A stretch of DNA of 64,000 nucleotides from the sequence record DRR378314_402; one strand, given 5' to 3'. Numbering within the stretch: the first letter of the stretch is position 1; every line of letters begins with the position of its first letter. The position numbers and the translations under genes are program-made. Below the pieces are notes generated by a model that searched no databases, was not told the DNA's origin, and saw only the letters and a list, made by a program, of their open reading frames with translations. Positions 1 to 64,000 of this stretch are shown here, one piece after another.

Positions 1-135
1 TTGTGGCCACAATTGGCACAGCAGGTATCGATTAAAGCCTTTGCGCCGATTCAGCCCGGGTTACATGATTTATATCTGGATACGATTCGTCGGCAAGCGA
101 GTGATGAGAGAAGCAGCGAGGAGGCGCAGTCATGA
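1..135 (+). CDS. 3' end of ABC transporter ATP-binding protein (NatA-like, partial)
   Basis: Frame 1 reads ...FAPIQPGLHDLYLDTIRRQASDERSSEEAQS*, resembling the P-S-L-H-D-I-F C-terminus of ABC-2 ATPases. Its TGA overlaps the permease ATG (ATGA). Confidence 0.7.
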   Translation: MWPQLAQQVSIKAFAPIQPGLHDLYLDTIRRQASDERSSEEAQS

Positions 136-1337
136 AACAGACGAATCCGGGTTATTTTAAGCAGTTGAAAGCCATTTCATGGTGGGAGTTTAAGCGCTTC
201 TTTAAGTGGAAGCAGGAACTTCTGTCTATTGTCATTTTGGTCGGCATTTTTGCCGTGAGCACTGGCTGGGGCGCAATAGCCCAACTTTTGTCAGATGAAT
301 ATCACGGAGCTATTTTCTATGAACAAGGAAAGCCACAGGCTTGGGAGTTTGAGGCCCCAAAAGACTTAAACCTTCGCAGCGCCGGTACTATGGAAGTGGA
401 AAACTGGAAAGCACAATTACCGGAAGACCTGGATACATTAATTGTCATAACACCGGAATTAACCGCAAAAGTCTGGGTTAAGAAGTCTCAGACCTGGCAA
501 CAGGAATTGCGCCGCGAATTACAGGATCAACTGCAGGATCTGCGCATTCAGCAGTTACCACTGTCACCGGAAGAAAAAGCGGTTATTGATGAAAAGCCGG
601 AAATTGCGTTTTCTATTGAAGAAAGCGAAGAAGCTTCCATTGACGATGCTAACGACGGTTCAGCCAGTATGCTACTGGTGATAATAATGGTTGGGGTTTT
701 TACTGGCTTCGGTTTGATGATGATGTCCATAACCGCCGAGAAACAACAGCGTGTAACCGAGCAGTTGCTGACTATCGTGACACCGACTCAGTGGATGGAT
801 GGCAAAATTATTGGTATTACCTTGCACAGCCTTAAATCAATGCTCTTTATCGGCTTAATGATTTTGGGCGTAAGCCTGGTCGTTGCGGCACTGTCCGATA
901 AGAGCGGTTCAGGTCTGGACTGGGGCATTGGCACAGGTCTGTTGAGTCTTATCTTTGTTTTATTGGGGACGGTCTTAATTAACGCCTTACTAGCGGGTTT
1001 TTCCGCAACCATCGATGACCCTAACCACTCATCCCGAAGCACGGTGATGCTGGTACCGATGTTGCCAATATTTCTGAGCTTTAGTGTGGTAAGTGAACCT
1101 GACTCGACCTTAGCTACCGTAATGAGCATTCTGCCGATTAGCTCCTTTGCCATGATGCCGGCGCGTTTGTTGCAAACTGATGTCGCGGTATGGGAATGGT
1201 TGCTGAGCCTGGTATTACTGGCGGCCTTTGTATACTGGATGCGAAATGTAGCGGGGCGCTTGTTCGCTATGGGTATTCAGTATTACGGAAAAGAACCGGG
1301 CTGGAAGGAAATTTGGCGAGCCGTGTCTGGTAAATAG
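132..1337 (+). CDS. ABC-2 type exporter permease (NatB-like)
   Basis: N-terminal TM, extracytoplasmic loop, EKQQRVTEQLL motif (EKxxRxxExLL), GKIIG, several C-terminal TMs. Confidence 0.85.
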   Translation: MKQTNPGYFKQLKAISWWEFKRFFKWKQELLSIVILVGIFAVSTGWGAIAQLLSDEYHGAIFYEQGKPQAWEFEAPKDLNLRSAGTMEVENWKAQLPEDLDTLIVITPELTAKVWVKKSQTWQQELRRELQDQLQDLRIQQLPLSPEEKAVIDEKPEIAFSIEESEEASIDDANDGSASMLLVIIMVGVFTGFGLMMMSITAEKQQRVTEQLLTIVTPTQWMDGKIIGITLHSLKSMLFIGLMILGVSLVVAALSDKSGSGLDWGIGTGLLSLIFVLLGTVLINALLAGFSATIDDPNHSSRSTVMLVPMLPIFLSFSVVSEPDSTLATVMSILPISSFAMMPARLLQTDVAVWEWLLSLVLLAAFVYWMRNVAGRLFAMGIQYYGKEPGWKEIWRAVSGK

Positions 1338-1350
1338 GGAAGTTTAGGAT

Positions 1351-1392
1351 AAAAAAAGCCGGGAGCTTCAAAATGAAGTATCCCGGCTTTTT
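1351..1392. terminator. Bidirectional intrinsic terminator
   Basis: AAAAAAAGCCGGGA...TCCCGGCTTTTT between convergent genes. Confidence 0.85.
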
Positions 1393-1406
1393 ATTAGGAA
1401 CTGGCT

Positions 1407-3425
1407 TTATTTAAGCTGTTCAGCGTGTGGTAATTCAAACGATGGTTTTTCCTCAGCTTTTTCTACCAGGAAAGTATCCATCCAGCGCATAAAGCGCATG
1501 CTGTAGTCCAGCTGTGCCGCCACTTTGCGGTTACCATGGCCTTCGCCGGGGTACAACACTAAGCGAACCGGTACATTACCGTGAGTTTTCAGATAACGGT
1601 ACAATTCCATGGACTGTGATGGATGAACGCGGGTGTCTTCTTTACCATGCATAATAAGAATTGGCGTGCGCGCTTTTTCCGCGTGATAAATTGGGCTGCG
1701 CTCTAAGTACCATTCCCACTTGTCCCACGGATAGCTACGGGCATGCACAGCGTGCATTTCTTTGGCAATGTCGGTGGTACCAAACTTAGATAAGTTGTCG
1801 CTGATACCTACAAACATAACGCTGGCAGCGAAATGCTCGGTCTGTGCTGTTGCGCCCCAGGCCGACGCGTAACCACCGTAAGACCCGCCGGTAATACCCA
1901 CGCTCGACTCATCGGCTAATCCGATTTCGACCAAGTGTTTCTTGGCATCGACAATGTCGTCAAACTCTTTACCGGCGTAGTCGTTCTGACCCAGCTTAGA
2001 GAACTCAACACCACGACCGGTACTGCCACGGTAATTCGGGAAGAACAGGGCATAACCTTTGGCTGCAGCATGTTTAACTGGCGACGCATAGCGATCTAAC
2101 CAGCCGTTGCTGTAATGCGACTCAGGACCACCGTGAATCACCATCATGGTCGGGTAGGTCTTGCCTTCTTCGTAGTTGGTTGGGTAAACCACAATACCTT
2201 CCAGCTTAAGCCCGTCGCGTGCTTTATAAGTCATGGTTTCCTGACGAGGCATATCGATCTCGGCCAGCCAGGGGTTAGAGTCGGTTAAACGCTCCAGACG
2301 ACCATTGCTGTATTTGAATGCTTCGCTCGGGTGGCTAGGACGGTGACCGGTTAAAACAAATTCAGATTTGCCGGCTTCGCCGTCCAGGCTGGTGAAAATG
2401 GCTTCACCCAACTCTAACAGGCTGCGGCTTTCTAAAAACTTAAGCGTTAATGCCTGAACTTCGGTTTCGGTGCCACGATGACCCAGCCAGATAATTTCTT
2501 CATCGGTACGCCAGGTAAAGTCTTTTACTGCGCCTTTGTAGTCAGGCAACACGTTGCGGTGTTCTTGCTCGCGAGTGTCGTAAACAAATAAAGAACCAGC
2601 AGAAGGATCGTTGTAGTCAGCAGCGCGGATCATGGCCAAATAACGACCGTCCGGTGAAAATTCTGCACGACCAAGCTTGCCTTCACTTTCAAACGAAGTG
2701 ACTACTTCGCCGTCCAGACTAATAAGCTGATATTGGCTGCTCATGTAATTGTCATCGATAAGCGAAGTTGGTGCGGTACGAACCAGTAGCTGTTCGTTAT
2801 TCGGGTGGAAGCTAACCGAAAGCGCGTGCTGGTCGTCGGCGGTAACCGCTTTGGCTTCTGCGTCTTCTTCACCCAATGAAACATGGTAAACCTGAGTATA
2901 GGTTAAGTCTTCTTCGTAGACTTCGGCTTTAAAGCCTTTCTTTTCAAGTTTTTCTTCATCGCTGTCTTTCGCGCCTGAAGACAAAAAGACCAGTTGCTCG
3001 CTGTTATCACTCAACGCGTAGCTGCCAATATTGCCGTCAAATTCAAACACCGACTGAATACCGCCGCCGTGCACAGGCATGCGGTAAAGCTCCTGATACT
3101 CATCGCCTTCTTCTTTGGCAGTAAAGTACAGGTATTCGCTTTGCGGACCAAAGCTGACCCGGCCGAACTTTTTGTCTTTACTCAGGTAAGACGTTTCTTC
3201 GCCTTCAGCGTTAATAAGCACTAACTCACTGTAGCTGGAGCCGTCGTCATCTTCGTACGGAGTACGGGGTGTTGAGCGGATAACCGCAGTGAACTGACCA
3301 TTCGGCGACAATTGAGCCGAACGAATGGCTTTGGTGGTTACGGTTTCCATTAGCGTCATCTCGCGGGCATCAATATCGGCCGCCAAGACTGCTAATGCCA
3401 TACCGCCTACAGCACGTAAAAGCAT
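1407..3425 (-). CDS. S9 family (prolyl oligopeptidase/acylaminoacyl) peptidase, exported
   Basis: Signal peptide, beta-propeller region, IHGGP, NYRGSTGRG, GGSYGG nucleophile, EDTRV, EGHG catalytic His. Confidence 0.92.
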   Translation of the reverse strand: MLLRAVGGMALAVLAADIDAREMTLMETVTTKAIRSAQLSPNGQFTAVIRSTPRTPYEDDDGSSYSELVLINAEGEETSYLSKDKKFGRVSFGPQSEYLYFTAKEEGDEYQELYRMPVHGGGIQSVFEFDGNIGSYALSDNSEQLVFLSSGAKDSDEEKLEKKGFKAEVYEEDLTYTQVYHVSLGEEDAEAKAVTADDQHALSVSFHPNNEQLLVRTAPTSLIDDNYMSSQYQLISLDGEVVTSFESEGKLGRAEFSPDGRYLAMIRAADYNDPSAGSLFVYDTREQEHRNVLPDYKGAVKDFTWRTDEEIIWLGHRGTETEVQALTLKFLESRSLLELGEAIFTSLDGEAGKSEFVLTGHRPSHPSEAFKYSNGRLERLTDSNPWLAEIDMPRQETMTYKARDGLKLEGIVVYPTNYEEGKTYPTMMVIHGGPESHYSNGWLDRYASPVKHAAAKGYALFFPNYRGSTGRGVEFSKLGQNDYAGKEFDDIVDAKKHLVEIGLADESSVGITGGSYGGYASAWGATAQTEHFAASVMFVGISDNLSKFGTTDIAKEMHAVHARSYPWDKWEWYLERSPIYHAEKARTPILIMHGKEDTRVHPSQSMELYRYLKTHGNVPVRLVLYPGEGHGNRKVAAQLDYSMRFMRWMDTFLVEKAEEKPSFELPHAEQLK

Positions 3426-3463
3426 AATGTTCTCCAGTTTCTTGTTCTGATTAAGATTGTTTT

Positions 3464-4084
3464 TTATGACTCTCGTTTTAGTAATCGGCGAGTCGCTTCG
3501 GCGCCCCGGGCAACTAAGCGAACTTGCAGAATCGTTTTTTCGGTAATAATTTCGCGCTCTTCTTCGTCTACGTCAAAGCAGTCGGCACCGGCGCTGAATA
3601 CAATTTTGGCAATAGTGTCCGACTGTAACTCGGCCAACTCGCGGCTAAACGACTGTTCGTTAACTAAATAGTCTTCCAGTTCGGCCTTGAAGTGATCTAT
3701 TTCGCGCACTACCGCCAAACGAAAACTGCGTGAGCGGCCTGAACGCTCCTGCAACAACAACCTGAAGGTAGCGGTGTTGTCTGCGACAAACTGCATAAAA
3801 GTTTCTATAGATACCCGAATAATTGAGCCGCCGGATTCAATGCGCTGACGCGCCTGGCGTAATAGTTGGCGTAAAGCCAGGCCGCATTCGTCGACCAAAG
3901 TGAGTCCTAACTCATCCATGTCACGAAAGTGTCTGTAGAATGACGTGGGGGCAATTCCGGCTTCACGGGCAACCTCACGCAGGCTCAAACTGGAGAAACC
4001 GTTTTCAGCGCTTAATTGGTTCATTGCCGCGTTAATTAACGCCTGTCGGGTTTTCTCTTTCTGCTTTGCGCGAATTCCGGCCAT
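3464..4084 (-). CDS. fabR: TetR-family fatty acid biosynthesis regulator FabR
   Basis: [13 protein letters not shown]...[37 protein letters not shown] is the FabR signature; divergent from a desaturase with a FabR-type operator. Confidence 0.93.
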
Positions 4085-4178
4085 AGTCGTATAGTCATCT
4101 TTGCGTGTATATTAAGAATGATAACACAGCTTTTTACACTTTTACCGCTTGTAATTTGAACACGAAACACGTACATTC

Positions 4179-4196
4179 AGCGTACAGGTGTACGCT
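4179..4196. promoter_or_regulatory. FabR/DesT-type operator
   Basis: AGCGTACA-GG-TGTACGCT, perfect 8-bp inverted repeat resembling the known FabR site, between fabR and the desaturase. Confidence 0.88.
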
Positions 4197-4237
4197 ATTA
4201 GACGCCTGCCTTTATTTGAATGTTTTAGGTTATATGC

Positions 4238-5377
4238 ATGCAAAAGATTTCTGAAAAGCCCCCCATTATCTGGTTAAACACCCTGGTGTTCTCTATTACC
4301 TTTATTGTCGCCATTGTTGGTGTACCTTTATACGCATACAGCGTTGGCATTGGTGCCGCGTTTTGGTGGGTTATGTTGGGCACGGCGTGTTTCGCCGGCT
4401 TATCTATTACTGCGGGCTATCATCGCCTGTGGGCGCATCGTACATACGATGCAAACCCGGTAATTCGTTTTATTTTTGCCATTGGCGGTGCGGTTGCGCT
4501 GCAGAACAGTGCGCTTCACTGGTCTTCTGACCACCGTGAGCACCACAAGCACGTTGATGACAACGACAAAGACCCGTATTCAGCTAAGCGAGGCTTCTGG
4601 TACTCGCATATTGGCTGGATGATCCGTGAATATCAGGCGAGCCGTTATACTGACTACGATAACGTTAAAGACCTGCAGAAAGACCCAATTGTTATGTGGC
4701 AGCACAAGTATTACTTGCCGCTAACTCTGTTTGTGAACTTTGGCTGGCCAATTGCCGCCGGTTTCATGCTGGGCGACGTGTGGGCAGGATTGTTGGTTAT
4801 TGGCGTGTTGCGCCTGGTGCTAAACCACCACACCACTTTCTTTATTAACTCGCTGGCGCATATTTGGGGTAAACAGCCTTATACCGACAAAAACACTGCG
4901 CGCGACAATGGCGTGCTGGCGTTTCTGACGTTTGGCGAGGGTTACCATAATTACCACCACATTTTTGCCGCGGATTATCGTAACGGTATTCGCTGGTGGC
5001 AGTTCGACCCAACTAAATGGCTGATCGTAGCCAGTAAATGGCTGGGTCTGGCGAAAAACTTAAAGCGCAGCTCGCCGTATCAGGTCGAGCGGGCGAAACT
5101 GCAAATGCAGTTAAAACGAGCTCAGCTGAAAGCTCAGGCAGCGCCGGAATCTTTGTTTGAAAGGGCTCAGGAACATTATGACCAGATGGGCCAGCAGTTG
5201 AAGGCTTATTATCAGGCTCGTAAAAAGCTTCTGGATACTAAAGCTAAAGCCTTGAAAGAACATGTGCATCACGATATTGACGCGTTGAAGCGTCAGGTTG
5301 ATGAAATGAAGGCTTCGCTGGAAATGCAAAAACGCTCCTGGAAAGCACTGTTAAACCAAATTCAGCAGCACGCGTAA
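4238..5377 (+). CDS. Acyl-CoA delta-9 fatty acid desaturase
   Basis: His boxes HRLWAH, HREHH and HNYHH; GEGYHNYHH; WWQFDPTKW; C-terminal coiled coil. Confidence 0.92.
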   Translation: MQKISEKPPIIWLNTLVFSITFIVAIVGVPLYAYSVGIGAAFWWVMLGTACFAGLSITAGYHRLWAHRTYDANPVIRFIFAIGGAVALQNSALHWSSDHREHHKHVDDNDKDPYSAKRGFWYSHIGWMIREYQASRYTDYDNVKDLQKDPIVMWQHKYYLPLTLFVNFGWPIAAGFMLGDVWAGLLVIGVLRLVLNHHTTFFINSLAHIWGKQPYTDKNTARDNGVLAFLTFGEGYHNYHHIFAADYRNGIRWWQFDPTKWLIVASKWLGLAKNLKRSSPYQVERAKLQMQLKRAQLKAQAAPESLFERAQEHYDQMGQQLKAYYQARKKLLDTKAKALKEHVHHDIDALKRQVDEMKASLEMQKRSWKALLNQIQQHA

Positions 5378-5491
5378 TTATTGGTTGAAATTGCGACGAA
5401 TGGCATTTGTCAGTACTTGAAAATGTTTAAAATATAAACGATACTGACAAATACATTCGTAGTAACACGCCGTAGTGTGTGGGAGGAAACG

Positions 5492-5809
5492 ATGGAAATT
5501 GGTGCAGCAATGAACTCAGGCTTGCAGGGTATGCAACGTGCAAACCAGCAGGTATCACAAGCGAGTCAGGAAATTGCGTCTGCTTCAACATCGGGTCGTA
5601 ATGATGTTCAGCAGCAAAGTAATGCCGTTGCAAATGGTGCCCAGGCCGCAACTGAAACTGCGTCAGAAACCAGCCAAAGCGTTACGGCTGCCAACACAAC
5701 TGATTCTTTGGTTTCATTAAACCAAGGGCAGACCAACTTTGAGTCAAACACCCGTACGGTAGAAACTGCCGACGAGATGTTGGGCACAATGATTGATACC
5801 AGCGCTTAA
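5492..5809 (+). CDS. Small protein consisting of flagellar rod/hook-like N- and C-terminal helices
   Basis: SGLQGMQRANQQVSQASQEIA resembles the Flg_bb_rod N-terminus; SLVSLNQGQTNFESNTRTVETADEMLGTMID resembles the rod/hook C-terminus. ATG 5492 follows GGAGG. Confidence 0.65.
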   Translation: MEIGAAMNSGLQGMQRANQQVSQASQEIASASTSGRNDVQQQSNAVANGAQAATETASETSQSVTAANTTDSLVSLNQGQTNFESNTRTVETADEMLGTMIDTSA

Positions 5810-5818
5810 TGTTCTAGT

Positions 5819-6658
5819 ATGAATATCTCACCAGCGTTACCGCCTATTCCTGTAGCGTCGGCACCACCTGCGGAGTCGATGAACAGAGATAATTTGCAGC
5901 GGCCGTTGGTGAACGAACCTGCCAAATCTGATCAATCCAGTAATAAAGCCGATACCCAGGCTGACAGAAAACCCGACGCGAAAGCGGATGGTAAGCCCGA
6001 CAGCAAAAAAGCCACCGACAAAGCCAGCAAAGAAGTTACTGACAATGCTGAAAAGAATCAGCAGAAGCTCAGTGAAGAAGAAGTTGAAAAAGTCGATGAG
6101 CTAAAAAGCCGTGACCAGGAAGTTCGTGTACACGAACAAGCCCACGCGGCAGTTGGCGGCCAGCATGCAGGCTCGCCTTCCTATGAATACGAACGCGGGC
6201 CTGACGGTAAGTCTTATGCTGTGGGCGGCGAAGTTCAAATAGATGTCAGCCCGGTTAATGGTGATCCGCAAGCGACCATTCAAAAAATGCAGTTGGTACG
6301 TCGCGCGGCATTAGCGCCAGCACAACCTTCTGCTGCCGACCGTTCAATTGCTGCCGAAGCGGCTAATAAAGCCACGCAGGCTCGGGCGGAATTAGCCCAA
6401 ATGCAAGTTGAGGCAAGCGAAAGCGGTGAGGAAGGCGAGAAACAAAACCTCGATATCAGTATTAACGCGCCGTTTAATAAAAGTCTGGAAGGTGAAAATA
6501 AAGGCGGTTCTAGTAGCCAATCCGCGTCATCAGGTGCTGTAACACCTGCCGAAGAAGGTAGAAAAACGCTTTCATCGTCCGAACGTGGCGAAATGATTTC
6601 TTCATTTTACGATAAGCGCGTTCGTCCTTCCGTGGACTCATTCAGCGCTACCGCTTAA
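5819..6658 (+). CDS. SprA-related family protein (putative metalloprotease, HExxH)
   Basis: RDQEVRVHEQAH...YEYERGPDGKSYAVGGEV...RRAALAPAQPSAADRSIAA conserved core flanked by low-complexity regions. Confidence 0.8.
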   Translation: MNISPALPPIPVASAPPAESMNRDNLQRPLVNEPAKSDQSSNKADTQADRKPDAKADGKPDSKKATDKASKEVTDNAEKNQQKLSEEEVEKVDELKSRDQEVRVHEQAHAAVGGQHAGSPSYEYERGPDGKSYAVGGEVQIDVSPVNGDPQATIQKMQLVRRAALAPAQPSAADRSIAAEAANKATQARAELAQMQVEASESGEEGEKQNLDISINAPFNKSLEGENKGGSSSQSASSGAVTPAEEGRKTLSSSERGEMISSFYDKRVRPSVDSFSATA

Positions 6659-6668
6659 CTATTCCTGT

Positions 6669-8999
6669 TTAATCTTTCTTCGCTTTTGCAAAGGCGTCTG
6701 CTAATGCACTGCCCATTGCTGAGTTTTGTGGCTGTGGCGCACGACCACCATTGCCTGAAGGTTTTTTCTTAGGTCCGCTTCCGGTTTTCGCTTTAGGCTT
6801 GTCGCTGCCTGCGGTATTGGCTGGGGCTTCATCGCTCAGGCGCATGGTTAAGCCAATACGTTTACGCTCAATGTCCACTTCCAGCACTTTTACCTTCACA
6901 ATGTCGCCGGCTTTAACCACTTCGCGCGGATCGCTGACGAACTTGTCCGCCAGTGCTGAAATGTGCACCAGACCGTCCTGATGCACGCCAACATCAATAA
7001 AGGCACCAAAGTTCGCCACGTTAGTTACCACACCTTCCAGCAACATGCCGGGCTTCAGATCACTGACTTTCTCAACGCCTTCTTTAAACTCGGCCATTTT
7101 GAATTCAGGACGCGGGTCGCGGCCGGGTTTTTCCAGTTCGGACAAAATGTCGTTAACCGTTGGCAGACCAAAGCGCTCATCGGTGTAGTCTTTAGCGTTC
7201 AAGGTTTTAATCAATTGCTGATTACCAATAAGTTCCTGTACCGGTAGTGAGTTCTCTTTAGCAATGCGTTCAACCACGGTATAAGCCTCGGGGTGCACTG
7301 AAGACGCATCCAGTGGCTGCTCGCCGTTACTAATGCGTAAGAAGCCGGCTGCCTGTTCAAAGGCTTTTGGTCCCATGCGCGCAACATCCAGCAATTGCTT
7401 ACGGTTACGGAACGCACCATGAGCATCGCGGTGCTCAACTAAGTTCTTCGCCAAAGTTTTCGATAAGCCGGATACGCGCTGCAGCAACGCGGCAGAAGCC
7501 ATATTGGCATCTACACCCACGGCGTTTACGCAGTCTTCAACCACCGCATCCAGACTTTGCGCCAGTTGTGACTGACTCACGTCGTGCTGGTACTGGCCTA
7601 CACCAATAGACTTAGGCTCAATCTTCACCAGCTCTGCCAACGGATCCTGCAAGCGGCGGGCAATAGAGACTGCACCACGTAGCGACACGTCCATATTCGG
7701 GAATTCCTGCGCAGCCAGTTCAGACGCCGAGTAAACCGAAGCACCGGCTTCGTTCACTATAACCTTAGTGGCTTTAATGTCGCCGTGTTGTTTCAGCATG
7801 TCGCCGACCATTTTGTCGGTCTCGCGCGAGTGGGTGCCGTTACCAATGCTGATAAGCTCCACTTTGTACTGCTTGCACAAGGTAGCCAGCGTACGCATGG
7901 CTTTGTCCATTTGGTTCTGCGGCTGGAACGGGAATACGGTGTTAGTGGCAACCGCTTTACCGGTTTCGTCTACCACCGCAACCTTAACACCGGTACGAAC
8001 ACCCGGATCTAAGCCCATGGTGGTTTTAGCCCCGGCAGGTGCCGCCATCAGTAAGTCTTTTAGGTTGCTGGCAAATACCTGAATGGCCGCTTCCTCAGCA
8101 CGCTCGCGTACACGGGCCATTAGCTCTGTTTCCATATGCAGTGACAATTTCACCCGCCAGGTCCATTGAATAACCTGACGCAACCAGTCGTCGGCAGCGC
8201 GGCCTTTATGCTCAAAGTTCAGGAAGTCGGCAATAATCACTTCGCAATGTGAGCCGGCGGTTTTATCTTCACTGCCCGGGTCAGCGTCCATAGAAAGCTG
8301 TAAAAAGCCTTCGTTACGGCCACGCAGTAAGGCCAGCGTGCGGTGCGAGGGGATGGTTTTAAACAGCTCAGAAAACTCAAAGTAGTCGCGGAACTTAGCG
8401 CCTTCTTTCTCTTTACCCGCCGCAACTGTGCTGGTTAGGTGCGCGTTCTGCCATAAGTGCGAGCGCAAACGTTTTAGTAACTCCGCCTGCTCGGCAAAGC
8501 GCTCCATTAAAATAGCGCGGGCACCGTCTAAAACCGCTTTCGCATCGGCAAAGCCTTTGTCGGCGTCAATGTATTCTGCCGCGGCGAGCTCCGGGTTCTG
8601 AGTTGGGTCTTTCCACAGCAAGTCTGCCAGCGGCTCAAGCCCTGCTTCAATGGCAATTTGGCCTTTGGTGCGACGCTTCGGTTTGTAGGGCAGGTATAAA
8701 TCTTCCAACTCGGTTTTCGAGTCTGCGGTTTTAATGCTCTGAGTCAGTTCGTCGGTCAGTTTGCCTTGCTCGTCAATGGACTTGAGTATCACCTGGCGGC
8801 GGTCATCCAGCTCGCGCAGGTAGTTAAGACGCTGATGCAGCTGACGCAATTGCGTGTCATCTAAGCCGCCGGTCGCTTCCTTACGGTAGCGCGCAATAAA
8901 GGGCACCGTTGAGCCTTCATCCAGCAACTGGATAACAGACGAAATCTGGCGTTCATCAACCTTCAGTTCATTAGCAAGTAATTGCGGTATCTGGCTCAT
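6669..8999 (-). CDS. tex: Tex family RNA-binding transcriptional accessory protein
   Basis: [35 protein letters not shown]-terminal S1 domain ([18 protein letters not shown]). Confidence 0.96.
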
Positions 9000-9062
9000 A
9001 GTACATCTCTTAGTTTTGAAACTTTACGACAAATAATGGGGACGAATACTATCACGAATTGA

Positions 9063-9542
9063 CTACGCGGGCTGTTGGTAACTTATCTTATTAATGAACC
9101 AAGTCTTAGTGCCCTGAGGTGTGTTAACTTCCGCCTCGTCGTCTACCTGCTTTTTCAGCAAGGCGCGCGCCATGGGGGAATCAATAGACACCGCGTCTTT
9201 GCGATCATAAATTTCATCTGGACCAACAATTTGAAAGGCGCGAACATTCTTGTCCTCGTCCTCAATTTCCACCCAGGCACCAAAAAACACCTTACCGTCC
9301 TGTTGTGGTGCATAATATACCACCTTCACCTGCTCTAGACGCTTGGTTAAGTAGCGAATACGGCCATCAATTTTGCGTAGCTTTTGTTTGTTGTATTTAT
9401 AGTCTGCGTTTTCAGATCGGTCGCCGAGGCTCGCCGCCCAAGAGACCTTCTCCACCGTTTCGCGCCGCTCCACCCGCCAAAGGTGTTCAAGCTCCTGCTG
9501 CAACTTTTCATAACCGCCAAGGGTAATTAAATTGGTTTTCAT
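9063..9542 (-). CDS. greB: Transcription elongation factor GreB
   Basis: MKTNLIT..G...L..EL..LW..ER...VSWAASLGDRSENADY; SIDSPMARALL. Confidence 0.96.
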   Translation of the reverse strand: MKTNLITLGGYEKLQQELEHLWRVERRETVEKVSWAASLGDRSENADYKYNKQKLRKIDGRIRYLTKRLEQVKVVYYAPQQDGKVFFGAWVEIEDEDKNVRAFQIVGPDEIYDRKDAVSIDSPMARALLKKQVDDEAEVNTPQGTKTWFINKISYQQPA

Positions 9543-9827
9543 ACGCTGATTCGTTATTGCCTGCGTTGAATAATAGACGGGATTTTACTGGGTTATGAAG
9601 AGTAGGGGAATGGTAGATTGGGTAAGGGAATGTAAGTTTTGAGAGTAAATGTGTTGGCGAATTTAACCATAACTTTTAACTTAACTTGGGGCGCTCTTTT
9701 GTCCTCAATATTGCGTGTTTTTTTGTTGTTTTAGGTATTTAACTCATTTAATGTCAAAGACATAATAAAATTTACGAGTTATTTCTTCGGAGACTTGTGC
9801 TTTTGCTGGCAGCGTTAGGGCAATGTA

Positions 9828-10247
9828 ATGTCAGAATCAAAGATTGTAATAAAAGAAGAACCACCAACAACATCAGAGTTTGCAGCTTTGAGGGCATTGG
9901 CTGGTTGGGAGAGTCCAGAAATACGAATACTTCAGCAAAGCATTGACGCTTCGCTTTACTGGGTATCTGTTTTTTCAAATCAGACGTTAATTGGTACTGG
10001 TCGTGTTATTGGTGACGGTGCAATGTACTTTTATATTCAAGATGTCATTGTGCACCCAAAACATCAAAAAGTTGGCCTGGGCGCGGTAATCATGCAATCT
10101 ATAAACAAATATATTGCTGCCACTTGCCCAACTGGTTCGACTGTGGGCTTATTGTGTGCTCAAGGCAAGGAACAGTTCTACGAAAAATTTGGGTTCGTTG
10201 CGCGCAACGGACAAAAGCTTGGATTTGGCATGTGTAAGTTTATGTGA
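9828..10247 (+). CDS. GNAT family N-acetyltransferase
   Basis: GRVIGDG..YFYIQDVIVHPKHQKVGLG acetyl-CoA motif; FYEKFGF. Confidence 0.88.
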   Translation: MSESKIVIKEEPPTTSEFAALRALAGWESPEIRILQQSIDASLYWVSVFSNQTLIGTGRVIGDGAMYFYIQDVIVHPKHQKVGLGAVIMQSINKYIAATCPTGSTVGLLCAQGKEQFYEKFGFVARNGQKLGFGMCKFM

Positions 10248-10290
10248 CTCTTGCTCAAATAAGGCTCCACTCAGCAATGTTAAAGGTTAA

Positions 10291-10836
10291 ATGAACAATC
10301 GATTCGTAATTACCGGCGGACCCGGCGGTGGCAAAACAACAATCCTTACTGCTCTTGCCGAGCGTGGATACAATTTCGCACCAGAGTCTGCCCGGAAGAT
10401 AATCAAGGAGCGGTTAGCGGTGGGGCTGTCGCCTCGTCCGGAACCTGTCTCGTTTGCCCTGGAAGTACTAAGTTCAGATATCGATAAGTATCGAAAGGCC
10501 GATAGCGGCTGCTATACGTTTTTTGATAGAGGTGTACTGGACGCGTTGTATATGCTTAATGAGGAAAACGCACTGACCCAAGAGCAAGCTGAACAGTACA
10601 TTCACGATTTTCCTTACAATAGAACTGTCTTTCTTCTGCCTCCGTGGAACGGAATTTATGTCAACGATTCTGAGCGCGATCAAACGTTTGAACAAGCTGT
10701 TGCAGTGTACGAAGGTATAAAGAGGTGGTATCTGCACTGGGGCTATGAAGTTTTGGAAGCGCCGCGTAGTCCTGTTGAAAAGCGGGTTTCATTTATTTTG
10801 GAAGCGGTAGATAACACTCTAACAACTGCCAGGTAA
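10291..10836 (+). CDS. AAA_28/NadR-like P-loop ATPase
   Basis: VITGGPGGGKTT Walker A; FFDRG; LPPW..IY..D.ER. Confidence 0.82.
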   Translation: MNNRFVITGGPGGGKTTILTALAERGYNFAPESARKIIKERLAVGLSPRPEPVSFALEVLSSDIDKYRKADSGCYTFFDRGVLDALYMLNEENALTQEQAEQYIHDFPYNRTVFLLPPWNGIYVNDSERDQTFEQAVAVYEGIKRWYLHWGYEVLEAPRSPVEKRVSFILEAVDNTLTTAR

Positions 10837-10888
10837 GAGCCTCTCCTAATATTGAGTACCGGGCTCTTGTAGCAAACGTCAGCCACAG

Positions 10889-10907
10889 TTGTACAATATT
10901 CTGCACA
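10889..10907. promoter_or_regulatory. yefM-yoeB autoregulatory operator
   Basis: TTGTACAA and TGCACA cores 12 bp apart upstream of yefM, like the paired TGTACA repeats of E. coli yefM-yoeB. Confidence 0.6.
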
Positions 10908-10961
10908 TATGCCAATGCCTATTTTATACTTGCCCAATAAGTTAAACATGTTGAGGTGCTT

Positions 10962-11216
10962 ATGAGAATAGTCTCTTTTACTGAAGTCCGAAATGGCTTA
11001 AAAGCAGTGTTGGACAGTGTAATAAATGATGCTGATACAACGGTTATTACCCGTCGTGACTCGGAAGATGTCGTGGTGATGTCCTTGGATTACTACAATA
11101 GCCTAATGGAAACTGTTCATTTGCTCCGTTCGCCAGCAAACGCTGAACATTTGAATAAATCTATTGCTCAATATAGAGAAGGTAAAGCCGAAAAGAGAGA
11201 GTTATTAGATGAGTAA
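10962..11216 (+). CDS. yefM: Type II antitoxin YefM (Phd family)
   Basis: MRIVSFTEVRNGLKAVLD...VITRR...MSLDYYNSLMETVHLLRSPANAEHL; ATG follows GAGG. Confidence 0.92.
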   Translation: MRIVSFTEVRNGLKAVLDSVINDADTTVITRRDSEDVVVMSLDYYNSLMETVHLLRSPANAEHLNKSIAQYREGKAEKRELLDE

Positions 11217-11343
11217 CAGGTGGCTGTCATGGACTGATACGACCTGGAAAGACTATTTATATTGGCAGACTCAAGATAAAAGGACACTTAAACGTATCAA
11301 CAGATTAGTTGCCGAAGTTAGGACGATCTGCAAGAGAGTATGA
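11209..11343 (+). pseudogene. yoeB: Truncated YoeB/Txe toxin (44 aa, C-terminal catalytic half missing)
   Basis: Manual translation: MSNRWLSWTDTTWKDYLYWQTQDKRTLKRINRLVAEVRTICKRV*. The YoeB N-terminus is clear; the GKPEPL...WSRRI...HY region is absent. Confidence 0.85.
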
Positions 11344-11406
11344 AGGCGAAAAAGTGACTGTTAGCAAATGACAACGAAATTGAGTTAGAGCTAAGTGGCT
11401 TGTAAA

Positions 11407-11490
11407 GAGTTAGCAAAGCAAGGCTCAGCAATGGCGTTTCCGTTGCGGCTTCGCTACTATCCTAAAGCTGCGCGTGCTGCGGACCTTAAG
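11407..11490 (+). repeat. Degenerate attC-like site
   Basis: GAGTTAGCAAAGCAAGG...GTTGCGGCTTCGCTAC...AAAGCTGCGCGTGCTGCGGACCTTAAG resembles attC architecture with both core boxes mutated. Confidence 0.5.
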
Positions 11491-11513
11491 TTTCCCGGAG
11501 AGATAGTACGAAT

Positions 11514-11834
11514 ATGGTAAACGGATTCAATAACCACGATGACATGGTCAATTCGGTCTGTGATGGGTTTATCAACAGAGTCAATGATGCCGTACCCAAT
11601 AGTATAGAGCTTCTTTGCAACCAAGATGGTTATGAAATACTGACCGAAGCATTTGGCAGCGAATTTCAAAAGCATGACATAGAAAATGCAAGCATTGAGC
11701 AAATCAACTCTATAGCAAAAGAATTGAGCGAGTTTCTGGAAAAAGAGGTAAGTCCAGAGGAAGTCTTCGGCTTTATTAATGGGGCTCTTAAACAATCATT
11801 TGGTGACTACCGTGCTGTGCAATACGAAACTTAG
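11514..11834 (+). CDS. Hypothetical protein (acidic, cassette-like)
   Basis: GGAGA RBS upstream; 106 aa; co-oriented with neighbours. Confidence 0.6.
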   Translation: MVNGFNNHDDMVNSVCDGFINRVNDAVPNSIELLCNQDGYEILTEAFGSEFQKHDIENASIEQINSIAKELSEFLEKEVSPEEVFGFINGALKQSFGDYRAVQYET

Positions 11835-11870
11835 CACGTTCGAGTGGTTGAGATCTGAGCTGAAAGGAGA

Positions 11871-12368
11871 GTGTCCGTGCAGTTAGAAAACCTAGCTGAG
11901 TGGCTTAAAGGACTTCGAAAGGAAGACGACTTGCTTGTTGGTGAGCTGCACCTGCCCTTCATGCGACAAAAAGAATTGACAGAAGTCTGCTTTGTCGGCC
12001 AGAAGAAGGCGGTTACGGAGAGTCAGCAGAAGACGCTGCTGGGTTATCTTAAGCAACTTGATACTATTCATCAGCAGGCCGTGGAACGAATCTTTACTGA
12101 CTACCAGGCAAAAACCGACATTTATCGAGAAGCCTTTGAAGAGTGGGGTGAAGACCCCGATGAGCATGTTCCTCTCATCAATTCCGCCGAAGACTTAGCT
12201 CCAATTCTACTGTATCAGAGCTTATTTATTCCCTCTTGGAAGGATGTAGGAACTTTCGGTATGGGGTTTTGGGCTAAGTGGGAAGTTGAGCATGGCGTCG
12301 GGATCAAATTTGAAAGCTGGCGCCTACTTGAAGCAGGCGGAAATGCGGTTCACTTTTGTTTCGAATAA
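11871..12368 (+). CDS. Hypothetical protein, DUF2004/DUF6985-like (possible immunity protein)
   Basis: AAGGAGA RBS; C-terminal F...W..EHGVGIKF motif. Confidence 0.55.
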   Translation: MSVQLENLAEWLKGLRKEDDLLVGELHLPFMRQKELTEVCFVGQKKAVTESQQKTLLGYLKQLDTIHQQAVERIFTDYQAKTDIYREAFEEWGEDPDEHVPLINSAEDLAPILLYQSLFIPSWKDVGTFGMGFWAKWEVEHGVGIKFESWRLLEAGGNAVHFCFE

Positions 12369-12374
12369 ACAAGC

Positions 12375-12407
12375 AGCTAACAATCTCAGGCATGGCGGGC
12401 GTTAGGA
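12375..12407 (+). repeat. Internally deleted attC-like site
   Basis: AGCTAACAATCTCAGGCATGGCGGGCGTTAGGA: TAACAA inverse core and GGGCGTTAG core with only a short spacer. Confidence 0.55.
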
Positions 12408-12418
12408 GAGTTTAAAAA

Positions 12419-12799
12419 ATGATAGAGCTGTACTTCTTAGTAAGCGTCTTTGTAGGAATAGCGGTAATTGTTGATGGTGTTGTTTTATATAAAGCCAAAG
12501 GCGTTTGCTGGACGAACAAAATACAGTCGTTCACAACCACTATTGAATTTTTATGGGTTATTGTTTCTATCATTACCTTTTTTACGCTAGAGTTATCACA
12601 CTTCCAGATATTAATTCCTTCTCTTTACGTCGTGCATAATATTTTTGGCTGGGCGTACGGCTCTTATCTTGTGTCAAAGTCACCTGAAGTGAAGAATGGT
12701 ACAGAAGCGTTGATTGTACCTTACTGGTATCTTATTTTTGGCATGACCGTTGGTATCGTATTCAGTATAAGCAGTTTATGTGCACTCATACTCTTATAA
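12419..12799 (+). CDS. Hypothetical membrane protein (about 4 TM)
   Basis: Hydrophobic segments; stop codon embedded in TTATAACCAATGGCT (attC-like start). Confidence 0.65.
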   Translation: MIELYFLVSVFVGIAVIVDGVVLYKAKGVCWTNKIQSFTTTIEFLWVIVSIITFFTLELSHFQILIPSLYVVHNIFGWAYGSYLVSKSPEVKNGTEALIVPYWYLIFGMTVGIVFSISSLCALILL

Positions 12800-12849
12800 C
12801 CAATGGCTTAAATGGTTAATATGAACACGAAAACACTTAGGTACCAAAA

Positions 12850-13404
12850 ATGGCATTACAAGCAACTCCTTATAAAATTTCACTGGATATATCAGATACT
12901 GATCGCGGTGTTTACGAGAGTGTGAAATTTACTGTTGCACGCCATCCATCTGAGACAGAGCTGCGTTTAGCCTCACGAGTACTGGCTTATGCGATGTTCT
13001 ATCATCCGCATTTAGCCTTTGGCCGGGGGTTATCCGATACCGATGAAGCGGCACTTTGGGAAATAGATCTCACCGGTGAAATTCAGCATTGGATTGATGT
13101 TGGCCTACCGGATGCTGCGCGGGTTATTAAAGCCAGTCGACGTGCACCGAAGATGTCCGTAGTTGTGTATGGCAATGCGCGTTTGTGGCGAGAAAAAGTG
13201 CTACCGAAGTTTGCCCATTTAAACAACGTGAATGTGTTTGTTTTACCGCAAAATGAGCTAGCGGAAATTGCTGAAAAATTACATCGCTCAACACACTGGG
13301 GCGTAATGATAAGCGATGGTCAGCTGTATATCAGTGATGGTGATGAGCAGGTGATTGTTGCGCTTGAGTGTTGGCATGGTGAAATGCCCGAGGCATCGCT
13401 GTAG
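12850..13404 (+). CDS. yaeQ: YaeQ family protein
   Basis: MALQAT.YK..L.ISD.DR..Y.....VARHPSET..R; FGRGLS..DE.ALW; WIDVGLPD. Confidence 0.92.
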   Translation: MALQATPYKISLDISDTDRGVYESVKFTVARHPSETELRLASRVLAYAMFYHPHLAFGRGLSDTDEAALWEIDLTGEIQHWIDVGLPDAARVIKASRRAPKMSVVVYGNARLWREKVLPKFAHLNNVNVFVLPQNELAEIAEKLHRSTHWGVMISDGQLYISDGDEQVIVALECWHGEMPEASL

Positions 13405-13487
13405 GTTAATGGGCATTACAAATAAGTGGTGCAGTGGTTCTTCGTTGCGGCTTTGAATGCACTCCAAAGCCGCGCAGCGTCATTTCG

Positions 13488-14312
13488 TTAACTTTTAGTC
13501 AGGTAGCCGAGTTCAATCAGTGTTTCGCGGACTCGCTTTTTGATGTGTTTGGAATTCCGTATAAAGTACCGCTGAACAGAGGTGTTTTCTGCGTCGACTT
13601 TATCCAGCATCTCGTCTTTAAGCTTACGCGCTACATGAGCTGGCGCTAAAGGGTCTGTGACTATGCCGATAGTGTGACTGCTAAGCCTGTTTTGTATCGC
13701 CATTGTGTCGGCGTACCGGCCTGATTCAGCTACTTTGGTATAAACTTCGTCAGCTGGCAAATCATAGATGTCGGCATAAATTTCACGTAATTCGTCGAGG
13801 CCTTCCTGCTGTTCCTGATCGGTGTAATCTCGCATGCTCATCGCGTGCTCTACTGAAAGTTCCGCTGTGGTCAGCGGATTGATAACACCGTCGTAGATGT
13901 CGCGCGCTCCAATGGTTACGGTTTCCCAATACGGAGCCAGCGTTACTGTAATTTTAGGCAAAGGATTTTTTCTAGGCCAGGATGCAACTAAATTGTAACC
14001 TAGGTGAGGAGCTTCGGACTCCCAACTAAGCTCGTAACTGCCGTCGGGGTTGGTTGTGGTTTTAGGATCTTTTGAGTTGCATCTGAAGGTTTTTTTTAAA
14101 TCGGCGCAGACTTCTACATTGCTAACTCCTTCTTCAAATATAACTTTGCCGGATACTTTAATCGTACGGGTTTCTGGCTCGGCATTCGTCTGTTCAGCAG
14201 GGCTTTCATTGCTCTGAACCTGAGTCTCTTTAACTTCCGTTTCTGAATCGGAGTCGTTGCAACCGATTAAAACCGTACTCATTAAAATAAGACCAAAAAG
14301 CTTTGTTGGCAT
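13488..14312 (-). CDS. Hypothetical lipoprotein
   Basis: MPTKLFGLILMSTVLIGC lipobox; VCADL....C...DP.TTT..DGSY motif; INPLTT. Confidence 0.65.
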   Translation of the reverse strand: MPTKLFGLILMSTVLIGCNDSDSETEVKETQVQSNESPAEQTNAEPETRTIKVSGKVIFEEGVSNVEVCADLKKTFRCNSKDPKTTTNPDGSYELSWESEAPHLGYNLVASWPRKNPLPKITVTLAPYWETVTIGARDIYDGVINPLTTAELSVEHAMSMRDYTDQEQQEGLDELREIYADIYDLPADEVYTKVAESGRYADTMAIQNRLSSHTIGIVTDPLAPAHVARKLKDEMLDKVDAENTSVQRYFIRNSKHIKKRVRETLIELGYLTKS

Positions 14313-14429
14313 TTCAAAATCCTTTCGAAACAAAATGTAAGTATGTATATTCACATAGCGTAGTAGAAAGTAAAAGTTAAGAAAGCGTTAAGACAAGATG
14401 CCAGATGAAATTGGAGTTCAAAATCAAAC

Positions 14430-15542
14430 ATGCAGAATTCAAATAATGTTGTCGGGAAGCAGAGTAGTTACGACGAGCCAATGAATTCACCTGAAGAGAG
14501 GGTTAAGTCGTTTATTTCCCATTGGTATGAACAATGGTTGAAAGCCGAGACAAAGAGCAAGGCTGAAGAGGGTAACGGTCAGGGGTTTGATTTTGGCTAC
14601 TGGCGTGATCTTATGTCCGCTGTCGATAAAGCTCACTTCCTTGCCGGTAGTGGTTCAGGGTCTGACAATTCGTTTGGGCCCGCTGACTACGACCCGAATA
14701 ACGAAAAAATCATTGAATGTGATATTCAAGGCGACTTGGCTCAGCTGCTTACCGAGCTGCACCAAGATGAGGGTAGGCCTTCAAATTATCATGCCTACGA
14801 GCTCAAGTTAGATGCAGAAAAAGACTGGAAAATAACGCGGATACATACTCTTTTTCATCCTCCCAAAAGCCCGGTTATTGCCCCTGAACAACATGCTGAT
14901 ATTCTTGCTATGTCGAGCTCCGCTGCTCCGTTTATGAATAGACAAGAGAATTTAAACCTTAATGAACAGGTTCTTTTTCAGCAAAACCGACATGTTGAGA
15001 TCCCGTATTTAGGTGAGGGAGAAGCAAAGCTGGAAGAGGTTGGCAAGCTCCGAATTAGTTCAGGCGTCCTTGGTATCTTAGATTTTGGCTATGATATTTA
15101 TCGGTTTGAGCCGCTACAGCGTAAGGTAAAGCCCGGCGACTATCTCGTTGAAACAGTTACAGCCTATAACCGGGTTGCCGGTATTCGGGTAAAGCTAAGT
15201 GAAAGCGAGCAGTCGGTAAAATGGTATGCAGCGAATACACCGAGCGGTAATGGCGTTTATGGTGTCGACGCTGGGAACTTGGCTATATTCGATGTTGCGA
15301 ACCTTTTGGAATTAAGCCATTTGAGAAAAGAAAAACTCTTTAACGAATGGATTCTGGAGGGGAAAACAGAGCTGCTATCAATGACAGGGCAAGATGACTG
15401 CGTTATTTGTACCAGCGGTTTTGGCGATGGCGCTTACCCCGCATTTTGGGGAGTCAATGAGCAAGATGAAGTGGTCTCGCTGTACATTGATTTCATGATC
15501 CTTGTACAAGAAACTGAAAACGGCTCATATGAGTCGATTTAA
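14430..15542 (+). CDS. NTF2-fold immunity-like N-terminal domain fused to DUF4241-like domain
   Basis: C-terminal YGVDAG...F.D and SGFGDGAYPAFWG typical of DUF4241; N-terminal helix plus YDP..E.I...Y.L....WKI pattern. Confidence 0.6.
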   Translation: MQNSNNVVGKQSSYDEPMNSPEERVKSFISHWYEQWLKAETKSKAEEGNGQGFDFGYWRDLMSAVDKAHFLAGSGSGSDNSFGPADYDPNNEKIIECDIQGDLAQLLTELHQDEGRPSNYHAYELKLDAEKDWKITRIHTLFHPPKSPVIAPEQHADILAMSSSAAPFMNRQENLNLNEQVLFQQNRHVEIPYLGEGEAKLEEVGKLRISSGVLGILDFGYDIYRFEPLQRKVKPGDYLVETVTAYNRVAGIRVKLSESEQSVKWYAANTPSGNGVYGVDAGNLAIFDVANLLELSHLRKEKLFNEWILEGKTELLSMTGQDDCVICTSGFGDGAYPAFWGVNEQDEVVSLYIDFMILVQETENGSYESI

Positions 15543-15620
15543 AATATTCTGTCAGTACTTTGCAGCCTTTGAACAAACCGCTTATATTGGAAGCAGCGCT
15601 TAATAGGAAGAGGTAAGTCA

Positions 15621-16520
15621 TTGCAACATGCATTGTTAGTGGTGAATCCGAAGAGTCGGAATGGTCACTCTGAGGTGCTAACAGAAGCTATCGATTTGCT
15701 CAGAAACTCCGGCATTGAGGTAGAGGTTTGCGTCACTGAAAGCGCATCTCACATGGCTTCCTGCATCGAAAATTACCGTGAGCAAGATGGTGTAGTTATT
15801 GTTGCCGGTGGCGATGGAACTATCAGCTCTGCGTTAGAGTCAATTTATAAAAGCAAACAAACCTTAGCCATTTTACCTATGGGTACGGCGAATGATTTTG
15901 CGCGGTCGCTGGGGCTGCCACAGGACGTTGTCCCGGCCGTACAGGCTATCATTGACGACGAGCGGGAACGCATAAACCTGGCAAAGGTGAACGGTAATTA
16001 CTTTGTGAATGTTGCTCATGTTGGCTTAGGCGTAGAGGTGACCCGCGAGCTGACATCAGAAATGAAGAAGTATTTCGGAATATTTGCTTATCTGGGTGCC
16101 TTTACCAGCGTGGTAAAGCGTAATAAAAGTTTTAAAGTCGCTATAAAAGCCGATGACTGGGAAGGCTCAGTAAGAGCTATTCATCTGGCGGTGGGTAATG
16201 GGCGCTTTTATGGTGGAGGGAATATTGTCGATGATGACTCCACATTGCTGGATGGACAACTGAACTTATTTTGTTTGAAGCCAATACGTTGGTGGCGGTT
16301 GCTATTGCTGGGGGTAAATTTCCGTCATGGTAATTTAGAAAAGGCAGAACGTGTGGTCTGTAAAAAAGCCCGGAAAATTAGCGTTAAAACTTCCAGGCCT
16401 AAGCGGATTCAGGCCGACGGTGAGTTTAAAACAGAGACACCGGCTGAGTTTGAAGTGATCCCAAAAGCTATTGAAGTTATTGTTGGCGATATGCCAGTGC
16501 CAAATAAAAACAAGGAATAA
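15621..16520 (+). CDS. YegS/diacylglycerol kinase-like lipid kinase
   Basis: VNPKS, AGGDGT, LPMGTANDFARSLG, GNGRFYGGG, ADGE. Confidence 0.9.
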   Translation: MQHALLVVNPKSRNGHSEVLTEAIDLLRNSGIEVEVCVTESASHMASCIENYREQDGVVIVAGGDGTISSALESIYKSKQTLAILPMGTANDFARSLGLPQDVVPAVQAIIDDERERINLAKVNGNYFVNVAHVGLGVEVTRELTSEMKKYFGIFAYLGAFTSVVKRNKSFKVAIKADDWEGSVRAIHLAVGNGRFYGGGNIVDDDSTLLDGQLNLFCLKPIRWWRLLLLGVNFRHGNLEKAERVVCKKARKISVKTSRPKRIQADGEFKTETPAEFEVIPKAIEVIVGDMPVPNKNKE

Positions 16521-16521
16521 T

Positions 16522-16962
16522 ATGTCGATATTACGCACAGATAATCAGGCCGATAGCATGGAAATTCTGAAGCTCGTCATTGAGACAAAGGATTACTACC
16601 GTGAAATAGCGAAGGTGGTCGAGGATGATAGCCTTGCTAACGAGCTTGATAGTATTGCCAGTAAAAGAGCCTCCTTTATTGAGCCGTTTGAAAATATCGT
16701 TAAGGACTTCGGCGAGCTGCCGGCTAAACCCGACCCTGATAAAGAGCTGATGCAAATAATTGAAGGGGAGCTCACTCAATTTTTCTCTGCGGATTCTAAA
16801 ACCGCTATTTTGGATAAGTGCCTGCAGGAAGATGAAGAGCTGGCATCTGTGGTAAATAGTACCAAACTGGGCGAAAAGTCGGCGGAGTCTCAGAAGCTAC
16901 TCGACGCGTTGGCTGAGAACCTTAGTGACACAAAAAAATCAATTCAGGCGTTAAAAAATTAG
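16522..16962 (+). CDS. DUF2383/PA2169-like four-helix ferritin-like protein
   Basis: Acidic helical protein; AAGGA RBS before ATG 16522, directly after the lipid kinase stop. Confidence 0.55.
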   Translation: MSILRTDNQADSMEILKLVIETKDYYREIAKVVEDDSLANELDSIASKRASFIEPFENIVKDFGELPAKPDPDKELMQIIEGELTQFFSADSKTAILDKCLQEDEELASVVNSTKLGEKSAESQKLLDALAENLSDTKKSIQALKN

Positions 16963-16997
16963 TATGTAATACGGCGAGCGGGTAAATAACCTAACCT

Positions 16998-17037
16998 ACG
17001 ATTCAAAACCATTCACACCTAAATTCCTACCGCTCAC
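16998..17037 (+). promoter_or_regulatory. LytTR-type direct repeats
   Basis: ACGATTCAA (16998), ACCATTCAC (17008), ACCGCTCAC (17029); the last two are 21 bp apart, the usual LytTR spacing. Confidence 0.6.
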
Positions 17038-17106
17038 GCATTCCTTGTTTGTATCTGCCGGGCGGCTGGGCTAGCTTAGCAGTCAGTTTCCTAACGGCAC
17101 TGACAC

Positions 17107-18111
17107 ATGACTTTCAATAAAAAAGAAAAACTATCGATAACGGCGCTGCTGATTATTCTCTACTTAATACCTGCAGGGCTAGAGTGGTTAGAGTTTGATA
17201 GCGAAAACTTACACGTTATTGCGATAAGCCTGTCAATTTGGCTGGCCTTTTTTTACCTCGGCCCGTTTTGGCTGTTCTACTGGACTCAACAGAACAAGCA
17301 TGTTGCCCGCTTACACGTGGTGGCGCAGGGCGTGTTGTACGTTCTGATGATGTTTGCTGGCGCCAATATCGTCAGCAGACTGCATTCGATGGCGTTTCCG
17401 CAGTACCAGTTTCCGATAAAAGAGCAAGGGCTGTCGGCATTTCTGTGGGGCGTGTTCATCTTCTCGATGACGCACATGTACCTTTTATACCAGCGCTTTG
17501 TTCAGGAGCAACGGTTGCGTAAAGAAGCCCAGCTGGCTGATTTGACCAGCCGCTTAAATCCACATTTTCTGTTCAACTCGTTGAACACCATTTCCGCGCT
17601 TATCCACTCATCACCTGACAAAGCCGATGATGTGTTGCATAAACTATCCGACATACTGCGATACTCCGTAGAGCAGCAAAATAAGTGGGTGCCGCTGGAG
17701 CACGAGCTTGCTGTTTGTGAAACCTATTTAACGGTTGAGAAAGCGAGGTTCACCGACAACTTGAACATTAGCTGGCAAATTGCGCCTTCGGTCGATACGC
17801 GGCAATTGAAGGTGCCGCCGCTGTTACTGCAGCCGCTAATTGAAAACGTTATGAAGCACGTGAAGCGCCGACCTATTGAGTTGCTCATTAGCGTGCAAGC
17901 GGAGCAGGGCAAGCTTATATTCAAGGTAAAAGACAACGGTAAAGGTTTTTCTGAGCCGTCGTTGAATGAGCAATCGAAGGCCGGTCAGGGTCTCAATATT
18001 GTGAAACAACGTGTTGATATTGCAGGTGGTAAGCTGTCGCTTTTTAACGATACGTCAGAGCAAGGAGGTGCGGTGTGCGAAATCACCTTACCCATTCACG
18101 CCTGCGTGTAA
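17107..18111 (+). CDS. LytS/YehU family sensor histidine kinase
   Basis: About 4 TMs; LNPHFLFNSLNTI; LLQPLIEN; DNGKGF; GQGL. Confidence 0.92.
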   Translation: MTFNKKEKLSITALLIILYLIPAGLEWLEFDSENLHVIAISLSIWLAFFYLGPFWLFYWTQQNKHVARLHVVAQGVLYVLMMFAGANIVSRLHSMAFPQYQFPIKEQGLSAFLWGVFIFSMTHMYLLYQRFVQEQRLRKEAQLADLTSRLNPHFLFNSLNTISALIHSSPDKADDVLHKLSDILRYSVEQQNKWVPLEHELAVCETYLTVEKARFTDNLNISWQIAPSVDTRQLKVPPLLLQPLIENVMKHVKRRPIELLISVQAEQGKLIFKVKDNGKGFSEPSLNEQSKAGQGLNIVKQRVDIAGGKLSLFNDTSEQGGAVCEITLPIHACV

Positions 18112-18797
18112 TTATTGTTGAAGACGAAGCGCCGGCGCGCTCGAAGTTAAACACGCAGCTTGCGCAAATGGAAGGCGTTGAGGTTGTTGCGGAATGCGCT
18201 GATGCCCCTCAGGCAATACACGACATTAACTCGCTCAAACCAGATTTGGCTCTGTTAGACATTGAGCTGGGTGAGTTGTCAGGCTTTGATGTTCTGGAAG
18301 CAATAAAGCACCCCTGCCATGTGATATTTACCACGGCTTACAGCCAGTATGCCGTTAAAGCATTCGAGAAACAGGCGTTAGATTATCTACTGAAACCCTT
18401 TGATTTGCCGCGACTGCGTCATGCTTTAGAGCGCGTGGTATTAGCGCGGCCCCAGGTTGCAGAACCCGCCACAGTGCAATTCACCGCTAAAGTCGGCGAT
18501 AAAATACGTATACTGCAATCATCCGATATTCGATTTGTGAGAGCTTCACAGGGACTGGTGGTAGCTCAATGCCTTGAGCGCGAACATCATTTGGATGACA
18601 GTCTGGAATCCCTGTTGAACCAGTTGCCAAGTTCCTTTTTGCGGGTGCACCGCAACAGCATCGTAAATACCCAACATATTCATCAAATAGAAAAGTGGCA
18701 AAACGGTGCACTTTTACTTCGTTTCGAGGGTGTAAACGACACCATTACGACCAGCAGACGTGGCGCCGCAGTGCTAAGAAAATATCTCAACCTATAA
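18075..18797 (+). CDS. LytTR family response regulator
   Basis: REC domain (VEDE, LDIEL, FTTAY, DYLLKP) plus LytTR domain (FLRVHRNSIVN). Confidence 0.92.
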   Translation: MRNHLTHSRLRVIIVEDEAPARSKLNTQLAQMEGVEVVAECADAPQAIHDINSLKPDLALLDIELGELSGFDVLEAIKHPCHVIFTTAYSQYAVKAFEKQALDYLLKPFDLPRLRHALERVVLARPQVAEPATVQFTAKVGDKIRILQSSDIRFVRASQGLVVAQCLEREHHLDDSLESLLNQLPSSFLRVHRNSIVNTQHIHQIEKWQNGALLLRFEGVNDTITTSRRGAAVLRKYLNL

Positions 18798-18809
18798 CCG
18801 GAGAGCAAC

Positions 18810-20171
18810 ATGAAAAGATTATGGTTATTCGCCGCGTTGTTTATAACCACGCAGGCTTTGGCAAGTGACTTTGTAATAAACAATGTGTTGCTGCCAGACT
18901 TCCAGACACGCGAATTAACGCCCGTTAACATTGAAGTTGCGGATGGTAAATTTAAACAAATTGTTGATAGCTCGGTTCCCTTGTCGCATTCCGATGTGCG
19001 TGACGGTAAAGGGCAAGTAATAATGCCAGCCTTTATCGATATGCATTCCCACAGCATGGGCAATTCATCGCTGGATCGTAGCGACTATCAATACATTGGT
19101 ATACGCGGCACCGCGAACGCCATGTTGTACGCGGGCGTGCATGGCTGGCTCGATTTATATAGCGATGAGAATGATATTTTTGAGTATCGCGAACAGCAAT
19201 TTCCACAGGAGCGCGATGAAGCCTACGTATTTGCTGCGGGCCCTTGCTTTACCGTTCCAACCGGGCATTGTGACTTTGGTGAAACGCGATTGATCAGCAC
19301 ACCAGAGGAGGCGGTTACAGAGCTGAGGGATTTAAGCGGTTCAAAGCCTAATGTGGTGAAAGTTGTATTTGATAATGCCGGCAGTAAACCCACCCTTGAT
19401 AAGGCGACGCTTAAGGCCTTTTTGAACGAAGCAAGGCGTCTAAATATTAAGTCGGTGGTGCATATCGGTTCCTGGAGTGATATTCGCACGGCCTCAGAAT
19501 TAGGCGCTGATGCTGTTACCCATTTGCCCTGGCACGCTATACCCGACGATATTCCCGAGCTATTGGTAAAACAGGGAACCGTCATTATTCCTACGGTGAG
19601 TGTTATAAACGAGCTACTGTATTTGCACGACTCAGGCTCCGATGAGCTTGCAGCCTCTGTACTTTCCGTTCCAATGACGAACGCATTAGTCGAGAAAGAT
19701 CTGTTGAGCGACTACCCGATAACCGCAGAAAATAAAGTGTATTTCGACTGGATTGCAGGGTTAAAGGCAGACAACTCTTTTGAAAATCGGAACGATGCAA
19801 TTAAGCGTTTAGATGACGCAGGAGTCAATATACTGGTGGGCTCCGACGGTGGCAATTTCGCTGTATTTCAGGGCGTAGGGTTTCATCGGGAAATGTACTT
19901 TCTGCAGCAAATGGGCATGTCACCCTGGGATATTGTGTTGGGGTCCACTCTTAAGGCCTACGAGTTCCTAGGCGTAGACTGGGGAATTGAAGAAGGTCGT
20001 CCTGCGCATTTCACGTTGCACGATAAGAACATTTTCGAAGACTTAAGTCTTTCAACTGAAGTGGAACAGATTTATCTGCACGGGCGAAAAGTGAGTCGAG
20101 AACCTTTGCTGGATTACGCCAATCCTGGGTTCTTTCAGTACATGAAGTTGTTTTTTGGGTTTGAGGTGTAG
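18810..20171 (+). CDS. Exported metal-dependent amidohydrolase
   Basis: Signal peptide; PAFIDMHSH, VVKVV, VVHI, VTHL and GSDG metal-site motifs. Confidence 0.85.
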   Translation: MKRLWLFAALFITTQALASDFVINNVLLPDFQTRELTPVNIEVADGKFKQIVDSSVPLSHSDVRDGKGQVIMPAFIDMHSHSMGNSSLDRSDYQYIGIRGTANAMLYAGVHGWLDLYSDENDIFEYREQQFPQERDEAYVFAAGPCFTVPTGHCDFGETRLISTPEEAVTELRDLSGSKPNVVKVVFDNAGSKPTLDKATLKAFLNEARRLNIKSVVHIGSWSDIRTASELGADAVTHLPWHAIPDDIPELLVKQGTVIIPTVSVINELLYLHDSGSDELAASVLSVPMTNALVEKDLLSDYPITAENKVYFDWIAGLKADNSFENRNDAIKRLDDAGVNILVGSDGGNFAVFQGVGFHREMYFLQQMGMSPWDIVLGSTLKAYEFLGVDWGIEEGRPAHFTLHDKNIFEDLSLSTEVEQIYLHGRKVSREPLLDYANPGFFQYMKLFFGFEV

Positions 20172-20198
20172 GAGAGCGTAAAAAAGTACTGCAAAACG

Positions 20199-21467
20199 GT
20201 GCATAAAAGGTCAGAATTAGAAGATACCGGATGTACAAAATTACCGTTTAGGCAGGGAAAGACGTTGTCACAAGAACAAAAACAATACGACATACATTGG
20301 CTGACGGGGCAGTTTTTCGATTCCAGCAAAGAGTCCCGGTATCGCGACTCCATTAAAGCGCGGGTACGTTTCGAGTCCCGTCTTGCATTGCCTCTGGTGT
20401 CGGTGGTTGTTGCCATGTTTGGCATTACCGATTACAACCTGCTGGGGTTAACCCGCGAGTTTTATTGGTTGCTTACTATGCGTATAGCCGTGGTGAGCTC
20501 TTGTCTTGTGCTGGCTTTCGCTATCGGGCGCTGGGGTGGTTATTCCCGTAACGCCTGGCTGCATAGTTTGCCGCTATGGATTCTGGCAACGGGCATTATT
20601 CTCATTGTTCCGTTGCGCCCGGAAAGTATTTCCACCCAGATAACCGCAGTGGTGGTTGCGATAATGGCTTTCTATCTTCTCATTCCAAACCTGCTCACAG
20701 TGGCAGCGTTAGCGAGCCTCTATTTAACCGTCGGATTTTTGTCTGCAGCGGCAGTTTATGCCGGAATTCCTTCAGAGAATGTTCTTCGTGTTAGTCTTTT
20801 GCTGATTATGGCCAATATTGTGGGCTACTGTGCTTTATTACGTATAGAGTTTCTGCAGCGCAAGCAATTTGCGCTACTTCAGGATGAGCGTGATCAAAAC
20901 CGTGATCTGCTCAAGGAAATAAAGCATCGAAAATCATTGGAAGCGCAATTGCGCATGGTGGCTGAGCGGGACGCTCTGACGGGGCTGGATAGCCGAAGCC
21001 ATTTTATGAAGCGGGCCGAAGCTTTATTGCAACGAGCTCAGTTGGAAAAAACGCCGTTTTGCCTCTTTATGATCGACGTAGACCATTTTAAGCGCATTAA
21101 TGATACCTGGGGTCATACTCGCGGAGATTTAATTTTGACCAAAATAGCCGAGGTTTGCGAACAGTCGCTGCGACCCACTGATGTTATAGGGCGCTTTGGT
21201 GGTGAAGAGTTCGTCGTAGGCCTGCCGCATACCAGCCCCAGCGAAGCGCAAACCATAGCCGAGCGTCTGAAAGAGAACGTTGAAGCACTGCCATTAACCG
21301 ACGAATTAAGTGAGTTGCGTTTGAGTGTTACTATAGGTATCGCAGTAGCACACGGAGAAGATGATGACCTGGACGCCCTCATCACACGTGCAGATAACAT
21401 GCTGTATGAAGGTAAGCGTGAAGGGAGAAACAGGGTGGTGATGTTTGGAGAGGGGATGGATTCTTGA
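20199..21467 (+). CDS. Membrane-bound diguanylate cyclase
   Basis: Several TMs; DALTGL, IDVDHFKRINDTWGH, RPTD I-site, GRFGGEEF; start uncertain. Confidence 0.9.
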   Translation: MHKRSELEDTGCTKLPFRQGKTLSQEQKQYDIHWLTGQFFDSSKESRYRDSIKARVRFESRLALPLVSVVVAMFGITDYNLLGLTREFYWLLTMRIAVVSSCLVLAFAIGRWGGYSRNAWLHSLPLWILATGIILIVPLRPESISTQITAVVVAIMAFYLLIPNLLTVAALASLYLTVGFLSAAAVYAGIPSENVLRVSLLLIMANIVGYCALLRIEFLQRKQFALLQDERDQNRDLLKEIKHRKSLEAQLRMVAERDALTGLDSRSHFMKRAEALLQRAQLEKTPFCLFMIDVDHFKRINDTWGHTRGDLILTKIAEVCEQSLRPTDVIGRFGGEEFVVGLPHTSPSEAQTIAERLKENVEALPLTDELSELRLSVTIGIAVAHGEDDDLDALITRADNMLYEGKREGRNRVVMFGEGMDS

Positions 21468-21477
21468 GTAATCAACA

Positions 21478-22146
21478 TTGATATCTAAATTACCTAAATG
21501 GATTGAGTATGGAGCGTTTGTACTGGCGTTTGTCGCCGGCTGTATAAACGCTATTGGCTTGCTTGGTTTTGAGCACCAGGCGGTTTCTCATGTTTCAGGT
21601 ACTGCCACTTTGTTTGGTACCAGTATGCTGTCGGGCTCTTTCGATGAGGTGCTGCATTTGGCCGGTGTGTTGTTCTCGTTTTTTGTCGGTGCCGGTCTGT
21701 CTGGATATCTATTGCACGGCACACAGCTAAAGTTAAGCCGTCGTTACGACATTGCTCTCGCAGCTGAATCACTGCTGATATTTGTTTCGTTTTATTTACT
21801 GTCTGAAGGATCATTTTACGGCCATTTCACCGCATCATTAGCCTGCGGTATGCAGAATGCCCTGGCAACGACGTACAGCGGTGCCATTGTACGGACTACG
21901 CACCTCACCGGTATTTTTACTGACTTAGGCATTATGTTTGGGTCGGTTATGCGCGGCAAAGCTTTCGATAAAAGAAAAGCGGTATTGTTTGGATTAATCA
22001 TTGCCGGCTTTGTTACCGGAGGAACATCCGGCGCCTATCTGTTCATGTTATTACAGTTCCAGGCGTTGTTAGTACCAGCCGTTATTTGTCTGGCGCTCGC
22101 GATCTTGTATCGTGTGCATTATAGAAGATCAGGCCAGCATAAATAA
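21478..22146 (+). CDS. YoaK/DUF1275 family membrane protein
   Basis: LAFVAG.INA; SHVSG; GMQNA; VRTTHLTG. Confidence 0.88.
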   Translation: MISKLPKWIEYGAFVLAFVAGCINAIGLLGFEHQAVSHVSGTATLFGTSMLSGSFDEVLHLAGVLFSFFVGAGLSGYLLHGTQLKLSRRYDIALAAESLLIFVSFYLLSEGSFYGHFTASLACGMQNALATTYSGAIVRTTHLTGIFTDLGIMFGSVMRGKAFDKRKAVLFGLIIAGFVTGGTSGAYLFMLLQFQALLVPAVICLALAILYRVHYRRSGQHK

Positions 22147-22223
22147 ACTCGCCTAAAAGGTGGCTATGTGTCGTTAGAGCTTGGGTGGGTTAAAATTCTG
22201 AGATGAATTAATTGGGAGAAGTC

Positions 22224-23273
22224 ATGCACGGAGAATATAAAGTACCAGGCGGTAAGCTAGTCGTTGCTGATGTTAATTTAGAAGAGGGCTGCCTGAGTGA
22301 GGTCAGTATTTCAGGCGACTTTTTCTTAGAACCTGACTCTGCGCTAAACCTAATCAATGAGGCTTTAACCGGACTACCCGAGACATCAAGCCATAAAACG
22401 CTGGCTGCCGCAATTGATGAGGCACTTGATGAAGACGTAATGATGTTCGGTTTTTCCGCCGAAGCTGTTGCTACCGCTGTACGACGTGCTTTAGGTAAGG
22501 CGAGCAGTTGGTTAGATCATCAGTTCACTCTTATTCCACCAGTAACACTGCCCGCAGCAGAACATGCCGCGTTAGACGAAGTGATAGCCGATTCAGTTGC
22601 CAAAGGTTTACGAGGCCCAACATTAAGATTTTGGGACTGGGACGATTCTGTGGTGGTGATTGGTTCTTTTCAGTCAGTAAAAAATGAAGTGGATATGGCC
22701 GCCGCGAAAGAGGCCAATGTCCAAGTTGTACGTCGGGCGACAGGTGGCGGTGCTATGTTCATGGAGCCCGGTAATTGCATTACTTACTCATTAACGGTAC
22801 CCACCTCATTAGTCGATGGTATGAGCATTGAAAAGTCTTATGAGTTTTTAGATGCCTGGGTTTTGGCTGCGTTAGCTGAGGTTGGTATCAAAGCCTACTA
22901 TAAACCGCTAAATGATATAGCTTCTGCGCAAGGCAAAATAGGTGGAGCAGCACAAAAGCGCTTTGCCAATGGCGTTGTCGTGCATCATGCGACTCTCGCT
23001 TACGACATTGATGCCAATAAGATGCTGCAGGTGTTACGCACTGGCCGTGAGAAACTCTCGGATAAAGGCATTACCAGTGCCAATAAACGAGTTGATCCTA
23101 TGCGTAGCCAGACAGGCTTAACCAGAACCGCCATTATTGATGCTTTTATGAATCAGTTTACCCAGGCTTATCAAACCCAGGTCGATGACTATTTACCGCA
23201 AGAATTATCCGAGGCAAGGACTCTGGTAGAAACGAAATATTTGACGGAAGAGTGGTTATATAAAGTAACTTAA
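22224..23273 (+). CDS. lplA: Lipoate-protein ligase A, circularly permuted (accessory domain N-terminal)
   Basis: HGEYKVPGGKLV...ISGDFFLEP accessory domain precedes the catalytic VRRATGGGAMF, NDI, KIGGAAQ. Confidence 0.85.
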   Translation: MHGEYKVPGGKLVVADVNLEEGCLSEVSISGDFFLEPDSALNLINEALTGLPETSSHKTLAAAIDEALDEDVMMFGFSAEAVATAVRRALGKASSWLDHQFTLIPPVTLPAAEHAALDEVIADSVAKGLRGPTLRFWDWDDSVVVIGSFQSVKNEVDMAAAKEANVQVVRRATGGGAMFMEPGNCITYSLTVPTSLVDGMSIEKSYEFLDAWVLAALAEVGIKAYYKPLNDIASAQGKIGGAAQKRFANGVVVHHATLAYDIDANKMLQVLRTGREKLSDKGITSANKRVDPMRSQTGLTRTAIIDAFMNQFTQAYQTQVDDYLPQELSEARTLVETKYLTEEWLYKVT

Positions 23274-23433
23274 ACATGGGGAATCATCATGATTACCTTC
23301 AGTTCTACTAAGAACCTGACTAACGCTGCAGAGCTGACCCTTGCCAATACGTACACAAAAAAACTCTCTTCACAGACATAAAAGTCCGCGCTCCATGCTG
23401 TCTAGATCGCTATGTTTAGTTTAGAGTATTTGC

Positions 23434-23835
23434 ATGCTTTTAAAATATACCCTAACGGAGTATACTTTGATTTATAAGACAAAGGAATTTGCTTCTTTAA
23501 TGAAAAAAGAAGCAATGTCTGACGAAGATCTGATTAATGCTTGCAAGGAAATGAGTAAAGGCCTTATTGATGCAGACTTAGGCGGTAATGTTTATAAAAA
23601 GTGTATTGCCTATAGCAATAAAGGAAAACGCGGCGGGTATAGAACAATTGTTGGTGCTGTTATAGGTAAAAAGTACTTTTTCCTTTATGTGTTTGCGAAA
23701 AATAAAAAGACTAATATCAGTTCTAAAGAGAAGGTTGCTTTAAAAGAGCTAGCTAGAATGTTTATCAGCTTTGATAAAAAGCGGTTAGGTAAGCTTGTCA
23801 AAGAGGGTGAGCTTATCGAGGTAGGTGATTTATGA
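23434..23835 (+). CDS. Type II toxin, RelE/HigB family (start uncertain, possibly TTG 23467)
   Basis: IYKTKEF...DADLGGNVYKK.IA...GKRGGYRTI...FFLYVFAKN; stop overlaps the antitoxin start. Confidence 0.85.
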   Translation: MLLKYTLTEYTLIYKTKEFASLMKKEAMSDEDLINACKEMSKGLIDADLGGNVYKKCIAYSNKGKRGGYRTIVGAVIGKKYFFLYVFAKNKKTNISSKEKVALKELARMFISFDKKRLGKLVKEGELIEVGDL

Positions 23836-24134
23836 GTGATATTTTAAAGTCTGTTCATAAAACGGCTAAGGGTTTGAAAAACTCGGGTGTAATAGATAAG
23901 ACAACGATGCGCAAGTTTGATGCGTTATGCTTGACCACTGTCCATGAATTTTCCGCTGAACAGGTTAGAGCTCTTAGACTGAAATATAAGTTATCACAGC
24001 CCGTATTCGCACAATATTTGAATGTTAGCGATAAACTGGTTAAGAAGTGGGAGCAGGGCGACAGTAAGCCACGCGGAGCAGCGCTTAAAATGCTTTCTAT
24101 TGCCGAGAAAAAAGGTTTAGAAGTTATTGCTTAA
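23832..24134 (+). CDS. HigA/YiaG-type HTH antitoxin
   Basis: IDKTTMRKFD; LSQPVFAQYLNVS..LVKKWEQG..KP.GAALK. Confidence 0.88.
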   Translation: MSDILKSVHKTAKGLKNSGVIDKTTMRKFDALCLTTVHEFSAEQVRALRLKYKLSQPVFAQYLNVSDKLVKKWEQGDSKPRGAALKMLSIAEKKGLEVIA

Positions 24135-24154
24135 ACTAATTTGGAACCCTGAGA

Positions 24155-24781
24155 ATGTACGTACCGAAGCACTTCGAGGAAGATGACAACGCAAAGTTGC
24201 ATCAATATATTCGGGATTATGGTTTTGGCGTATTAATTATTACCGATGAAGATGGCATTGAGGCAAACCACCTTCCTTTTCATTTAAGTTGTGAAGAAGG
24301 CGAATCTCTTGGAACGCTTCAGTGTCACGTGGCACGTAATAACTCGGTATGGCAGCGTCTTAAAAATGGTGGTCGCGTGTTAGCCGTTTTTCAGGGACCG
24401 GACGGATATGTTTCTCCCTCGTGGTATCCCTCTAAAGCAGAAACAGGGCGAGTTGTACCAACCTGGAATTATCTGGCTGTGCATGCGGCAGGGAAAGCGA
24501 GAATTGTTGAGGATGCAACTTGGCTGAAACAGCATTTAACGAAACTAACAGACCAGCATGAGTCAGGAATGAAAGAACCCTGGCAGGTAGATGATGCTCC
24601 TCATGATTTCACTGACCGCTTAGTTAAGGCTATTGTTGGTATAGAGATAGAAATTGAAACCCTGACCGGTAAATTGAAAGCGAGCCAAAACTTGCCAGAA
24701 CGAAATAGAGCAGGAGTTAAAGCAGGTCTTGAAGGCAGTGAGCAGCCGCAGAGCCGTGCAATGTCTAAATTCGTTAGTTAG
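24155..24781 (+). CDS. PaiB-like FMN-binding protein
   Basis: MYVPKHF; HLP; HVARNN; YVSPSWY; VPTWNY; KLKASQN. Confidence 0.9.
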   Translation: MYVPKHFEEDDNAKLHQYIRDYGFGVLIITDEDGIEANHLPFHLSCEEGESLGTLQCHVARNNSVWQRLKNGGRVLAVFQGPDGYVSPSWYPSKAETGRVVPTWNYLAVHAAGKARIVEDATWLKQHLTKLTDQHESGMKEPWQVDDAPHDFTDRLVKAIVGIEIEIETLTGKLKASQNLPERNRAGVKAGLEGSEQPQSRAMSKFVS

Positions 24782-24833
24782 CAAAAGCGGGCCGTTTGGG
24801 TTACTAGATAAATAAACCTAAGGAGAAACTCCT

Positions 24834-25367
24834 GTGCTACAAAACAGTTATGTTTGTCTGATGGCCGAATATAACCAATGGATGAATCTCAAACTCTACG
24901 ATGCATGCTCTCATTTATCTGACGAGCAACTCAGCGAGGACCGGGGGGCATTCTTTGGTTCTATAATAGGCACACTGAATCATCTGGCAGTTGCTGATAC
25001 CATTTGGTTAAAGCGTATGTCTACCGACTTAAGCCATCACCAGGAACTAGACGCACTGTCCCGCCTATCTATGCCGCAGGCATTGAATACCATTCTCCAT
25101 CCAAAACTAAAAGATCTGGCTGAATACAGGCAACATCTCGATAATCTATTTCTGTCGCTATCAAAAGTTGTAACGGACGGCGAATTGCAACAAACAATCA
25201 CCTACAAAAACACCAAAGGCATTGAGTTTAAGAAGGTGCTCTTTAGTTTATTGGTTCATGTTTTTAACCATCAAACACACCACCGAGGGCAAACCACTAC
25301 GTTACTTTCACAAGCCGGTGTTGATGTTGGTGTGACTGATTTGCTGGCTATTATTCCTGACTTATAA
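24834..25367 (+). CDS. DinB family protein
   Basis: YNQWMN; FFGSIIGTLNH; HVFNHQTHHRGQ. Confidence 0.9.
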   Translation: MLQNSYVCLMAEYNQWMNLKLYDACSHLSDEQLSEDRGAFFGSIIGTLNHLAVADTIWLKRMSTDLSHHQELDALSRLSMPQALNTILHPKLKDLAEYRQHLDNLFLSLSKVVTDGELQQTITYKNTKGIEFKKVLFSLLVHVFNHQTHHRGQTTTLLSQAGVDVGVTDLLAIIPDL

Positions 25368-25528
25368 CAGATTTTGTTATGCATTGTGATAGGTGAACCT
25401 GACTCAGGTATTTAAGCGACAGAAAATTTTTTGTTTGTGTCCGATTTTTCCAAGAATTGCCGAATTATTGTCTATAGTTTGTTTTAGATCAGATGGTGGA
25501 TGAGTGGATAGATTCAGTGGAGGAATAA

Positions 25529-25939
25529 ATGAAATCTATTACGACAACACTAATGTTTGTTCGCGAGCAAGCTGGGAAAGCCGAAGAGGCTATTAAGCTT
25601 TATACCTCGGTATTTCCCAATTCGAAAATTATTGATATTCAGCACTACGGAGCAGATGAACCTGAGCCGGAAGGTTCGGTTAAGTTAGCTCGGTTCACAA
25701 TCAATGACGTCGAATTTATGGCAAGAGATAGCCATCTTAATCATAAATTCAGTTTTACGCCTTCCATGTCTTTGTATGTTGAATGTGAATCGGAGAATGA
25801 AATACAGCATGCGTTTGGGACCTTAGCTAAAGGTGGGATGGAGTTGATGCCTCTGGATAACTACGGATTCAGTGAAAAATTCGGTTGGTTAAACGATAAA
25901 TATGGGGTTTCGTGGCAGTTTAATCTACCTAAAGGGTGA
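25529..25939 (+). CDS. VOC/PhnB family protein
   Basis: AEEA...Y.SVF; FTPSMS; MPL..YGFSEKFGWLNDKYGVSWQ. Confidence 0.88.
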   Translation: MKSITTTLMFVREQAGKAEEAIKLYTSVFPNSKIIDIQHYGADEPEPEGSVKLARFTINDVEFMARDSHLNHKFSFTPSMSLYVECESENEIQHAFGTLAKGGMELMPLDNYGFSEKFGWLNDKYGVSWQFNLPKG

Positions 25940-25974
25940 ACCTGCGTAGCCTTAAAAGGTTCGGTCTGGAGAAG

Positions 25975-26616
25975 ATGATGAACAACCTAATTCTTACAAC
26001 CTTTGACTGGGTTCCCGAAATGCCAAGAGGTTATGTACGCGACATACGGGTGCGTTGGGCATTGGAAGAAGCTGGTTTGCCCTACAGTGTTAATAGTGTT
26101 CCTTTTCGTGAAAGAGGTGCGAAGCACTTATTAAACCAACCGTTTGGGCAAGTTCCCTGGTTGACTGATGGCGACATCTCAGTATTCGAAAGCGGTGCTA
26201 TTCTGCTTTACTTAAGTGAGCTTAGTGAAGTGTTAATGCCCACCGAGAAAAACAGTCGTATGAAGGTTATAGAATGGTTGTTCGCTGCGCTCAATTCGGT
26301 TGAGGCGGCTAGCCTGCCCTGGTCAATATTTAAGTTTTCGGGTGATAAAGCAGAAACACCTGGGCGCAACCATCTGGATGATTTTCTTAAAGGCCGACTG
26401 AAGGACATGGAAGCCGTATTAATGAATAGAGAATGGTTAGCTAATACGTTTTCTGTTGCTGACATAGTGATGGCGGATGTCTTTCGTCTCATTCATAGAT
26501 TTAACGGGTTGGCCGAATATCCGGCCTGTCGTGACTACGTTGAACGCGCTACAGCCCGTCCGGCTTTTGTGAAAGCGCATAAAGATCAAATAGCACATTT
26601 TGCTGCGGCGGACTGA
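25975..26616 (+). CDS. Glutathione S-transferase family protein
   Basis: RVRWALEE; QPFGQVP; FESGAIL; FSVADI; GGAGA RBS before ATG 25975. Confidence 0.9.
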   Translation: MMNNLILTTFDWVPEMPRGYVRDIRVRWALEEAGLPYSVNSVPFRERGAKHLLNQPFGQVPWLTDGDISVFESGAILLYLSELSEVLMPTEKNSRMKVIEWLFAALNSVEAASLPWSIFKFSGDKAETPGRNHLDDFLKGRLKDMEAVLMNREWLANTFSVADIVMADVFRLIHRFNGLAEYPACRDYVERATARPAFVKAHKDQIAHFAAAD

Positions 26617-26650
26617 CTCGTTTGCTGCCAGTATTTACAGGAGATAAGTC

Positions 26651-27076
26651 ATGAAAACTGAAGAAAAATACCACGGTAGCTGTCTGTGTGGATCCGTTAG
26701 TGTATCTGCACATGTTAAAAGCAAAAGCGTCGATGCGTGTCACTGCGGAATGTGTCAGAAGTGGGGGGGAGGTCCTTTTTTTGCAGTGGAATGTGGCGAC
26801 CAGGCAAGCTTTGATGGCGATGAGAACATCACTGTGTTCGACTCATCGGAATGGGCGGAGCGTGGTTTTTGCAAAAACTGTGGTACTCATTTGTTTTACC
26901 GCTTAAAGGGTGAAGAATATTACGCAGTACCTTTTGCATTGTTTGAAGGTCATGACGACTGGGAGTTCTCTGGGCAAATATTCATTGAGCAGAAACCTAA
27001 GTTTTATTCTTTTTCGGAGCAAACGAAGAACCTGACCGGCGAAGAAGTTTTTGCTCAGCATGCCGCTTCAAAGTAG
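26651..27076 (+). CDS. GFA/CENP-V family Zn-binding protein
   Basis: GSCLCG; CHCGMCQK; RGFCKNCGT. Confidence 0.9.
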   Translation: MKTEEKYHGSCLCGSVSVSAHVKSKSVDACHCGMCQKWGGGPFFAVECGDQASFDGDENITVFDSSEWAERGFCKNCGTHLFYRLKGEEYYAVPFALFEGHDDWEFSGQIFIEQKPKFYSFSEQTKNLTGEEVFAQHAASK

Positions 27077-27090
27077 CGAAGCGGTTTTTG

Positions 27091-27119
27091 CTGTCATTAA
27101 ATCGTCATGCCACTGACAC
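27091..27119 (+). promoter_or_regulatory. Pho box (PhoB site)
   Basis: CTGTCAT-TAAA-TCGTCAT-GCCA-CTGACAC: three 7-mers at 11-bp periodicity. Confidence 0.75.
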
Positions 27120-27174
27120 ATTCATTCGATAGCATCCGCTCCCGTGATTCAACACCAACAAAGAGCGTCGCTAT

Positions 27175-28065
27175 ATGTCCGTGATCCGAGTCTTATCTGT
27201 TATTTCCCTGCTAGTATGCATGACCTTAACGAGCGCTTTTGCTAATGGTGCTGAGGCCTCTCATTCTGATGACAATCTGGTATTAAAGTTTGCCGTACTG
27301 GGTGATGCTGAGCCTAAACCCAAAGCAGAGTTCCCGGGTGTATCTGCTGCCGTTGACGATGTAAACAAATTGGCGGAAAACGGCACTATGGATTTTGTTG
27401 TCGGCGTGGGTGATATTGCGCACAAAGGCACGTTGATTCAATACGAAAATGTGACGCCGGTGCTGCAACGCCTGAGCCTGCCGTTCTATCCTATTATGGG
27501 CAACGAGGAGCATGGCTCTACTGTAGAGCGCTACCTGAAATATGTGAACTTGTGGAATGACGGTAAAATTTCCATAGAGAAACCAAGCTATGTTCTGGAG
27601 CGCGACTCTGTTGCTTTGGTGTTCGCTTCTCCGGATTTCGGTCGGGATTTTGGCGACGAGGGGATTGCCTGGATGAAGGAGCAAATAGAGCGTTTGGCTC
27701 CGAAACCTGTACTGCTTGTTGTTCACGGTGCACAAACGGGTGTGTACCCTGAAAATGCAGATAAAGGCGTGACGCATGAAGGGTTTAAAGACATTGTTGC
27801 GCAACCGAATTTAGCAGCAGTGCTGTCAGGCGACTTGCATATGGATATGGAACGAGTTAACCACTCTAAGCAAATTGACGGTGTTCATTATTTACATATG
27901 CCCGCACTGGAACGCACAAAAATACCGGACGAAACCCGTCACACGCCAATGTTCCGTGTGTTCAGTATTTTTGATGACGGACAGGTATTGGTAGAAACTT
28001 ACCAGGTAGACGTTGAAAAACCGCTGGCGCGTCATGAATATCGGTTTGAACTCCCTGGTAAATAA
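27175..28065 (+). CDS. Exported calcineurin-like metallophosphoesterase
   Basis: Signal peptide; LGDAE, GVGDI, MGNEE, VVHG, SGDLH (atypical metal ligands). Confidence 0.8.
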   Translation: MSVIRVLSVISLLVCMTLTSAFANGAEASHSDDNLVLKFAVLGDAEPKPKAEFPGVSAAVDDVNKLAENGTMDFVVGVGDIAHKGTLIQYENVTPVLQRLSLPFYPIMGNEEHGSTVERYLKYVNLWNDGKISIEKPSYVLERDSVALVFASPDFGRDFGDEGIAWMKEQIERLAPKPVLLVVHGAQTGVYPENADKGVTHEGFKDIVAQPNLAAVLSGDLHMDMERVNHSKQIDGVHYLHMPALERTKIPDETRHTPMFRVFSIFDDGQVLVETYQVDVEKPLARHEYRFELPGK

Positions 28066-28071
28066 TGTTTT

Positions 28072-28106
28072 AAAAAGCCTGTCGGAATAGTTTCCGGCAG
28101 GCTATT
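28072..28106 (+). terminator. Intrinsic terminator-like hairpin
   Basis: AGCCTGTCGGAA-TAGT-TTCCGGCAGGCT after the phosphoesterase. Confidence 0.65.
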
Positions 28107-28236
28107 CTCTATGTTTTTGCCCATCAACTAGCCTTTCTGATAAGTTGTAAAGATAAAGCAAACCTTCCCCAAAGTGCCTGAAGTATCGATAATATAAACA
28201 ACTTCAACTATCTCATTAAACGCACAAGGGATTGTA

Positions 28237-28641
28237 ATGACACACTTCAAAATGGATGAAAAACTACCTAACTCTTTGCGATGGTTTATGAGCCAAAACC
28301 TGCATAACTTTGCTCCCTGGACCTTGTTGGACAGGAACTCCCAATACGAATTTATTACCGAAGGTGTTGGGGGAGGAGGAGCTGGCACAGGAAAGGTTTA
28401 TGTTTTTGCTCGCCGTGAAGATAACGGTAATTTTGCGGGGTTGGAAATAGTTGCGAATAAAATTACTGATAGAGTGGTTTGTTTTCATCCATATGCTTTG
28501 GCCGGTGAATCGGAATTAAGCTGGAACGTCGTTAACGCAGTATACGAGGATGTATTCGTATTTGTGGGGAAGCAAGTTATGCCGGACATGCAGGCGATGG
28601 CAAGAGAGAAAGACGCCGCTGATTTATTCTGGAAAGAATAA
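28237..28641 (+). CDS. Hypothetical protein (SMI1/KNR4-like immunity-type motif)
   Basis: PW.LL, VFARREDN..FAG and V.CFH pattern. Confidence 0.5.
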   Translation: MTHFKMDEKLPNSLRWFMSQNLHNFAPWTLLDRNSQYEFITEGVGGGGAGTGKVYVFARREDNGNFAGLEIVANKITDRVVCFHPYALAGESELSWNVVNAVYEDVFVFVGKQVMPDMQAMAREKDAADLFWKE

Positions 28642-28679
28642 AGGCGAGCTAACGCATTAACTACAAGGAGGTTTTATTT

Positions 28680-29102
28680 ATGTCTTCACCGCAGGTTGGA
28701 GTGGGTGTTCTTATCATTCGAAATGGTCGTGTACTTCTGGGTAAAAGGAAAGGCGCTCATGGTGCTGGTACTTGGTCTGCGCCAGGCGGTCATCTCGAAT
28801 TTGGCGAGTCGATTGAAGACTGTGCACGACGTGAAGTTCTGGAAGAAACCGGGCTTGAACTGTCGAGTGTTCGGAACGGGCCTTTCACCAACAATGTGTT
28901 TCAGGCAGATAATAAGCACTATGTAACCATTTTTGCGCTGGCGGAGCCTTTGAACGGAGAAGCTAAAACTCTGGAACCGGATAAGTGTGAAGGTTGGGAC
29001 TGGTTTGACTGGAATACGCTTCCGCAGCCGTTATTCCCGCCGTTAGCGACGCTTATCAGCCAGGGTTATACACCCCCGCTAACAAGCAACTCAAAAGCTT
29101 GA
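28680..29102 (+). CDS. NUDIX hydrolase (NUDT15-like)
   Basis: GGHLEFGESIEDCARREVLEETG Nudix box; EPDKCEGWDWF. Confidence 0.9.
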   Translation: MSSPQVGVGVLIIRNGRVLLGKRKGAHGAGTWSAPGGHLEFGESIEDCARREVLEETGLELSSVRNGPFTNNVFQADNKHYVTIFALAEPLNGEAKTLEPDKCEGWDWFDWNTLPQPLFPPLATLISQGYTPPLTSNSKA

Positions 29103-29112
29103 GCAGCAGAGC

Positions 29113-29144
29113 AAAAAAAGCTACCAATTATTGGTAGCTTTTTT
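29113..29144. terminator. Bidirectional intrinsic terminator
   Basis: AAAAAAAGCTACCAA-TTA-TTGGTAGCTTTTTT between convergent NUDIX and TonB receptor genes. Confidence 0.88.
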
Positions 29145-29173
29145 GTTTTAGCTGGCTTATTCCGTAATCTAAA

Positions 29174-32017
29174 TTAGAACGAGTAACGCACGCCCAATGC
29201 AAATGTGCGTGAGTAAATAGCGTTACTAAAGTTGAACAGATTATCGTTTCCTTCGCCGTAATAGCTCTGGTAAACGTCATCAAGAATATTAGTTGCATCA
29301 AATGTAACTACAAAATCATCGGTAACGTCGTAGCTAAATTGGAAATCTAAACTTTGTTCTGGACGATTCCAAAATTGTAATGGGTTAGCAAATATAGCTG
29401 CTTCATTGCCCGTGTAGAACTCTGAACGCCATACATAGGATAAACGCATGTCGAACGAGTCACGCTCGTAAATACCGACAATGCTGTATGATTCATCTGA
29501 AACACCAGCCATGTTCGAGTCAATATAATTAGAGATATTACCTTCTTCATCATAATCCGGGGTATCTTGTGACGAATCAAGCAAAGTGAAGCTGGCCTGT
29601 ACGCCTAACCCGTCGAGCATAGAGGGTAAGTTTTCAGGGAAATAAACAGCCCCTAATTCAAAGCCAGACAACTCGCCATTAGACGCATTTACAGGTGCAC
29701 TTAAAACATAAGGACGGGTTACACCATCATTACCTTCACGAACAACGGTTTTACGGCCAGGAACTACAAGCCCCTCTATTTCCCGCTTAAAGTAAGCACC
29801 ATAAATTGAACTGGAATCTGCAAAATACCACTCTAATGATAAATCGTAGTTTTTCGATTCGGTCGGTTCAAGATCTGGATTACCGCCGGTACCTTCACCA
29901 TAAGTAGCACCTTCGGTGAGCGGGTCAGTCCAGTACTGCAGTGCGTTTAAGTCAGCAAAGGCAGGCATACGTAGAGTTTCGGTATAAGCAACACGACCAA
30001 CAACATCGTCAGTAATATTCCAGTTTAACATTAAACTAGGCAGTATTTTGCTCGCCTCAGCTTTAGCTGAACTTGACTCAAACACATTAGTATTTGTGCC
30101 CGTTTCAGCTGTAAACGCCATATCTTGTTTATATTTAACGTAACGGACGCCAACTTCACCACTGATATTCTCTGTTAAGAAGAAATTTGTCGTAGCGTAT
30201 AACGCATAAGATTCTTCTTGAATATCAAAGGTTTTATAGACATCTTCGGCTTCGAGCCCATAAATATCGCGTATTACACTGGCATTCTCAAGTAAGTAGC
30301 CGCCATCCGAAGTAATAAAGCTGTCGAATACATCGGCACGCCCATCGAGGTAGTCATCAACTTGGTACACTACGCCCGAACCATCGCCCGATGCACCACC
30401 GGCTTCCAGTTGTTCAATTAAACTGGCTACCGATGTATTTGCAATTCCACTTTCTTGAGTACGAGTAAAGGCTTCAGCTGTACGGTCTTCATAACGCCCA
30501 CCAAACGTCACTTTATTAATGTAGGCATTACCAACTAAATACTCGGCATCAAAGGTAAAGGCTAAAGAGTCACCCCGGTTACCGTCGCCGTTATCATAGA
30601 GAGTGCCCGCGTTCCAGTTCTCAACCGCCGCCATATCGGCTTCGTTTACAGCAGTATTCGGGTCATCCCAAAATGAGATGCCAGGCATGCCATCATTATC
30701 ATTGAAATCAACATCCAGGCCTGGCGCTACACGGTCAAAACGCATAGCAAAAAAGTCACTTTCATACTCACTTTCCTGGTACACAATTTCAGAGTTAATA
30801 GTCAAGTAATCGTTGGGTAGCCACTCGGCACCTAAGGCATATAGGTAACTATCCGTTTTTTCTGCGTTAGAGTCACCACTTTGAAAACCACCCGCACCAA
30901 TCGCTTGCTTTTCTTTGACTACGTTAGTGCCATCAAAAACGACTGGCGCATCAATAGTGCCATTACCGTTTTCAAAAGTGTTTGAAAACCATAAAGCATT
31001 TTGAGAGTTATTTTCATACCCGGTATAAAAACCTTCCGCTGTAATCTCTAGTGTCTCATCAAGTGCCCATTGTAATGAAACAGAAGCTGCCGGACGTTTT
31101 CTTAGACCTGTAAAAGAAGTACCAAATATGGCATCACGGGCTAGTAAATACTCTGTCGGTACACCATTAACATCGAGCGTTGACCCCGGTGCTGTTGGCA
31201 ATCCGCTTTCTCGGCCACCCTGCCAAATCAGATTATCTTGTGAATCTCTATTGGGAATACGTGAGTAAGGCGAATAACCTGTTGCTGGTTGATCGGTAAA
31301 AAATGGAAATGCTGCGCCTGCAGTAATAGTGTCATCGCGGTAATGAGTTTCTGCGTAAGACACATTAAGCAGTGCCCCGAACTCGCCTGCACCATCAATC
31401 TCCCAGCGATCACTGACCAGTGCACTGATATTGGGATCGATTTCATCCGGTTGATCTGAATAAATACCTCGGGCCGCTAAAACAACCTTTCCGTCATCGA
31501 AGTCGAATGGGCGATGAGTTTTTATGTCAATTGAACCTGCAATACCACGTTCAACGTGCGCCGCTGAACGGGTTTTATAAACGGTAACACCCGATAGTAA
31601 ACTGGCAGGAATATCTTGTAGTGAGACGTCTCGACCCGCACCGGTAAAAATATTACGGCCGTTCACTGTCGTGTGCACATCAGTTAAGCCGCGGATTGAC
31701 ACAGTGCTAACTTCGCCCGCACCACGCCCTGTAGTTTGCACACCGGTTACACGCTGCAATGCCTCAACTACGTTGTTATCAGGGAATTTACCGATATCTT
31801 CAGCAATAATTGCATCGACAATTTGCACACTGCCGCGCTTTTCAGCTAATGCCTGATTCAAACTGCCACGTATGCCTGATACCTGAATTACTTCCATAGC
31901 ATCAGTGGATTCTTCTTGTTGCGCCGCATTTTCGTCTTCAGCTTGTTGCTGGGCTAAAGCCATTCCTGGCATTAAAGCCAGCATAATTGACGTTGCTAGT
32001 AATTTTTTCTTAAACAT
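29174..32017 (-). CDS. TonB-dependent receptor (glycan uptake type)
   Basis: Signal peptide; EVIQVSGIRGSL TonB box region; AEDIGKFPD.N..EALQRVTGV plug; GNPDLEP; terminal YSF. Confidence 0.94.
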   Translation of the reverse strand: MFKKKLLATSIMLALMPGMALAQQQAEDENAAQQEESTDAMEVIQVSGIRGSLNQALAEKRGSVQIVDAIIAEDIGKFPDNNVVEALQRVTGVQTTGRGAGEVSTVSIRGLTDVHTTVNGRNIFTGAGRDVSLQDIPASLLSGVTVYKTRSAAHVERGIAGSIDIKTHRPFDFDDGKVVLAARGIYSDQPDEIDPNISALVSDRWEIDGAGEFGALLNVSYAETHYRDDTITAGAAFPFFTDQPATGYSPYSRIPNRDSQDNLIWQGGRESGLPTAPGSTLDVNGVPTEYLLARDAIFGTSFTGLRKRPAASVSLQWALDETLEITAEGFYTGYENNSQNALWFSNTFENGNGTIDAPVVFDGTNVVKEKQAIGAGGFQSGDSNAEKTDSYLYALGAEWLPNDYLTINSEIVYQESEYESDFFAMRFDRVAPGLDVDFNDNDGMPGISFWDDPNTAVNEADMAAVENWNAGTLYDNGDGNRGDSLAFTFDAEYLVGNAYINKVTFGGRYEDRTAEAFTRTQESGIANTSVASLIEQLEAGGASGDGSGVVYQVDDYLDGRADVFDSFITSDGGYLLENASVIRDIYGLEAEDVYKTFDIQEESYALYATTNFFLTENISGEVGVRYVKYKQDMAFTAETGTNTNVFESSSAKAEASKILPSLMLNWNITDDVVGRVAYTETLRMPAFADLNALQYWTDPLTEGATYGEGTGGNPDLEPTESKNYDLSLEWYFADSSSIYGAYFKREIEGLVVPGRKTVVREGNDGVTRPYVLSAPVNASNGELSGFELGAVYFPENLPSMLDGLGVQASFTLLDSSQDTPDYDEEGNISNYIDSNMAGVSDESYSIVGIYERDSFDMRLSYVWRSEFYTGNEAAIFANPLQFWNRPEQSLDFQFSYDVTDDFVVTFDATNILDDVYQSYYGEGNDNLFNFSNAIYSRTFALGVRYSF

Positions 32018-32124
32018 GAAAATTTCCCTTCCTATCTTGCCGCTAACTTTTTTTGTTTTATTGATAGTGGCGTTTATTATTCGAATAAAACCCGAAGGTA
32101 ACCTTACTGCTATAAGTTATTGTT

Positions 32125-33894
32125 CTACTGCACTTGTCTTATAAAAAAATGCTGACATAAGGTGTCATTAGCGGGAGCCTGGTTAATGGACATCCCCTCC
32201 TTAAGTCCGCAGCTTGCTAAATCGAGCGTTAAACCAGAGTGACGTGAAATAACTTCCATAGCGCCGCTGCTATGAAGTTGTAGTTTCCACTGACCAGCAT
32301 CACTCGCACACTCACCTGTGGTGACAGTTGCACCGGCGGCTAGTGAGTTATTTTCAATAGCCAGACACTTTTCGTTTGCTGTATTAACCAGATTTACAAA
32401 GCCGTGTTCGGCGTTGCGAATATGCCAGTGTTGCGAAGCCTCATTCATCCAATTCTGTTGTACTAATGTGTTGTTTTTCAGGCTGGCAACTTTGCCGCTT
32501 TGACGACTCTGCATTACGACCGGCTCATTCGTGCTTAACTGCCACTGGCCCTGCAATGTCTCGTCCGATTCAAGGTTGGTGAAGGACAAGTAGCCATTGT
32601 CGTCGGTGCTGACTTGCCATTTCTGGCAACTTTTATTTTCCCAGGCACTATTATCAGTGCCGCATTTGGCTGCTGTCAGAAACTCACCTTCAGCATTAGC
32701 CAGACGAAACTCACCGTGACCAACTGGGTCAATAACCCACTGGTTCTCGTTGGTGCATTCAGCTGTCGAATCAGCATCAGCCAAACATTGGTTATCTGCA
32801 GCATTACGAATAACAAAAGAGGTGCCTTGTGGAGTCACCTTGAATGGACCGTCTTCGCCTGAAGGTACTTTTATGGGTTCTCCTGCCGATACAGGCTCGC
32901 CAAAGTTCGGGGTTCCATCGTCGTTCCAGGTAAATGGTTGTGCCCGCAATGAGCGAGTCGCGCTGCACCCATCCGTTTCTTTGCTGTTGCCGTGGTATAT
33001 GATCCAGTCTTCGGTACCGTCAGGAGAAGAAAAGAAGCCGTTATGTCCGGGACCATACACACCATTGCCGCGTTCAAAAACGGGTTCTGGGTTTTTCTCC
33101 CAATGGTCTGGATTCAGAGGGTCGCTCCCGGTTAGTTCGATAAGCCCCAACTTATAGTCCGGCGTGTCGCAATAACTGGCGGAGTAAATAACAAAGGTTC
33201 TGCCGTCTTTCTGTAAGGTTTCGGCTCCTTCAGTTACTGGGCGACCAGAGCGCTCCCAGTCGTATTCCGGGCGGGTTAATACCTTGCGCTCGCCGGTTAT
33301 GGTCCACGGGTTTTCCATTTCAGCAATCCAGTTCAACTGAGCTTCGTCTTCCTGGCCGGCGTTTACCCATTCGGACCACAGTAAGTACAGTTTGTCGTCG
33401 TACTGTAGATAGTTTCCGTCAATGTTCCAGCTGTCAGGCATAGGTGAGCCTTTAAGCGTGTAAGGACCCATGGGATCATCACCGGCACTTTCGAGTACCG
33501 TTAAGTGTTGTCCGCCAAGATCTTCCTGACGTCCAGAAGTAAACATCATGTACCAACGGTAACCGTCGGGACCCTCTAACCGATGAAATTCGTACGCCCA
33601 AAAGTTACAGCAACGTTCAGCGCTTGTTTCTGACCAAAGGTAAACCGGCTCTGCGTCGGCCAGACCCGCTAGAGTAGGGGACTTACGCATAACAAGCTGC
33701 GAGGTCCAGGTGGTCGTTGTCAGGTAATAGTTACCATCAAAGTACTCCAGCCAGGGGTCTGCGCCGTTTTCGTAAATTGGGTTTGTAAAAGTGTCAGATG
33801 CACTTTCTTCGGCGTAAGTGCCAAAAGCTGGCAGCAGGAAACCTGCGATGACCAATGCTTTTAACTTCAATGATGAAAACTTACCTAAAGCCAT
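32125..33894 (-). CDS. Exported GH43 arabinofuranosidase-type enzyme with C-terminal ricin-B/CBM13-like domains
   Basis: GADPW, WAYE, IDG, TEG, YSAS, GPGHN; C-terminal Cys-containing QxW repeats. Confidence 0.88.
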   Translation of the reverse strand: MALGKFSSLKLKALVIAGFLLPAFGTYAEESASDTFTNPIYENGADPWLEYFDGNYYLTTTTWTSQLVMRKSPTLAGLADAEPVYLWSETSAERCCNFWAYEFHRLEGPDGYRWYMMFTSGRQEDLGGQHLTVLESAGDDPMGPYTLKGSPMPDSWNIDGNYLQYDDKLYLLWSEWVNAGQEDEAQLNWIAEMENPWTITGERKVLTRPEYDWERSGRPVTEGAETLQKDGRTFVIYSASYCDTPDYKLGLIELTGSDPLNPDHWEKNPEPVFERGNGVYGPGHNGFFSSPDGTEDWIIYHGNSKETDGCSATRSLRAQPFTWNDDGTPNFGEPVSAGEPIKVPSGEDGPFKVTPQGTSFVIRNAADNQCLADADSTAECTNENQWVIDPVGHGEFRLANAEGEFLTAAKCGTDNSAWENKSCQKWQVSTDDNGYLSFTNLESDETLQGQWQLSTNEPVVMQSRQSGKVASLKNNTLVQQNWMNEASQHWHIRNAEHGFVNLVNTANEKCLAIENNSLAAGATVTTGECASDAGQWKLQLHSSGAMEVISRHSGLTLDLASCGLKEGMSINQAPANDTLCQHFFIRQVQ

Positions 33895-33943
33895 ATTCTC
33901 GTCTGCCTTATTCTTATTCGTTTATTAACACTCGGCTAATGAG

Positions 33944-33961
33944 GTTGACGTTCACGTTAAC
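33944..33961. promoter_or_regulatory. 18-bp palindrome, LiuR-like site 1
   Basis: GTTGACGTTCACGTTAAC. Confidence 0.6.
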
Positions 33962-33968
33962 TGTATTT

Positions 33969-33983
33969 GTATTACTATATTAC
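33969..33983. promoter_or_regulatory. Locus-specific operator (FadR/DgoR-type candidate)
   Basis: Reverse complement GTAATATAGTAATAC is 14/15 identical to 51883-51897; lies just downstream of a -10. Confidence 0.65.
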
Positions 33984-33988
33984 GGTTG

Positions 33989-34017
33989 AGTGTATGACCA
34001 GTATTTAACCGTTGCAA
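33989..34017 (-). promoter_or_regulatory. Sigma70 promoter for the GH43-ricin/TonB receptor operon
   Basis: Minus strand TTGCAA-N17-TACACT. Confidence 0.6.
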
Positions 34018-34038
34018 CCCTAATGTTAAAAAAAATCA

Positions 34039-34056
34039 GTTGACGTTTACGTTAAC
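34039..34056. promoter_or_regulatory. 18-bp palindrome, LiuR-like site 2
   Basis: GTTGACGTTTACGTTAAC inside a longer AAAAAATCA...TGATTTTTT inverted repeat. Confidence 0.65.
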
Positions 34057-34144
34057 TGATTTTTTCAGAGCAAAAATAAGGGAAGCTTTTTCAGAGTTGA
34101 TTAACTCCTCAAAACGCTTCCCTGTATAGGATGTCAGGCTGATT

Positions 34145-35179
34145 TTAGTCTTTTTTTATGAGCTCACTTTTGTAGTTTTCAAGTACCGACTTATCGATTT
34201 CTGGCCACCCATCCGACCAGTTAACCGGGGCTATTTTTAGCTTTTGCAATCCATTATCGGCGGCTTCATAAGCATGAAAAACTAAATAATCAGTGTCGCC
34301 AAAATTATAAATACTGTTGTGACCAACGCCGTACCATTCGTCATTACCCTTCAGCACGATAGAGCCACCACCTTTCGCCATATCGACACCGTCTTTATCC
34401 AGGTATGGGCCTGTTACATCTTTTGAACGACCAACGGCCATATGGTAGGTGCTATCTGCTCCCCGGCAGCATTTTCCATAGGAAACGAATAAGTAGTAGT
34501 AATCGTTATGCTTGAAAATAAAGGGCGCTTCAATTTCAGCAGGTCCGGCTTCAGCGTCAGGTGTAAACGCGGGTCGGTCGAGTTTAGCCAGGGTATACCA
34601 CTCTTCGGGCTGGGCAATCTCGGTCAGGTTATCTTTCATTTTTACCAGCTTCATACCAGCCCAGAAAGAACCAAAACTCATCCAGGGCGTACCGTCGTCA
34701 TCAATAATGATGTTCGGATCAATCGCATTCCAGAGGTCACGGTTAGGTACCGACTGAACGACAATGCCTTTGTCTTCCCATTCGTACTCAGAAGAGTCCT
34801 GGTCTAAAGTTTTATTCACTGTCACGCCAATAGCAGAAGTATTTTCGCCAAATTGTGAAACAGAATAATACAGGTAGTACTGATCATTGTGGTGAAAAAC
34901 ATCCGGAGCCCATAAGTGACCACCAAATTCTGGTGCAACTTCTTTAGCCCACTCGGGTTCGTCGGCAAAAACGCGTCCTTCATGTTGCCAGTTTTCCATA
35001 TCGTCTGAGCTATAAAACGTAATACCAGGGCCGGTGGAAAAGAGGTAATAGGTATCCCCTTCTTTAGCCATGACCGGATCGTGAATACTCACTTGTTCTG
35101 CATTGACGAAGGAACTCAGGCTGATAGAAGCTGAGATGGCCAGTGCGCTAAGCCACTTAACTGAACTGTTTTTAGGCAT
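34145..35179 (-). CDS. GH43 endo-1,5-alpha-L-arabinanase, exported
   Basis: Signal peptide; IHDP, LWAPD, WNAIDP, FGSFW, IEAP, GKCC, VGHN match the Arb43A/AbnA-type arabinanase pattern. Confidence 0.9.
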   Translation of the reverse strand: MPKNSSVKWLSALAISASISLSSFVNAEQVSIHDPVMAKEGDTYYLFSTGPGITFYSSDDMENWQHEGRVFADEPEWAKEVAPEFGGHLWAPDVFHHNDQYYLYYSVSQFGENTSAIGVTVNKTLDQDSSEYEWEDKGIVVQSVPNRDLWNAIDPNIIIDDDGTPWMSFGSFWAGMKLVKMKDNLTEIAQPEEWYTLAKLDRPAFTPDAEAGPAEIEAPFIFKHNDYYYLFVSYGKCCRGADSTYHMAVGRSKDVTGPYLDKDGVDMAKGGGSIVLKGNDEWYGVGHNSIYNFGDTDYLVFHAYEAADNGLQKLKIAPVNWSDGWPEIDKSVLENYKSELIKKD

Positions 35180-35227
35180 AGGTGGAACCCCTTATTTATC
35201 TATGTACGCTTTAATTATAAGAAAATT

Positions 35228-35245
35228 ATTTACGTTAACGTAAAC
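35228..35245. promoter_or_regulatory. 18-bp palindrome, LiuR-like site 3
   Basis: A-TTTACGTTAACGTAAA-C; perfect 16-bp palindrome in the divergent promoter region, 24 bp before a TTGACA. Confidence 0.7.
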
Positions 35246-35284
35246 TGAATTACCTACTATCAGGTATCTTGACACCCACTTATA

Positions 35285-35300
35285 AGTAATACAATATGAC
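35285..35300. promoter_or_regulatory. Locus-specific operator (FadR/DgoR-type candidate)
   Basis: AGTAATACAATATGAC is 14/16 identical to 51765-51780 and overlaps the -10 region after TTGACA (35269). Confidence 0.65.
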
Positions 35301-35352
35301 CAATCAAAAAATTCGATAACAAATTTATAATGATGTGCCGGACGGGGGATGT

Positions 35353-36729
35353 GTGAAAACACAAAAATTAACAACGCTGGAGAAGGTTGGTTTTGGCTCT
35401 GGGGATATGGCTGTAAACGTCGTCATATCCTCCATGATGCTCATTATAACTTTCTTCTACACCGATATTTTCGGTCTAAAACCTGAAGATGTCGGGCTAC
35501 TTTTACTTTTAGTCCGGTTTGTAGATGCTTTCACCGACCCGTTGATGGGCGTTATTACGGACAAAGTGGATACTCGCTGGGGACGTTATCGTCCTTATTT
35601 TCTATTCTTTTCCGTTCCCTTTGGCATTTCCGTTTTCCTGACATTTACCACGCCTGATTTAGACTACGCCAGCAAGTTAGTGTGGGCATATTCCACTTAT
35701 ATCTTCATGACTATCATGACGACGGCGGTCACTATCCCTTACATCTCGCTTATTGGGGTGCTGACCAACGACCCTAAAGACCGCTTGTCTGCCAACGGTT
35801 ATCGTCTGTTTTTTGCGAAAATAGCGGCGTTTCTGGTCACTATTATTGTACCTATTTTGGCGGCGCGTTGGGGCGAAGGGCAGGAAGCTCAGGGCTATCA
35901 GTTTGCTATGGGGCTAATGGCTTTAATGGCAACAATACTCTTCCTGTTTTGCTTCTTTACAACAACAGAGCGGGTACGTCATGAAATTAACCCGAAATCG
36001 TTGTGGCAGCAGTTTAAAGTCCTGTTAAAAAATGACCAATGGCAAGTTCTGGTGGGCGCCTGTGTTCTGGGAACTATAGGTTATGTCATTCGTGGTTCTG
36101 TCGCGGCTTACTATGCTAAGTATTATCTCGGGGGAGGAAGTACTCTGTTATCAATGTTCCTGGCGACAGGGGTGATAGCCGCATTACTCGCTATGATAGC
36201 GTCTACCTGGATCACTAAGCGCTATTGCAAAGTAAAGTTGTTTCGCTATAGCCAGGTAGCCGTTGGTGTATTAAGTGTCATGTTGTTCTTTTTCGTTAAC
36301 CCTAACGACGTTGTCATGGCTTTTGTCTTGTATTTTCTTGTGTCTTTCGTGGTTGATTTGCATGCTCCCGTCTTCTGGTCAGCTATATCAGAGTCTGTCG
36401 ATTACGGTCACCATGAAACCGGTGAACGGGTTTCGGGTCTTGCTTTTGGTGGTATTTCTTTTGCGCAAAAAGCGGGAATGGGGCTAGCTGGATTTATTGT
36501 CGGGTCTCTTCTGACCTTTTTCGGTTACGTTCCTGACCAGGAACAGTCAGACTTTGCGCTGTTTGGCATTGCCCTGATGCTTAGTGTTGTTCCGGGCTTA
36601 TTCCATACGTTAACAGGCATGCTGATGTTTAAATATAAAATTACAGACAGTTACTTCAAGACCATCAAAGCCGATGGGTTAGAAGGCGAAGAAGTGGTTA
36701 TTCCAACGTTAAAATCTGAAAAGAAATAA
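35353..36729 (+). CDS. GPH family (glycoside-pentoside-hexuronide) cation symporter
   Basis: EKVGFGSGD; FYTDIFGL; DAFTDPLMG..D...TRWGRYRPY; about 12 TMs; GTG start assumed. Confidence 0.92.
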   Translation: MKTQKLTTLEKVGFGSGDMAVNVVISSMMLIITFFYTDIFGLKPEDVGLLLLLVRFVDAFTDPLMGVITDKVDTRWGRYRPYFLFFSVPFGISVFLTFTTPDLDYASKLVWAYSTYIFMTIMTTAVTIPYISLIGVLTNDPKDRLSANGYRLFFAKIAAFLVTIIVPILAARWGEGQEAQGYQFAMGLMALMATILFLFCFFTTTERVRHEINPKSLWQQFKVLLKNDQWQVLVGACVLGTIGYVIRGSVAAYYAKYYLGGGSTLLSMFLATGVIAALLAMIASTWITKRYCKVKLFRYSQVAVGVLSVMLFFFVNPNDVVMAFVLYFLVSFVVDLHAPVFWSAISESVDYGHHETGERVSGLAFGGISFAQKAGMGLAGFIVGSLLTFFGYVPDQEQSDFALFGIALMLSVVPGLFHTLTGMLMFKYKITDSYFKTIKADGLEGEEVVIPTLKSEKK

Positions 36730-36756
36730 AGTATTAACAATAGCGATAGAGGGCAT

Positions 36757-37704
36757 ATGTCAATTTTAAAACCTTTAATAGAACAACGAGCTGATCCTTT
36801 TATTTATAAGCATAGCGATGGATTCTATTACTTTACTGCGTCGGTGCCCGCCTACGACAGAATAGAGTTAAGAAGAGCGCAGACTATAGAGGGGCTTGCT
36901 GCTGCTGAAACGGTCTCGGTATGGCATAAGCCGGATACCGGCCCTTATTCTGAGCTTATCTGGGCTCCTGAAATTCATTTCAATGAAGGCGCCTGGTATG
37001 TGTATTTTGCCGCGGCTCCCAGTCGCGAAATTAAAGATGATTTGTTCCAGCATCGTATGTACGCCATTCGCTGTAAAGACGAAAATCCGCTAACTGGGGA
37101 GTGGGAATTTCTGGGGCAGATAGACACGGGTATTGATACCTTTTGTCTTGATGCAACTACCTTTACTCACAAGGGCCAGCTTTACTACATGTGGGCTCAA
37201 AAAGAGAAAGACATTCCGGGTAACTCTAACCTTCTGATCGCGACGATGGAGAACCCATGGACGCTGTCGTCAGAGCCTGTTCGCCTGACCATTCCTGAAT
37301 TTGAGTGGGAGTGCCGAGGCTTTATGGTAAATGAAGGACCCGCGGTGCTGCAGCGTAACGGTAAAGTCTTCGTGACTTACTCTGCCAGCGCAACCGACGA
37401 AAACTACGCCATGGGTCTATTGTGGGCGGATGAAAACGCCGATTTAATGGATCCGTCCAGCTGGCATAAGTCGACAAAACCTGTGTTAGTAAGCGAACCC
37501 AAAGATGACGTTTTCGGTCCCGGACATAACAGTTTTACTGTCGCCGAAGACGATGAGTCTGTGCTGCTCGTTTACCATGCCCGTACTTACACTGAAATTG
37601 AAGGTGACCCATTGTGGGATCCAAACCGCCATACTTATGTGAAGCATTTACGCTGGGATGAAGATGGCATGCCCGTTTTTGGCAAAGCGTCCAGAGACGA
37701 GTAA
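36757..37704 (+). CDS. Cytoplasmic GH43 alpha-L-arabinofuranosidase
   Basis: IEQRADP, IWAPEIH, LDAT, VNEGP, YSASATD, GPGHNSF; no signal peptide. Confidence 0.9.
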   Translation: MSILKPLIEQRADPFIYKHSDGFYYFTASVPAYDRIELRRAQTIEGLAAAETVSVWHKPDTGPYSELIWAPEIHFNEGAWYVYFAAAPSREIKDDLFQHRMYAIRCKDENPLTGEWEFLGQIDTGIDTFCLDATTFTHKGQLYYMWAQKEKDIPGNSNLLIATMENPWTLSSEPVRLTIPEFEWECRGFMVNEGPAVLQRNGKVFVTYSASATDENYAMGLLWADENADLMDPSSWHKSTKPVLVSEPKDDVFGPGHNSFTVAEDDESVLLVYHARTYTEIEGDPLWDPNRHTYVKHLRWDEDGMPVFGKASRDE

Positions 37705-37729
37705 CAACGAAAACGAGTAGTGTCCCCTT

Positions 37730-37755
37730 GACCCCGCCCGAGCGGGGTCTTTTTT
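37730..37755 (+). terminator. Intrinsic terminator inside the apparent operon
   Basis: GACCCCGC-CCGA-GCGGGGTC-TTTTTT immediately before the GGAG RBS of the next gene. Confidence 0.75.
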
Positions 37756-37765
37756 GGAGTTGACT

Positions 37766-40126
37766 ATGAAATACCTTATTCCATTATTGCTTGCCCTTTC
37801 TTTCCTTTCCCATGCCCAAAGTCAGTCGGTAGAGACGGTGCCTTTACAGAAGGTTAGTTTGTTACCCAGCCCTTTTAAACACGCGCAGGATACTAATCTA
37901 AACTACTTACTTGAGCTGGATGCTGATCGTTTGCTCGCACCTTATCGCCAGCAGGCAGGTATTGAGAGCCCAGAGCCAAGCTACGGTAACTGGGAAGGCG
38001 ACGGTTTGGGTGGACACATAGGCGGACACTACCTAAGTGGGTTAGCATTGACTTATGCTGCAACCGGCAATGAAGAAATACACCAGCGTTTGCAGTATAT
38101 GCTGAACTCACTGGCAGAAGTGCAGAAAGCTAATGGCAATGGTTATTTAGGTGGCATTCCAGGTGGTGAAGCCATGTGGGAAGAAATTCAGGCTGGTAAT
38201 ATTGATGCCGATCTTTTTGTGCTGAACGATAAATGGGTTCCCTGGTATAACCTGGATAAAGTCTATGCCGGACTGCGTGACGTTTATCGCTATACAGATA
38301 ACGAGAAAGCGCTGCAGATGTTGCTGGCTCTGACAGACTGGACAATTGAATTAGTCAGTGAATTGTCTGATGAACAAATTCAGCAAATGTTGGTGAGTGA
38401 GCACGGTGGACTGAATATTGTATTTGCCGATGTCTATGAAATTACGGGCGAAGAGAAATACCTGCATCTGGCACGGCAATTTTCCCACCAGCAAATTTTA
38501 CAGCCTTTAAGTCAGCATAAGGACCAGCTGGACGGTCTGCATGCCAATACCCAAATCCCAAAAGTGGTAGGTTTTGAGCGTGTGCATGGTGTCGCGGGTG
38601 ATGAGGCTTATGGTGAGGCCGCCGAGTATTTCTGGCGGAATGTTGTCAAAAAACGCACTGTTGCTATTGGTGGTAACAGTGTGCGTGAACACTTTCATGA
38701 CAGTGACGATTTCAGCGACATGATTGAGGACGTTGAAGGGCCGGAAACCTGTAACAGTTATAACATGCTCAAGCTGTCCAGGTTGCTTTATCAGCGCGGT
38801 GCTGAAACCCGTTATATTGATTACTATGAGCGCACTCTGTACAACCATATTTTATCTTCGCAGCATCCGCAAAGTGGCGGTTTGGTTTACTTCACGCCTA
38901 TGCGGCCGAATCACTACCGGGTTTATTCTGCAGTGCATGATGCCATGTGGTGCTGTGTTGGCTCGGGTATTGAGAGTCATGCCAAGTACGGGCGTATGAT
39001 TTATGCCAGTGATGAACAGTCTTTATATGTGAATCTGTTTATTCCTTCACGTCTGCAATGGCAGGAGCGGGGACTGGATTTAACCATGAGCACCCGCTTT
39101 CCGGACGACGACTCCGTTAGCATTACCATTAACCAAAAAACTGATGTGGCTCTGAAGTTACGTTACCCCAGATGGGTGGAAGCGGATCAGCTGAGCCTCA
39201 GCGTTAATGGCGAAGCGCAGGAGGTAAGCGCGTCACCCGGGGAATACATTAGCATTCAACGCAACTGGGAACCGGGTGATAAGGTTGAACTGAAGCTTCC
39301 TATGCAGCTTTCCTTAGAGCAAATGCCGGATAAAAGCGATTACTATGCGGTGTTATTCGGGCCTATTGTTCTGGCCGCGAAAACCGACCCAATGCCGGGC
39401 GAACAGCTTAATTTTGTCGCCGACGATAGCCGCATGGGACACATTGCTCAGGGAGAGCAGTGCCCGCTTGAGTCTGTGCCTATGTTTGTTGCCGACAGTC
39501 CTGACTTTTTGGACAAAATAAAACCAGTACCCGGTGAACCACTGACCTTTGAGGTTAAAGATCTGGTGCATCCAGCACAGAATGGCAGTACGCGGTTAAT
39601 TCCATTTTTCCGGCTGCACGATTCGCGTTACATGCTGTATTGGCCTTATAGCCCGGAAGAAAAGGTCGACCAATTCCGCGCCGCTCAGTCGTCGTTGAGT
39701 GAAGAGCGCCAACAGTTAGAAGAGCTGACGGTAGACAGCTTAATACCGGGCGAGCAGCAACCTGAGGCGGATCATTACTTCAAAGGGGAAGATACTCAGG
39801 CGGGGGTTAATAATGGCGACCACTGGCGTGATGCCTCTGGCTGGTTCAGTTATGAAATGAAGAACCCGGAAGGGCAGGCCAGAGTATTAAGACTGACCTA
39901 CTTTGGTGGCGACAGCGGTCGCCGGTTTGACGTTTTGGTTAACGGTGAGCGATTGACCAGAGTGCACTTAAAGGGAGAGCAGGGGGCTAAGCTGTTTAGT
40001 CGCGAGTACGAGCTACCTGACAAGTTGCACGATGAAAGTACGTTAACAGTACGCTTTGAAGCACATGAAGGCAGCATTGCTGGTGGTATCTACGGCGTTC
40101 GCTTGCTAAAACACGCCGTAGATTAG
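37766..40126 (+). CDS. GH127/GH146 beta-L-arabinofuranosidase, exported
   Basis: Signal peptide; GHIGGHYLS, EHGG, HANTQIPK, GPETCNSYNMLKL, WCCVGSG. Confidence 0.88.
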   Translation: MKYLIPLLLALSFLSHAQSQSVETVPLQKVSLLPSPFKHAQDTNLNYLLELDADRLLAPYRQQAGIESPEPSYGNWEGDGLGGHIGGHYLSGLALTYAATGNEEIHQRLQYMLNSLAEVQKANGNGYLGGIPGGEAMWEEIQAGNIDADLFVLNDKWVPWYNLDKVYAGLRDVYRYTDNEKALQMLLALTDWTIELVSELSDEQIQQMLVSEHGGLNIVFADVYEITGEEKYLHLARQFSHQQILQPLSQHKDQLDGLHANTQIPKVVGFERVHGVAGDEAYGEAAEYFWRNVVKKRTVAIGGNSVREHFHDSDDFSDMIEDVEGPETCNSYNMLKLSRLLYQRGAETRYIDYYERTLYNHILSSQHPQSGGLVYFTPMRPNHYRVYSAVHDAMWCCVGSGIESHAKYGRMIYASDEQSLYVNLFIPSRLQWQERGLDLTMSTRFPDDDSVSITINQKTDVALKLRYPRWVEADQLSLSVNGEAQEVSASPGEYISIQRNWEPGDKVELKLPMQLSLEQMPDKSDYYAVLFGPIVLAAKTDPMPGEQLNFVADDSRMGHIAQGEQCPLESVPMFVADSPDFLDKIKPVPGEPLTFEVKDLVHPAQNGSTRLIPFFRLHDSRYMLYWPYSPEEKVDQFRAAQSSLSEERQQLEELTVDSLIPGEQQPEADHYFKGEDTQAGVNNGDHWRDASGWFSYEMKNPEGQARVLRLTYFGGDSGRRFDVLVNGERLTRVHLKGEQGAKLFSREYELPDKLHDESTLTVRFEAHEGSIAGGIYGVRLLKHAVD

Positions 40127-40136
40127 CCACCTTAAC

Positions 40137-41117
40137 TTATTGGAGTTTCAGATCGGGTTCCTGTTGCGCAAAATCAGGGAACCCGTCGTCGCTCCAGCGC
40201 AGTAACCGAACCCGGGTGTTGCGATTGGGATCATGTAGTGAGTTACCGTCAATTTCACGGTAGCTGCGTGCATGATAAATCACTAAATCGCGATCATCTT
40301 TATCAACGGTAAAGCTGCCATGTCCTGGTCCGTAACGTCTTAGTTCTGGGTTAGTATAAAATACTGGCTCCTCTGACTTCTGCCAGGTGCTGGCATCCAG
40401 TAAGTCCGCATCGGCATCAGCCCATAACAACCCGGTAGCATAGTTTTCGTCGGTTGCGCTGGCTGAAAAGCTCAGGAAGATACGGCCATTTCGAATTAAC
40501 GCCGAAGCCCCTTCATTCACCGAGTATCCTTTCGTTTCCCATTCAAATTCAGGCTCCGAAATTTTGGTCTGTGGGCCTACTTTTGTCGGGCTGATCAGTT
40601 CTGCTATGAAAAGGGCAGAGTTATAATCATATTTAGGATGATGCTGAGCCCAGACAAGATAATTGGTACCCTTATGACGAAAATGTGTCGCATCCAGATT
40701 GAATGTGTCCCAGGCGGTCTGTAACTGTCCAAGTTCCTTCCATTCACCAGTGAGTGGGTCTTCACTTTTGTTTTCTAAAACGTAGGTTCTTATATTGAAA
40801 GGAGCGTCGGCTCGACCTGCAGCAAAATAAATGTACCAGGCGTCATCAATGCGGTGTATTTCCGGAGCCCAGATATTGGCGCTCATATCCCCTTGTTCGC
40901 GTTGCTGCCATATGGTTTTAACGTCAGCTTCGGCTAAACCTGCTACCGACTCGGCACGTCGCAATTCAATGCGGTTAAACTCTGGCACTGAAGCGGTAAA
41001 ATAGTAGTTACTGTCAACTTTGAGCACCCAGGGGTCTGCACGCTGTGGAATTAACACGTCGGCTGCAGCGAATAAAGGAAAGCAAAGTAAACTGAGTAAG
41101 GCCAGATAGTTAGTCAT
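40137..41117 (-). CDS. Exported GH43 alpha-L-arabinofuranosidase
   Basis: Signal peptide; QRADPW, IWAPEIH, LDAT, VNEG, SASATDENY, GPGHGSF. Confidence 0.88.
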   Translation of the reverse strand: MTNYLALLSLLCFPLFAAADVLIPQRADPWVLKVDSNYYFTASVPEFNRIELRRAESVAGLAEADVKTIWQQREQGDMSANIWAPEIHRIDDAWYIYFAAGRADAPFNIRTYVLENKSEDPLTGEWKELGQLQTAWDTFNLDATHFRHKGTNYLVWAQHHPKYDYNSALFIAELISPTKVGPQTKISEPEFEWETKGYSVNEGASALIRNGRIFLSFSASATDENYATGLLWADADADLLDASTWQKSEEPVFYTNPELRRYGPGHGSFTVDKDDRDLVIYHARSYREIDGNSLHDPNRNTRVRLLRWSDDGFPDFAQQEPDLKLQ

Positions 41118-41991
41118 AATAATTCACTTTAGGTTCTGGCAGGCCGCGAGCGCCTGTCTGGTAGATAAGAACAGAACCGGCTAACGGCTCGCTGGCCTTT
41201 TGCTCCGGTGTAAGTCCTTCGGTGGCGGAGGTGACAAAAAGTATGTCCATATTAGGGCCGCCGAAAGCAACACAGGTAGGCTGCGACACTGGCAGTTCAA
41301 GTATACCTTCGAGTTTTCCAGCAGAACTAAAGCGCGCCACGCCATTACCACCCCAAAGAGCAACCCATAAACGGCCTTGCGCATCGACAATTGCCCCATC
41401 GGGCTCGCCCTGTGGAACCGAAGCAAATACTTGAGAGTTTGAAGGAACCCCGTTTAATGGATCAAAGTCATACTGACGAATAGTCCCTGTTGGCGTATCT
41501 GCGTGATACATACGCGTGCCTTCCTGGTTCCAACACAGTGCGTTAGGAATTTGGAAACCTCCAAGCACCGCATGGCAGCCAGTTACATCAACACGATAGA
41601 GGCTACCTTTTAGGCCTTCGTCCTGTTCGACCATAGTGGCTGACCAAAAACGTCCCTGGCGATCAGTGCGACCGTCGTTAAAACGGTGCCCGTTAAGCTC
41701 TTGTTCTGGTCGGGCTATCCATTCAACCTGCTGTGTTTCGGGTTCGTAAGTGGCGAAACCTGAAGCAAAACTGACCATCATTTTTACGGGCTCTGTGCCG
41801 ATGATAGAAAACGCAGTCAGGCGTTCTGGTGTGCTCCAGGTTTCCAATTCTTTAGTGTGCCAGTGGTAACAATGGAGTTGGCAACCGTGAATGTCTGTCC
41901 ACCACAGGGTATTGGTTAATGAATGCCAGACAATGCCTTCACCAAGTCGGTTAGTCACATCAATGCTGGTTATAAAATGACAATTATCCAC
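41110..41991 (-). CDS. SMP-30/gluconolactonase family lactonase (putative L-arabinonolactonase)
   Basis: LGEG..W, RFNDGRTD..GRFW, PNAL, PDG..VD..G.LWVA, PT.VAFGG; GTG start overlapping the yjfF stop. Confidence 0.85.
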   Translation of the reverse strand: MDNCHFITSIDVTNRLGEGIVWHSLTNTLWWTDIHGCQLHCYHWHTKELETWSTPERLTAFSIIGTEPVKMMVSFASGFATYEPETQQVEWIARPEQELNGHRFNDGRTDRQGRFWSATMVEQDEGLKGSLYRVDVTGCHAVLGGFQIPNALCWNQEGTRMYHADTPTGTIRQYDFDPLNGVPSNSQVFASVPQGEPDGAIVDAQGRLWVALWGGNGVARFSSAGKLEGILELPVSQPTCVAFGGPNMDILFVTSATEGLTPEQKASEPLAGSVLIYQTGARGLPEPKVNYYD

Positions 41992-42955
41992 GTTGAGAAC
42001 TCCGGTTGAGAACTTTTTGCAAGGCAATGAAAACGAACAACAGTAAGCCTATAGCAATGCGCGCCCACCAGCTATTTAAGGTGCCTTCAAAGATAATATA
42101 GGTCTGGATAATGCCCATAAGCATCACCCCTAATAATGTCCCTAAAATATACCCACTACCGCCGGTTAACAGCGTACCACCAATAACCACCGCGGCGATG
42201 GCGTCGAGCTCCATGCCAATACCGGTTAAGGCATAGCCGGAAAAGGTATAAAAGGTATAGAGAATGCCTGCAAAAGCAGCCAGGAAACTGGACATGGCGT
42301 AAATGCCAATAGTACTTCGTGCTATAGGCACGCCCATTAGTGCTGCTGACTGGCTATTGCCACCAATAGCGTAAATGTAGCCGCCAAAACGACTGTAGTG
42401 AGTGAGCAAAAAAAGCCCGGCTAATACCGCAATAACAATAATAGCGTAACTCGGGAGCCAGGCATTGCCGGGGAGTGAAATGCCTGAGTCTGCAACGGCA
42501 TAATATAAAGGATGATCAATGCCTACGGACTCTTCACTAATGGTGGTTGCCAGCCCTCGCGCAAAAAACATACCCGCCAGGGTTACAATAAAAGGTTGAA
42601 GCTTGTAAAAGTAAATCAGGCTGCCCATTAGAGTACCGAACAGCGTCCCGATAACCAGTACCAAAGGAAAGACCAGCAGCGGGTGCCATTGATATTCACT
42701 GATAAGCACGGCACAGAGTACGCCACTTAGAGCGACCACAGCACCAACAGACAAATCGATGCCGCCGGAGAGAATAACCAGCGTCATGCCTAAGGCGACG
42801 ACTAATAAAAACGCATTATCAGTCAGTAAGTTAGTAACGACCTGCAAACTGGCGAAGCCTTCAAACTGAAAACCGCCAATAATAAACATGACCACCAATA
42901 AAGAGAATGTGGCGAGCAGGGGAACAAATCGACGTGCAATCATGAGTGTCTCCAT
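41984..42955 (-). CDS. yjfF: Sugar ABC permease YjfF
   Basis: NLLTDNAFL; ILSGGIDLSVG; QPFIVTLAGMF.ARG; ELDAIAAVVIGGTLLTGG. Confidence 0.85.
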   Translation of the reverse strand: METLMIARRFVPLLATFSLLVVMFIIGGFQFEGFASLQVVTNLLTDNAFLLVVALGMTLVILSGGIDLSVGAVVALSGVLCAVLISEYQWHPLLVFPLVLVIGTLFGTLMGSLIYFYKLQPFIVTLAGMFFARGLATTISEESVGIDHPLYYAVADSGISLPGNAWLPSYAIIVIAVLAGLFLLTHYSRFGGYIYAIGGNSQSAALMGVPIARSTIGIYAMSSFLAAFAGILYTFYTFSGYALTGIGMELDAIAAVVIGGTLLTGGSGYILGTLLGVMLMGIIQTYIIFEGTLNSWWARIAIGLLLFVFIALQKVLNRSSQRG

Positions 42956-43962
42956 TTGCCGGCCAGTCCGCTAATTTGCTTGCGGAAAATATCGGACTGC
43001 AGTAGCAATACCAGCACCACTGCCAGTGCTTTTATCAATAAATTAAGTTTAGAGGGCATTCCGCTGACCATAATGGTTGTGTTCAGGGTTTGAATAATGA
43101 GTACGCCAATTAGTGACAAGGGAATAGAAAAGCGCCCACCGCTTAACGCAGCACCGCCGAGAACCACCGCCAGGATGGCATCGAGCTCGAGCCACAAACC
43201 CACATTATTCGCATCTGAACCGTTGATATCGGCAGCGCTTATAATGCCGGCCAGCGCGGCGCAAAAACCGGTTAATAGATAGGCCATCAGTTTTACGGTG
43301 CGGTCATTAATTCCGAGGTAGCGGCTGGCGCTAGAATTGCAGCCAACGGCTTCGACGAAAAGCCCCAGCGCGGTGCGGCGCAGCATTAACTGACTGATGC
43401 CAAAAACCAGCAGCACCAGCCATATAGTGACGGGAATGCCAAGCAGAGTGCCGCTTCCCAACCAGCTGAAACCGGCATGTTGAAAGGTGACTATCTGACC
43501 GTCGTTAAGGAGCTGGGCGATGCCGCGACCGGTCACCATTAATAGCAGCGTCGCTATAATAGGCTGAATGCCCATATAACTGACCAGAGCGCCGTTGATT
43601 AAGCCGCATAACAAACCACTGGCGATACCGGCCACGAGTACCGTAAACAGACTGACGTCCGTAGCCACCAGTAAATTGGCACAAACTGCACCGGCAATGG
43701 CCATCACGGCACCTACCGACAGGTCAATTCCGCCGGTGGCAATTACAACTGTCATGCCAATGGCTAACAACGCGACCGGAGCACTGCGGTGGAGAATATC
43801 AATTGGATTACCGTAGAAACGGCCGTTATCAAAATGAATGTCTAAGAATGAGGCGTCCAGCAGCAAATTAAATATTAACATTAACAGCAGGGCGGCCAGG
43901 GGCCAGATGTAGCGTGATTTAAGCAGCCGCTCTGTAAAAGAATGTGATGTTTCTGTGTTCAT
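42940..43962 (-). CDS. ytfT: Sugar ABC permease YtfT
   Basis: VIATGGIDLSVG; QPIIATL; DANNVGLWLELDAILAVV. Confidence 0.85.
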   Translation of the reverse strand: MNTETSHSFTERLLKSRYIWPLAALLLMLIFNLLLDASFLDIHFDNGRFYGNPIDILHRSAPVALLAIGMTVVIATGGIDLSVGAVMAIAGAVCANLLVATDVSLFTVLVAGIASGLLCGLINGALVSYMGIQPIIATLLLMVTGRGIAQLLNDGQIVTFQHAGFSWLGSGTLLGIPVTIWLVLLVFGISQLMLRRTALGLFVEAVGCNSSASRYLGINDRTVKLMAYLLTGFCAALAGIISAADINGSDANNVGLWLELDAILAVVLGGAALSGGRFSIPLSLIGVLIIQTLNTTIMVSGMPSKLNLLIKALAVVLVLLLQSDIFRKQISGLAGKWRHS

Positions 43963-43966
43963 TGAT

Positions 43967-45478
43967 TTACACCTCGGCTATCGAATGCATTATGGATTGA
44001 GAGGTTAATTCTGCGCCTTGTAGCTCCGCGACTTTGCGGTGGTCACGCATAACGACAACACGGTTAGCAAAGGCGACCAGCTCATCCAGTTCGGATGACG
44101 CCACTAATAACGACATGCCTTCATCGCACAGAGATTTAATTAACTTAATGATTTCGGCGTGTGCACCAATATCGATACCGCGAGTGGGTTCGTCTAAAAT
44201 CAATAGCTGCGGGCTAATAGCCAGCCAGCGGGCAAGAATGACTTTTTGCTGGTTTCCACCGCTGAGTTCTTCAATCGGCTTTTCTGAATCGGGCGTGGCG
44301 ATGTGAAAAGATTCAATATACTGATTGGCCAGAGTTCTTTGTTTTTCCGGTGATATATAGCGCCACCAGCCAGCCTGCACCTGAAGGGCCAGAGCGATAT
44401 TCTCGCGGATGGAAAGTGGGCCAATAATACCGTCAGTTTTACGATCTTCAGGGCAGAGTGCAATGCCTTGCTGCATAGCGTCTGCCGGCTGGTTAAGAGT
44501 AACGGGCTGCTGGCGTATTTTAATCTCTCCGCTTTTCAGTGTGTCGATGCCGAATAACGCGCGACATACTTCAGTACGCCCCGAACCCAGTAAACCTGCC
44601 ATACCCACAGCCTCACCTTTATGGACTGTCAGTGATACATCATCGACTGAGTGCGGCACAGTGGCGTTTGACACCGTCAGTAAAGGTTCACGTTTTGTCG
44701 GCTCGGTGGCCTCTGTTTGTTCTCCGGTAACCTGTTGCAGTTCCTGACCCAGCATGGCTTCAATTAAGCGGTTGCGCGACAGATCAGCAATGGGGTATTC
44801 ACCTATTAACTTGCCGGAACGTAAAACGGTGATGCGATCAGAAATTTGATAGACCTGTTCCAGAAAGTGAGTAATAAACAAAATGGCGATGCCTTCACTT
44901 TTCAGCTGACGCAGAATATCAAAAAGAGTGTCTACTTCGCTGCTATCGAGGCTGGCGGTGGGCTCATCCAGTACCAGAACTTTAGCGTTCATGGCAACGC
45001 CACGGGCAATAGCAACGAGTTGCTGTATCGCCACAGAATAGTGAGATAAAGATTCGGTAACATCAATGTCGAGTTTGAAGCGCTTCAATAGCTTGCGGGC
45101 GTCTTCCGCCATTTGTTGCCAGCGAATGCAGCCGAAACGCGTCGGTTCGCGCCCAAGGAACAAGTTATGGGCAACGCTTAAGTTCGGCAGTAAATTCACT
45201 TCTTGATACACAGGAGCTATTCCCAGCTTCTGGGCTTCTGCGGTATTGGACGGGCTTATTTCTTGTTGCTGCAGCTGAATGCTTCCGCTGTCTTTTGGTA
45301 ATACGCCGGTCATTATTTTTACCAACGTGGATTTGCCGGCGCCATTTTCCCCCAGCAGCGCGTGAACTTCGCCCGGGAATAAGCGGAAATTAACGGCATC
45401 CAGGGCTTTTACTCCGGGGAATTGCTTACTGATATTACTGAGTTCAAATAGTGCTTTTTCTGATTGTTCTTGTTGCAT
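43967..45478 (-). CDS. ytfR: Sugar ABC ATP-binding protein YtfR
   Basis: Two ABC domains: GENGAGKST, LDEPTASL, LSGGNQQK, DEPTRGIDIGAH. Confidence 0.87.
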   Translation of the reverse strand: MQQEQSEKALFELSNISKQFPGVKALDAVNFRLFPGEVHALLGENGAGKSTLVKIMTGVLPKDSGSIQLQQQEISPSNTAEAQKLGIAPVYQEVNLLPNLSVAHNLFLGREPTRFGCIRWQQMAEDARKLLKRFKLDIDVTESLSHYSVAIQQLVAIARGVAMNAKVLVLDEPTASLDSSEVDTLFDILRQLKSEGIAILFITHFLEQVYQISDRITVLRSGKLIGEYPIADLSRNRLIEAMLGQELQQVTGEQTEATEPTKREPLLTVSNATVPHSVDDVSLTVHKGEAVGMAGLLGSGRTEVCRALFGIDTLKSGEIKIRQQPVTLNQPADAMQQGIALCPEDRKTDGIIGPLSIRENIALALQVQAGWWRYISPEKQRTLANQYIESFHIATPDSEKPIEELSGGNQQKVILARWLAISPQLLILDEPTRGIDIGAHAEIIKLIKSLCDEGMSLLVASSELDELVAFANRVVVMRDHRKVAELQGAELTSQSIMHSIAEV

Positions 45479-45504
45479 GATTTTCTCCCAACGACAAAGG
45501 CGGC

Positions 45505-46437
45505 CTATTGGCTTCGCTTTTGATATTCCTCAGCTGCAGTGGCTTGAGTGTAAACATCGCCAGTGGTACGGATCAGTTTTGGTATGTCCGTGTCGCCCTT
45601 TAAATAGCGTTGAATAACGTCGTAAGTAGGAGCACCTAAATGCGGGTCTAACTCAACGGTGACATTCGCCAGGCCGTTAGCCATAGCCAGGAAATAGTCC
45701 GGAATACCGTCTACGGAAATCACTTTGATATCTTCTCCGGGAGCAAGGCCAGACTCTTTAATTGCCTGAATGGCACCTAACGCCATCTCATCGTTATGTG
45801 CCCAAAGGGCACAGATGCTGTTTGGGTCTTCTGCTCTGAGAAAGCTTTCCATTACTTCTTTACCACGGTTGCGGGTGAACTCCGCAGTCTGACTCCGTAC
45901 TATGGTAATGTTGTCGTGTTTATCGATAACGCTGTTGAAGCCCGTTCCCCGGTCAATAGCCGCAGTGGAACCAACGGTTCCTTGTAGTTCAACCACACGG
46001 CATTCGTCCTGCTCGTTTTCAACTAACCATTGAGCCGCTTTCACTCCCTCCTCAACAAAGTCTGAGGCAATGCGGGTAAGGTATAGGTCTTCGTCTGCGC
46101 GAATGTTGCGATCCAGAATAATGACAGGAATGTCGGAGCGTTGTGCCTGGCGGAGAATGGGTGTCCAGCCGGTTTCAACTACCGGGGCGATGACGATGGC
46201 GTCTACCCGCATGGCAATAAAGGTGCGTACCGCCCGAATTTGATTGGCTTGTTGCTGTTGAGAGTCTGCAAATTTCAGCGTGATGCCGCGTCGTTTTGCT
46301 TCTTCTCGCATGTCGTTACTAAAGTTAGTCCGCCAGCCGCTTTCTGAGCCAACTTGAGCAAAACCTACCACAATTTCAGCCATTGCGTTCTGACTGAGCA
46401 GGAGTAACGACATCATTGCTAATGTCTTTATGTTCAT
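45505..46437 (-). CDS. ytfQ: Periplasmic sugar-binding protein, YtfQ family
   Basis: VGFAQVGSESGWR; IAPVVETGW; VELQGTVGS; AHNDEMA.GAIQAIKE.G..PG.DI. Confidence 0.87.
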   Translation of the reverse strand: MNIKTLAMMSLLLLSQNAMAEIVVGFAQVGSESGWRTNFSNDMREEAKRRGITLKFADSQQQQANQIRAVRTFIAMRVDAIVIAPVVETGWTPILRQAQRSDIPVIILDRNIRADEDLYLTRIASDFVEEGVKAAQWLVENEQDECRVVELQGTVGSTAAIDRGTGFNSVIDKHDNITIVRSQTAEFTRNRGKEVMESFLRAEDPNSICALWAHNDEMALGAIQAIKESGLAPGEDIKVISVDGIPDYFLAMANGLANVTVELDPHLGAPTYDVIQRYLKGDTDIPKLIRTTGDVYTQATAAEEYQKRSQ

Positions 46438-46509
46438 GTTTTTCGCCTTTATCTTATTGTTTACTTATTATTTGGGGCAAATTCATGTTGCTGTGTTTTC
46501 AGCCGCCAC

Positions 46510-47550
46510 TTAGCTGCTGGAAAACTTATAGAGACTGCTTTGTTGATATTTCTGCCCCGGGGACAGAATGACCGAAGGGAATGAGGACTGATTTACCGCA
46601 TCGGGGTGAATATGAGGCTCGAGACAAAGTCCTCCGTATTGTGGTAACGGTTTACCAGAAGCTCCGGGTATTGAAGAGTCCAGGAAGTTGCCACTGTAAA
46701 ATTGAACGCCTGGCTCTGTGCTGAACAGCTCCATTGTACGTCCGGAAACCGGATCTCGTAATTTAGCCATTTTTTGCAAGGTACGGCTTTTCTCGTCTCG
46801 CGCTACCCAAAAATGGTCATAGCCCTGTTCGGTTTTCGCAATATCCTGCCCTATGGTTTTGGCCCGTTGGAAATCCATAGGTGAATCTGCTGTACCAATT
46901 AAGCGACCAGTAGGAATGAGTCCTTCGTCAACTTCTACGTAACGGTCTGCATGAATAGTGAGTTCATGATCGAGAATGGAATCCTTGCCTGCCAGATTAA
47001 AATACATATGACTGGTCATATTCACCGGACATGTTTTATCTGTGGTGGCCTGGTAGTCGATAAGCAACTCGTTCTCTTCATTCAGTGAATAAGTTACCGC
47101 GGCTTTAAAGTTACCAGGGTAGCCCTGGTCACCATCTGCACTAAAAATATGGAATGTGACACTAACGTTATCAGCTGCTTCCCTGCTCTCTGTATCCCAA
47201 AAACGGAAAGATAACCCTTCCGGGCCGCCGTGCAGCTGATTTTCGCCTTCATTACTGACCAGATGAATGTTCTGATCATCGACTGAAAACTGACTCTGGC
47301 CTATACGGTTAGCGCAACGGCCAACAATAACGCCAAAGTAGTAAGGGTTTTTCAACCACAGAGTCGGGTCCTGATAATTAAGGGTAACTTCCTGAACGCC
47401 TTGGTTTCCGGGTACTTTCAATGAACGGACGCTGGCGCCAAAGTTAGCCAAAGTAACTTGCATACCCTGGCTGTTATTTAACGTAAAAAAGCGCAGAGGC
47501 TGGCTAAAGCCAGCGTGCACTTCTTTACTTTCTGTAATGAACAAAGCCAT
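46510..47550 (-). CDS. galM: Aldose 1-epimerase (mutarotase)
   Basis: GRCANRI, LHGG, DQGYPG, NMTSHMYFNL, YDH, QFYSGN, LCLE. Confidence 0.9.
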   Translation of the reverse strand: MALFITESKEVHAGFSQPLRFFTLNNSQGMQVTLANFGASVRSLKVPGNQGVQEVTLNYQDPTLWLKNPYYFGVIVGRCANRIGQSQFSVDDQNIHLVSNEGENQLHGGPEGLSFRFWDTESREAADNVSVTFHIFSADGDQGYPGNFKAAVTYSLNEENELLIDYQATTDKTCPVNMTSHMYFNLAGKDSILDHELTIHADRYVEVDEGLIPTGRLIGTADSPMDFQRAKTIGQDIAKTEQGYDHFWVARDEKSRTLQKMAKLRDPVSGRTMELFSTEPGVQFYSGNFLDSSIPGASGKPLPQYGGLCLEPHIHPDAVNQSSFPSVILSPGQKYQQSSLYKFSSS

Positions 47551-47553
47551 GGC

Positions 47554-49155
47554 TTAGTTCTCAACAGCCTTGTTAGTGCGTTCGCCATTAATCCAACGGC
47601 TGATGCCCCACGGATTTTCGTTTTTCAGAGCGTCCGGAAGTAAGTCATGCGGATAGTTCTGGAAGCAAATAGGGCGTACAAAACGGTCAATTGCTTTCGT
47701 ACCGACAGAAGTAAAGCGGCTGTCTGTTGATGCCGGAGAAGGACCACCGTGCATCATTGCGTCACAAACTTCTACGCCAGTAGGGAAGTTATTCACAACC
47801 ATACGACCCACTTTATCCTGTAACAGGCTTAGCAGTTCAGAGTAGTTCTTCAGTTCGCTTTCTGTAGCCTGCAGTGTGCCGGTTAGCTGGCCGCCTAAAT
47901 GACTGACAACTGTATTCAGTTCTTCAGCATTTTTACATTTAATGACTAAAGAGCTGGGGCCGAAGTTTTCTGCCTGAAGTTCTGGGTTTTCGACGAAGTC
48001 AGATGCTGAAACCGTAAATAATTCAGCCTGTCCACAGAAACCTTTTTCACCTTCTTTTACTGGCTGGCCTGTTGCAACTGATTTAACACCTGGCTGGCCT
48101 GACAGCTTTTGACGACCCGACTGATAAGTTTCAGCAATGCCTTGATTCAGCATAACGCCAGCGTTTACATCAGCTAATGCTTTGGCAGTAGAATCAATAA
48201 AGATATCCAGCTCATCGCCTTCAATACCTAATACCAAGCCTGGGTTTACACAGAACTGACCAACGCCCAGTGTTAGCGAACCGACAAAGCCTTCAGCAAT
48301 GCTTTGTGCTGAGTTTTTTAATGCTTCTGGTAAGACAACAATGGGGTTAATGCTGCCCATTTCGGCAAATACCGGAATTGGGTTTTTACGTTCGCTGGCC
48401 AGTTTGTATAGCGCCATACCGCCAGAGTGAGAGCCGGTAAAGCCAACGGCTTTAACTTGTTCTGCTTTGACTAATGCCGCGCCGACATCTTTGCCAGGGC
48501 CCGTTACGTACGAGAACGTACCTTTCGGCATTTGGCATTTGTCAGCCGCTTTTTGTACTGCCTGCGCAACTAATTCTGCTGAGCCAGCGTGAGAGTTGTG
48601 GCCTTTAACAATAACCGGACAACCTGCCGCTAATGCGGACGCTGTGTCACCGCCGGCAGTAGAGAAGGCCATTGGAAAGTTAGAAGCACCAAACACAGCG
48701 ACTGGACCAAGCGCTTGTTTGTAAAAGCGAATGTCAGCGCGTGGCATAGGCTGACGATCCGGCATTGCTTTATCAATACGCGCATCCAGGAATTCGCCAC
48801 TTTGAATGGTGTTAGCGAAGAGTTTTAACTGGTTGCAAGTACGACCGCGTTCGCCTTCAACACGAGCCTGCGGGTAGCCGGTTTCCGCTTTTAAACGATC
48901 TAATAATTCATCGCCTAAAGCCATAATTTCATCGGCACAAGTTTCTAAAAACTTGCCGCGTTGTTTCAGCGTGGTTGCTGCATAGGCAGGAGCTGCTTTT
49001 GCCGCCGCTTCAACCGCTGCGTCAACCTGGCTGCCGTCAGCATGGTTTATTGTTGGCTCCAGTGCTTCACCTGTAGCTGGATTGACCGCCTGGTAAGAGG
49101 CACCTTTGCCTGCTTGCCATTCGCCTTGAATAAGTTGTTTACCTGTAATAGTCAT
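47554..49155 (-). CDS. NADP-dependent alpha-ketoglutaric semialdehyde dehydrogenase
   Basis: GERGRT..QL; VFGASNFP.AFSTAGGDTASALAAGCP; FTGS; EMGSINP; GQFC.NPG. Confidence 0.87.
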   Translation of the reverse strand: MTITGKQLIQGEWQAGKGASYQAVNPATGEALEPTINHADGSQVDAAVEAAAKAAPAYAATTLKQRGKFLETCADEIMALGDELLDRLKAETGYPQARVEGERGRTCNQLKLFANTIQSGEFLDARIDKAMPDRQPMPRADIRFYKQALGPVAVFGASNFPMAFSTAGGDTASALAAGCPVIVKGHNSHAGSAELVAQAVQKAADKCQMPKGTFSYVTGPGKDVGAALVKAEQVKAVGFTGSHSGGMALYKLASERKNPIPVFAEMGSINPIVVLPEALKNSAQSIAEGFVGSLTLGVGQFCVNPGLVLGIEGDELDIFIDSTAKALADVNAGVMLNQGIAETYQSGRQKLSGQPGVKSVATGQPVKEGEKGFCGQAELFTVSASDFVENPELQAENFGPSSLVIKCKNAEELNTVVSHLGGQLTGTLQATESELKNYSELLSLLQDKVGRMVVNNFPTGVEVCDAMMHGGPSPASTDSRFTSVGTKAIDRFVRPICFQNYPHDLLPDALKNENPWGISRWINGERTNKAVEN

Positions 49156-49213
49156 AATATATCCTGTTACTTAAAGGTACTCTGCCGCGCGGCGCGCGAC
49201 CCGAAATATCCTG

Positions 49214-49996
49214 TTACACCCACCCGGCATCGACAATAAAGTCTTGAGCAGTACACATGCTGCTATCGTCTGACGCTAAAAATAACGCCATTGCTGCGAT
49301 GCTTTCGGGCATTAGTGGTGCATTAATGCATTGGTTTTTAGCAATGTCTTTTTTGGTTTCTTCTGTAACCCACAAAGATAATTGACGTTCAGTCATAACC
49401 CATCCCGGGGTTAGTGTATTGACCCGGATATTATCCTCGCCCATATCACGGGCCAGGCCTCGGGTCAGGCCCAGTACGGCCGACTTTGCACTGGTATACC
49501 CAGGCATATTTCCCTGGCTTTCGTGCCAGCTCATTGAGCCAAAGTTAATGATGGAACCGCCACCCAGTTCTTTCATTTGCGAGTACACTGCCTGTGCTGC
49601 AAAGAACTGCGGACGCAGATTAATATGCATGCGTTCATCCCAGTATTCCGGGGTCACATCACGGAAGTCGTGACGGGTATCACTGGCAGCGTTGTTTATC
49701 AGTACGCCAATGGCACCAAGTTCACTTTTGACTTGCTCAACAACTTTGCGTAAGTGCTCAATATCAACCAGGTTACACGGGTAAAAATGTGCCTTACCTG
49801 AGCCTGAATTTTCATTAACTTTCTCGACCAGCGCTTTTGATTCATCTTCCAGAATGTCGACGAAAGCCACCTGGCTTCCCTGCGCGACAAACGCTTCTAC
49901 TAATGCCGCGCCAATACCAGAGCCGCCGCCGGTGATAAATATCGTACGGCCTCTGAGGCTAGGATATTGATTCGTTAATGTCTTTTGTTCTGCCAT
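49214..49996 (-). CDS. SDR pentose 1-dehydrogenase (XylB-like; putative L-arabinose dehydrogenase)
   Basis: YPSL.G; ITGGGSGIG; NNAA.D.RH; YTSAK; PGWVMTERQ; ATG 49996 after AGGTG. Confidence 0.8.
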   Translation of the reverse strand: MAEQKTLTNQYPSLRGRTIFITGGGSGIGAALVEAFVAQGSQVAFVDILEDESKALVEKVNENSGSGKAHFYPCNLVDIEHLRKVVEQVKSELGAIGVLINNAASDTRHDFRDVTPEYWDERMHINLRPQFFAAQAVYSQMKELGGGSIINFGSMSWHESQGNMPGYTSAKSAVLGLTRGLARDMGEDNIRVNTLTPGWVMTERQLSLWVTEETKKDIAKNQCINAPLMPESIAAMALFLASDDSSMCTAQDFIVDAGWV

Positions 49997-50007
49997 TGAA
50001 CACCTGT

Positions 50008-51747
50008 TTAATGTGAATGTTTTGGTACGGCGGCACCGCGGCAACCCACCAGAAAGTCCAGGTCACAGCCTTCATCGGCTTGTAAAACCCGTTCCCGGTA
50101 AATTTCTAAATAACCGCCAGATTTTGCGATTACCTGAGTTGCTTTGAGTTTCTCCAGACGTGCTTTCAATTCTTCGTCACTGACCTCCAACTGAAGAACT
50201 CCGGCATCCGCATCCAATTGGATGTAATCGCCTTCCTCGACCGCAGCCAGAGGACCAAGTTCCATTGCCTCGGGAGCAACGTGCAGCACGACCGTACCAA
50301 ATGCTGTGCCACTCATGCGGGCATCAGATATTCGAACCATGTCTTTTACCCCTTTTTTCAGAACTTTAGGAGGTAAACCCATGTTTCCGACTTCTGCCAT
50401 TCCCGGGTAACCTTTCGGCCCACAGTTTTTGAGCACCATGACGCTGTTTTCATCAATATCCAAATCTGGGTCGGCAATACGTGCTTTATAATCTTCGAAG
50501 CTCTCAAAGACCACGGCTTTACCGCGATGCTTCATTAGATGAGGGCTTGCCGCCGACGGCTTAAGTACCGCGCCACGTGGCGCCAGATTACCGCGTAATA
50601 CGCAGATTCCGCCATGTTTCAGTAAAGGCTCGTTAAAGGTACGGATGACATCATCGTTATAGCAAGGCGCTTCCTCTACGTTTTTCCAGATAGATTTGCC
50701 ATTAACTGTTAAAGCGTCTTTGGTCAGTATGCCTTCCTCGCCTAAACGGCGCAGCACAACCGGTAGTCCGCCGGAGTAGTAGAAGTCTTCCATCAGGTAG
50801 CGACCCGAGGGCTGCAAGTTAACAATAGTCGGAACTTCTTTGCCTTCCAGCCAGTCATCCAAATCCAGATCGACGCCCATACGGCCAGCGATGGCTTTAA
50901 GGTGAATCACCGCATTGGTTGAACCGCCGATTGCAGCATTGGTTTTAATCGCATTTAAGAACGCGTCGCGGGTTAACACTTTAGACAGTTTCAGGTCTTC
51001 ATGAACCATTTCCACAGCGCGCATACCCGACATATGAGCTAATACGTATCTCCGCGAATCCACCGCTGGAATAGCGGCGTTATGTGGCAGGCTCACGCCC
51101 AGCGATTCTGCCATAGAAGCCATAGTAGAAGCTGTGCCCATGGTATTACAGGTACCGGCCGAACGAGACATGCTGGCTTCGGCATCCATAAATTCTTGTA
51201 GAGAAATATTGCCGGCTTTGTATTCTTCGTGCATTTTCCATACAAGGGTGCCTGAGCCTACATCTTTACCATGGTGCTTACCGTTAAGCATCGGCCCGCC
51301 GCTGACTACAATCGTTGGCAGGTCGCAACTCGCTGCACCCATTAACAAGGCTGGCGTGGTCTTATCGCAGCCGACCATTAGAACGACACCGTCAATAGGG
51401 TTGCCGCGAATCGCTTCTTCAGTGTCCATGGCCGCCAGATTACGGGTCAACATAGCCGTTGGTCTTAGGTTTGACTCACCGTTAGAAAACACGGGAAATT
51501 CCACCGGAATCCCACCCGCTTCGCGAATGCCGTTCTTAACACGGTCGGCTAAGTCGCGAAAATGAGCGTTACAAGGGGTCAGTTCCGACCATGTGTTACA
51601 AATTCCAATAACCGGCTTGTTGTCAAAGTGATGATCAGGAATTCCCTGGTTTTTCATCCAGCTACGATACATAAAACCGTTTTTGTCTGCGGTCCCAAAC
51701 CACTGGGCGGAGCGCAGTTTAGATTTATTTTTGTCGTCGTTGTTCAA
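50008..51747 (-). CDS. IlvD/Edd family L-arabinonate dehydratase
   Basis: LRS..WFG..DKNGFMYRSWMKNQG; ELTPCN; GCDKTTP; GTCNTMGTASTM; DARMSGT; TTG start after AGGTG. Confidence 0.9.
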   Translation of the reverse strand: MNNDDKNKSKLRSAQWFGTADKNGFMYRSWMKNQGIPDHHFDNKPVIGICNTWSELTPCNAHFRDLADRVKNGIREAGGIPVEFPVFSNGESNLRPTAMLTRNLAAMDTEEAIRGNPIDGVVLMVGCDKTTPALLMGAASCDLPTIVVSGGPMLNGKHHGKDVGSGTLVWKMHEEYKAGNISLQEFMDAEASMSRSAGTCNTMGTASTMASMAESLGVSLPHNAAIPAVDSRRYVLAHMSGMRAVEMVHEDLKLSKVLTRDAFLNAIKTNAAIGGSTNAVIHLKAIAGRMGVDLDLDDWLEGKEVPTIVNLQPSGRYLMEDFYYSGGLPVVLRRLGEEGILTKDALTVNGKSIWKNVEEAPCYNDDVIRTFNEPLLKHGGICVLRGNLAPRGAVLKPSAASPHLMKHRGKAVVFESFEDYKARIADPDLDIDENSVMVLKNCGPKGYPGMAEVGNMGLPPKVLKKGVKDMVRISDARMSGTAFGTVVLHVAPEAMELGPLAAVEEGDYIQLDADAGVLQLEVSDEELKARLEKLKATQVIAKSGGYLEIYRERVLQADEGCDLDFLVGCRGAAVPKHSH

Positions 51748-51764
51748 GGCTACACCTGTTAATT

Positions 51765-51780
51765 AGTAATACAATACTAC
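51765..51780. promoter_or_regulatory. Locus-specific operator (FadR/DgoR-type candidate)
   Basis: AGTAATACAATACTAC upstream of the dehydratase, downstream of a minus-strand TTGACA (51807-51812). Confidence 0.65.
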
Positions 51781-51882
51781 GTTATGGTCGCGATTCTTCC
51801 TTCGAATGTCAATCGCTGACTCAATTCTGTACAGCATTAACCAAAATTTATAGCGGGCTCGATCATTGCTCAAGCCTAAAAG

Positions 51883-51897
51883 GTAATATAGTATTAC
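51883..51897. promoter_or_regulatory. Locus-specific operator (FadR/DgoR-type candidate)
   Basis: GTAATA-TAG-TATTAC perfect 6-bp inverted repeat upstream of the AraD1-like gene. Confidence 0.65.
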
Positions 51898-51940
51898 TTT
51901 TTAAATTTTGTAGTATAAATTCATAGCAGGAGCCTATCTA

Positions 51941-52936
51941 ATGCGTCTGATTCAATACGTCACAGAGGCTGGCAAGCAACAGGCCGGTGTCGTTAACGGT
52001 GAGCATATTCACCCTTTAAAGGAAGTTGTCAGTGTTTATGAGCTTGCGGAAAAAGCTCTGCAGGAGAAAACCGGTTTAGAGTCGTTAATAGAAAAACTGC
52101 AAAGCGATGAGCAAATTTCTTACGTTGAATTAATTAACGAGAACCGCTTACTCAGCCCGTTTCATCATGAAGACCCTGCGCATCTGTTCGTAACTGGCAC
52201 AGGTCTGACGCATTTAGGCAGTGCTGACACGCGCGCAAATATGCATGCACAAGGCTCGGACAGTTCAAACGCCGAACTGACGGACTCTATGAAAATGTTT
52301 AAAGCCGGAGTACAAAACGGCAAGCCGAAATCTGGTGAGCAGGGCGCTCAGCCGGAATGGTTCTACAAAGGTGATGGCAGTATCGTGGTTGCGCCAGGCC
52401 AGGCCCTGACTTCTCCGCATTTTGCTCTGGACGCTGGCGAAGAACCAGAAATTGCAGGCTTATATATAAATGATAGAGACGGCCAACCGCACCGCATTGG
52501 TTTTGCATTGGGTAACGAATTTTCTGACCATATTACGGAAAAAGAAAACTACCTGTTATTAGCCCACTCTAAATTGCGCCAATGCTCAATTGGACCTGAA
52601 ATTCTCATCGGCGATTTACCGGCGAATATCAAAGGCTCTTCGCGCATTATCCGCGACAACGAAGTATTGTGGGAAAAAGAGTTTTTGAGTGGTGAAGAGA
52701 ATATGTCTCACACTATTGAGAACCTGGAGAACCACCACTTTAAGTATCCTATTTTCCGCCAACCGGGTGACGCGCATATACACTTTTATGGCACAGCAAC
52801 GTTAAGTTTCGGTGACGGAATTAGCACTCAGGCGGGTGATGTCTTTGAAATTGCGGCGGATACCTTTGGTAAACCGTTGCGCAATAAACTGCAGATAGAA
52901 AAACAAAGCCCGATTCAAAAGGTTACCAAGCTGTAA
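51941..52936 (+). CDS. AraD1/GguC family FAH-fold protein (putative 2-keto-3-deoxy-L-arabinonate dehydratase)
   Basis: MRLIQ; DPAH..VTGTGLTHLGSA; QPEWFYKGDG; EEPE; GNEFSDH; LAHSKLR; SGEENMSH. Confidence 0.85.
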   Translation: MRLIQYVTEAGKQQAGVVNGEHIHPLKEVVSVYELAEKALQEKTGLESLIEKLQSDEQISYVELINENRLLSPFHHEDPAHLFVTGTGLTHLGSADTRANMHAQGSDSSNAELTDSMKMFKAGVQNGKPKSGEQGAQPEWFYKGDGSIVVAPGQALTSPHFALDAGEEPEIAGLYINDRDGQPHRIGFALGNEFSDHITEKENYLLLAHSKLRQCSIGPEILIGDLPANIKGSSRIIRDNEVLWEKEFLSGEENMSHTIENLENHHFKYPIFRQPGDAHIHFYGTATLSFGDGISTQAGDVFEIAADTFGKPLRNKLQIEKQSPIQKVTKL

Positions 52937-52938
52937 CC

Positions 52939-53670
52939 TTAAACCGGTGTTTTGTGCAGTTCCGCCAGTGTGTGCTCCAGAGCATGCCTGGCGTTGACTA
53001 AAAGTGTCTGCATTTCTTCCCGTGCGACTACCGGATTCTGCTCTTTAATGGCCATGAACACTGCCTTGTGACCGGGTAGTGAATCGACATACTCTTCCGC
53101 TATAGCACTGCTTAAGCGAAATGAATTTTCCAGAGCCGTTTCAATGGTTACGCCTAACGAAGCCATAAACTCGTTATTAGTGGCTTCCAGTAAGGCTAAG
53201 TGGAACTCTAAATCGCTTTTGTATACAGCGTCAGTACCAATTTGAGCTTCTTCCATTGCCTTGTATGCTTCAGTTAATGCCGCTAACTGGTCATCAGTGC
53301 GGTGCATTGCCGCCAGACTGGCCGCATTAGGCTCGATAATTTCCCGCATTTCATACAGCGACATGTAAAACTTAGTGTCCGGGTTGCTGCTAAAACACCA
53401 GCGCAAAACTTCCGCGTCAAACATGTTCCAGTTTTTACGGGGGCGGACTCTGGTGCCCAGTTTTGGACGGGATTCGATTAATCCTTTCGCGGTTAACAGC
53501 TTAAAGGCTTCACGCAGTGCTGTGCGCGATACGCCAAGCTCTTCACCAATGTCATTTTCATTCGGGATATACTGACCAGGTAAATAGACGCCACCCACGA
53601 TTCGAGAACCCAGTTCCTGAGCAACCCATGAGTGGATACTTTGTGGTCTGTTTCGGGTTGCGCTTTTCAT
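52939..53670 (-). CDS. FadR/GntR family regulator (DgoR-like)
   Basis: LG.RIV.G...PG..IP.E; GVSRTALREA; GTRVRPR..WN.FD..VL.W; FCD domain (D..FH). Confidence 0.9.
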   Translation of the reverse strand: MKSATRNRPQSIHSWVAQELGSRIVGGVYLPGQYIPNENDIGEELGVSRTALREAFKLLTAKGLIESRPKLGTRVRPRKNWNMFDAEVLRWCFSSNPDTKFYMSLYEMREIIEPNAASLAAMHRTDDQLAALTEAYKAMEEAQIGTDAVYKSDLEFHLALLEATNNEFMASLGVTIETALENSFRLSSAIAEEYVDSLPGHKAVFMAIKEQNPVVAREEMQTLLVNARHALEHTLAELHKTPV

Positions 53671-53877
53671 GTGTCTTCCCTTGCATGTGATGATGGTGCG
53701 AATTTGTTCATATTAGCGTTTTTTCTCTGTAAGCGTAACCCGCATGAAATAGTGAGTGTAAATAAGTGTAATTTTTGTGCCTAAAGCTGGTGCGATGCAT
53801 GCAAGTTAGTCTAAATATTCTAAGCTTTATCCAAAAAATGACTAACGGGCGTGTGCGCCCACTTAAAGGAGAAAATT

Positions 53878-54300
53878 ATGTCACGGCTTTTATTATCAGG
53901 CATGCTGCTTTTAGCCTGCTCTTCCTCGGTTTTGGCTAATGACCTGAAACCGGGGTTATGGGAAATTACTTCTTCAATGGAAGGAGAGGGTATTCCTAAG
54001 CAGCTTACGCGAGAACAAAGCTCGCAGGAGTGTCTCACAGCTGAGGAAGGTAGCGATATGGTCGCTACTATGCGCAAACGTTGGAATGAGACCGGGTGTA
54101 AGGATATGGATATCTCCCGGGATGGAGATAAAATTGAAGTTGCGGCGTCGTGCGAAGCCGGTGGGCGCACTACGGAAGTCGATGCATTGATTACGGTGCA
54201 CAGCAACGAACATTATTCCAGTGAGGTTACAACCACTAACGATAGCTCAGTAACCACCTATCGAGAAGCTTCCTGGGTATCGTCGGAGTGCGAGCAATAA
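53878..54300 (+). CDS. DUF3617 family exported protein
   Basis: Signal peptide; LKPGLWEIT; conserved Cys; AAGGAG RBS. Confidence 0.78.
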   Translation: MSRLLLSGMLLLACSSSVLANDLKPGLWEITSSMEGEGIPKQLTREQSSQECLTAEEGSDMVATMRKRWNETGCKDMDISRDGDKIEVAASCEAGGRTTEVDALITVHSNEHYSSEVTTTNDSSVTTYREASWVSSECEQ

Positions 54301-54309
54301 GAGGATGCA

Positions 54310-54774
54310 ATGACTCCCGCAATTGATGTTGCCAGAAAGAATAAGGTTTCTTTTAAGGTACATGAATACTCTCATGACCCGGCCAGTGGATCTTATGGTG
54401 GCGAAGCTGCCGAGAAGTTGGCCGTTCCGCAGGAGCAAGTATTCAAAACCTTGGTTGTAAGCCTTGATGGTAAAGAACTGGCTGTCGGCATCATTCCGGT
54501 TTCATCACGGTTAAGCCTTAAGTTGATAGCAAAAGCTTTGGGGGCAAAGAAGGCTGCAATGGCGACTAAACGTGATGTCGAACGTGCTACGGGTTATGTT
54601 CTGGGAGGCGTTAGTCCGCTTGGCCAGAAAAAGCAGCTCAGAACCATAATTGATACCTCTGCAACTTATAACCCCACCGTATTTATAAGCGCCGGGCGCC
54701 GGGGCTTAGATATGGAGTTGAATCCCGAGGATTTAAAAACTATGGTGAGCGGGGAGTTTGTTAATATTACTTAA
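54310..54774 (+). CDS. ybaK: Cys-tRNA(Pro) deacylase YbaK
   Basis: MTPAI; H.Y.HD; VFKTLVV; TGYVLGGVSPLGQKK; SAGRRG. Confidence 0.93.
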   Translation: MTPAIDVARKNKVSFKVHEYSHDPASGSYGGEAAEKLAVPQEQVFKTLVVSLDGKELAVGIIPVSSRLSLKLIAKALGAKKAAMATKRDVERATGYVLGGVSPLGQKKQLRTIIDTSATYNPTVFISAGRRGLDMELNPEDLKTMVSGEFVNIT

Positions 54775-54783
54775 TGGAACAGC

Positions 54784-55116
54784 GTGTTCAAAAGGATTCA
54801 GCAGCAAAGCCATCAGGTGGGCGATACGCGAATATTGGTATCTTATGATCGTCTGACCAGCCGGTTTAAAATTTCTGATGGAAACGATGTGATATACAGC
54901 CGCTCTCTGCTGCTGTTGCCACTTATCCGCTCAAATATCGTTATTTCCAATAGCCCCCATTCTTTAAAGGTGATTTCTTTTATTTTCTGGCGCGCAAAGT
55001 TGGAGCAGGGCGGGAACATTGTTATTTCTGAGCTACTCCGGCCTCGACGCGCTAAATCCATAGCTTCAATTGCGTACAGCGCAGTAATGAGTGTACTGCG
55101 GTTTTTGGCGGGTTAA
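54784..55116 (+). CDS. Hypothetical protein
   Basis: 110-aa ORF 9 bp after ybaK on the same strand; no recognised family. Confidence 0.45.
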   Translation: MFKRIQQQSHQVGDTRILVSYDRLTSRFKISDGNDVIYSRSLLLLPLIRSNIVISNSPHSLKVISFIFWRAKLEQGGNIVISELLRPRRAKSIASIAYSAVMSVLRFLAG

Positions 55117-55216
55117 GCCACTTACTTGGCAGCGTTAAAGTTCTGTAAAAATAGATGAGGCTTCATATATTTCGGTACACTTTAAAAAGCGTTGGTGGTT
55201 AGGGAACAATAAGCGG

Positions 55217-57061
55217 ATGAAAAGCATAGGCATGAAAGGAGTCGGTGTCGCCGTAATGTTAGCAACATTGCTTTGGCAAGTAGACGCTGAACCAAAGGAA
55301 AAGATCTCTATGCAGCAACAGATAGAGCAGCGAAAACAACTCAATAACGCACGCTATAAGCAACTCCGTACTCTTGATGACAAAGCATTGGCTAAGTTCT
55401 TATGGATGGAAGAAGAGTCTAATTATTATGAAGTGATGGAATCACTCTCATTAGATATGAAGCCTTACGAAATTGAGTATTCGACTTCTGTGCTGGCGCG
55501 TTTGAGCGACTATAATGATTACCAGGCAATGAGTGCTGCCTTCCTGAGCAGTCTCCTGGCTGTGAAACGTATGGATTTAATGGAGTGTAGGAGATACTCC
55601 GACGGGCACGGTTTTGCTTTGCGCAAAGGCTTTTCTTTTCCTTTTGCTAACGAACTGAAGCTTGATGCGCTGGTACTGGATAATGGCGAAAAGCTCCATA
55701 TTCCGGACTTTACTAAAGGGGAAATGGAAACTAGAGACATTGTCCGCCGGGGTGAAGCCTATTGTGTGCCAGCTCTGGGTAATAAGAGTGCACCGCAGCC
55801 AACAGCGATTAAGGGCGAGTTCTCTACTGACTTACCGGAGAAGCTAATTCAGTTTGAGTTAACCGCCGATGATGTTGGAAAAACTCAAGATAAAGACGGT
55901 TACAGAGTCACCCTAATTGAAATGAATGACTATTCTTATGTCATTGAAGTCGATGTTAAAACGACCTCTGAAACGACTTTGCGTAAGCAAGATATTATCG
56001 GCGAAGCGAAAGCTAAGAACGGACGATACATCCGGAACCGCATTATCGACCGGGTTCCGATGAAAAATTATGAGCGTGTGGAGTCTCTGTTAGGCGAGCT
56101 TATTAATCAGGCTGCAAACGGTAACCTCAATAAATCCGAGGCGCAGAAAGCTCTTGATGATTTAAATGAGCGCATGGGCAAAGATGAAAGCTCGACGCTT
56201 TATAGTGCGTTTGCATTTCATGGTCCGCTTGAGACTGCCGAAGTAACGATATTAGCCGGTGGCGAGTCACGAAAAGAAGTTAAGCAGACACTTGAATTCC
56301 CCGTATATTCGTTTGCACAAAAAGCTCCAGCGAAGCAGATTGATTTCGATGAATTACCGACGGTTAAGACAACATTACCGATATACAACGGCGATTCAGA
56401 GGTGAATGCCAGCTATGTGGATTTGAGCGCAGAAGCAATGCACGACGAAATTGAAATTCGTCAGCGAAATATTACATATGACCCGGGAATAAAGCATCCG
56501 AAGCAAGTGTTTTTGCATTATCCGACAGTGCAAAGTGACTTATTTATTCATATTTTTGATCGTTACGATATAGCGGACAGTAGCGATGTGCAGTTTTTTG
56601 ACGCCGACGGTGAACCGGTAACGGGAATTGATGACAAGAACAGCGCTTTTCGCTTTACCGTTAGTCGGTTGGAATATGATCCTGAACTTTTCAGTGCGCC
56701 GCCAACGCGCGTGAAAGCAAATATATCGGTGTTAACCGCGCCCAATATCATTAAAGAGAACTACGCAAAAAATGACCTCCCGACAGGCGTGAATATCGAA
56801 GGAAACAAGCTAATTGTTGATTATGCGGAGTTTACGCCAAGAGAAATTGAGGACGTTGAGTCGCGGTTGGTGCAACGGCGCAATCACGTTTTTGCCAAAG
56901 ACTCTCAGGGTTACTTAGCTGAGATAAGTACACTAAGTTTACCGCGCCAAGATGGCAAGCCAGTAGATGTCTATTATTTTTATGGTCATCCGGAAAGCTT
57001 TGAAATTTGGTATAAGGGTGAAACTAAATCAGTAGATTTTGAATTGGATCTTGAGCTTTAA
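55217..57061 (+). CDS. Hypothetical exported protein (614 aa)
   Basis: Long ORF with N-terminal hydrophobic signal; no recognised family. Confidence 0.7.
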   Translation: MKSIGMKGVGVAVMLATLLWQVDAEPKEKISMQQQIEQRKQLNNARYKQLRTLDDKALAKFLWMEEESNYYEVMESLSLDMKPYEIEYSTSVLARLSDYNDYQAMSAAFLSSLLAVKRMDLMECRRYSDGHGFALRKGFSFPFANELKLDALVLDNGEKLHIPDFTKGEMETRDIVRRGEAYCVPALGNKSAPQPTAIKGEFSTDLPEKLIQFELTADDVGKTQDKDGYRVTLIEMNDYSYVIEVDVKTTSETTLRKQDIIGEAKAKNGRYIRNRIIDRVPMKNYERVESLLGELINQAANGNLNKSEAQKALDDLNERMGKDESSTLYSAFAFHGPLETAEVTILAGGESRKEVKQTLEFPVYSFAQKAPAKQIDFDELPTVKTTLPIYNGDSEVNASYVDLSAEAMHDEIEIRQRNITYDPGIKHPKQVFLHYPTVQSDLFIHIFDRYDIADSSDVQFFDADGEPVTGIDDKNSAFRFTVSRLEYDPELFSAPPTRVKANISVLTAPNIIKENYAKNDLPTGVNIEGNKLIVDYAEFTPREIEDVESRLVQRRNHVFAKDSQGYLAEISTLSLPRQDGKPVDVYYFYGHPESFEIWYKGETKSVDFELDLEL

Positions 57062-57097
57062 TTTAATGCTTTTCAGATTCCAGTTCAGGCTCCATAG

Positions 57098-58375
57098 CTA
57101 ATCGGCTTGAACGACCAGGTAGCCATTTTTCCATACTCTTAGTGGCGCTAATATGGTTTTCAGATCCTTATAAGGCGATTTTTGAAGCAGTAAAAAGTCA
57201 GCTTTCATTCCTTCTCTAATACGGCCTCGATCTGCTAGTGAGAAAGCATCCGCGGGTTTTGATGTAGCTGACTTTAAAATGGTTTCAGTTGGCATGCCTG
57301 CCTCCTGGAAAAGAAGCAGTTCAACTAATAATGACCAACCATGAGCGGTATTAGGGTTGGGAGCATCGCTACCAGCCAAAATAGTAATACCAGCATTGTG
57401 CATACGTTTTGTATTGGTGAGTAAGTTGGTGTAGAAGTGTTCAGGAAATCGGCCGCCGTTAGGAAAGTTACGATTGAGTGTCGATTTTGCGCTGGCACTT
57501 ATTTCTAGCGTCTCGTTATTCAGTAGAATTTCATCATTGATGGAGCCGCGCAGCATCCCCTCATAAACTGTCATTGTTGGAATTACAAACACACCGTTGA
57601 TTTTTAGAAGGGTGAGCAGTTCGTCAGAAACAGGCTGGTCAAAAAAACTGTGTACCAAGCCATCGGCTCCGGCTTCAACGGCATCGAGCGCAGAACCATG
57701 ATCGGCAATGTGAACAACGGCTAAGTACTCTTGTTCATGCGCAGCCTTAATAGCTGCCTGCAGACCCTGCTTTGAAATCGATGGTGCATGTGCGTAGGCT
57801 GAACCGGTGCGGGTATACACTATCTTGATGAAATCTGAGCCTGCATTAATACGTTGTTTTATCAGTTTTTCGGCCTCTTGTGGTTTGGAAAGTGTAGATA
57901 CCTCAATACCATACTGTGTCCCGTGCCCATTAGGTGCCGTTATTAATAATCCGGCACCAAAAATATCAGCCTTACGGCTAAACTTCGCTGTTGCCCTCTG
58001 GGGTTGATGTTGCCGCAGGAAGTTTGGATGACCAAACATATCAATAACGGTGGTTACGCCTCGTTCAAGATTTTGTTCTAATGCATCGCCCCAGGCATGC
58101 ACGTGTGCATCGATGAGTCCGGGAGCGAGCCAGCGGTTTTGTCCATCTATTTTCCGTAACTGACTGTCCGGTCGTTCCATGTGCAAGTCTTTGATATACC
58201 CATCGCGTACTTCAACATAAGCAGCTTTTGAGATGGTTTCCCCGTCAAAAATATTCACCGGGCCCAGGATAAAACTGTTACTGGTTTTGGCGCTTTCTTC
58301 CCGGGGTGTTGGCAGCGAGAGAATGATCAAAGCAATAACGACTACAAAAAGTGCTGCGATAATTTTAATCTTCAT
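57098..58375 (-). CDS. Membrane-anchored or exported amidohydrolase
   Basis: N-terminal TM; PGLIDAHVH, FIKIV, VVHI, LVHS, AGSDA, GRI..G..AD. Confidence 0.87.
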   Translation of the reverse strand: MKIKIIAALFVVVIALIILSLPTPREESAKTSNSFILGPVNIFDGETISKAAYVEVRDGYIKDLHMERPDSQLRKIDGQNRWLAPGLIDAHVHAWGDALEQNLERGVTTVIDMFGHPNFLRQHQPQRATAKFSRKADIFGAGLLITAPNGHGTQYGIEVSTLSKPQEAEKLIKQRINAGSDFIKIVYTRTGSAYAHAPSISKQGLQAAIKAAHEQEYLAVVHIADHGSALDAVEAGADGLVHSFFDQPVSDELLTLLKINGVFVIPTMTVYEGMLRGSINDEILLNNETLEISASAKSTLNRNFPNGGRFPEHFYTNLLTNTKRMHNAGITILAGSDAPNPNTAHGWSLLVELLLFQEAGMPTETILKSATSKPADAFSLADRGRIREGMKADFLLLQKSPYKDLKTILAPLRVWKNGYLVVQAD

Positions 58376-58388
58376 TTACCTAAACCTT

Positions 58389-59126
58389 TTAACGAAAAAG
58401 TCGCTGATAACGCCAATAAATTACGGCGATTAATGCGCCACAAAAAGTGACAAGATAAAGCCCGTGTAGCCATAAACTATGGCCTTGATTTGTACCGATA
58501 ACGGCATGTGCCAGTTGAGCGTAATGATACGATGGCAATCCATAAGCGATGTAACGAACGGTGTCGGGTAAGAATTGAATAGGAACCCATAGGCCGGATA
58601 AAAACGCCATGGGTAAATAAACTAAATTGACGACAGCAGGGGCCGCTTTGTCAGACAGGCAAAGCCCCATGAGTAACCCAATTAACGCAAATGGCAGAGT
58701 TCCTGCTAACAGAACAATGAAGAGTAGGCTCCACTGCCATAACCAAAGCTGCACACCGGCAAAAAGTGTTGCTGTAACAAACAACAGCAAGGCAATACAG
58801 GCGGCAAAGACTAAACTGCTAAAGAATTTAGCGACGACATAAGCAGAAAGCGGCATGGGGGAAACACGTTTTAGCGTAAGCCAGCCTTGTGCCCGGTCAC
58901 TAGCGACAGCGGTTGCGTAGTTAAATAAAGCAGGCCCCATCATGCCAAAGCAGGCGTATGAAACCAGCATATACTCGCCTTGTGCGGCACTAAAGTTAAA
59001 GACAATACCGAAGAACACGTAAAACACGAGTGGGAATAGCATGGCAGGTAAAAAGAATGCCGGGGTGCGCCATAAGCTGAGTAAGTCGTAATGGCTTTCT
59101 TTTATATACAGGGTTGAATTAAGCAT
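58389..59126 (-). CDS. ABC-2 exporter permease (YvfS-like)
   Basis: RTPAF; DR..GW...RVSPM; LSGLW.P...LP; about 6 TMs. Confidence 0.87.
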   Translation of the reverse strand: MLNSTLYIKESHYDLLSLWRTPAFFLPAMLFPLVFYVFFGIVFNFSAAQGEYMLVSYACFGMMGPALFNYATAVASDRAQGWLTLKRVSPMPLSAYVVAKFFSSLVFAACIALLLFVTATLFAGVQLWLWQWSLLFIVLLAGTLPFALIGLLMGLCLSDKAAPAVVNLVYLPMAFLSGLWVPIQFLPDTVRYIAYGLPSYHYAQLAHAVIGTNQGHSLWLHGLYLVTFCGALIAVIYWRYQRLFR

Positions 59127-59844
59127 GAATGGGCTCCCGAATAAGTTTTAAATAGGCTGACTCCAGGGAATCGTGGTCAGCCGTAACTTCGTTGACTGAT
59201 CCCTGTGCAATAATTTTTCCGTCCCGCAAGACAGCAACACGATCGGCAAGTCGCTCTGCTTCTTCAATATAGTGAGTGGTCAACACCAAAGCGCAGCCCT
59301 GCTGCCGACGTTGTTTAATTTGCTGCCAAAGCAAGTGGCGCGCTTCAACATCCATACCTACGGTAGGTTCATCAAGAAAAAGTAGGTCGGGATTTCCGGC
59401 CACTGCGATGGCAAACAGAACTTGCTGGCGCTGGCCGCCTGATAACTTCCCGAAGCGCTGCTGAGCAATGCCGGTTAAATCAAAATCTGTCAGTAAAATT
59501 TCCGGGGTAGTGCCTGACGGATAATAGCTACAAAATAAATCCAGCTGTTCAGCGACGGTTAAGTTGGCGTTTAAGGTACCAAGCTGCATCATAACCCCAA
59601 CACGCTGACGGATGGTTAACGGTCTATGCTGACTATTGAGTTGAGTCCCCAGAATTTCTAAATGCTGGGCCTCATAATCATGCATGCCAAGTATGCTATT
59701 GATTAAGGTGGTTTTGCCGGCTCCGTTTTTTCCCAGTACGGCAATGACCTCACCCGCATAGGCGTTGAGGCTGACATTGGTAAGCGCCGCTTTTTTGCCA
59801 TAGTGTTTATTAAGCGACTGTATTTTAAGGTTTATCTGACTCAT
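59119..59844 (-). CDS. ABC exporter ATP-binding protein (YvfR-like)
   Basis: GKNGAGKTT, LSGGQRQ, FLDEPT, TTHY. Confidence 0.9.
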   Translation of the reverse strand: MSQINLKIQSLNKHYGKKAALTNVSLNAYAGEVIAVLGKNGAGKTTLINSILGMHDYEAQHLEILGTQLNSQHRPLTIRQRVGVMMQLGTLNANLTVAEQLDLFCSYYPSGTTPEILLTDFDLTGIAQQRFGKLSGGQRQQVLFAIAVAGNPDLLFLDEPTVGMDVEARHLLWQQIKQRRQQGCALVLTTHYIEEAERLADRVAVLRDGKIIAQGSVNEVTADHDSLESAYLKLIREPIHA

Positions 59845-59906
59845 TGGCGGCCTTTGTTAGTTATCTGTTGTTGATGAGTCTATCCAGATAACCTATGAGC
59901 CGGTAG

Positions 59907-59941
59907 TCGCATATGTCACCTATTAGGCATGACATTTGTCA
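59907..59941. promoter_or_regulatory. DesR/NarL-type operator pair
   Basis: TGACA-TT-TGTCA (59930-59941) plus degenerate TCGCA-TA-TGTCA (59907-59918) in the divergent intergenic region. Confidence 0.65.
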
Positions 59942-59999
59942 CTGGTGTGCTTGCTTCGTAGCGGCCATAATAAAATGGTAAATAGCAAAGAGCGGCGAT

Positions 60000-61082
60000 A
60001 TGTCAGATAAGCAGCAGACACACGAACAAAAGCAGGCTTGGATTTACCTTTTTAACCTCGGCTTTTACATTTTACCGATGGTGCTTTTCCCGTATCCGAT
60101 TTGGGAACTTGTCGTCATGGTGGCGGCGATGTTGGTTTTTATTGGACTTTATTACTGCTGTTATTCGGTGCCGCGGCAGCAAATGCTGTGGCCAATCCTT
60201 GGCATGTACATTATTGCTTGCGCAGTGACGCCACTAAACCCGGGGTCTATTGCTCTTTTTAGTTACGCGGGATTTTTTGTTGGCTTTGCCTATAACTGGC
60301 GGGTTGCGCTTGCGGCTGTTGCCTGCATCATTCTTACCTTAGCCGCATTCCACTTTGGCCCAGGAACCAGCTGGGATCTCTTTTTGCCCTACGGCATCGT
60401 CATTGTCGTTACTGTTTCTATTTTTGGCCGGGTTGAACGACTCAGACAGCAACATTCTGAAGAGCAAGAACGCGATGCTAAAGAGATTGAGCGTTTAGCA
60501 ACCAGTGTTGAACGGGAGCGGATAGCAAGAGACTTGCACGACATTTTGGGTCACACGCTTTCCAGTATTATTTTGAAATCGGATCTCGCCAAGGCGCAAC
60601 TTTCTAAGCAGCGTTACGATGAAGCTTCTGAGCAGTTAGTAGAGCTGAGTGAAATTGCTCGTGAATCCCTTTCGCAGGTGCGGCAAAGTGTGTCGGGATA
60701 CAAGCATGGAGGGTTACAGCTTGAGCTGAGACGACTTGAGCAGCGTTTGACTGACGGAGGCTTCAGTACTCGGATAACCGGAACACCGCCGATAATAGAT
60801 GATCAACGGGAAACCTCACTGGTGTTAGCAATAACCGAGTTGGTAACCAATATTATTCGTCACAGCAATGGTCAACAATGCCTGATTCATTTTGACGAAA
60901 CAGCAAACACCTACTGTATTAAAGTTGTAGATAATGGTCGTTGTCATGACGTGAGTGTGGGCAACGGTTTGAGCGGCGTTGAGCTGAGAATACAGGAGCT
61001 TGGCGGCTCCATGTCCATCTCAACAAACAAAGGGTGTGAGGTGGCTCTTTTCTTACCAAAACTCGCAGAGCAACAGACATGA
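60000..61082 (+). CDS. DesK-like sensor histidine kinase (HisKA_3)
   Basis: About 5 TMs; ERERIARDLHDILGHTLS; ELVTNIIRHS; DNG; GNGLSG. Confidence 0.92.
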   Translation: MSDKQQTHEQKQAWIYLFNLGFYILPMVLFPYPIWELVVMVAAMLVFIGLYYCCYSVPRQQMLWPILGMYIIACAVTPLNPGSIALFSYAGFFVGFAYNWRVALAAVACIILTLAAFHFGPGTSWDLFLPYGIVIVVTVSIFGRVERLRQQHSEEQERDAKEIERLATSVERERIARDLHDILGHTLSSIILKSDLAKAQLSKQRYDEASEQLVELSEIARESLSQVRQSVSGYKHGGLQLELRRLEQRLTDGGFSTRITGTPPIIDDQRETSLVLAITELVTNIIRHSNGQQCLIHFDETANTYCIKVVDNGRCHDVSVGNGLSGVELRIQELGGSMSISTNKGCEVALFLPKLAEQQT

Positions 61083-61675
61083 AAATTCTCTTAGCTGAAG
61101 ATCAAACCATGGTGAGAACTGCGCTGGCAAGTTTGTTGCGACTGGAGTCTGATTACCATGTTGATGAAGCCGTGGATGGCGCTGATGCTCAGAAAAAATT
61201 ACAAGAATCTGATTACGATGTGCTGCTGAGCGATATTGAAATGCCTAACCTTTCTGGCCTTGAGCTAGTTCAGTGGGCACAGCGGAAACAGCCAAACCTT
61301 CGTTCGGTTATTATCACCACCTTTAACCGTGCCGGTTATATTAAGCGAGCTATTGACTCAGGTGTTCGCGGTTTTCTATTAAAAGATGCGCCGATTAATG
61401 AACTGATCATGTCGTTGCAGCGAGTTTGTCTGGGTGAGCAAGTAATAAGTAATGAGCTTCTTCTTCAGGCCCTTGGAGAGCGTGACCCGTTGACAGAAAA
61501 AGAGCGTAAGGCACTACGTCTGGCAAGTCAGGGGTTAAGCACTCAAGCCATCGCAGAACAGTTATTCATTGCTCCAGGTACGGCTCGAAATTACCTTTCT
61601 GAGGCAATCAATAAACTGCATGCGAGCAACCGGACTGAGGCTGCTCGCATCGCTCATCAAAAAGGCTGGTTGTAA
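61079..61675 (+). CDS. DesR-like NarL/LuxR response regulator
   Basis: LAEDQ; DIEMP; TTF.R.GY; PLTEKE; GTARNYLSEAI.KL; A..KGWL. Confidence 0.92.
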   Translation: MKILLAEDQTMVRTALASLLRLESDYHVDEAVDGADAQKKLQESDYDVLLSDIEMPNLSGLELVQWAQRKQPNLRSVIITTFNRAGYIKRAIDSGVRGFLLKDAPINELIMSLQRVCLGEQVISNELLLQALGERDPLTEKERKALRLASQGLSTQAIAEQLFIAPGTARNYLSEAINKLHASNRTEAARIAHQKGWL

Positions 61676-61700
61676 TAAGCTATACGCGTTTTTCAAAGGC

Positions 61701-62699
61701 TTAAAGCTTCACAATCAATTTACCTTTATTGTCGCCGGTAAAGAACATGTTCAGTCCCTCAATGGCTGACTCCAGCCCTTCAAGAATATGCGAACGATGT
61801 TTGATTTTGCCGGACATAACGTAAGGCGTCAGTTGTTGCAGCAAGCTTGGAATTTGATCGAAATGATCCGGCATGGTAAAGCCCTGAATCGTCAGACGTT
61901 TTTTAATAACAGGTATCCAGCTTGGTCCGGGACTGGGCACTTCTTTATCGTAGTCGGCTATCATGCCGCAAACCACTACACGACCATGCGCGTTCATACG
62001 TTCAACCACCAGATTCTGGATGGGGCCACCGGTGTTTTCAAAGTATAAATCTACGCCATCAGGAGTCAGTTTAGTCAGTTGGTCGCGCAAGTCATCGGTT
62101 TTATAATTAATTGCGCCGTCAAAGCCGAGTTCGTTGACTATCCAGTTGGCTTTTTCGTCACTGCCGACAACACCTATCACGTTAAGGCCTTCGGCTTTTG
62201 CTATCTGACCGACTATTGAGCCGACTGAACCTGCAGCGCCTGTTACTACGATGGTTTCTCCACTTTTAGGTTTACCTACATTAAGTAACCCTTGCGTAGC
62301 AGTTAACCCGGGTAAGGCGAATACTGAGAGTACAGTTTCGTCAGGTACGTCGGCCTGAACCTTGTTAATACCTTTTCCGTCGCTCAGTGCATATTCCTGC
62401 CAGCCCATCATGCCCATAACCCGGTCGCCGACTTCAAACTCAGGATGGTTACTCTCGACAACCTCTCCGACACCCGAGCTGCGCATTACCGTGTTTAATT
62501 CAACTGGTGGTATGTAGCTCTCTGTATCGGGGCTCATCCAGCCAAACATCGCAGGATCAAGAGACATTTGCCGCTGTTTTATTAATATTTCACCGGAACC
62601 GGTTTTCGGGAGCTCCTTTTCCGTTACTTCAAAAATGTCCGCTGAGACTGGGCCCGGTTCAGGGCGCTTAACCAGTTTAATCGCTTTATAAGTCGTCAT
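61701..62699 (-). CDS. NADP-dependent oxidoreductase (CurA/prostaglandin reductase-like MDR)
   Basis: SLDPAM; VVTGAAGSVGS; YFENTGG; CGMI..Y; GDNKGKLIV. Confidence 0.9.
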   Translation of the reverse strand: MTTYKAIKLVKRPEPGPVSADIFEVTEKELPKTGSGEILIKQRQMSLDPAMFGWMSPDTESYIPPVELNTVMRSSGVGEVVESNHPEFEVGDRVMGMMGWQEYALSDGKGINKVQADVPDETVLSVFALPGLTATQGLLNVGKPKSGETIVVTGAAGSVGSIVGQIAKAEGLNVIGVVGSDEKANWIVNELGFDGAINYKTDDLRDQLTKLTPDGVDLYFENTGGPIQNLVVERMNAHGRVVVCGMIADYDKEVPSPGPSWIPVIKKRLTIQGFTMPDHFDQIPSLLQQLTPYVMSGKIKHRSHILEGLESAIEGLNMFFTGDNKGKLIVKL

Positions 62700-62956
62700 A
62701 GAGTTCCCTCTTTATTAGGTTGTATGTAAGCCATATATGGCTACTCAGGTTACTTAATGAAAGGCCAATGCTGTGAGATTTATCACATTCTTTTGTAAAC
62801 ACTAGTTGCCGGATATTGTTAACTTTACCTAAGTCGATTAATATCAAACAGATAGTTGCTGTTCTGAAAAGGATGTCGGACATTGCGTAAACTCTGTCGG
62901 CTTATTCTTTTCTTACTATAAAAACTGTTTACGCCTATATAACAAGGAGATAAAAA

Positions 62957-63211
62957 ATGAAAGACGTTCTATTTTTTAACAATATGCTGACACCGAAGAT
63001 CATTACCTTTGTGTATTGGATTTTGCTTTTGGCCGCCGTTGTTGGTGGGGTAAGCACTATGTTTATGGGATATGAAGGTTTTACCTTTGGTAACTTCCTT
63101 AAAGGGATATTTTACGCTCTGGCCGGAGGCGTTGGTGCCAGAATTTGGTGTGAGCTTCTTATTGTTCTGTTTAAAATGAACGAAGCTCTGCAGGATCTTC
63201 GTAAGAAGTAA
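62957..63211 (+). CDS. DUF4282 family small membrane protein
   Basis: FF..MLTPKIITFVYW; ARIWCELLIVLFK.NE.L. Confidence 0.8.
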   Translation: MKDVLFFNNMLTPKIITFVYWILLLAAVVGGVSTMFMGYEGFTFGNFLKGIFYALAGGVGARIWCELLIVLFKMNEALQDLRKK

Positions 63212-63266
63212 GTGATAGAAATAAAGACATGTAACGCTTCTAAGTGGAGCTTTCTATAAGTTGCGC

Positions 63267-63290
63267 GGCCCTCCTGTTGGAGGGCCTTTT
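63267..63290 (+). terminator. Intrinsic terminator
   Basis: GGCCCTCC-TGTT-GGAGGGCC-TTTT. Confidence 0.8.
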
Positions 63291-63367
63291 ATTTTAGGTC
63301 TTTTCTCATGACTCAAATGAGCCTATTCTAGGGTTATACAACTCACTAACATCAGGTGCCACCGTTC

Positions 63368-64000
63368 TTGCGAAACCTTATTGCTATTGCTTTATTGCTA
63401 CTTGCTTCGGGGTCAATGGCTCAGGATGTAACATTGAAAGTGGGTGTTTATGACAACCCGCCCAAAATCATGTTCGATGAATACGGCCAGTTGAGCGGTA
63501 TTCATGGCCAGCTTCTTATGACTATTGCACAGCGTCATAATTGGCAACTGGTGCCGGTAGAATGTGAATGGGATCAATGCTTAAAGCTCTTGCGCGAGGG
63601 GCGAATTGATATTTTCCCGGATGTTGTGAAAAACGATGAAAGAGAGACTTGGGCTAGTTTTCATAATGAGCCTGCTTTATTGAGTTGGTCACAGCTTTAT
63701 GCGCCGAAAGAAGAAAAAATTACCAACCTTTTAGATTTGAACAACAAACGTGTGGCGGTACTGCGGGACTCTGTTCAGGAAGAGTATCTAAAACAATTAA
63801 TTGAGAATTTTGATCTAAACAGTGAGCTTTATCCGGTGCAGAGCCTTGCCGAAGGGTTTGATGCGGTTGTTGCGGGAAAGGTCAACGCCACTTCGGCGGA
63901 TCAGCTTTTTGGCGATAAGCAGGTGACAGAATATGCCATTGAAATGACCCCCATCATGTTTCTTCCTAATGAGGTTTTCTTTGCCGTTCCTAAAGGTTCT
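63368..64000 (+). CDS. 5' part of a protein with signal peptide and family-3 solute-binding (PBPb) domain, probably a signalling protein (partial)
   Basis: Manual translation: MRNLIAIALLLLASGSMAQDVTLKVGVYDNPPK...CEWDQCLKLLREGRID...; frame runs off the window end. Confidence 0.75.
   Translation, partial: MRNLIAIALLLLASGSMAQDVTLKVGVYDNPPKIMFDEYGQLSGIHGQLLMTIAQRHNWQLVPVECEWDQCLKLLREGRIDIFPDVVKNDERETWASFHNEPALLSWSQLYAPKEEKITNLLDLNNKRVAVLRDSVQEEYLKQLIENFDLNSELYPVQSLAEGFDAVVAGKVNATSADQLFGDKQVTEYAIEMTPIMFLPNEVFFAVPKGS

Follow-up and report, generated by a model that had tools for sequence, protein, structure and literature searches.

Gene content and host of the locus

The window analyzed here is a stretch of 64,000 nucleotides from sequence record DRR378314_402. 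Positions 29174-53670 are filled exactly by 18 back-to-back open reading frames (ORFs), all with intact frames in the ORF listing (Table 1). Pfam matched 17 of the 18 proteins scanned, and the ORF listing, Pfam and NCBIfam together bore out the claim of the first-pass annotation that 18 contiguous genes of the arabinan hydrolase, transport and catabolic families lie here. Several best NCBIfam matches were under their curated cut-offs, namely AbnA (306 bits, cut-off 480), YtfT (395, 535), YtfR (732, 850), YtfQ (416, 510), XylB-type D-xylose dehydrogenase (337, 400), L-arabinonate dehydratase (830, 882) and 2,5-dioxovalerate dehydrogenase (135, 750). Judged by their N-termini, the receptor, the binding protein, the large hydrolase and three GH43 proteins have signal peptides, whereas the mutarotase, the catabolic enzymes and the GH43 protein at 36757-37704 have none. 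The annotated starts of the SDR and lactonase ORFs are probably too far upstream, because the SDR ORF overlaps its neighbor by 37 nt and the lactonase ORF by 44 nt, and the family matches start at residues 25-34 and 28, respectively.

Table 1. Features of the arabinan locus and its edges, by position in the window
Feature	Position	Strand	Basis or remark
14-pair hairpin	29114-29144		Between convergent Nudix and receptor genes, left locus edge
TonB-dependent outer-membrane receptor, 947 aa, proposed arabino-oligosaccharide importer	29174-32017	-	Plug and barrel; signal peptide
23.7 kb segment absent from two sister species	29249-52937		Deletion scar comparison
Exported GH43; sugar-binding ricin-B (beta-trefoil) repeats at its C-terminus	32125-33894	-	Pfam GH43 and three ricin-B repeats
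Motif 2 palindrome (TTnACGTTnACGTnAAC), three copies	33945-35245 (starts 33945, 34040, 35229)		Motif search
Candidate operator, motif 1 (imperfect palindrome GTAATA-N3-TATTAC)	33969-33983		1 mismatch; upstream of GH43-ricin/receptor genes
Predicted exported endo-1,5-alpha-L-arabinanase, AbnA-like GH43	34145-35179	-	NF053747 (AbnA) 306 bits, cut-off 480; signal peptide
Candidate operator, motif 1	35286-35300		1 mismatch; between divergent arabinanase and symporter genes
GPH cation symporter, proposed to bring short arabino-oligosaccharides across the inner membrane	35335-36729	+	MFS_2 362 bits
Cytoplasmic GH43, exo-alpha-L-arabinofuranosidase-like	36757-37704	+	No signal peptide; family match from residue 5
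Terminator-like hairpin	37730-37749	+	8-pair stem, 7 GC pairs, then T run; between GH43 and next hydrolase gene
Exported beta-L-arabinofuranosidase-like enzyme, 5OPJ type	37754-40126	+	GH127-type catalytic and middle domains, DUF4986, DUF6805
Exported GH43, exo-1,5-alpha-L-arabinofuranosidase-like	40137-41117	-	9nxj 364 bits, 3akf 330 bits; signal peptide
SMP-30/gluconolactonase-type lactonase, proposed L-arabinonolactonase	41110-42027	-	SGL 247 bits; role from context
YtfQ-YtfR-YtfT-YjfF (GafABCD-type) ABC importer, proposed L-arabinofuranose uptake	41984-46437	-	NCBIfam
Cytoplasmic aldose 1-epimerase (mutarotase)	46510-47550	-	Aldose_epim 281 bits
Aldehyde dehydrogenase of 533 aa, proposed to oxidize 2-oxoglutarate semialdehyde (last step)	47554-49155	-	Aldedh; role inferred
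SDR-type aldose 1-dehydrogenase, proposed L-arabinose 1-dehydrogenase	49214-50044	-	XylB-type model 337 bits, cut-off 400
IlvD/EDD-family sugar-acid dehydratase, proposed L-arabinonate dehydratase	50008-51747	-	IlvD/EDD N and C domains
Two candidate motif 1 sites	51766-51780, 51883-51897		1 and 0 mismatches; between divergent dehydratase and AraD1 genes
Proposed 2-keto-3-deoxy-L-arabinonate dehydratase AraD1 (AraD1/GguC family, FAH fold)	51941-52936	+	NF040903
GntR/FCD-family regulator	52939-53670	-	Pfam GntR and FCD

The nearest loci were those of Idiomarina sp. and I. rhizosphaerae (96-97% amino acid identity), and the locus flanks matched relative G001 at 91-93% of nucleotides, which supports Idiomarina as the host, as suggested earlier. 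Published work portrays Idiomarina as poor in carbohydrate genes, as the annotation had stated (parts of PMC11514770 and PMC13272253), and related species have been described as using hardly any sugars (part of PMC13272253). The stated lack of araA, araB and araD was upheld: NCBIfam matched these to none of the 46 window proteins (18 of the locus and 28 flanking), and they were found in none of the 4 nearest whole genomes, a genome-wide absence that describes relatives at about 91-95% nucleotide identity.

Predicted arabinan hydrolases and uptake systems

The hydrolase set comprises one predicted endo-arabinanase, three GH43 proteins most like exo-1,5-alpha-L-arabinofuranosidases and one predicted beta-L-arabinofuranosidase. 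The last of these aligned with 5opj_A at 810 bits over residues 4-786, followed by the beta-L-arabinofuranosidases 8k7x/8k7y and then by GH127 enzymes. The earlier label of GH127/146 can be narrowed to the 5OPJ type, which we take to be GH146. The solved relatives of the cytoplasmic GH43 were 3k1u (446 bits), 5m8e (428 bits), 9nxj (381 bits) and 3akf (352 bits). The GH43-ricin protein, with 3akf (188 bits) and 9nxj/9nxg as its best solved relatives, is the most distant of the three exo-like enzymes, and its specificity is the least certain. Structures of the 9nxj/9nxg and 3akf class are exo-1,5-alpha-L-arabinofuranosidases (part of PMC12493170). A domain search of 5 related genomes found no GH51 domain, and a debranching enzyme was not identified. 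Since the three exo-like GH43s resemble enzymes limited to alpha-1,5 linkages, side-chain removal is unaccounted for; to describe the locus as complete for arabinan utilization thus overreaches.

The receptor matched TIGR01782 (TonB-Xanth-Caul) at 557 bits against a cut-off of 310, with an alignment reaching the last residue. Carbohydrate utilization (CUT) loci built on TonB receptors were reportedly described in Xanthomonas and Caulobacter by Blanvillain et al. in 2007. The Idiomarina locus resembles these in that a TIGR01782 receptor is accompanied by a regulator, glycoside hydrolases and a transporter of the inner membrane, but differs in its polymer and in also containing a full downstream catabolic pathway. 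The symporter matched TIGR00792 (GPH) at 356 bits (cut-off 231), and the gene for the cytoplasmic GH43 lies directly 3' of it. Pfam resolved the ABC importer into two BPD_transp_2 permeases, a double ABC ATPase and a Peripla_BP_4 binding protein, and its YjfF exceeded the NCBIfam cut-off (459 bits, cut-off 363). The mutarotase matched the galactose-1-epimerase subfamily NF008277 at 312 bits (cut-off 240).

The closest solved relative of the binding protein was 5ocp (425 bits), above E. coli YtfQ 2vk2 (319 bits). 5OCP is the structure of GafA from Shewanella sp. ANA-3, a protein that is specific for L-arabinofuranose and shows no binding of D-galactose (part of PMC10191376). Besides the Gaf ABC importer, the Shewanella system has arabinanases and arabinofuranosidases that are secreted and periplasmic, a further arabinofuranosidase in the cytoplasm, and secondary carriers. 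It was, however, selected for study because its cluster is of the araBAD-linked type (Clade II), and some gammaproteobacterial clusters are described as carrying the oxidative A. brasilense route instead (PMC10191376, in part). In the Idiomarina relatives, by contrast, no araBAD was found.

A proposed route from L-arabinose to 2-oxoglutarate

The catabolic genes were read with both family models and solved structures. No NCBIfam name was assigned to the lactonase. The solved relatives of the SDR were 7wwx (321 bits), 4lvu and the sulfoquinovose 1-dehydrogenase 9gwu. The IlvD/EDD dehydratase matched the IlvD subfamily NF004784 at 948 bits (cut-off 539) and is 83% identical to its Microbulbifer copy. 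For the aldehyde dehydrogenase, the best named NCBIfam models were 2,5-dioxovalerate dehydrogenase and GucD, both far under cut-off; its solved relatives were 3v4c and 1eyy, and a protein of 62-65% identity occupies the equivalent place in the Microbulbifer module.

We consider it quite unlikely that this catabolic arm serves D-xylose, D-galactose/D-fucose or galactofuranose, with L-arabinose at most a side substrate. Such a reading would fit the D-xylose 1-dehydrogenase model as the best named match of the SDR (337 bits), the galactofuranose names given to the transporter by NCBIfam, and the use of the D-isomer by KdaD and XylX-type FAH dehydratases. However, the hydrolases all point to L-arabinofuranosides, Pfam found neither a xylanase nor a galactanase in the locus, and by Pfam and NCBIfam it contains neither a keto-deoxy-galactonate kinase nor such an aldolase. 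The binding protein is nearer to GafA, with its reported lack of D-galactose binding (PMC10191376, in part), and the dehydratase scored 830 bits on the L-arabinonate model versus 197 on the YjhG/YagF xylonate model. These data favor L-arabinose as the substrate.

AraD1, the 18th protein, had no Pfam match, FAH included, at E<=1e-3, but matched NF040903 ("AraD1 family protein") at 528.5 bits against a cut-off of 340. A search of the PDB with the AraD1 family profile returned Sulfolobus KdaD as its only match (E 2.4e-6). With the predicted model (pLDDT 86), the first four Foldseek ranks were all KdaD (E about 1e-17, TM 0.67/0.77). E139, E168, E170, E193 and K211 are invariant in AraD1 and align with KdaD Glu114, Glu143, Glu145, residue 164 and Lys182, for which catalytic and metal roles are given in part of PMC9795676. 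In this alignment AraD1 keeps all five catalytic and metal residues, a metal triad and a Glu/Lys dyad, of the Sulfolobus keto-deoxy-pentonate dehydratase. The two differ in that KdaD is archaeal, only about 20% identical and uses the D-isomer, and AraD1 exceeds it in length by about 40 residues, its insertions at about 95-125 and 200-210 being of lower confidence in the predicted model. A bacterial FAH-superfamily enzyme, C785_RS13710 of Herbaspirillum huttiense, converts L-KDP to 2-oxoglutarate semialdehyde (part of PMC6336799). This is the activity proposed for AraD1; the two are likened by activity, and the Herbaspirillum enzyme belongs to a different gene cluster. In 7 further AraD1 loci, an IlvD fragment adjoins AraD1 in 6 and a GntR gene in 5.

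Alternatively, the keto-deoxy-pentonate could be cleaved to pyruvate and glycolate or glycolaldehyde instead of yielding 2-oxoglutarate, with AraD1 acting as an FAH-type diketo-acid hydrolase or with an aldolase encoded elsewhere. FAH-superfamily hydrolases with exactly this role exist (part of PMC6336799), Foldseek also returned the FAH hydrolases 8gsr and 6j57 (E 1e-12 to 1e-14), and the aldehyde dehydrogenase could oxidize glycolaldehyde. We nevertheless hold cleavage to be very unlikely: fold and profile searches both lead to a dehydratase whose Glu/Lys dyad aligns with invariant AraD1 residues, the sole SDR resembles aldose 1-dehydrogenases and so leaves no 4-dehydrogenase over, and Pfam found no aldolase in the locus.

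Dehydration by AraD1 would be the fourth step of a route proposed to be of the Azospirillum brasilense or Weimberg type, oxidative and non-phosphorylative. The AraABCDE non-phosphorylative L-arabinose pathway of A. brasilense is said to have been described by Watanabe et al. in 2006, a work cited in PMC6336799 and PMC9795676, and its five chemical steps from L-arabinose to 2-oxoglutarate are identical to those proposed here. The first A. brasilense enzyme is not known to be an SDR, and for the last step that pathway has an aldehyde dehydrogenase of 481 aa from a different subclass. The fourth enzyme also differs, being a Schiff-base dehydratase of the DHDPS/NAL family in A. brasilense (part of PMC9795676) versus a metal-dependent FAH-fold protein in Idiomarina. 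The earlier claim that five steps lead from a pentose to 2-oxoglutarate was sustained in silico, as all five are encoded beside the arabinan hydrolases and two uptake systems.

We therefore propose the following scheme from the gene content. Linear arabinan would be cut by the secreted endo-1,5-arabinanase and the oligosaccharides taken up through the TonB receptor. Two or three periplasmic exo-alpha-1,5-arabinofuranosidase-like GH43s and the beta-L-arabinofuranosidase-like enzyme would then release L-arabinofuranose for import by the Gaf-type ABC system, and short oligosaccharides may enter by the GPH symporter and be split in the cytoplasm by the signal-less GH43 of the neighboring gene. The mutarotase would aid ring and anomer equilibration, the SDR would oxidize L-arabinose to the lactone, the lactonase would open it, and the IlvD-type enzyme would dehydrate L-arabinonate. 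AraD1 would convert 2-keto-3-deoxy-L-arabinonate to 2-oxoglutarate semialdehyde, from which the 533-aa aldehyde dehydrogenase would make 2-oxoglutarate. Taken together, it is probable that this is a chromosomal, TonB-receptor-dependent Idiomarina locus for arabinan and L-arabinose that feeds an oxidative, non-phosphorylative route to 2-oxoglutarate, is controlled by the GntR/FCD protein, is ancestral to a subclade and was lost by deletion elsewhere. A protein-eating marine Idiomarina should then be able to degrade plant arabinan and burn arabinose without a sugar kinase.

Regulation, distribution and history

The GntR/FCD protein probably controls both arms of the locus through candidate GTAATA-N3-TATTAC sites. 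All 7 motif 1 matches of the 64 kb window fall within the locus, the 4 best of them in promoter regions; this is a modest enrichment (2.7 expected; 3 of 100 shuffles reached 7). The site at 33969-33983 is conserved in locus L017, and that at 35286-35300 in both L017 and L018. Motif 2, also conserved in L017 and L018, is confined to regions preceding hydrolase and uptake genes, with 7 matches versus 0.5 expected (0 of 100 shuffles reached 7). The Microbulbifer loci conserve neither motif. A 25-nt similarity was also seen between the operator region of 35286-35300 and positions 51752-51776.

The locus was compared with those of Microbulbifer (L025 and L055 of Microbulbifer sp. MCCC 1A16149, L026, and L032 (M. 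hainanensis)). There, 17 of the 18 genes occur together at 41-83% amino acid identity, the series lactonase-YjfF-YtfT-YtfR-YtfQ-mutarotase-aldehyde dehydrogenase-SDR is unchanged in order and orientation, and the IlvD/AraD1/GntR arrangement matches. The differences are that a receptor homologue was not found in the compared stretches, the symporter and cytoplasmic GH43 pair is at the opposite locus end, the candidate operators are not shared, and the host is a polysaccharide degrader of 4-5 Mb, in which the locus is also accessory (AraD1 in 16 of 58 genomes). Clusters joining Gaf, arabinofuranosidases and the oxidative pathway are already published (part of PMC10191376). The module is therefore not special as a kind. 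Because it is shared with Microbulbifer and other gammaproteobacteria, it would have moved between lineages at some time.

Within Idiomarina, AraD1 was found in 2 of 28 species genomes, and in 8 of 301 genomes of the family, so the locus is rare in the genus. Two sister species, G025 and G008 (loci L038 and L039), join window position 29248 to 52938 with 2 nt between them in an identical junction. Left at the scar are the regulator gene, intact at 98% identity over 243 of 243 residues, and a final 75-nt piece of the receptor gene that still encodes the C-terminal 25 residues, a C-terminal strand. The rarity of AraD1 in Idiomarina and the identical 23.7 kb scar in two further species are new here.

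The rarity, the gene order common to the distant genus Microbulbifer and the variable flank region in other relatives (G026) could each be explained by a recent horizontal gain in the window's lineage, a true niche expansion in which island-free relatives show the original state. We regard such a gain as unlikely, as the island-free genomes retain the regulator and the receptor gene end. Moreover, versus G001 and G024 synonymous divergence is alike in the island (dS 0.08-0.42) and the flanks (dS 0.21-0.34), GC content gave no sign of foreign origin, and the locus is marked by no mobility gene, integrase, tRNA or flanking repeat. The scar and the similar dS together indicate that the locus is ancestral to an Idiomarina subclade and being lost, not newly gained; by the dN/dS values given below it is under purifying selection. 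The "niche expansion" of the first-pass annotation is thus only part of the account, as within the subclade the locus is old. It was probably present already in the common ancestor of this small subclade and kept in three lineages under purifying selection, with one clean 23.7 kb deletion removing it in others.

Metagenomic runs X1 and X7 have loose ends at 52938 with the same junction, indicating a co-occurring deleted allele; in X1 the junction-bearing piece had a depth of about 239 versus 11.3 for the island contig. This depth, the deletion in sister species and the near lack of sugar use in descriptions of related species (PMC13272253, in part) would suit a silent relic on its way out, with no phenotype today. 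That reading is most improbable, and the evidence argues for a maintained locus. Contigs at least 99% identical were present in two RNA libraries (26 of 30 and 10 of 30 bins), a weak point in which strand and level are not readable and DNA carry-over is uncontrolled. Conservation of the candidate operators extends to L017 and L018, and all 18 frames are intact. Finally, dN/dS was 0.011-0.146 versus G001 (15 of 18 genes) and 0.005-0.163 versus G024 (12 of 18 genes), with genes in gapped alignments (3 and 6 of 18, respectively) left out.

Gene content and predicted substrate of the locus

The locus was filled by 18 open reading frames (ORFs), with short gaps and small overlaps in the ORF listing of the window. 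Pfam families were assigned to 17 of the 18 proteins, and NCBIfam supplied further names. AraD1 was the sole protein without a Pfam match; it passed the NCBIfam AraD1 model with 528 bits (cut-off 340). In order, the genes encode a TonB-dependent receptor (Xanthomonas/Caulobacter subfamily), a GH43 protein with ricin-B repeats, an AbnA-like endo-arabinanase, a GPH symporter, a GH43 protein without a signal peptide, a 790-aa hydrolase with a GH127-type catalytic domain, a fourth GH43 protein, an SMP-30 lactonase, YjfF, YtfT, YtfR, YtfQ, a mutarotase, a 533-aa aldehyde dehydrogenase, an SDR, an IlvD/EDD dehydratase, the AraD1/GguC-family protein, and a GntR/FCD regulator. The first-pass annotation had listed these genes as a complete arabinan utilisation locus. 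By ORF listing, Pfam, and NCBIfam, that list was right gene for gene, and the observation as a whole was confirmed for the 18 genes and their families, the proposed functions being predictions from sequence. The best NCBIfam matches of several proteins fell below curated cut-offs, namely AbnA, YtfQ, YtfR, YtfT, the XylB-type dehydrogenase, and L-arabinonate dehydratase; the semialdehyde dehydrogenase match was far below its cut-off.

Coordinates of the locus, its features, and variable segments. G001 and G024 are AraD1-bearing Idiomarina genomes; G025 and G008 are sister species with a deletion scar; G026 is a more distant relative; X7 is a marine sequencing run.
Feature	Window position	Position in other genome	Remark
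Locus	29174-53670		18 genes
Segment absent from G025 and G008	29249-52937		23.7 kb; 29248 joined to 52938
GafABCD importer genes	41984-46437		four contiguous components
SDR gene	49214-50044		proposed L-arabinose 1-dehydrogenase
AraD1 gene	51941-52936		proposed dehydratase
Listed lactonase start	41984-42027		overlaps upstream gene by 44 nt
Listed SDR start	49996-50044		overlaps upstream gene by 37 nt
Motif 1, four best copies	33969; 35286; two in 51766-51897		promoter regions of both arms
Motif 2	33945-33961; 34040-34056; 35229-35245		these sites only; before hydrolase and uptake genes
Fifth GH43 gene		G001:C2:166081-166947; G024:C1:320216-321082; G008:C1:88097-88963	elsewhere on chromosome
ORF of 614 aa	55217-57061		no NCBIfam match
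Segment around this ORF, missing from G025 and G008	55117-57112		55116 followed by 57113
Segment missing from G026	55117-58332
Extra segment in G001, ~0.8 kb	~53750	G001:C2:427097-427901	between regulator gene and ybaK
Extra segment in G001, ~2.2 kb	~54310	G001:C2:428460-430614	between regulator gene and ybaK
Segment skipped in an X7 contig	51141-51587		445 nt
Segment aligned with four runs	33800-53700		30 bins

The three GH43 proteins other than AbnA shared the same top six matches in the PDB, including 3akf and 9nxg/9nxj. SaAraf43A (3AKF) and AtAbf43C (9NXG/9NXJ) are GH43_26 exo-1,5-alpha-L-arabinofuranosidases that cleave alpha-1,5 arabino-oligosaccharides and do not cleave arabinoxylan oligosaccharides (PMC12493170). 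Judged by these matches, the nearest characterised relatives of all three belong to the exo-1,5-alpha-L-arabinofuranosidase group GH43_26. The specificity of the ricin-B protein is the least certain of the three because it is the most distant from solved relatives (188 bits). The 790-aa hydrolase matched 5opj_A with 810 bits over residues 4-786 of 790, followed in the PDB search by two named beta-L-arabinofuranosidases and then by GH127 enzymes; we take 5OPJ to be the founding GH146 enzyme, BT0349. Inspection of the N-termini found signal peptides on the receptor, three GH43 proteins, the large hydrolase, and the binding protein, and none on the GH43 protein encoded after the symporter, the mutarotase, or the catabolic enzymes. 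A GH51 C-terminal domain was not found in 5 related genomes, which leaves the removal of arabinan side chains unexplained. The locus appears best suited to linear alpha-1,5 arabinan and oligosaccharides derived from it.

A fifth GH43 gene, with a frame of 467-481 aa, lies elsewhere on the chromosome in both AraD1-bearing Idiomarina genomes (G001 and G024). It is also kept in G008, which lacks the island, and is absent from G025 and G026.

The four components of the furanose importer GafABCD were contiguous. YjfF scored above its cut-off, and YtfQ, YtfR, and YtfT were the best matches but under theirs. In overall similarity only, 5ocp was the nearer relative of the binding protein, with 425 bits compared with 319 bits for E. 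coli YtfQ, 2vk2. 5OCP, the GafA protein of Shewanella sp. ANA-3, binds L-arabinofuranose but not D-galactose, as described in passages of PMC10191376. Selectivity for L-arabinofuranose has been linked to the second-shell residue Phe40 in Shewanella GafA.

AraD1 and the predicted oxidative route

Profile searches for L-arabinose isomerase (PF02610), ribulokinase (TIGR01234), and L-ribulose-5-phosphate 4-epimerase (TIGR00760) found each in 0 of the 4 nearest genomes, which are 98-99% complete; the same searches were positive in control genomes. For the window's own genome, we infer the absence of araA, araB, and araD from these relatives.

The SDR had as its best named model an aldose (D-xylose) 1-dehydrogenase, at 337 bits with a cut-off of 400, and its solved relatives were 7wwx and sulfoquinovose 1-dehydrogenase. 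7WWX is presumably an L-arabinose 1-dehydrogenase, and this identity was not counted as evidence. The lactonase carried an SMP-30/gluconolactonase domain (247 bits), and L-arabinonolactone is its putative substrate. The IlvD/EDD dehydratase matched NF004784 with 948 bits (cut-off 539) and the L-arabinonate dehydratase equivalog with 830 bits, narrowly below the cut-off of 882. The 533-aa protein belongs to the Aldedh family; named semialdehyde dehydrogenase models gave only 106-135 bits against cut-offs of 750-770, and an atlas look-up returned generic names only. On its conserved position in the module, this protein is the candidate 2-oxoglutarate semialdehyde dehydrogenase. The listed starts of the SDR and lactonase genes overlap the genes upstream; the SDR overlap would vanish if translation began at the internal Met at residue 17.

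The remaining step, and the least certain one, is dehydration of 2-keto-3-deoxy-L-arabinonate (L-KDP). By Pfam, no dehydratase of the DHDPS/NAL type for keto-deoxy-pentonates was found among the 18 genes. A bacterial protein of the FAH superfamily, C785_RS13710, dehydrates L-KDP to 2-oxoglutarate semialdehyde, according to passages of Watanabe et al. (PMC6336799). For AraD1, Pfam PF01557 gave nothing at E<=1e-3 and a single-sequence PDB search gave no match at E<=1e-5; a 30-member family profile was required. In the family-profile alignment, the metal ligands 143, 145, and 164 of KdaD, the Sulfolobus enzyme for the D-isomer, aligned with E168, E170, and E193 of AraD1, and the catalytic residues Glu114 and Lys182 aligned with E139 and K211. 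The metal-ligand and Glu/Lys dyad roles of these KdaD residues are those given in section 12 of PMC9795676. None of the five AraD1 residues (E139, E168, E170, E193, and K211) varied among the 30 family sequences in the alignment. An AlphaFold2 model of AraD1 (mean pLDDT 86.4, pTM 0.88) was searched with Foldseek; KdaD occupied ranks 1-4 (E ~1e-17, TM 0.67/0.77), followed by other FAH-superfamily enzymes. There were 105 PDB matches to the model at E<=0.001, and the best 30 of the 105 were all of the FAH superfamily, which gives AraD1 a predicted FAH fold. Gene neighbourhoods also support the dehydratase role: of seven further AraD1 loci, all in other gammaproteobacteria, six had an IlvD-type gene next to AraD1 and five a GntR gene. 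AraD1, whose family has been little studied, is a well-supported candidate for the bacterial FAH-type L-KDP dehydratase.

The name AraD1 was reportedly coined by Zhao and Binns in 2011 for Agrobacterium GguC. Literature under the name AraD1 was mostly on a plant gene, and the gguC literature held nothing relevant. An Acinetobacter "AraD1" (bioRxiv 10.1101/2025.03.16.643438) was not counted as a member of the same family; the name there is a gene-cluster label.

The reading of the locus as a predicted route from arabinan to 2-oxoglutarate is well supported in silico. The locus would provide a compact, kinase-free gene set for this conversion from a halophile.

Host, distribution, and history of the locus

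In a collection of named genomes, the large hydrolase had its two closest counterparts (96-97% amino acid identity) in an Idiomarina sp. metagenome-assembled genome and in Idiomarina rhizosphaerae M1R2S28; the next best full-length matches, at 58%, were from Woeseiaceae, Microbulbifer, and Cellvibrio. The nearest genome compared, G001 (2.8 Mb), was 94-95% identical in nucleotides over the locus and 91-93% in the flanks; it and four other relatives stood in for the window's own genome in the comparisons. These data place the host in Idiomarina, as had been guessed, and within the I. loihiensis-rhizosphaerae group. Idiomarina is described in passages of PMC11514770 and PMC13272253 as strongly reduced in carbohydrate genes and dependent on amino acids. 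Among titles and abstracts, no literature tying Idiomarina to arabinan was found; arabinan modules have been attributed to Chromohalobacter and Halomonas (PMC11630799). Within a textbook small-genome marine genus that traded sugars for peptides, one subclade retains a working-looking pathway for a plant pectin, arabinan.

The same module was found in three Microbulbifer loci. Microbulbifer sp. MCCC 1A16149 has 17 of these 18 genes grouped, and the run lactonase-YjfF-YtfT-YtfR-YtfQ-mutarotase-dehydrogenase-SDR-IlvD, then AraD1, then GntR keeps the order of the window, at 41-83% amino acid identity. A homologue of the receptor was not found in the Microbulbifer stretches examined. AraD1 was present in 16 of 58 Microbulbifer genomes; in that genus the module is thus frequent without belonging to the core. 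Secreted arabinofuranosidases are part of extended Gaf clusters in gammaproteobacteria, and some of these clusters also contain the oxidative pathway of A. brasilense to 2-oxoglutarate, according to passages of PMC10191376. The locus belongs to this already known kind of gene cluster. Its interest lies in a host genus thought to have given up sugars and in a clean record of gain and loss rather than in new biochemistry; pathway knowledge as such is unchanged. The closest AraD1 outside Idiomarina was that of Aliidiomarina soli (P0002), at 78-79% identity, with Microbulbifer at 61-63%; this higher identity may point to a broader, though uneven, distribution within the Idiomarina family.

AraD1 was found in 2 of 28 Idiomarina species genomes, 3 of 61 relatives, and 8 of 301 genomes of the family as sampled (4 of 59 genera). 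The right flank was recognisable at the DNA level in six of the 28 genus genomes, and two of these six, G025 and G008, were without AraD1. Both had the same join at an identical point, with 2 nt between the two sides. Both also retained an intact GntR gene (243 of 243 residues, 98%) and the final 75 nt of the receptor gene, readable as its C-terminal 25 residues up to the aromatic last residue. The receptor tail and the orphan regulator make sense only as leftovers; therefore, we interpret these genomes as having lost the island by deletion. The more distant G026 had a different arrangement at the flank region and no remnant of the island.

Some signs of a horizontal island were lacking. GC content did not shift (0.44-0.49 inside the locus vs 0.43-0.52 outside), Pfam and NCBIfam matched none of the 18 genes to an integrase or transposase, and the window had no tRNA and no flanking direct repeat of at least 18 nt. 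Patchy distribution and a gene order common to distant lineages were, however, present. Compared with G001 and G024, dS was 0.08-0.42 for island genes, in line with 0.21-0.34 for flanking genes. Island dN/dS was 0.005-0.16, computed for 15 of 18 genes against G001 and 12 of 18 against G024, with gapped alignments skipped. The best reading of these data is that an ancestor of the subclade received the module, or that the module passed between it and Microbulbifer-like bacteria in either direction, long enough ago to acquire host composition. Since then, purifying selection would have maintained it through vertical descent, with loss by deletion in some lineages. This reading fits the stepwise loss of carbohydrate use in Idiomarina suggested earlier in passages of PMC11514770. 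The island-bearing subclade and the exact scar in sister species would make a dated, testable case of such loss, and the two kinds of genome offer natural isogenic-like pairs for assessing the value of the locus in rhizosphere, fermentation, and particle habitats.

A second variable spot lies just to the right of the locus. A 614-aa ORF without an NCBIfam match is missing there from G025 and G008, and G026 lacks a longer segment. G001 carries two segments beyond the window's sequence between the regulator gene and ybaK.

Candidate operators and public sequencing runs

Two palindromes were candidates for operators. Motif 1, an imperfect palindrome (GTAATA-N3-TATTAC), occurred seven times in the 64 kb window at <=2 mismatches, every time within the locus; 2.7 were expected, and 3 of 100 shuffles reached seven. 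Motif 2, the 17-nt palindrome TTnACGTTnACGTnAAC, had seven matches (both strands) vs 0.5 expected, a count that none of 100 shuffles reached. The two other Idiomarina loci conserve both motifs, and the Microbulbifer loci have neither. For motif 1, the candidate factor that stands out from the locus sequence is the GntR/FCD protein; for motif 2, no regulator was evident within the locus. A scan for promoter-like sequences did no better than shuffles (15 found vs 19.9 expected).

The catabolic operon was present in 19 of 21 rows listed from public runs (11 studies, one possibly the source of this DNA). Four runs were aligned to the locus in 30 bins. In both DNA runs, X1 (the possible source of this DNA) and the unrelated marine run X7, a loose end at window 52938 had the same letters as the deletion junction of G025 and G008. 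In X1, depth was ~239 for the junction piece vs 11.3 for the 23.8 kb island contig, indicating that the deleted allele co-occurs with the intact allele and outnumbers it there. Two RNA libraries from the same sample as X1 gave contigs at least 99% identical on 26 of 30 and 10 of 30 bins; the bins without such contigs (4 and 20 of 30) are uninformative. These contigs weakly suggest that the locus is transcribed, as they show neither strand nor level and could reflect DNA carry-over.

A broader reading, which we regard as rather unlikely, starts from the finding of the same 23.7 kb deletion in two genomes at the level of named species and in two unrelated metagenome runs, in the latter alongside the intact allele. 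In this reading, presence or absence of the locus would be a polymorphism still segregating throughout the I. loihiensis-rhizosphaerae group, the loss allele would spread by homologous recombination over species borders, and the oxidative route would persist as the only sugar pathway entering an amino-acid-based, kinase-poor metabolism directly at 2-oxoglutarate. If this were true, the sugar pathways that outlast genome reduction would be chosen by how well they fit the resident metabolism, and not solely by the substrates on offer.

One X7 contig skips a segment within the IlvD-type gene, with only 22 letters on the shorter side; it could reflect sequence variation or faulty assembly.

Follow-up and report, generated by a model that had tools for sequence, protein, structure and literature searches.

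Why should a locus for sugar use carry what look like operators of a regulator of branched-chain amino acid (BCAA) catabolism? The question is raised by a DNA stretch of 64,000 nucleotides from sequence record DRR378314_402 (the window), in which positions 29174-53670 form an arabinan/L-arabinose locus composed of a TonB receptor, four GH43s, a GH127-family enzyme, AraT, an ABC transporter, the enzymes of an oxidative pathway and a regulator of the FadR subfamily (Table 1). Its best named relatives are from Idiomarina (96%) and Aliidiomarina soli (77%). The catabolic/ABC operon encodes a sugar-acid dehydratase, an SDR dehydrogenase, an aldehyde dehydrogenase, a mutarotase, a Gaf/YtfQRT-type ABC transporter, a lactonase and a GH43. 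All promoters are predictions from a simple sigma-70 matrix, checked for conservation; the RNA runs consisted of four contig sets, mostly at a depth below 5 and free of strand or start information. The hairpin on the 3' side of abnA is likely a terminator between abnA and the second of the boxes described below. The TonB receptor is 43% identical to that of A. soli (L012:13169-15835) and 76-81% identical to those of Pseudoalteromonas-type loci, while the genes next to it are 77-91% identical; the receptor gene was probably exchanged. Positions 1-29000 contain many short, mostly same-strand genes that differ among close genomes, and look like a variable region.

Table 1. Features of the arabinan/L-arabinose locus, in order of position in the window.
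Feature	Position	Strand	Remarks
TonB-dependent receptor, Omp-Ara type	29174..32017	-	Pfam PF00593/PF07715; TIGR01782 above cut-off
GH43 hydrolase with ricin-type lectin domains	32125..33894	-	signal-peptide-like N-terminus, judged by eye
LiuR-type box 1, TTGACGTTCACGTTAA	33945..33960		score 21.9; kept in L011, L012, L020
FadR-type (AraR-II) box	33967..33979	-	just past predicted GH43-ricin operon start; fits GT-N3-AC
Predicted promoter TTGCAA-17-TACACT, GH43-ricin and TonB receptor operon	33989..34017	-	-10 and spacing same in A. soli and Gallaecimonas
LiuR-type box 2, TTGACGTTTACGTTAA	34040..34055		score 26.6; centre about -66 of predicted GH43-ricin/TonB-receptor promoter
Hairpin and U-run 3' of abnA	34072..34123	-	-23.2 kcal/mol, z -3.4
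GH43 endo-arabinanase, AbnA-like	34145..35179	-	best NCBIfam model AbnA, under its cut-off; signal-peptide-like N-terminus by eye
LiuR-type box 3, TTTACGTTAACGTAAA	35229..35244		score 26.1; about -66 of predicted araT promoter
Predicted araT promoter, TTGACA with TACAAT (15) or CAATAT (17)	35269..35297	+	conserved in A. soli
Predicted abnA promoter, TTGATT-17-TATAAG	35279..35307	-	A. soli counterpart TTGAAA-17-TATAGT
FadR-type (AraR-II) box	35284..35296	-	spans overlapping araT and abnA promoters (predicted)
GPH-family symporter AraT	35353..36729	+	likely start GTG 35353; ORF tool start 35335
GH43 and GH127-family arabinofuranosidases	36757..40126	+	3' of araT
Catabolic/ABC operon	40137..51747	-	promoter region has FadR-type box only
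FadR-type box, catabolic/ABC operon promoter	51764..51776	-	LiuR box absent here
FadR-type box, araD1 promoter	51887..51899	+	weaker variant at 51908-51918
AraD1/GguC-family protein	51941..52936	+	NF040903 above cut-off
FadR-subfamily regulator (GntR and FCD), probable AraR-II	52939..53670	-	59-66% homologues in Shewanella, Rheinheimera and others

A sequence-only reading of the window had pointed to three palindromes resembling the operator of LiuR, the MerR-family regulator of BCAA catabolism. The three 18-mers that it quoted are exact matches at 33944, 34039 and 35228, and the -35 hexamers lie where it placed them (TTGCAA, 34012-34017; TTGACA, 35269-35274). Box 1 is, as claimed, beyond the predicted start, with its centre at about +30 of the GH43-ricin/TonB-receptor promoter. 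Box 3 is doubly placed, which the sequence-only reading had missed: besides its position at about -66 of the araT promoter, it lies past the start of the divergent abnA promoter, at about +36 (both promoters predicted). The pattern TTKACGTWWACGTWAA, with up to two mismatches, gave six strand-matches at four places in the window, as compared to a chance mean of 0.48, and six strand-matches were reached in 0 of 100 shuffles. The fourth place, 39927, is in a coding region and has a matrix score of only 8.1. The LiuR matrix rests on 16 distinct sites taken from the DNA before liuR/ivdA, ldh, etf, bkdA1, ivdB and gltB (training scores 24.1-32.9); it was trained without sugar loci and, being made from fetched promoters, differs from the RegPrecise matrix. 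On this scale, the rest of the 64-kb window stays below 10, and about 0.001-0.002 sites are expected by chance per 64 kb at a score of at least 21.9, that of the lowest-scoring box. The three palindromes are genuine.

The same reading had seen no such site at the catabolic promoters and no MerR gene in the window, and both observations hold. The best matrix scores around the FadR-type boxes at 51748-51940 are 1.5 and -8.7, and a search with a LiuR profile found no MerR-like frame at E<=1. Its proposal that the secreted enzymes and uptake genes are gated is supported in part: LiuR boxes are present at the promoters of the hydrolases, the TonB receptor and the AraT symporter, but the arabinofuranose ABC transporter and its catabolic operon have none.

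liuR and its operator were examined in the nearest genome, G001, which stands in for the window's own genome and bears the same locus and the same sites. The 16-mer of box 3 is identical to the liuR-ivdA operator 16-mer of G001, which sits between ivdA and a MerR gene of 139 residues, the first of the liu operon. Thus liuR, whose absence had been named as evidence against the idea, is present in the nearest genome beside an identical site. Ten loci of G001 were returned for places with one mismatch, and the five that score above 20 are liuR-ivdA, bkdA1 and the three arabinan boxes; liu/ivd genes are where the motif had been expected. Exact matches to TTNACGTWWACGTNAA occur at least once in all 28 Idiomarina genomes, with 37 in total as compared to 17 for a reversed control pattern, and the site was at liuR-ivdA in 25/25 genomes where it was fetched. 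The nine extra exact sites belong to the arabinan locus (four; G001, G209), a maltodextrin locus (three; G203, G158, G032), and etfB and gdh (two; G222). The motif is found in 21/21 and 37/39 genomes of two sister genera, at liuR or ldh in the six loci fetched. In a metagenome scan with an extended motif, the neighbours were mostly liu, etf, ldh, acyl-CoA and acetate-uptake genes, and no sugar gene was recognised beside the motif, by eye and from N-termini only, among 80 of more than 121 loci listed. The boxes match the LiuR operator form, an even 16-bp palindrome with two ACGT cores, being either the same 16-mer or variants at the variable positions. With the identity to the liuR-ivdA operator and matrix scores of 21.9-26.6, LiuR very probably binds all three palindromes.

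A strong LiuR box was also seen in Shewanella, after a cytochrome c gene and before yihI (L263:1501, L264:1501, L265:776 and L164:1501, in G289, G287, G288 and G227). By synteny, csrC is expected in this long intergenic region, where the Rfam CsrC match is weak (E 1e-4, below the gathering score). In three genomes, the LiuR box has its centre at -60.5/-61.5 of TTGACA-17/18-TTTAAT, whose -35 region is overlapped by a CRP-like box. The box may link LiuR to a Csr-type small RNA.

The window and A. soli agree at 43 of 48 box positions (16/16 in box 3), and all five changes fall at the variable positions 3, 8, 9 and 14, as compared to 254/375 identical positions in the rest of the two intergenic regions and 30-38% at four-fold degenerate sites. 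The boxes persist in A. soli though synonymous sites are saturated; these putative operators are under selection. The intergenic boxes are kept in 4/4 complete Idiomarinaceae copies of the locus. A quick AraT tree groups these copies in a single clade (support 100), and they are therefore counted as one acquisition.

Whether homologous loci elsewhere lack the sites had been proposed as a check: most loci in other genera do, but those of Gallaecimonas do not. Among the best 80 of 312 loci in an abnA search, the intergenic boxes were found only in three Idiomarinaceae loci, and 36 of the other 77 have an AraT homologue too. No box within one mismatch was present in 22 further AraT-orthologue loci from other genera, and the best score outside was 15.9, in one Shewanella locus (L018), with 5.1 at the matching place in G577. 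In the three Gallaecimonas genomes (G309, G334, G378), the regulator is sister to the Idiomarinaceae copies (FastTree, 0.95), and the syntenic loci have weak boxes (6.1, 8.0 and 13.9) at -65.5/-66.5 of the orthologous promoter, as well as boxes scoring 11.9-15.5 just inside the araT transcript, at about +6. Nine of 14 AraR-box regions in Gallaecimonas score at least 6 for the palindrome, as compared to 4/57 regions around the TATTGTATTAC-type box of the local regulator in other genera, the shuffled 99th percentile being 6.0. The weaker boxes at orthologous positions imply that the wiring is older than the Idiomarina genus, and the boxes are stronger in Idiomarinaceae than in these sister loci. 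G233 has only a remnant of the arabinan locus (L470:1651-3528), with an intact regulator beside a truncated araD1 and TonB receptor pieces, and is thus uninformative on the boxes.

The second case is a maltodextrin locus composed of GH13s, a TonB receptor, an MFS gene, a glucoamylase and a LacI gene with two MalR-type boxes, found in 3/79 Idiomarinaceae genomes searched (G203, G158 and G032). All three loci have an exact LiuR box, with scores of 29.0-30.9. Out of 69 matching genomes, 30 maltodextrin loci were fetched; in the 28 that belong to other genera, there were 0 boxes within one mismatch, and six close promoter regions score at most 8.3. The three Idiomarina loci form a clade (0.99), sister to two box-less Pseudoalteromonas-like loci (0.97). 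The box is 16/16 identical between G203 and G032, at 35% four-fold identity, and lies at about -147/-155 of the predicted promoters, while G158 has its box elsewhere, at -65.5 to -67.5 and with 3 bp between it and a MalR box. The maltodextrin box is an independent gain, in a locus unrelated to the one for arabinan. In Gallaecimonas, boxes scoring 17.9 and 20.0 are found at the maltodextrin receptor, in 2/2 genomes with the gene and at +24.5. We regard the predicted LiuR operators as selected sites of a known regulator, in a functional context that is new for it; they were gained or sharpened on at least two occasions.

Where the LiuR box sits in G158 (L149:7860-7891), the related locus L186 holds a second, degenerate MalR box. 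The LiuR and MalR motifs share a TACGT core, and one may derive from the other. Replacement of CRP sites by the box was considered for the maltodextrin promoter and rejected, as neither group has clear CRP sites.

How far does the wiring extend? In Idiomarinaceae, two of five locus types have the box, namely arabinan and maltodextrin. The widespread beta-glucan locus, with 28 loci (one partial) and two reduced copies, has no box, the best score (13.6) being within a coding region; in one trehalose and one inositol locus, both box-less, nothing scores 9 or above; and none of 20 other TonB-receptor loci, not sugar-like by their N-termini, reaches 12. The box-less beta-glucan, trehalose and inositol loci speak against general sugar control in Idiomarinaceae. 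The catabolite-control layer proposed in the sequence-only reading would not extend to the sugar loci of Idiomarina as a whole. The inositol-catabolism cluster (L250, G216:C9), with two LacI genes, occurs in one Idiomarina genome and is unusual for the genus.

In Gallaecimonas, the part of the listed sites that was fetched includes boxes of weak to moderate score at arabinan, maltodextrin and beta-glucoside genes and at two sugar permease genes; the beta-glucoside receptor box scores 17.4, and those of the two permeases 17.4 and 10.4. LiuR-like sites number 27, 27 and 19 in G309, G334 and G378, as compared to 7, 6 and 11 for the control, and they precede prpB, gdh, ldh, bkdA1, kbl, carA, ilvG, TonB receptors and sugar permeases (L489-L534). 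They possibly form a global regulon.

The need for outside amino acids offers itself as a reason for the boxes. ilvC was not found in G001, G209, G203, G158 and G237, that is in 5/6 box-carrying genomes tested, and it was not found in 15/16 sampled genomes of three Idiomarina-like genera but found in 179/185 others. I. loihiensis is reportedly a valine auxotroph, according to its genome study. However, auxotrophy as the only reason is weakened, since G032 has ilvC and leuB and keeps the exact box, and Gallaecimonas has ilvC and keeps the -66 box. The full ilv and leu cluster of G032 (L254:5681-17534), unlike other sampled genomes of these genera, was possibly regained by transfer.

The positions of the boxes bear on the direction of control. 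Box 2 is centred at -65.5/-66.5 of the predicted promoter in the window, A. soli and 3/3 Gallaecimonas genomes, that is in two families, and box 3 shares with the G158 maltodextrin box the range given above (predicted promoters). Position -66 lies upstream of the polymerase footprint. The boxes at liuR, ldh, etfB, etfD, prpB and ivdA mostly begin at the -35 hexamer, with the centre at about -27.5, which is a repressor geometry, and these boxes at catabolic targets fit the repressor role reported for P. aeruginosa in the part of a review dealing with LiuR (PMC8871633). At the biosynthetic genes ilvG (2/3 Gallaecimonas), carA and gltB, the boxes are far upstream. According to passages of PMC3223726, gltBD and thrABC of Shewanella fall on amino acids, which its authors credit to ArgR and attenuation. 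Taken together, the -66 boxes, the far-upstream biosynthetic boxes and the fall of gltBD and thrABC suggest that LiuR, bound to DNA at low BCAA levels, acts as an activator. Upstream boxes elsewhere are scattered, at about -55 to -103, and -66 is not universal. The gltB promoters fetched had too few boxes (1/30) to serve as a test of geometry, and a classical MerR promoter with a 19-bp spacer was rejected, as TTTACG-19-TATAAT can be read at box 3 of the window, whereas A. soli does not conserve it. We favour activation from about -66 when BCAAs are scarce over repression, and give it an even chance of being right; the points against it include the sole experimental account found, which describes LiuR as a repressor (PMC8871633, in part), the boxes at +30/+36, +6 and +24.5, the maltodextrin box at about -147/-155 and the scatter of upstream positions.

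Possible, but on the whole unlikely, is that LiuR only represses. Two operators would then flank the GH43-ricin promoter and one would block abnA. The locus would be switched on by an abundance of BCAA catabolites, and this would act as a permissive gate in a BCAA auxotroph, which cannot grow on sugar unless Leu/Ile/Val come from outside. Besides the repressor description just cited, several boxes look repressing by position (+30/+36 in the window, about +6 at araT and +24.5 at the maltodextrin receptor of Gallaecimonas), and the boxes are strongest and most numerous in the genomes in which ilvC was not found. On the other hand, both G032 and Gallaecimonas keep their boxes despite having ilvC, the beta-glucan locus of the same auxotrophs is ungated, and a single box at -66 leaves the promoter uncovered. 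A DNA loop between boxes 1 and 2 was rejected as well, because their spacings of 95, 96 and 100 bp are out of helical phase.

We consider it improbable that the palindrome is recognised by another protein of the same specificity, be it a further MerR-like factor or the FadR-type regulator of the locus, even though the GTwwAC at the centre of the palindrome fits the loose GntR-family pattern GT-Nx-AC given in passages of PMC4494728. The FadR-type gene travels with a different box, TATTGTATTAC / TATAGTATTAC, a second motif absent from the sequence-only reading and present in all four promoter regions (33967, 35284, 51764 and 51887). By itself the loose FadR-type pattern is not above chance in the window (19 vs 16.35), but an alignment of 11 loci, drawn from five genera, shows no variation in the core of the box, and the TATTGTATTAC box fits the GT-N3-AC rule of FadR-subfamily operators, as passages of PMC4494728 state it. 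In the genomes of the regulator's homologues (59-66%), the loci carry the TATTGTATTAC-type box without the palindrome. The palindrome was accordingly rejected as the AraR-II operator, as it does not occur at the catabolic promoters and most loci that have a homologue of the regulator lack it, and the use of the palindrome by the local regulator, raised earlier as a way for the idea to fail, has the evidence against it. Likewise, the low count among regions around the FadR-type box elsewhere (4/57), the LacI regulator of the maltodextrin locus, which has its own boxes while the palindrome is present too, and the constant site at liuR-ivdA in Idiomarina argue against another protein. Finally, it is very doubtful that the boxes are bound without useful regulation of the sugar genes, as donor relics or titration sites, for although the box position differs among maltodextrin loci and most homologous loci are without the wiring, the boxes have been retained despite the saturation of synonymous sites, surpass those of Gallaecimonas in strength in Idiomarinaceae, and in the maltodextrin locus are kept at two different positions while missing from the closest outgroup loci.

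In the mechanism that includes activation from about -66, LiuR, a chromosomal MerR-family regulator of BCAA catabolism, would have the three palindromes as operators and provide a second input on three promoters, which serve the secreted arabinanases, the TonB receptor and the AraT symporter. AraR-II would repress from the -10/+1 regions and, as family knowledge suggests, be released by an arabinose-derived signal. LiuR would be on the DNA while BCAA catabolites, its presumed effector, are scarce, and at about -66 of the predicted promoters it would help RNA polymerase, provided that the sign is as we infer; the boxes at +30 to +36 would damp or tune expression. Full expression of the scavenging genes would then occur only with arabinan and with amino acids not in surplus: amino acids first, sugar second. 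More tentatively, and with somewhat more doubt than confidence, we propose that a two-way LiuR, repressing from the -35 region and activating from upstream, provides amino-acids-first catabolite control in protein-eating marine gammaproteobacteria, with newly acquired polysaccharide loci repeatedly wired in by gained or sharpened operators. With the same reserve, its cases would be the arabinan locus shared with Gallaecimonas and the maltodextrin locus, after transfer from a Pseudoalteromonas-like donor.

Idiomarina are described as protein specialists that lost sugar genes (PMC6336423, in part). The operators suggest that such protein-eating marine bacteria may tune sugar use to amino-acid supply. 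The papers found do not address the ranking of amino acids and sugars at the level of transcription in such bacteria, for which a named regulator, exact operators and cultured strains are now available for testing. The remark that a sugar locus under LiuR was not known to be described agrees with the LiuR rows of Table S3 of PMC5343134, which contain no sugar target, that is no glycoside hydrolase, sugar transporter or TonB receptor. In the literature searched, with subscription journals mostly outside its scope, no paper on LiuR sites on polysaccharide loci was found, and the relevant parts of PMC7305145 and PMC2808921 add nothing further on this subject. New here are the LiuR-type boxes on sugar loci, the independent maltodextrin box and the -66 box of Gallaecimonas. 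If true, LiuR would reach beyond amino-acid metabolism, with a possible activator role, and the loci would clearly exemplify how a host regulon has taken in foreign gene clusters on more than one occasion.

The closest known system is the LiuR regulon itself, as outlined in parts of PMC5343134 and PMC3223726, which shares with our genomes the MerR-family regulator beside liu/ivd, the same palindrome, and boxes at liuR, ivdA, bkdA1, ldh and etf. Lineage-specific expansions of this regulon to aceBA, gltBD and thrABC are reported in the same sources (PMC5343134, PMC3223726). By contrast, the boxes described here are at polysaccharide loci, partly upstream in a position suggesting activation, and their targets, arabinan hydrolases and uptake genes, are outside the usual BCAA, acyl-CoA and linked central metabolism. 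In P. putida, a transcriptome module named after LiuR covers sugar catabolism (ribose and lipid; bioRxiv 10.1101/2022.01.11.475908), but the name is a co-expression label, and the passages concerned give no operator or binding evidence. The ara locus and AraR-II of Shewanella resemble the locus of the window in the GntR-type regulator, AraT, Omp-Ara, ABC transporter, mutarotase, dehydrogenase, dehydratase and lactonase (PMC2996990, in part), and in the FadR-type box at most promoters, GafABCD being described in a passage of PMC10191376. Unlike it, the window locus shows no araBAD and has AraD1 and an aldehyde dehydrogenase (oxidative route), and the Shewanella ara loci fetched have no strong LiuR box, with one score of 15.9 in L018 and 5.1 at the matching place in G577. 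Amino-acid status also ranks above sugar use under CodY in Firmicutes and Crc/Hfq in Pseudomonas, and CodY senses BCAAs and can repress or activate. These are, however, unrelated proteins with unrelated motifs, whereas here a small MerR-family pathway regulator would act, and on a subset of loci.
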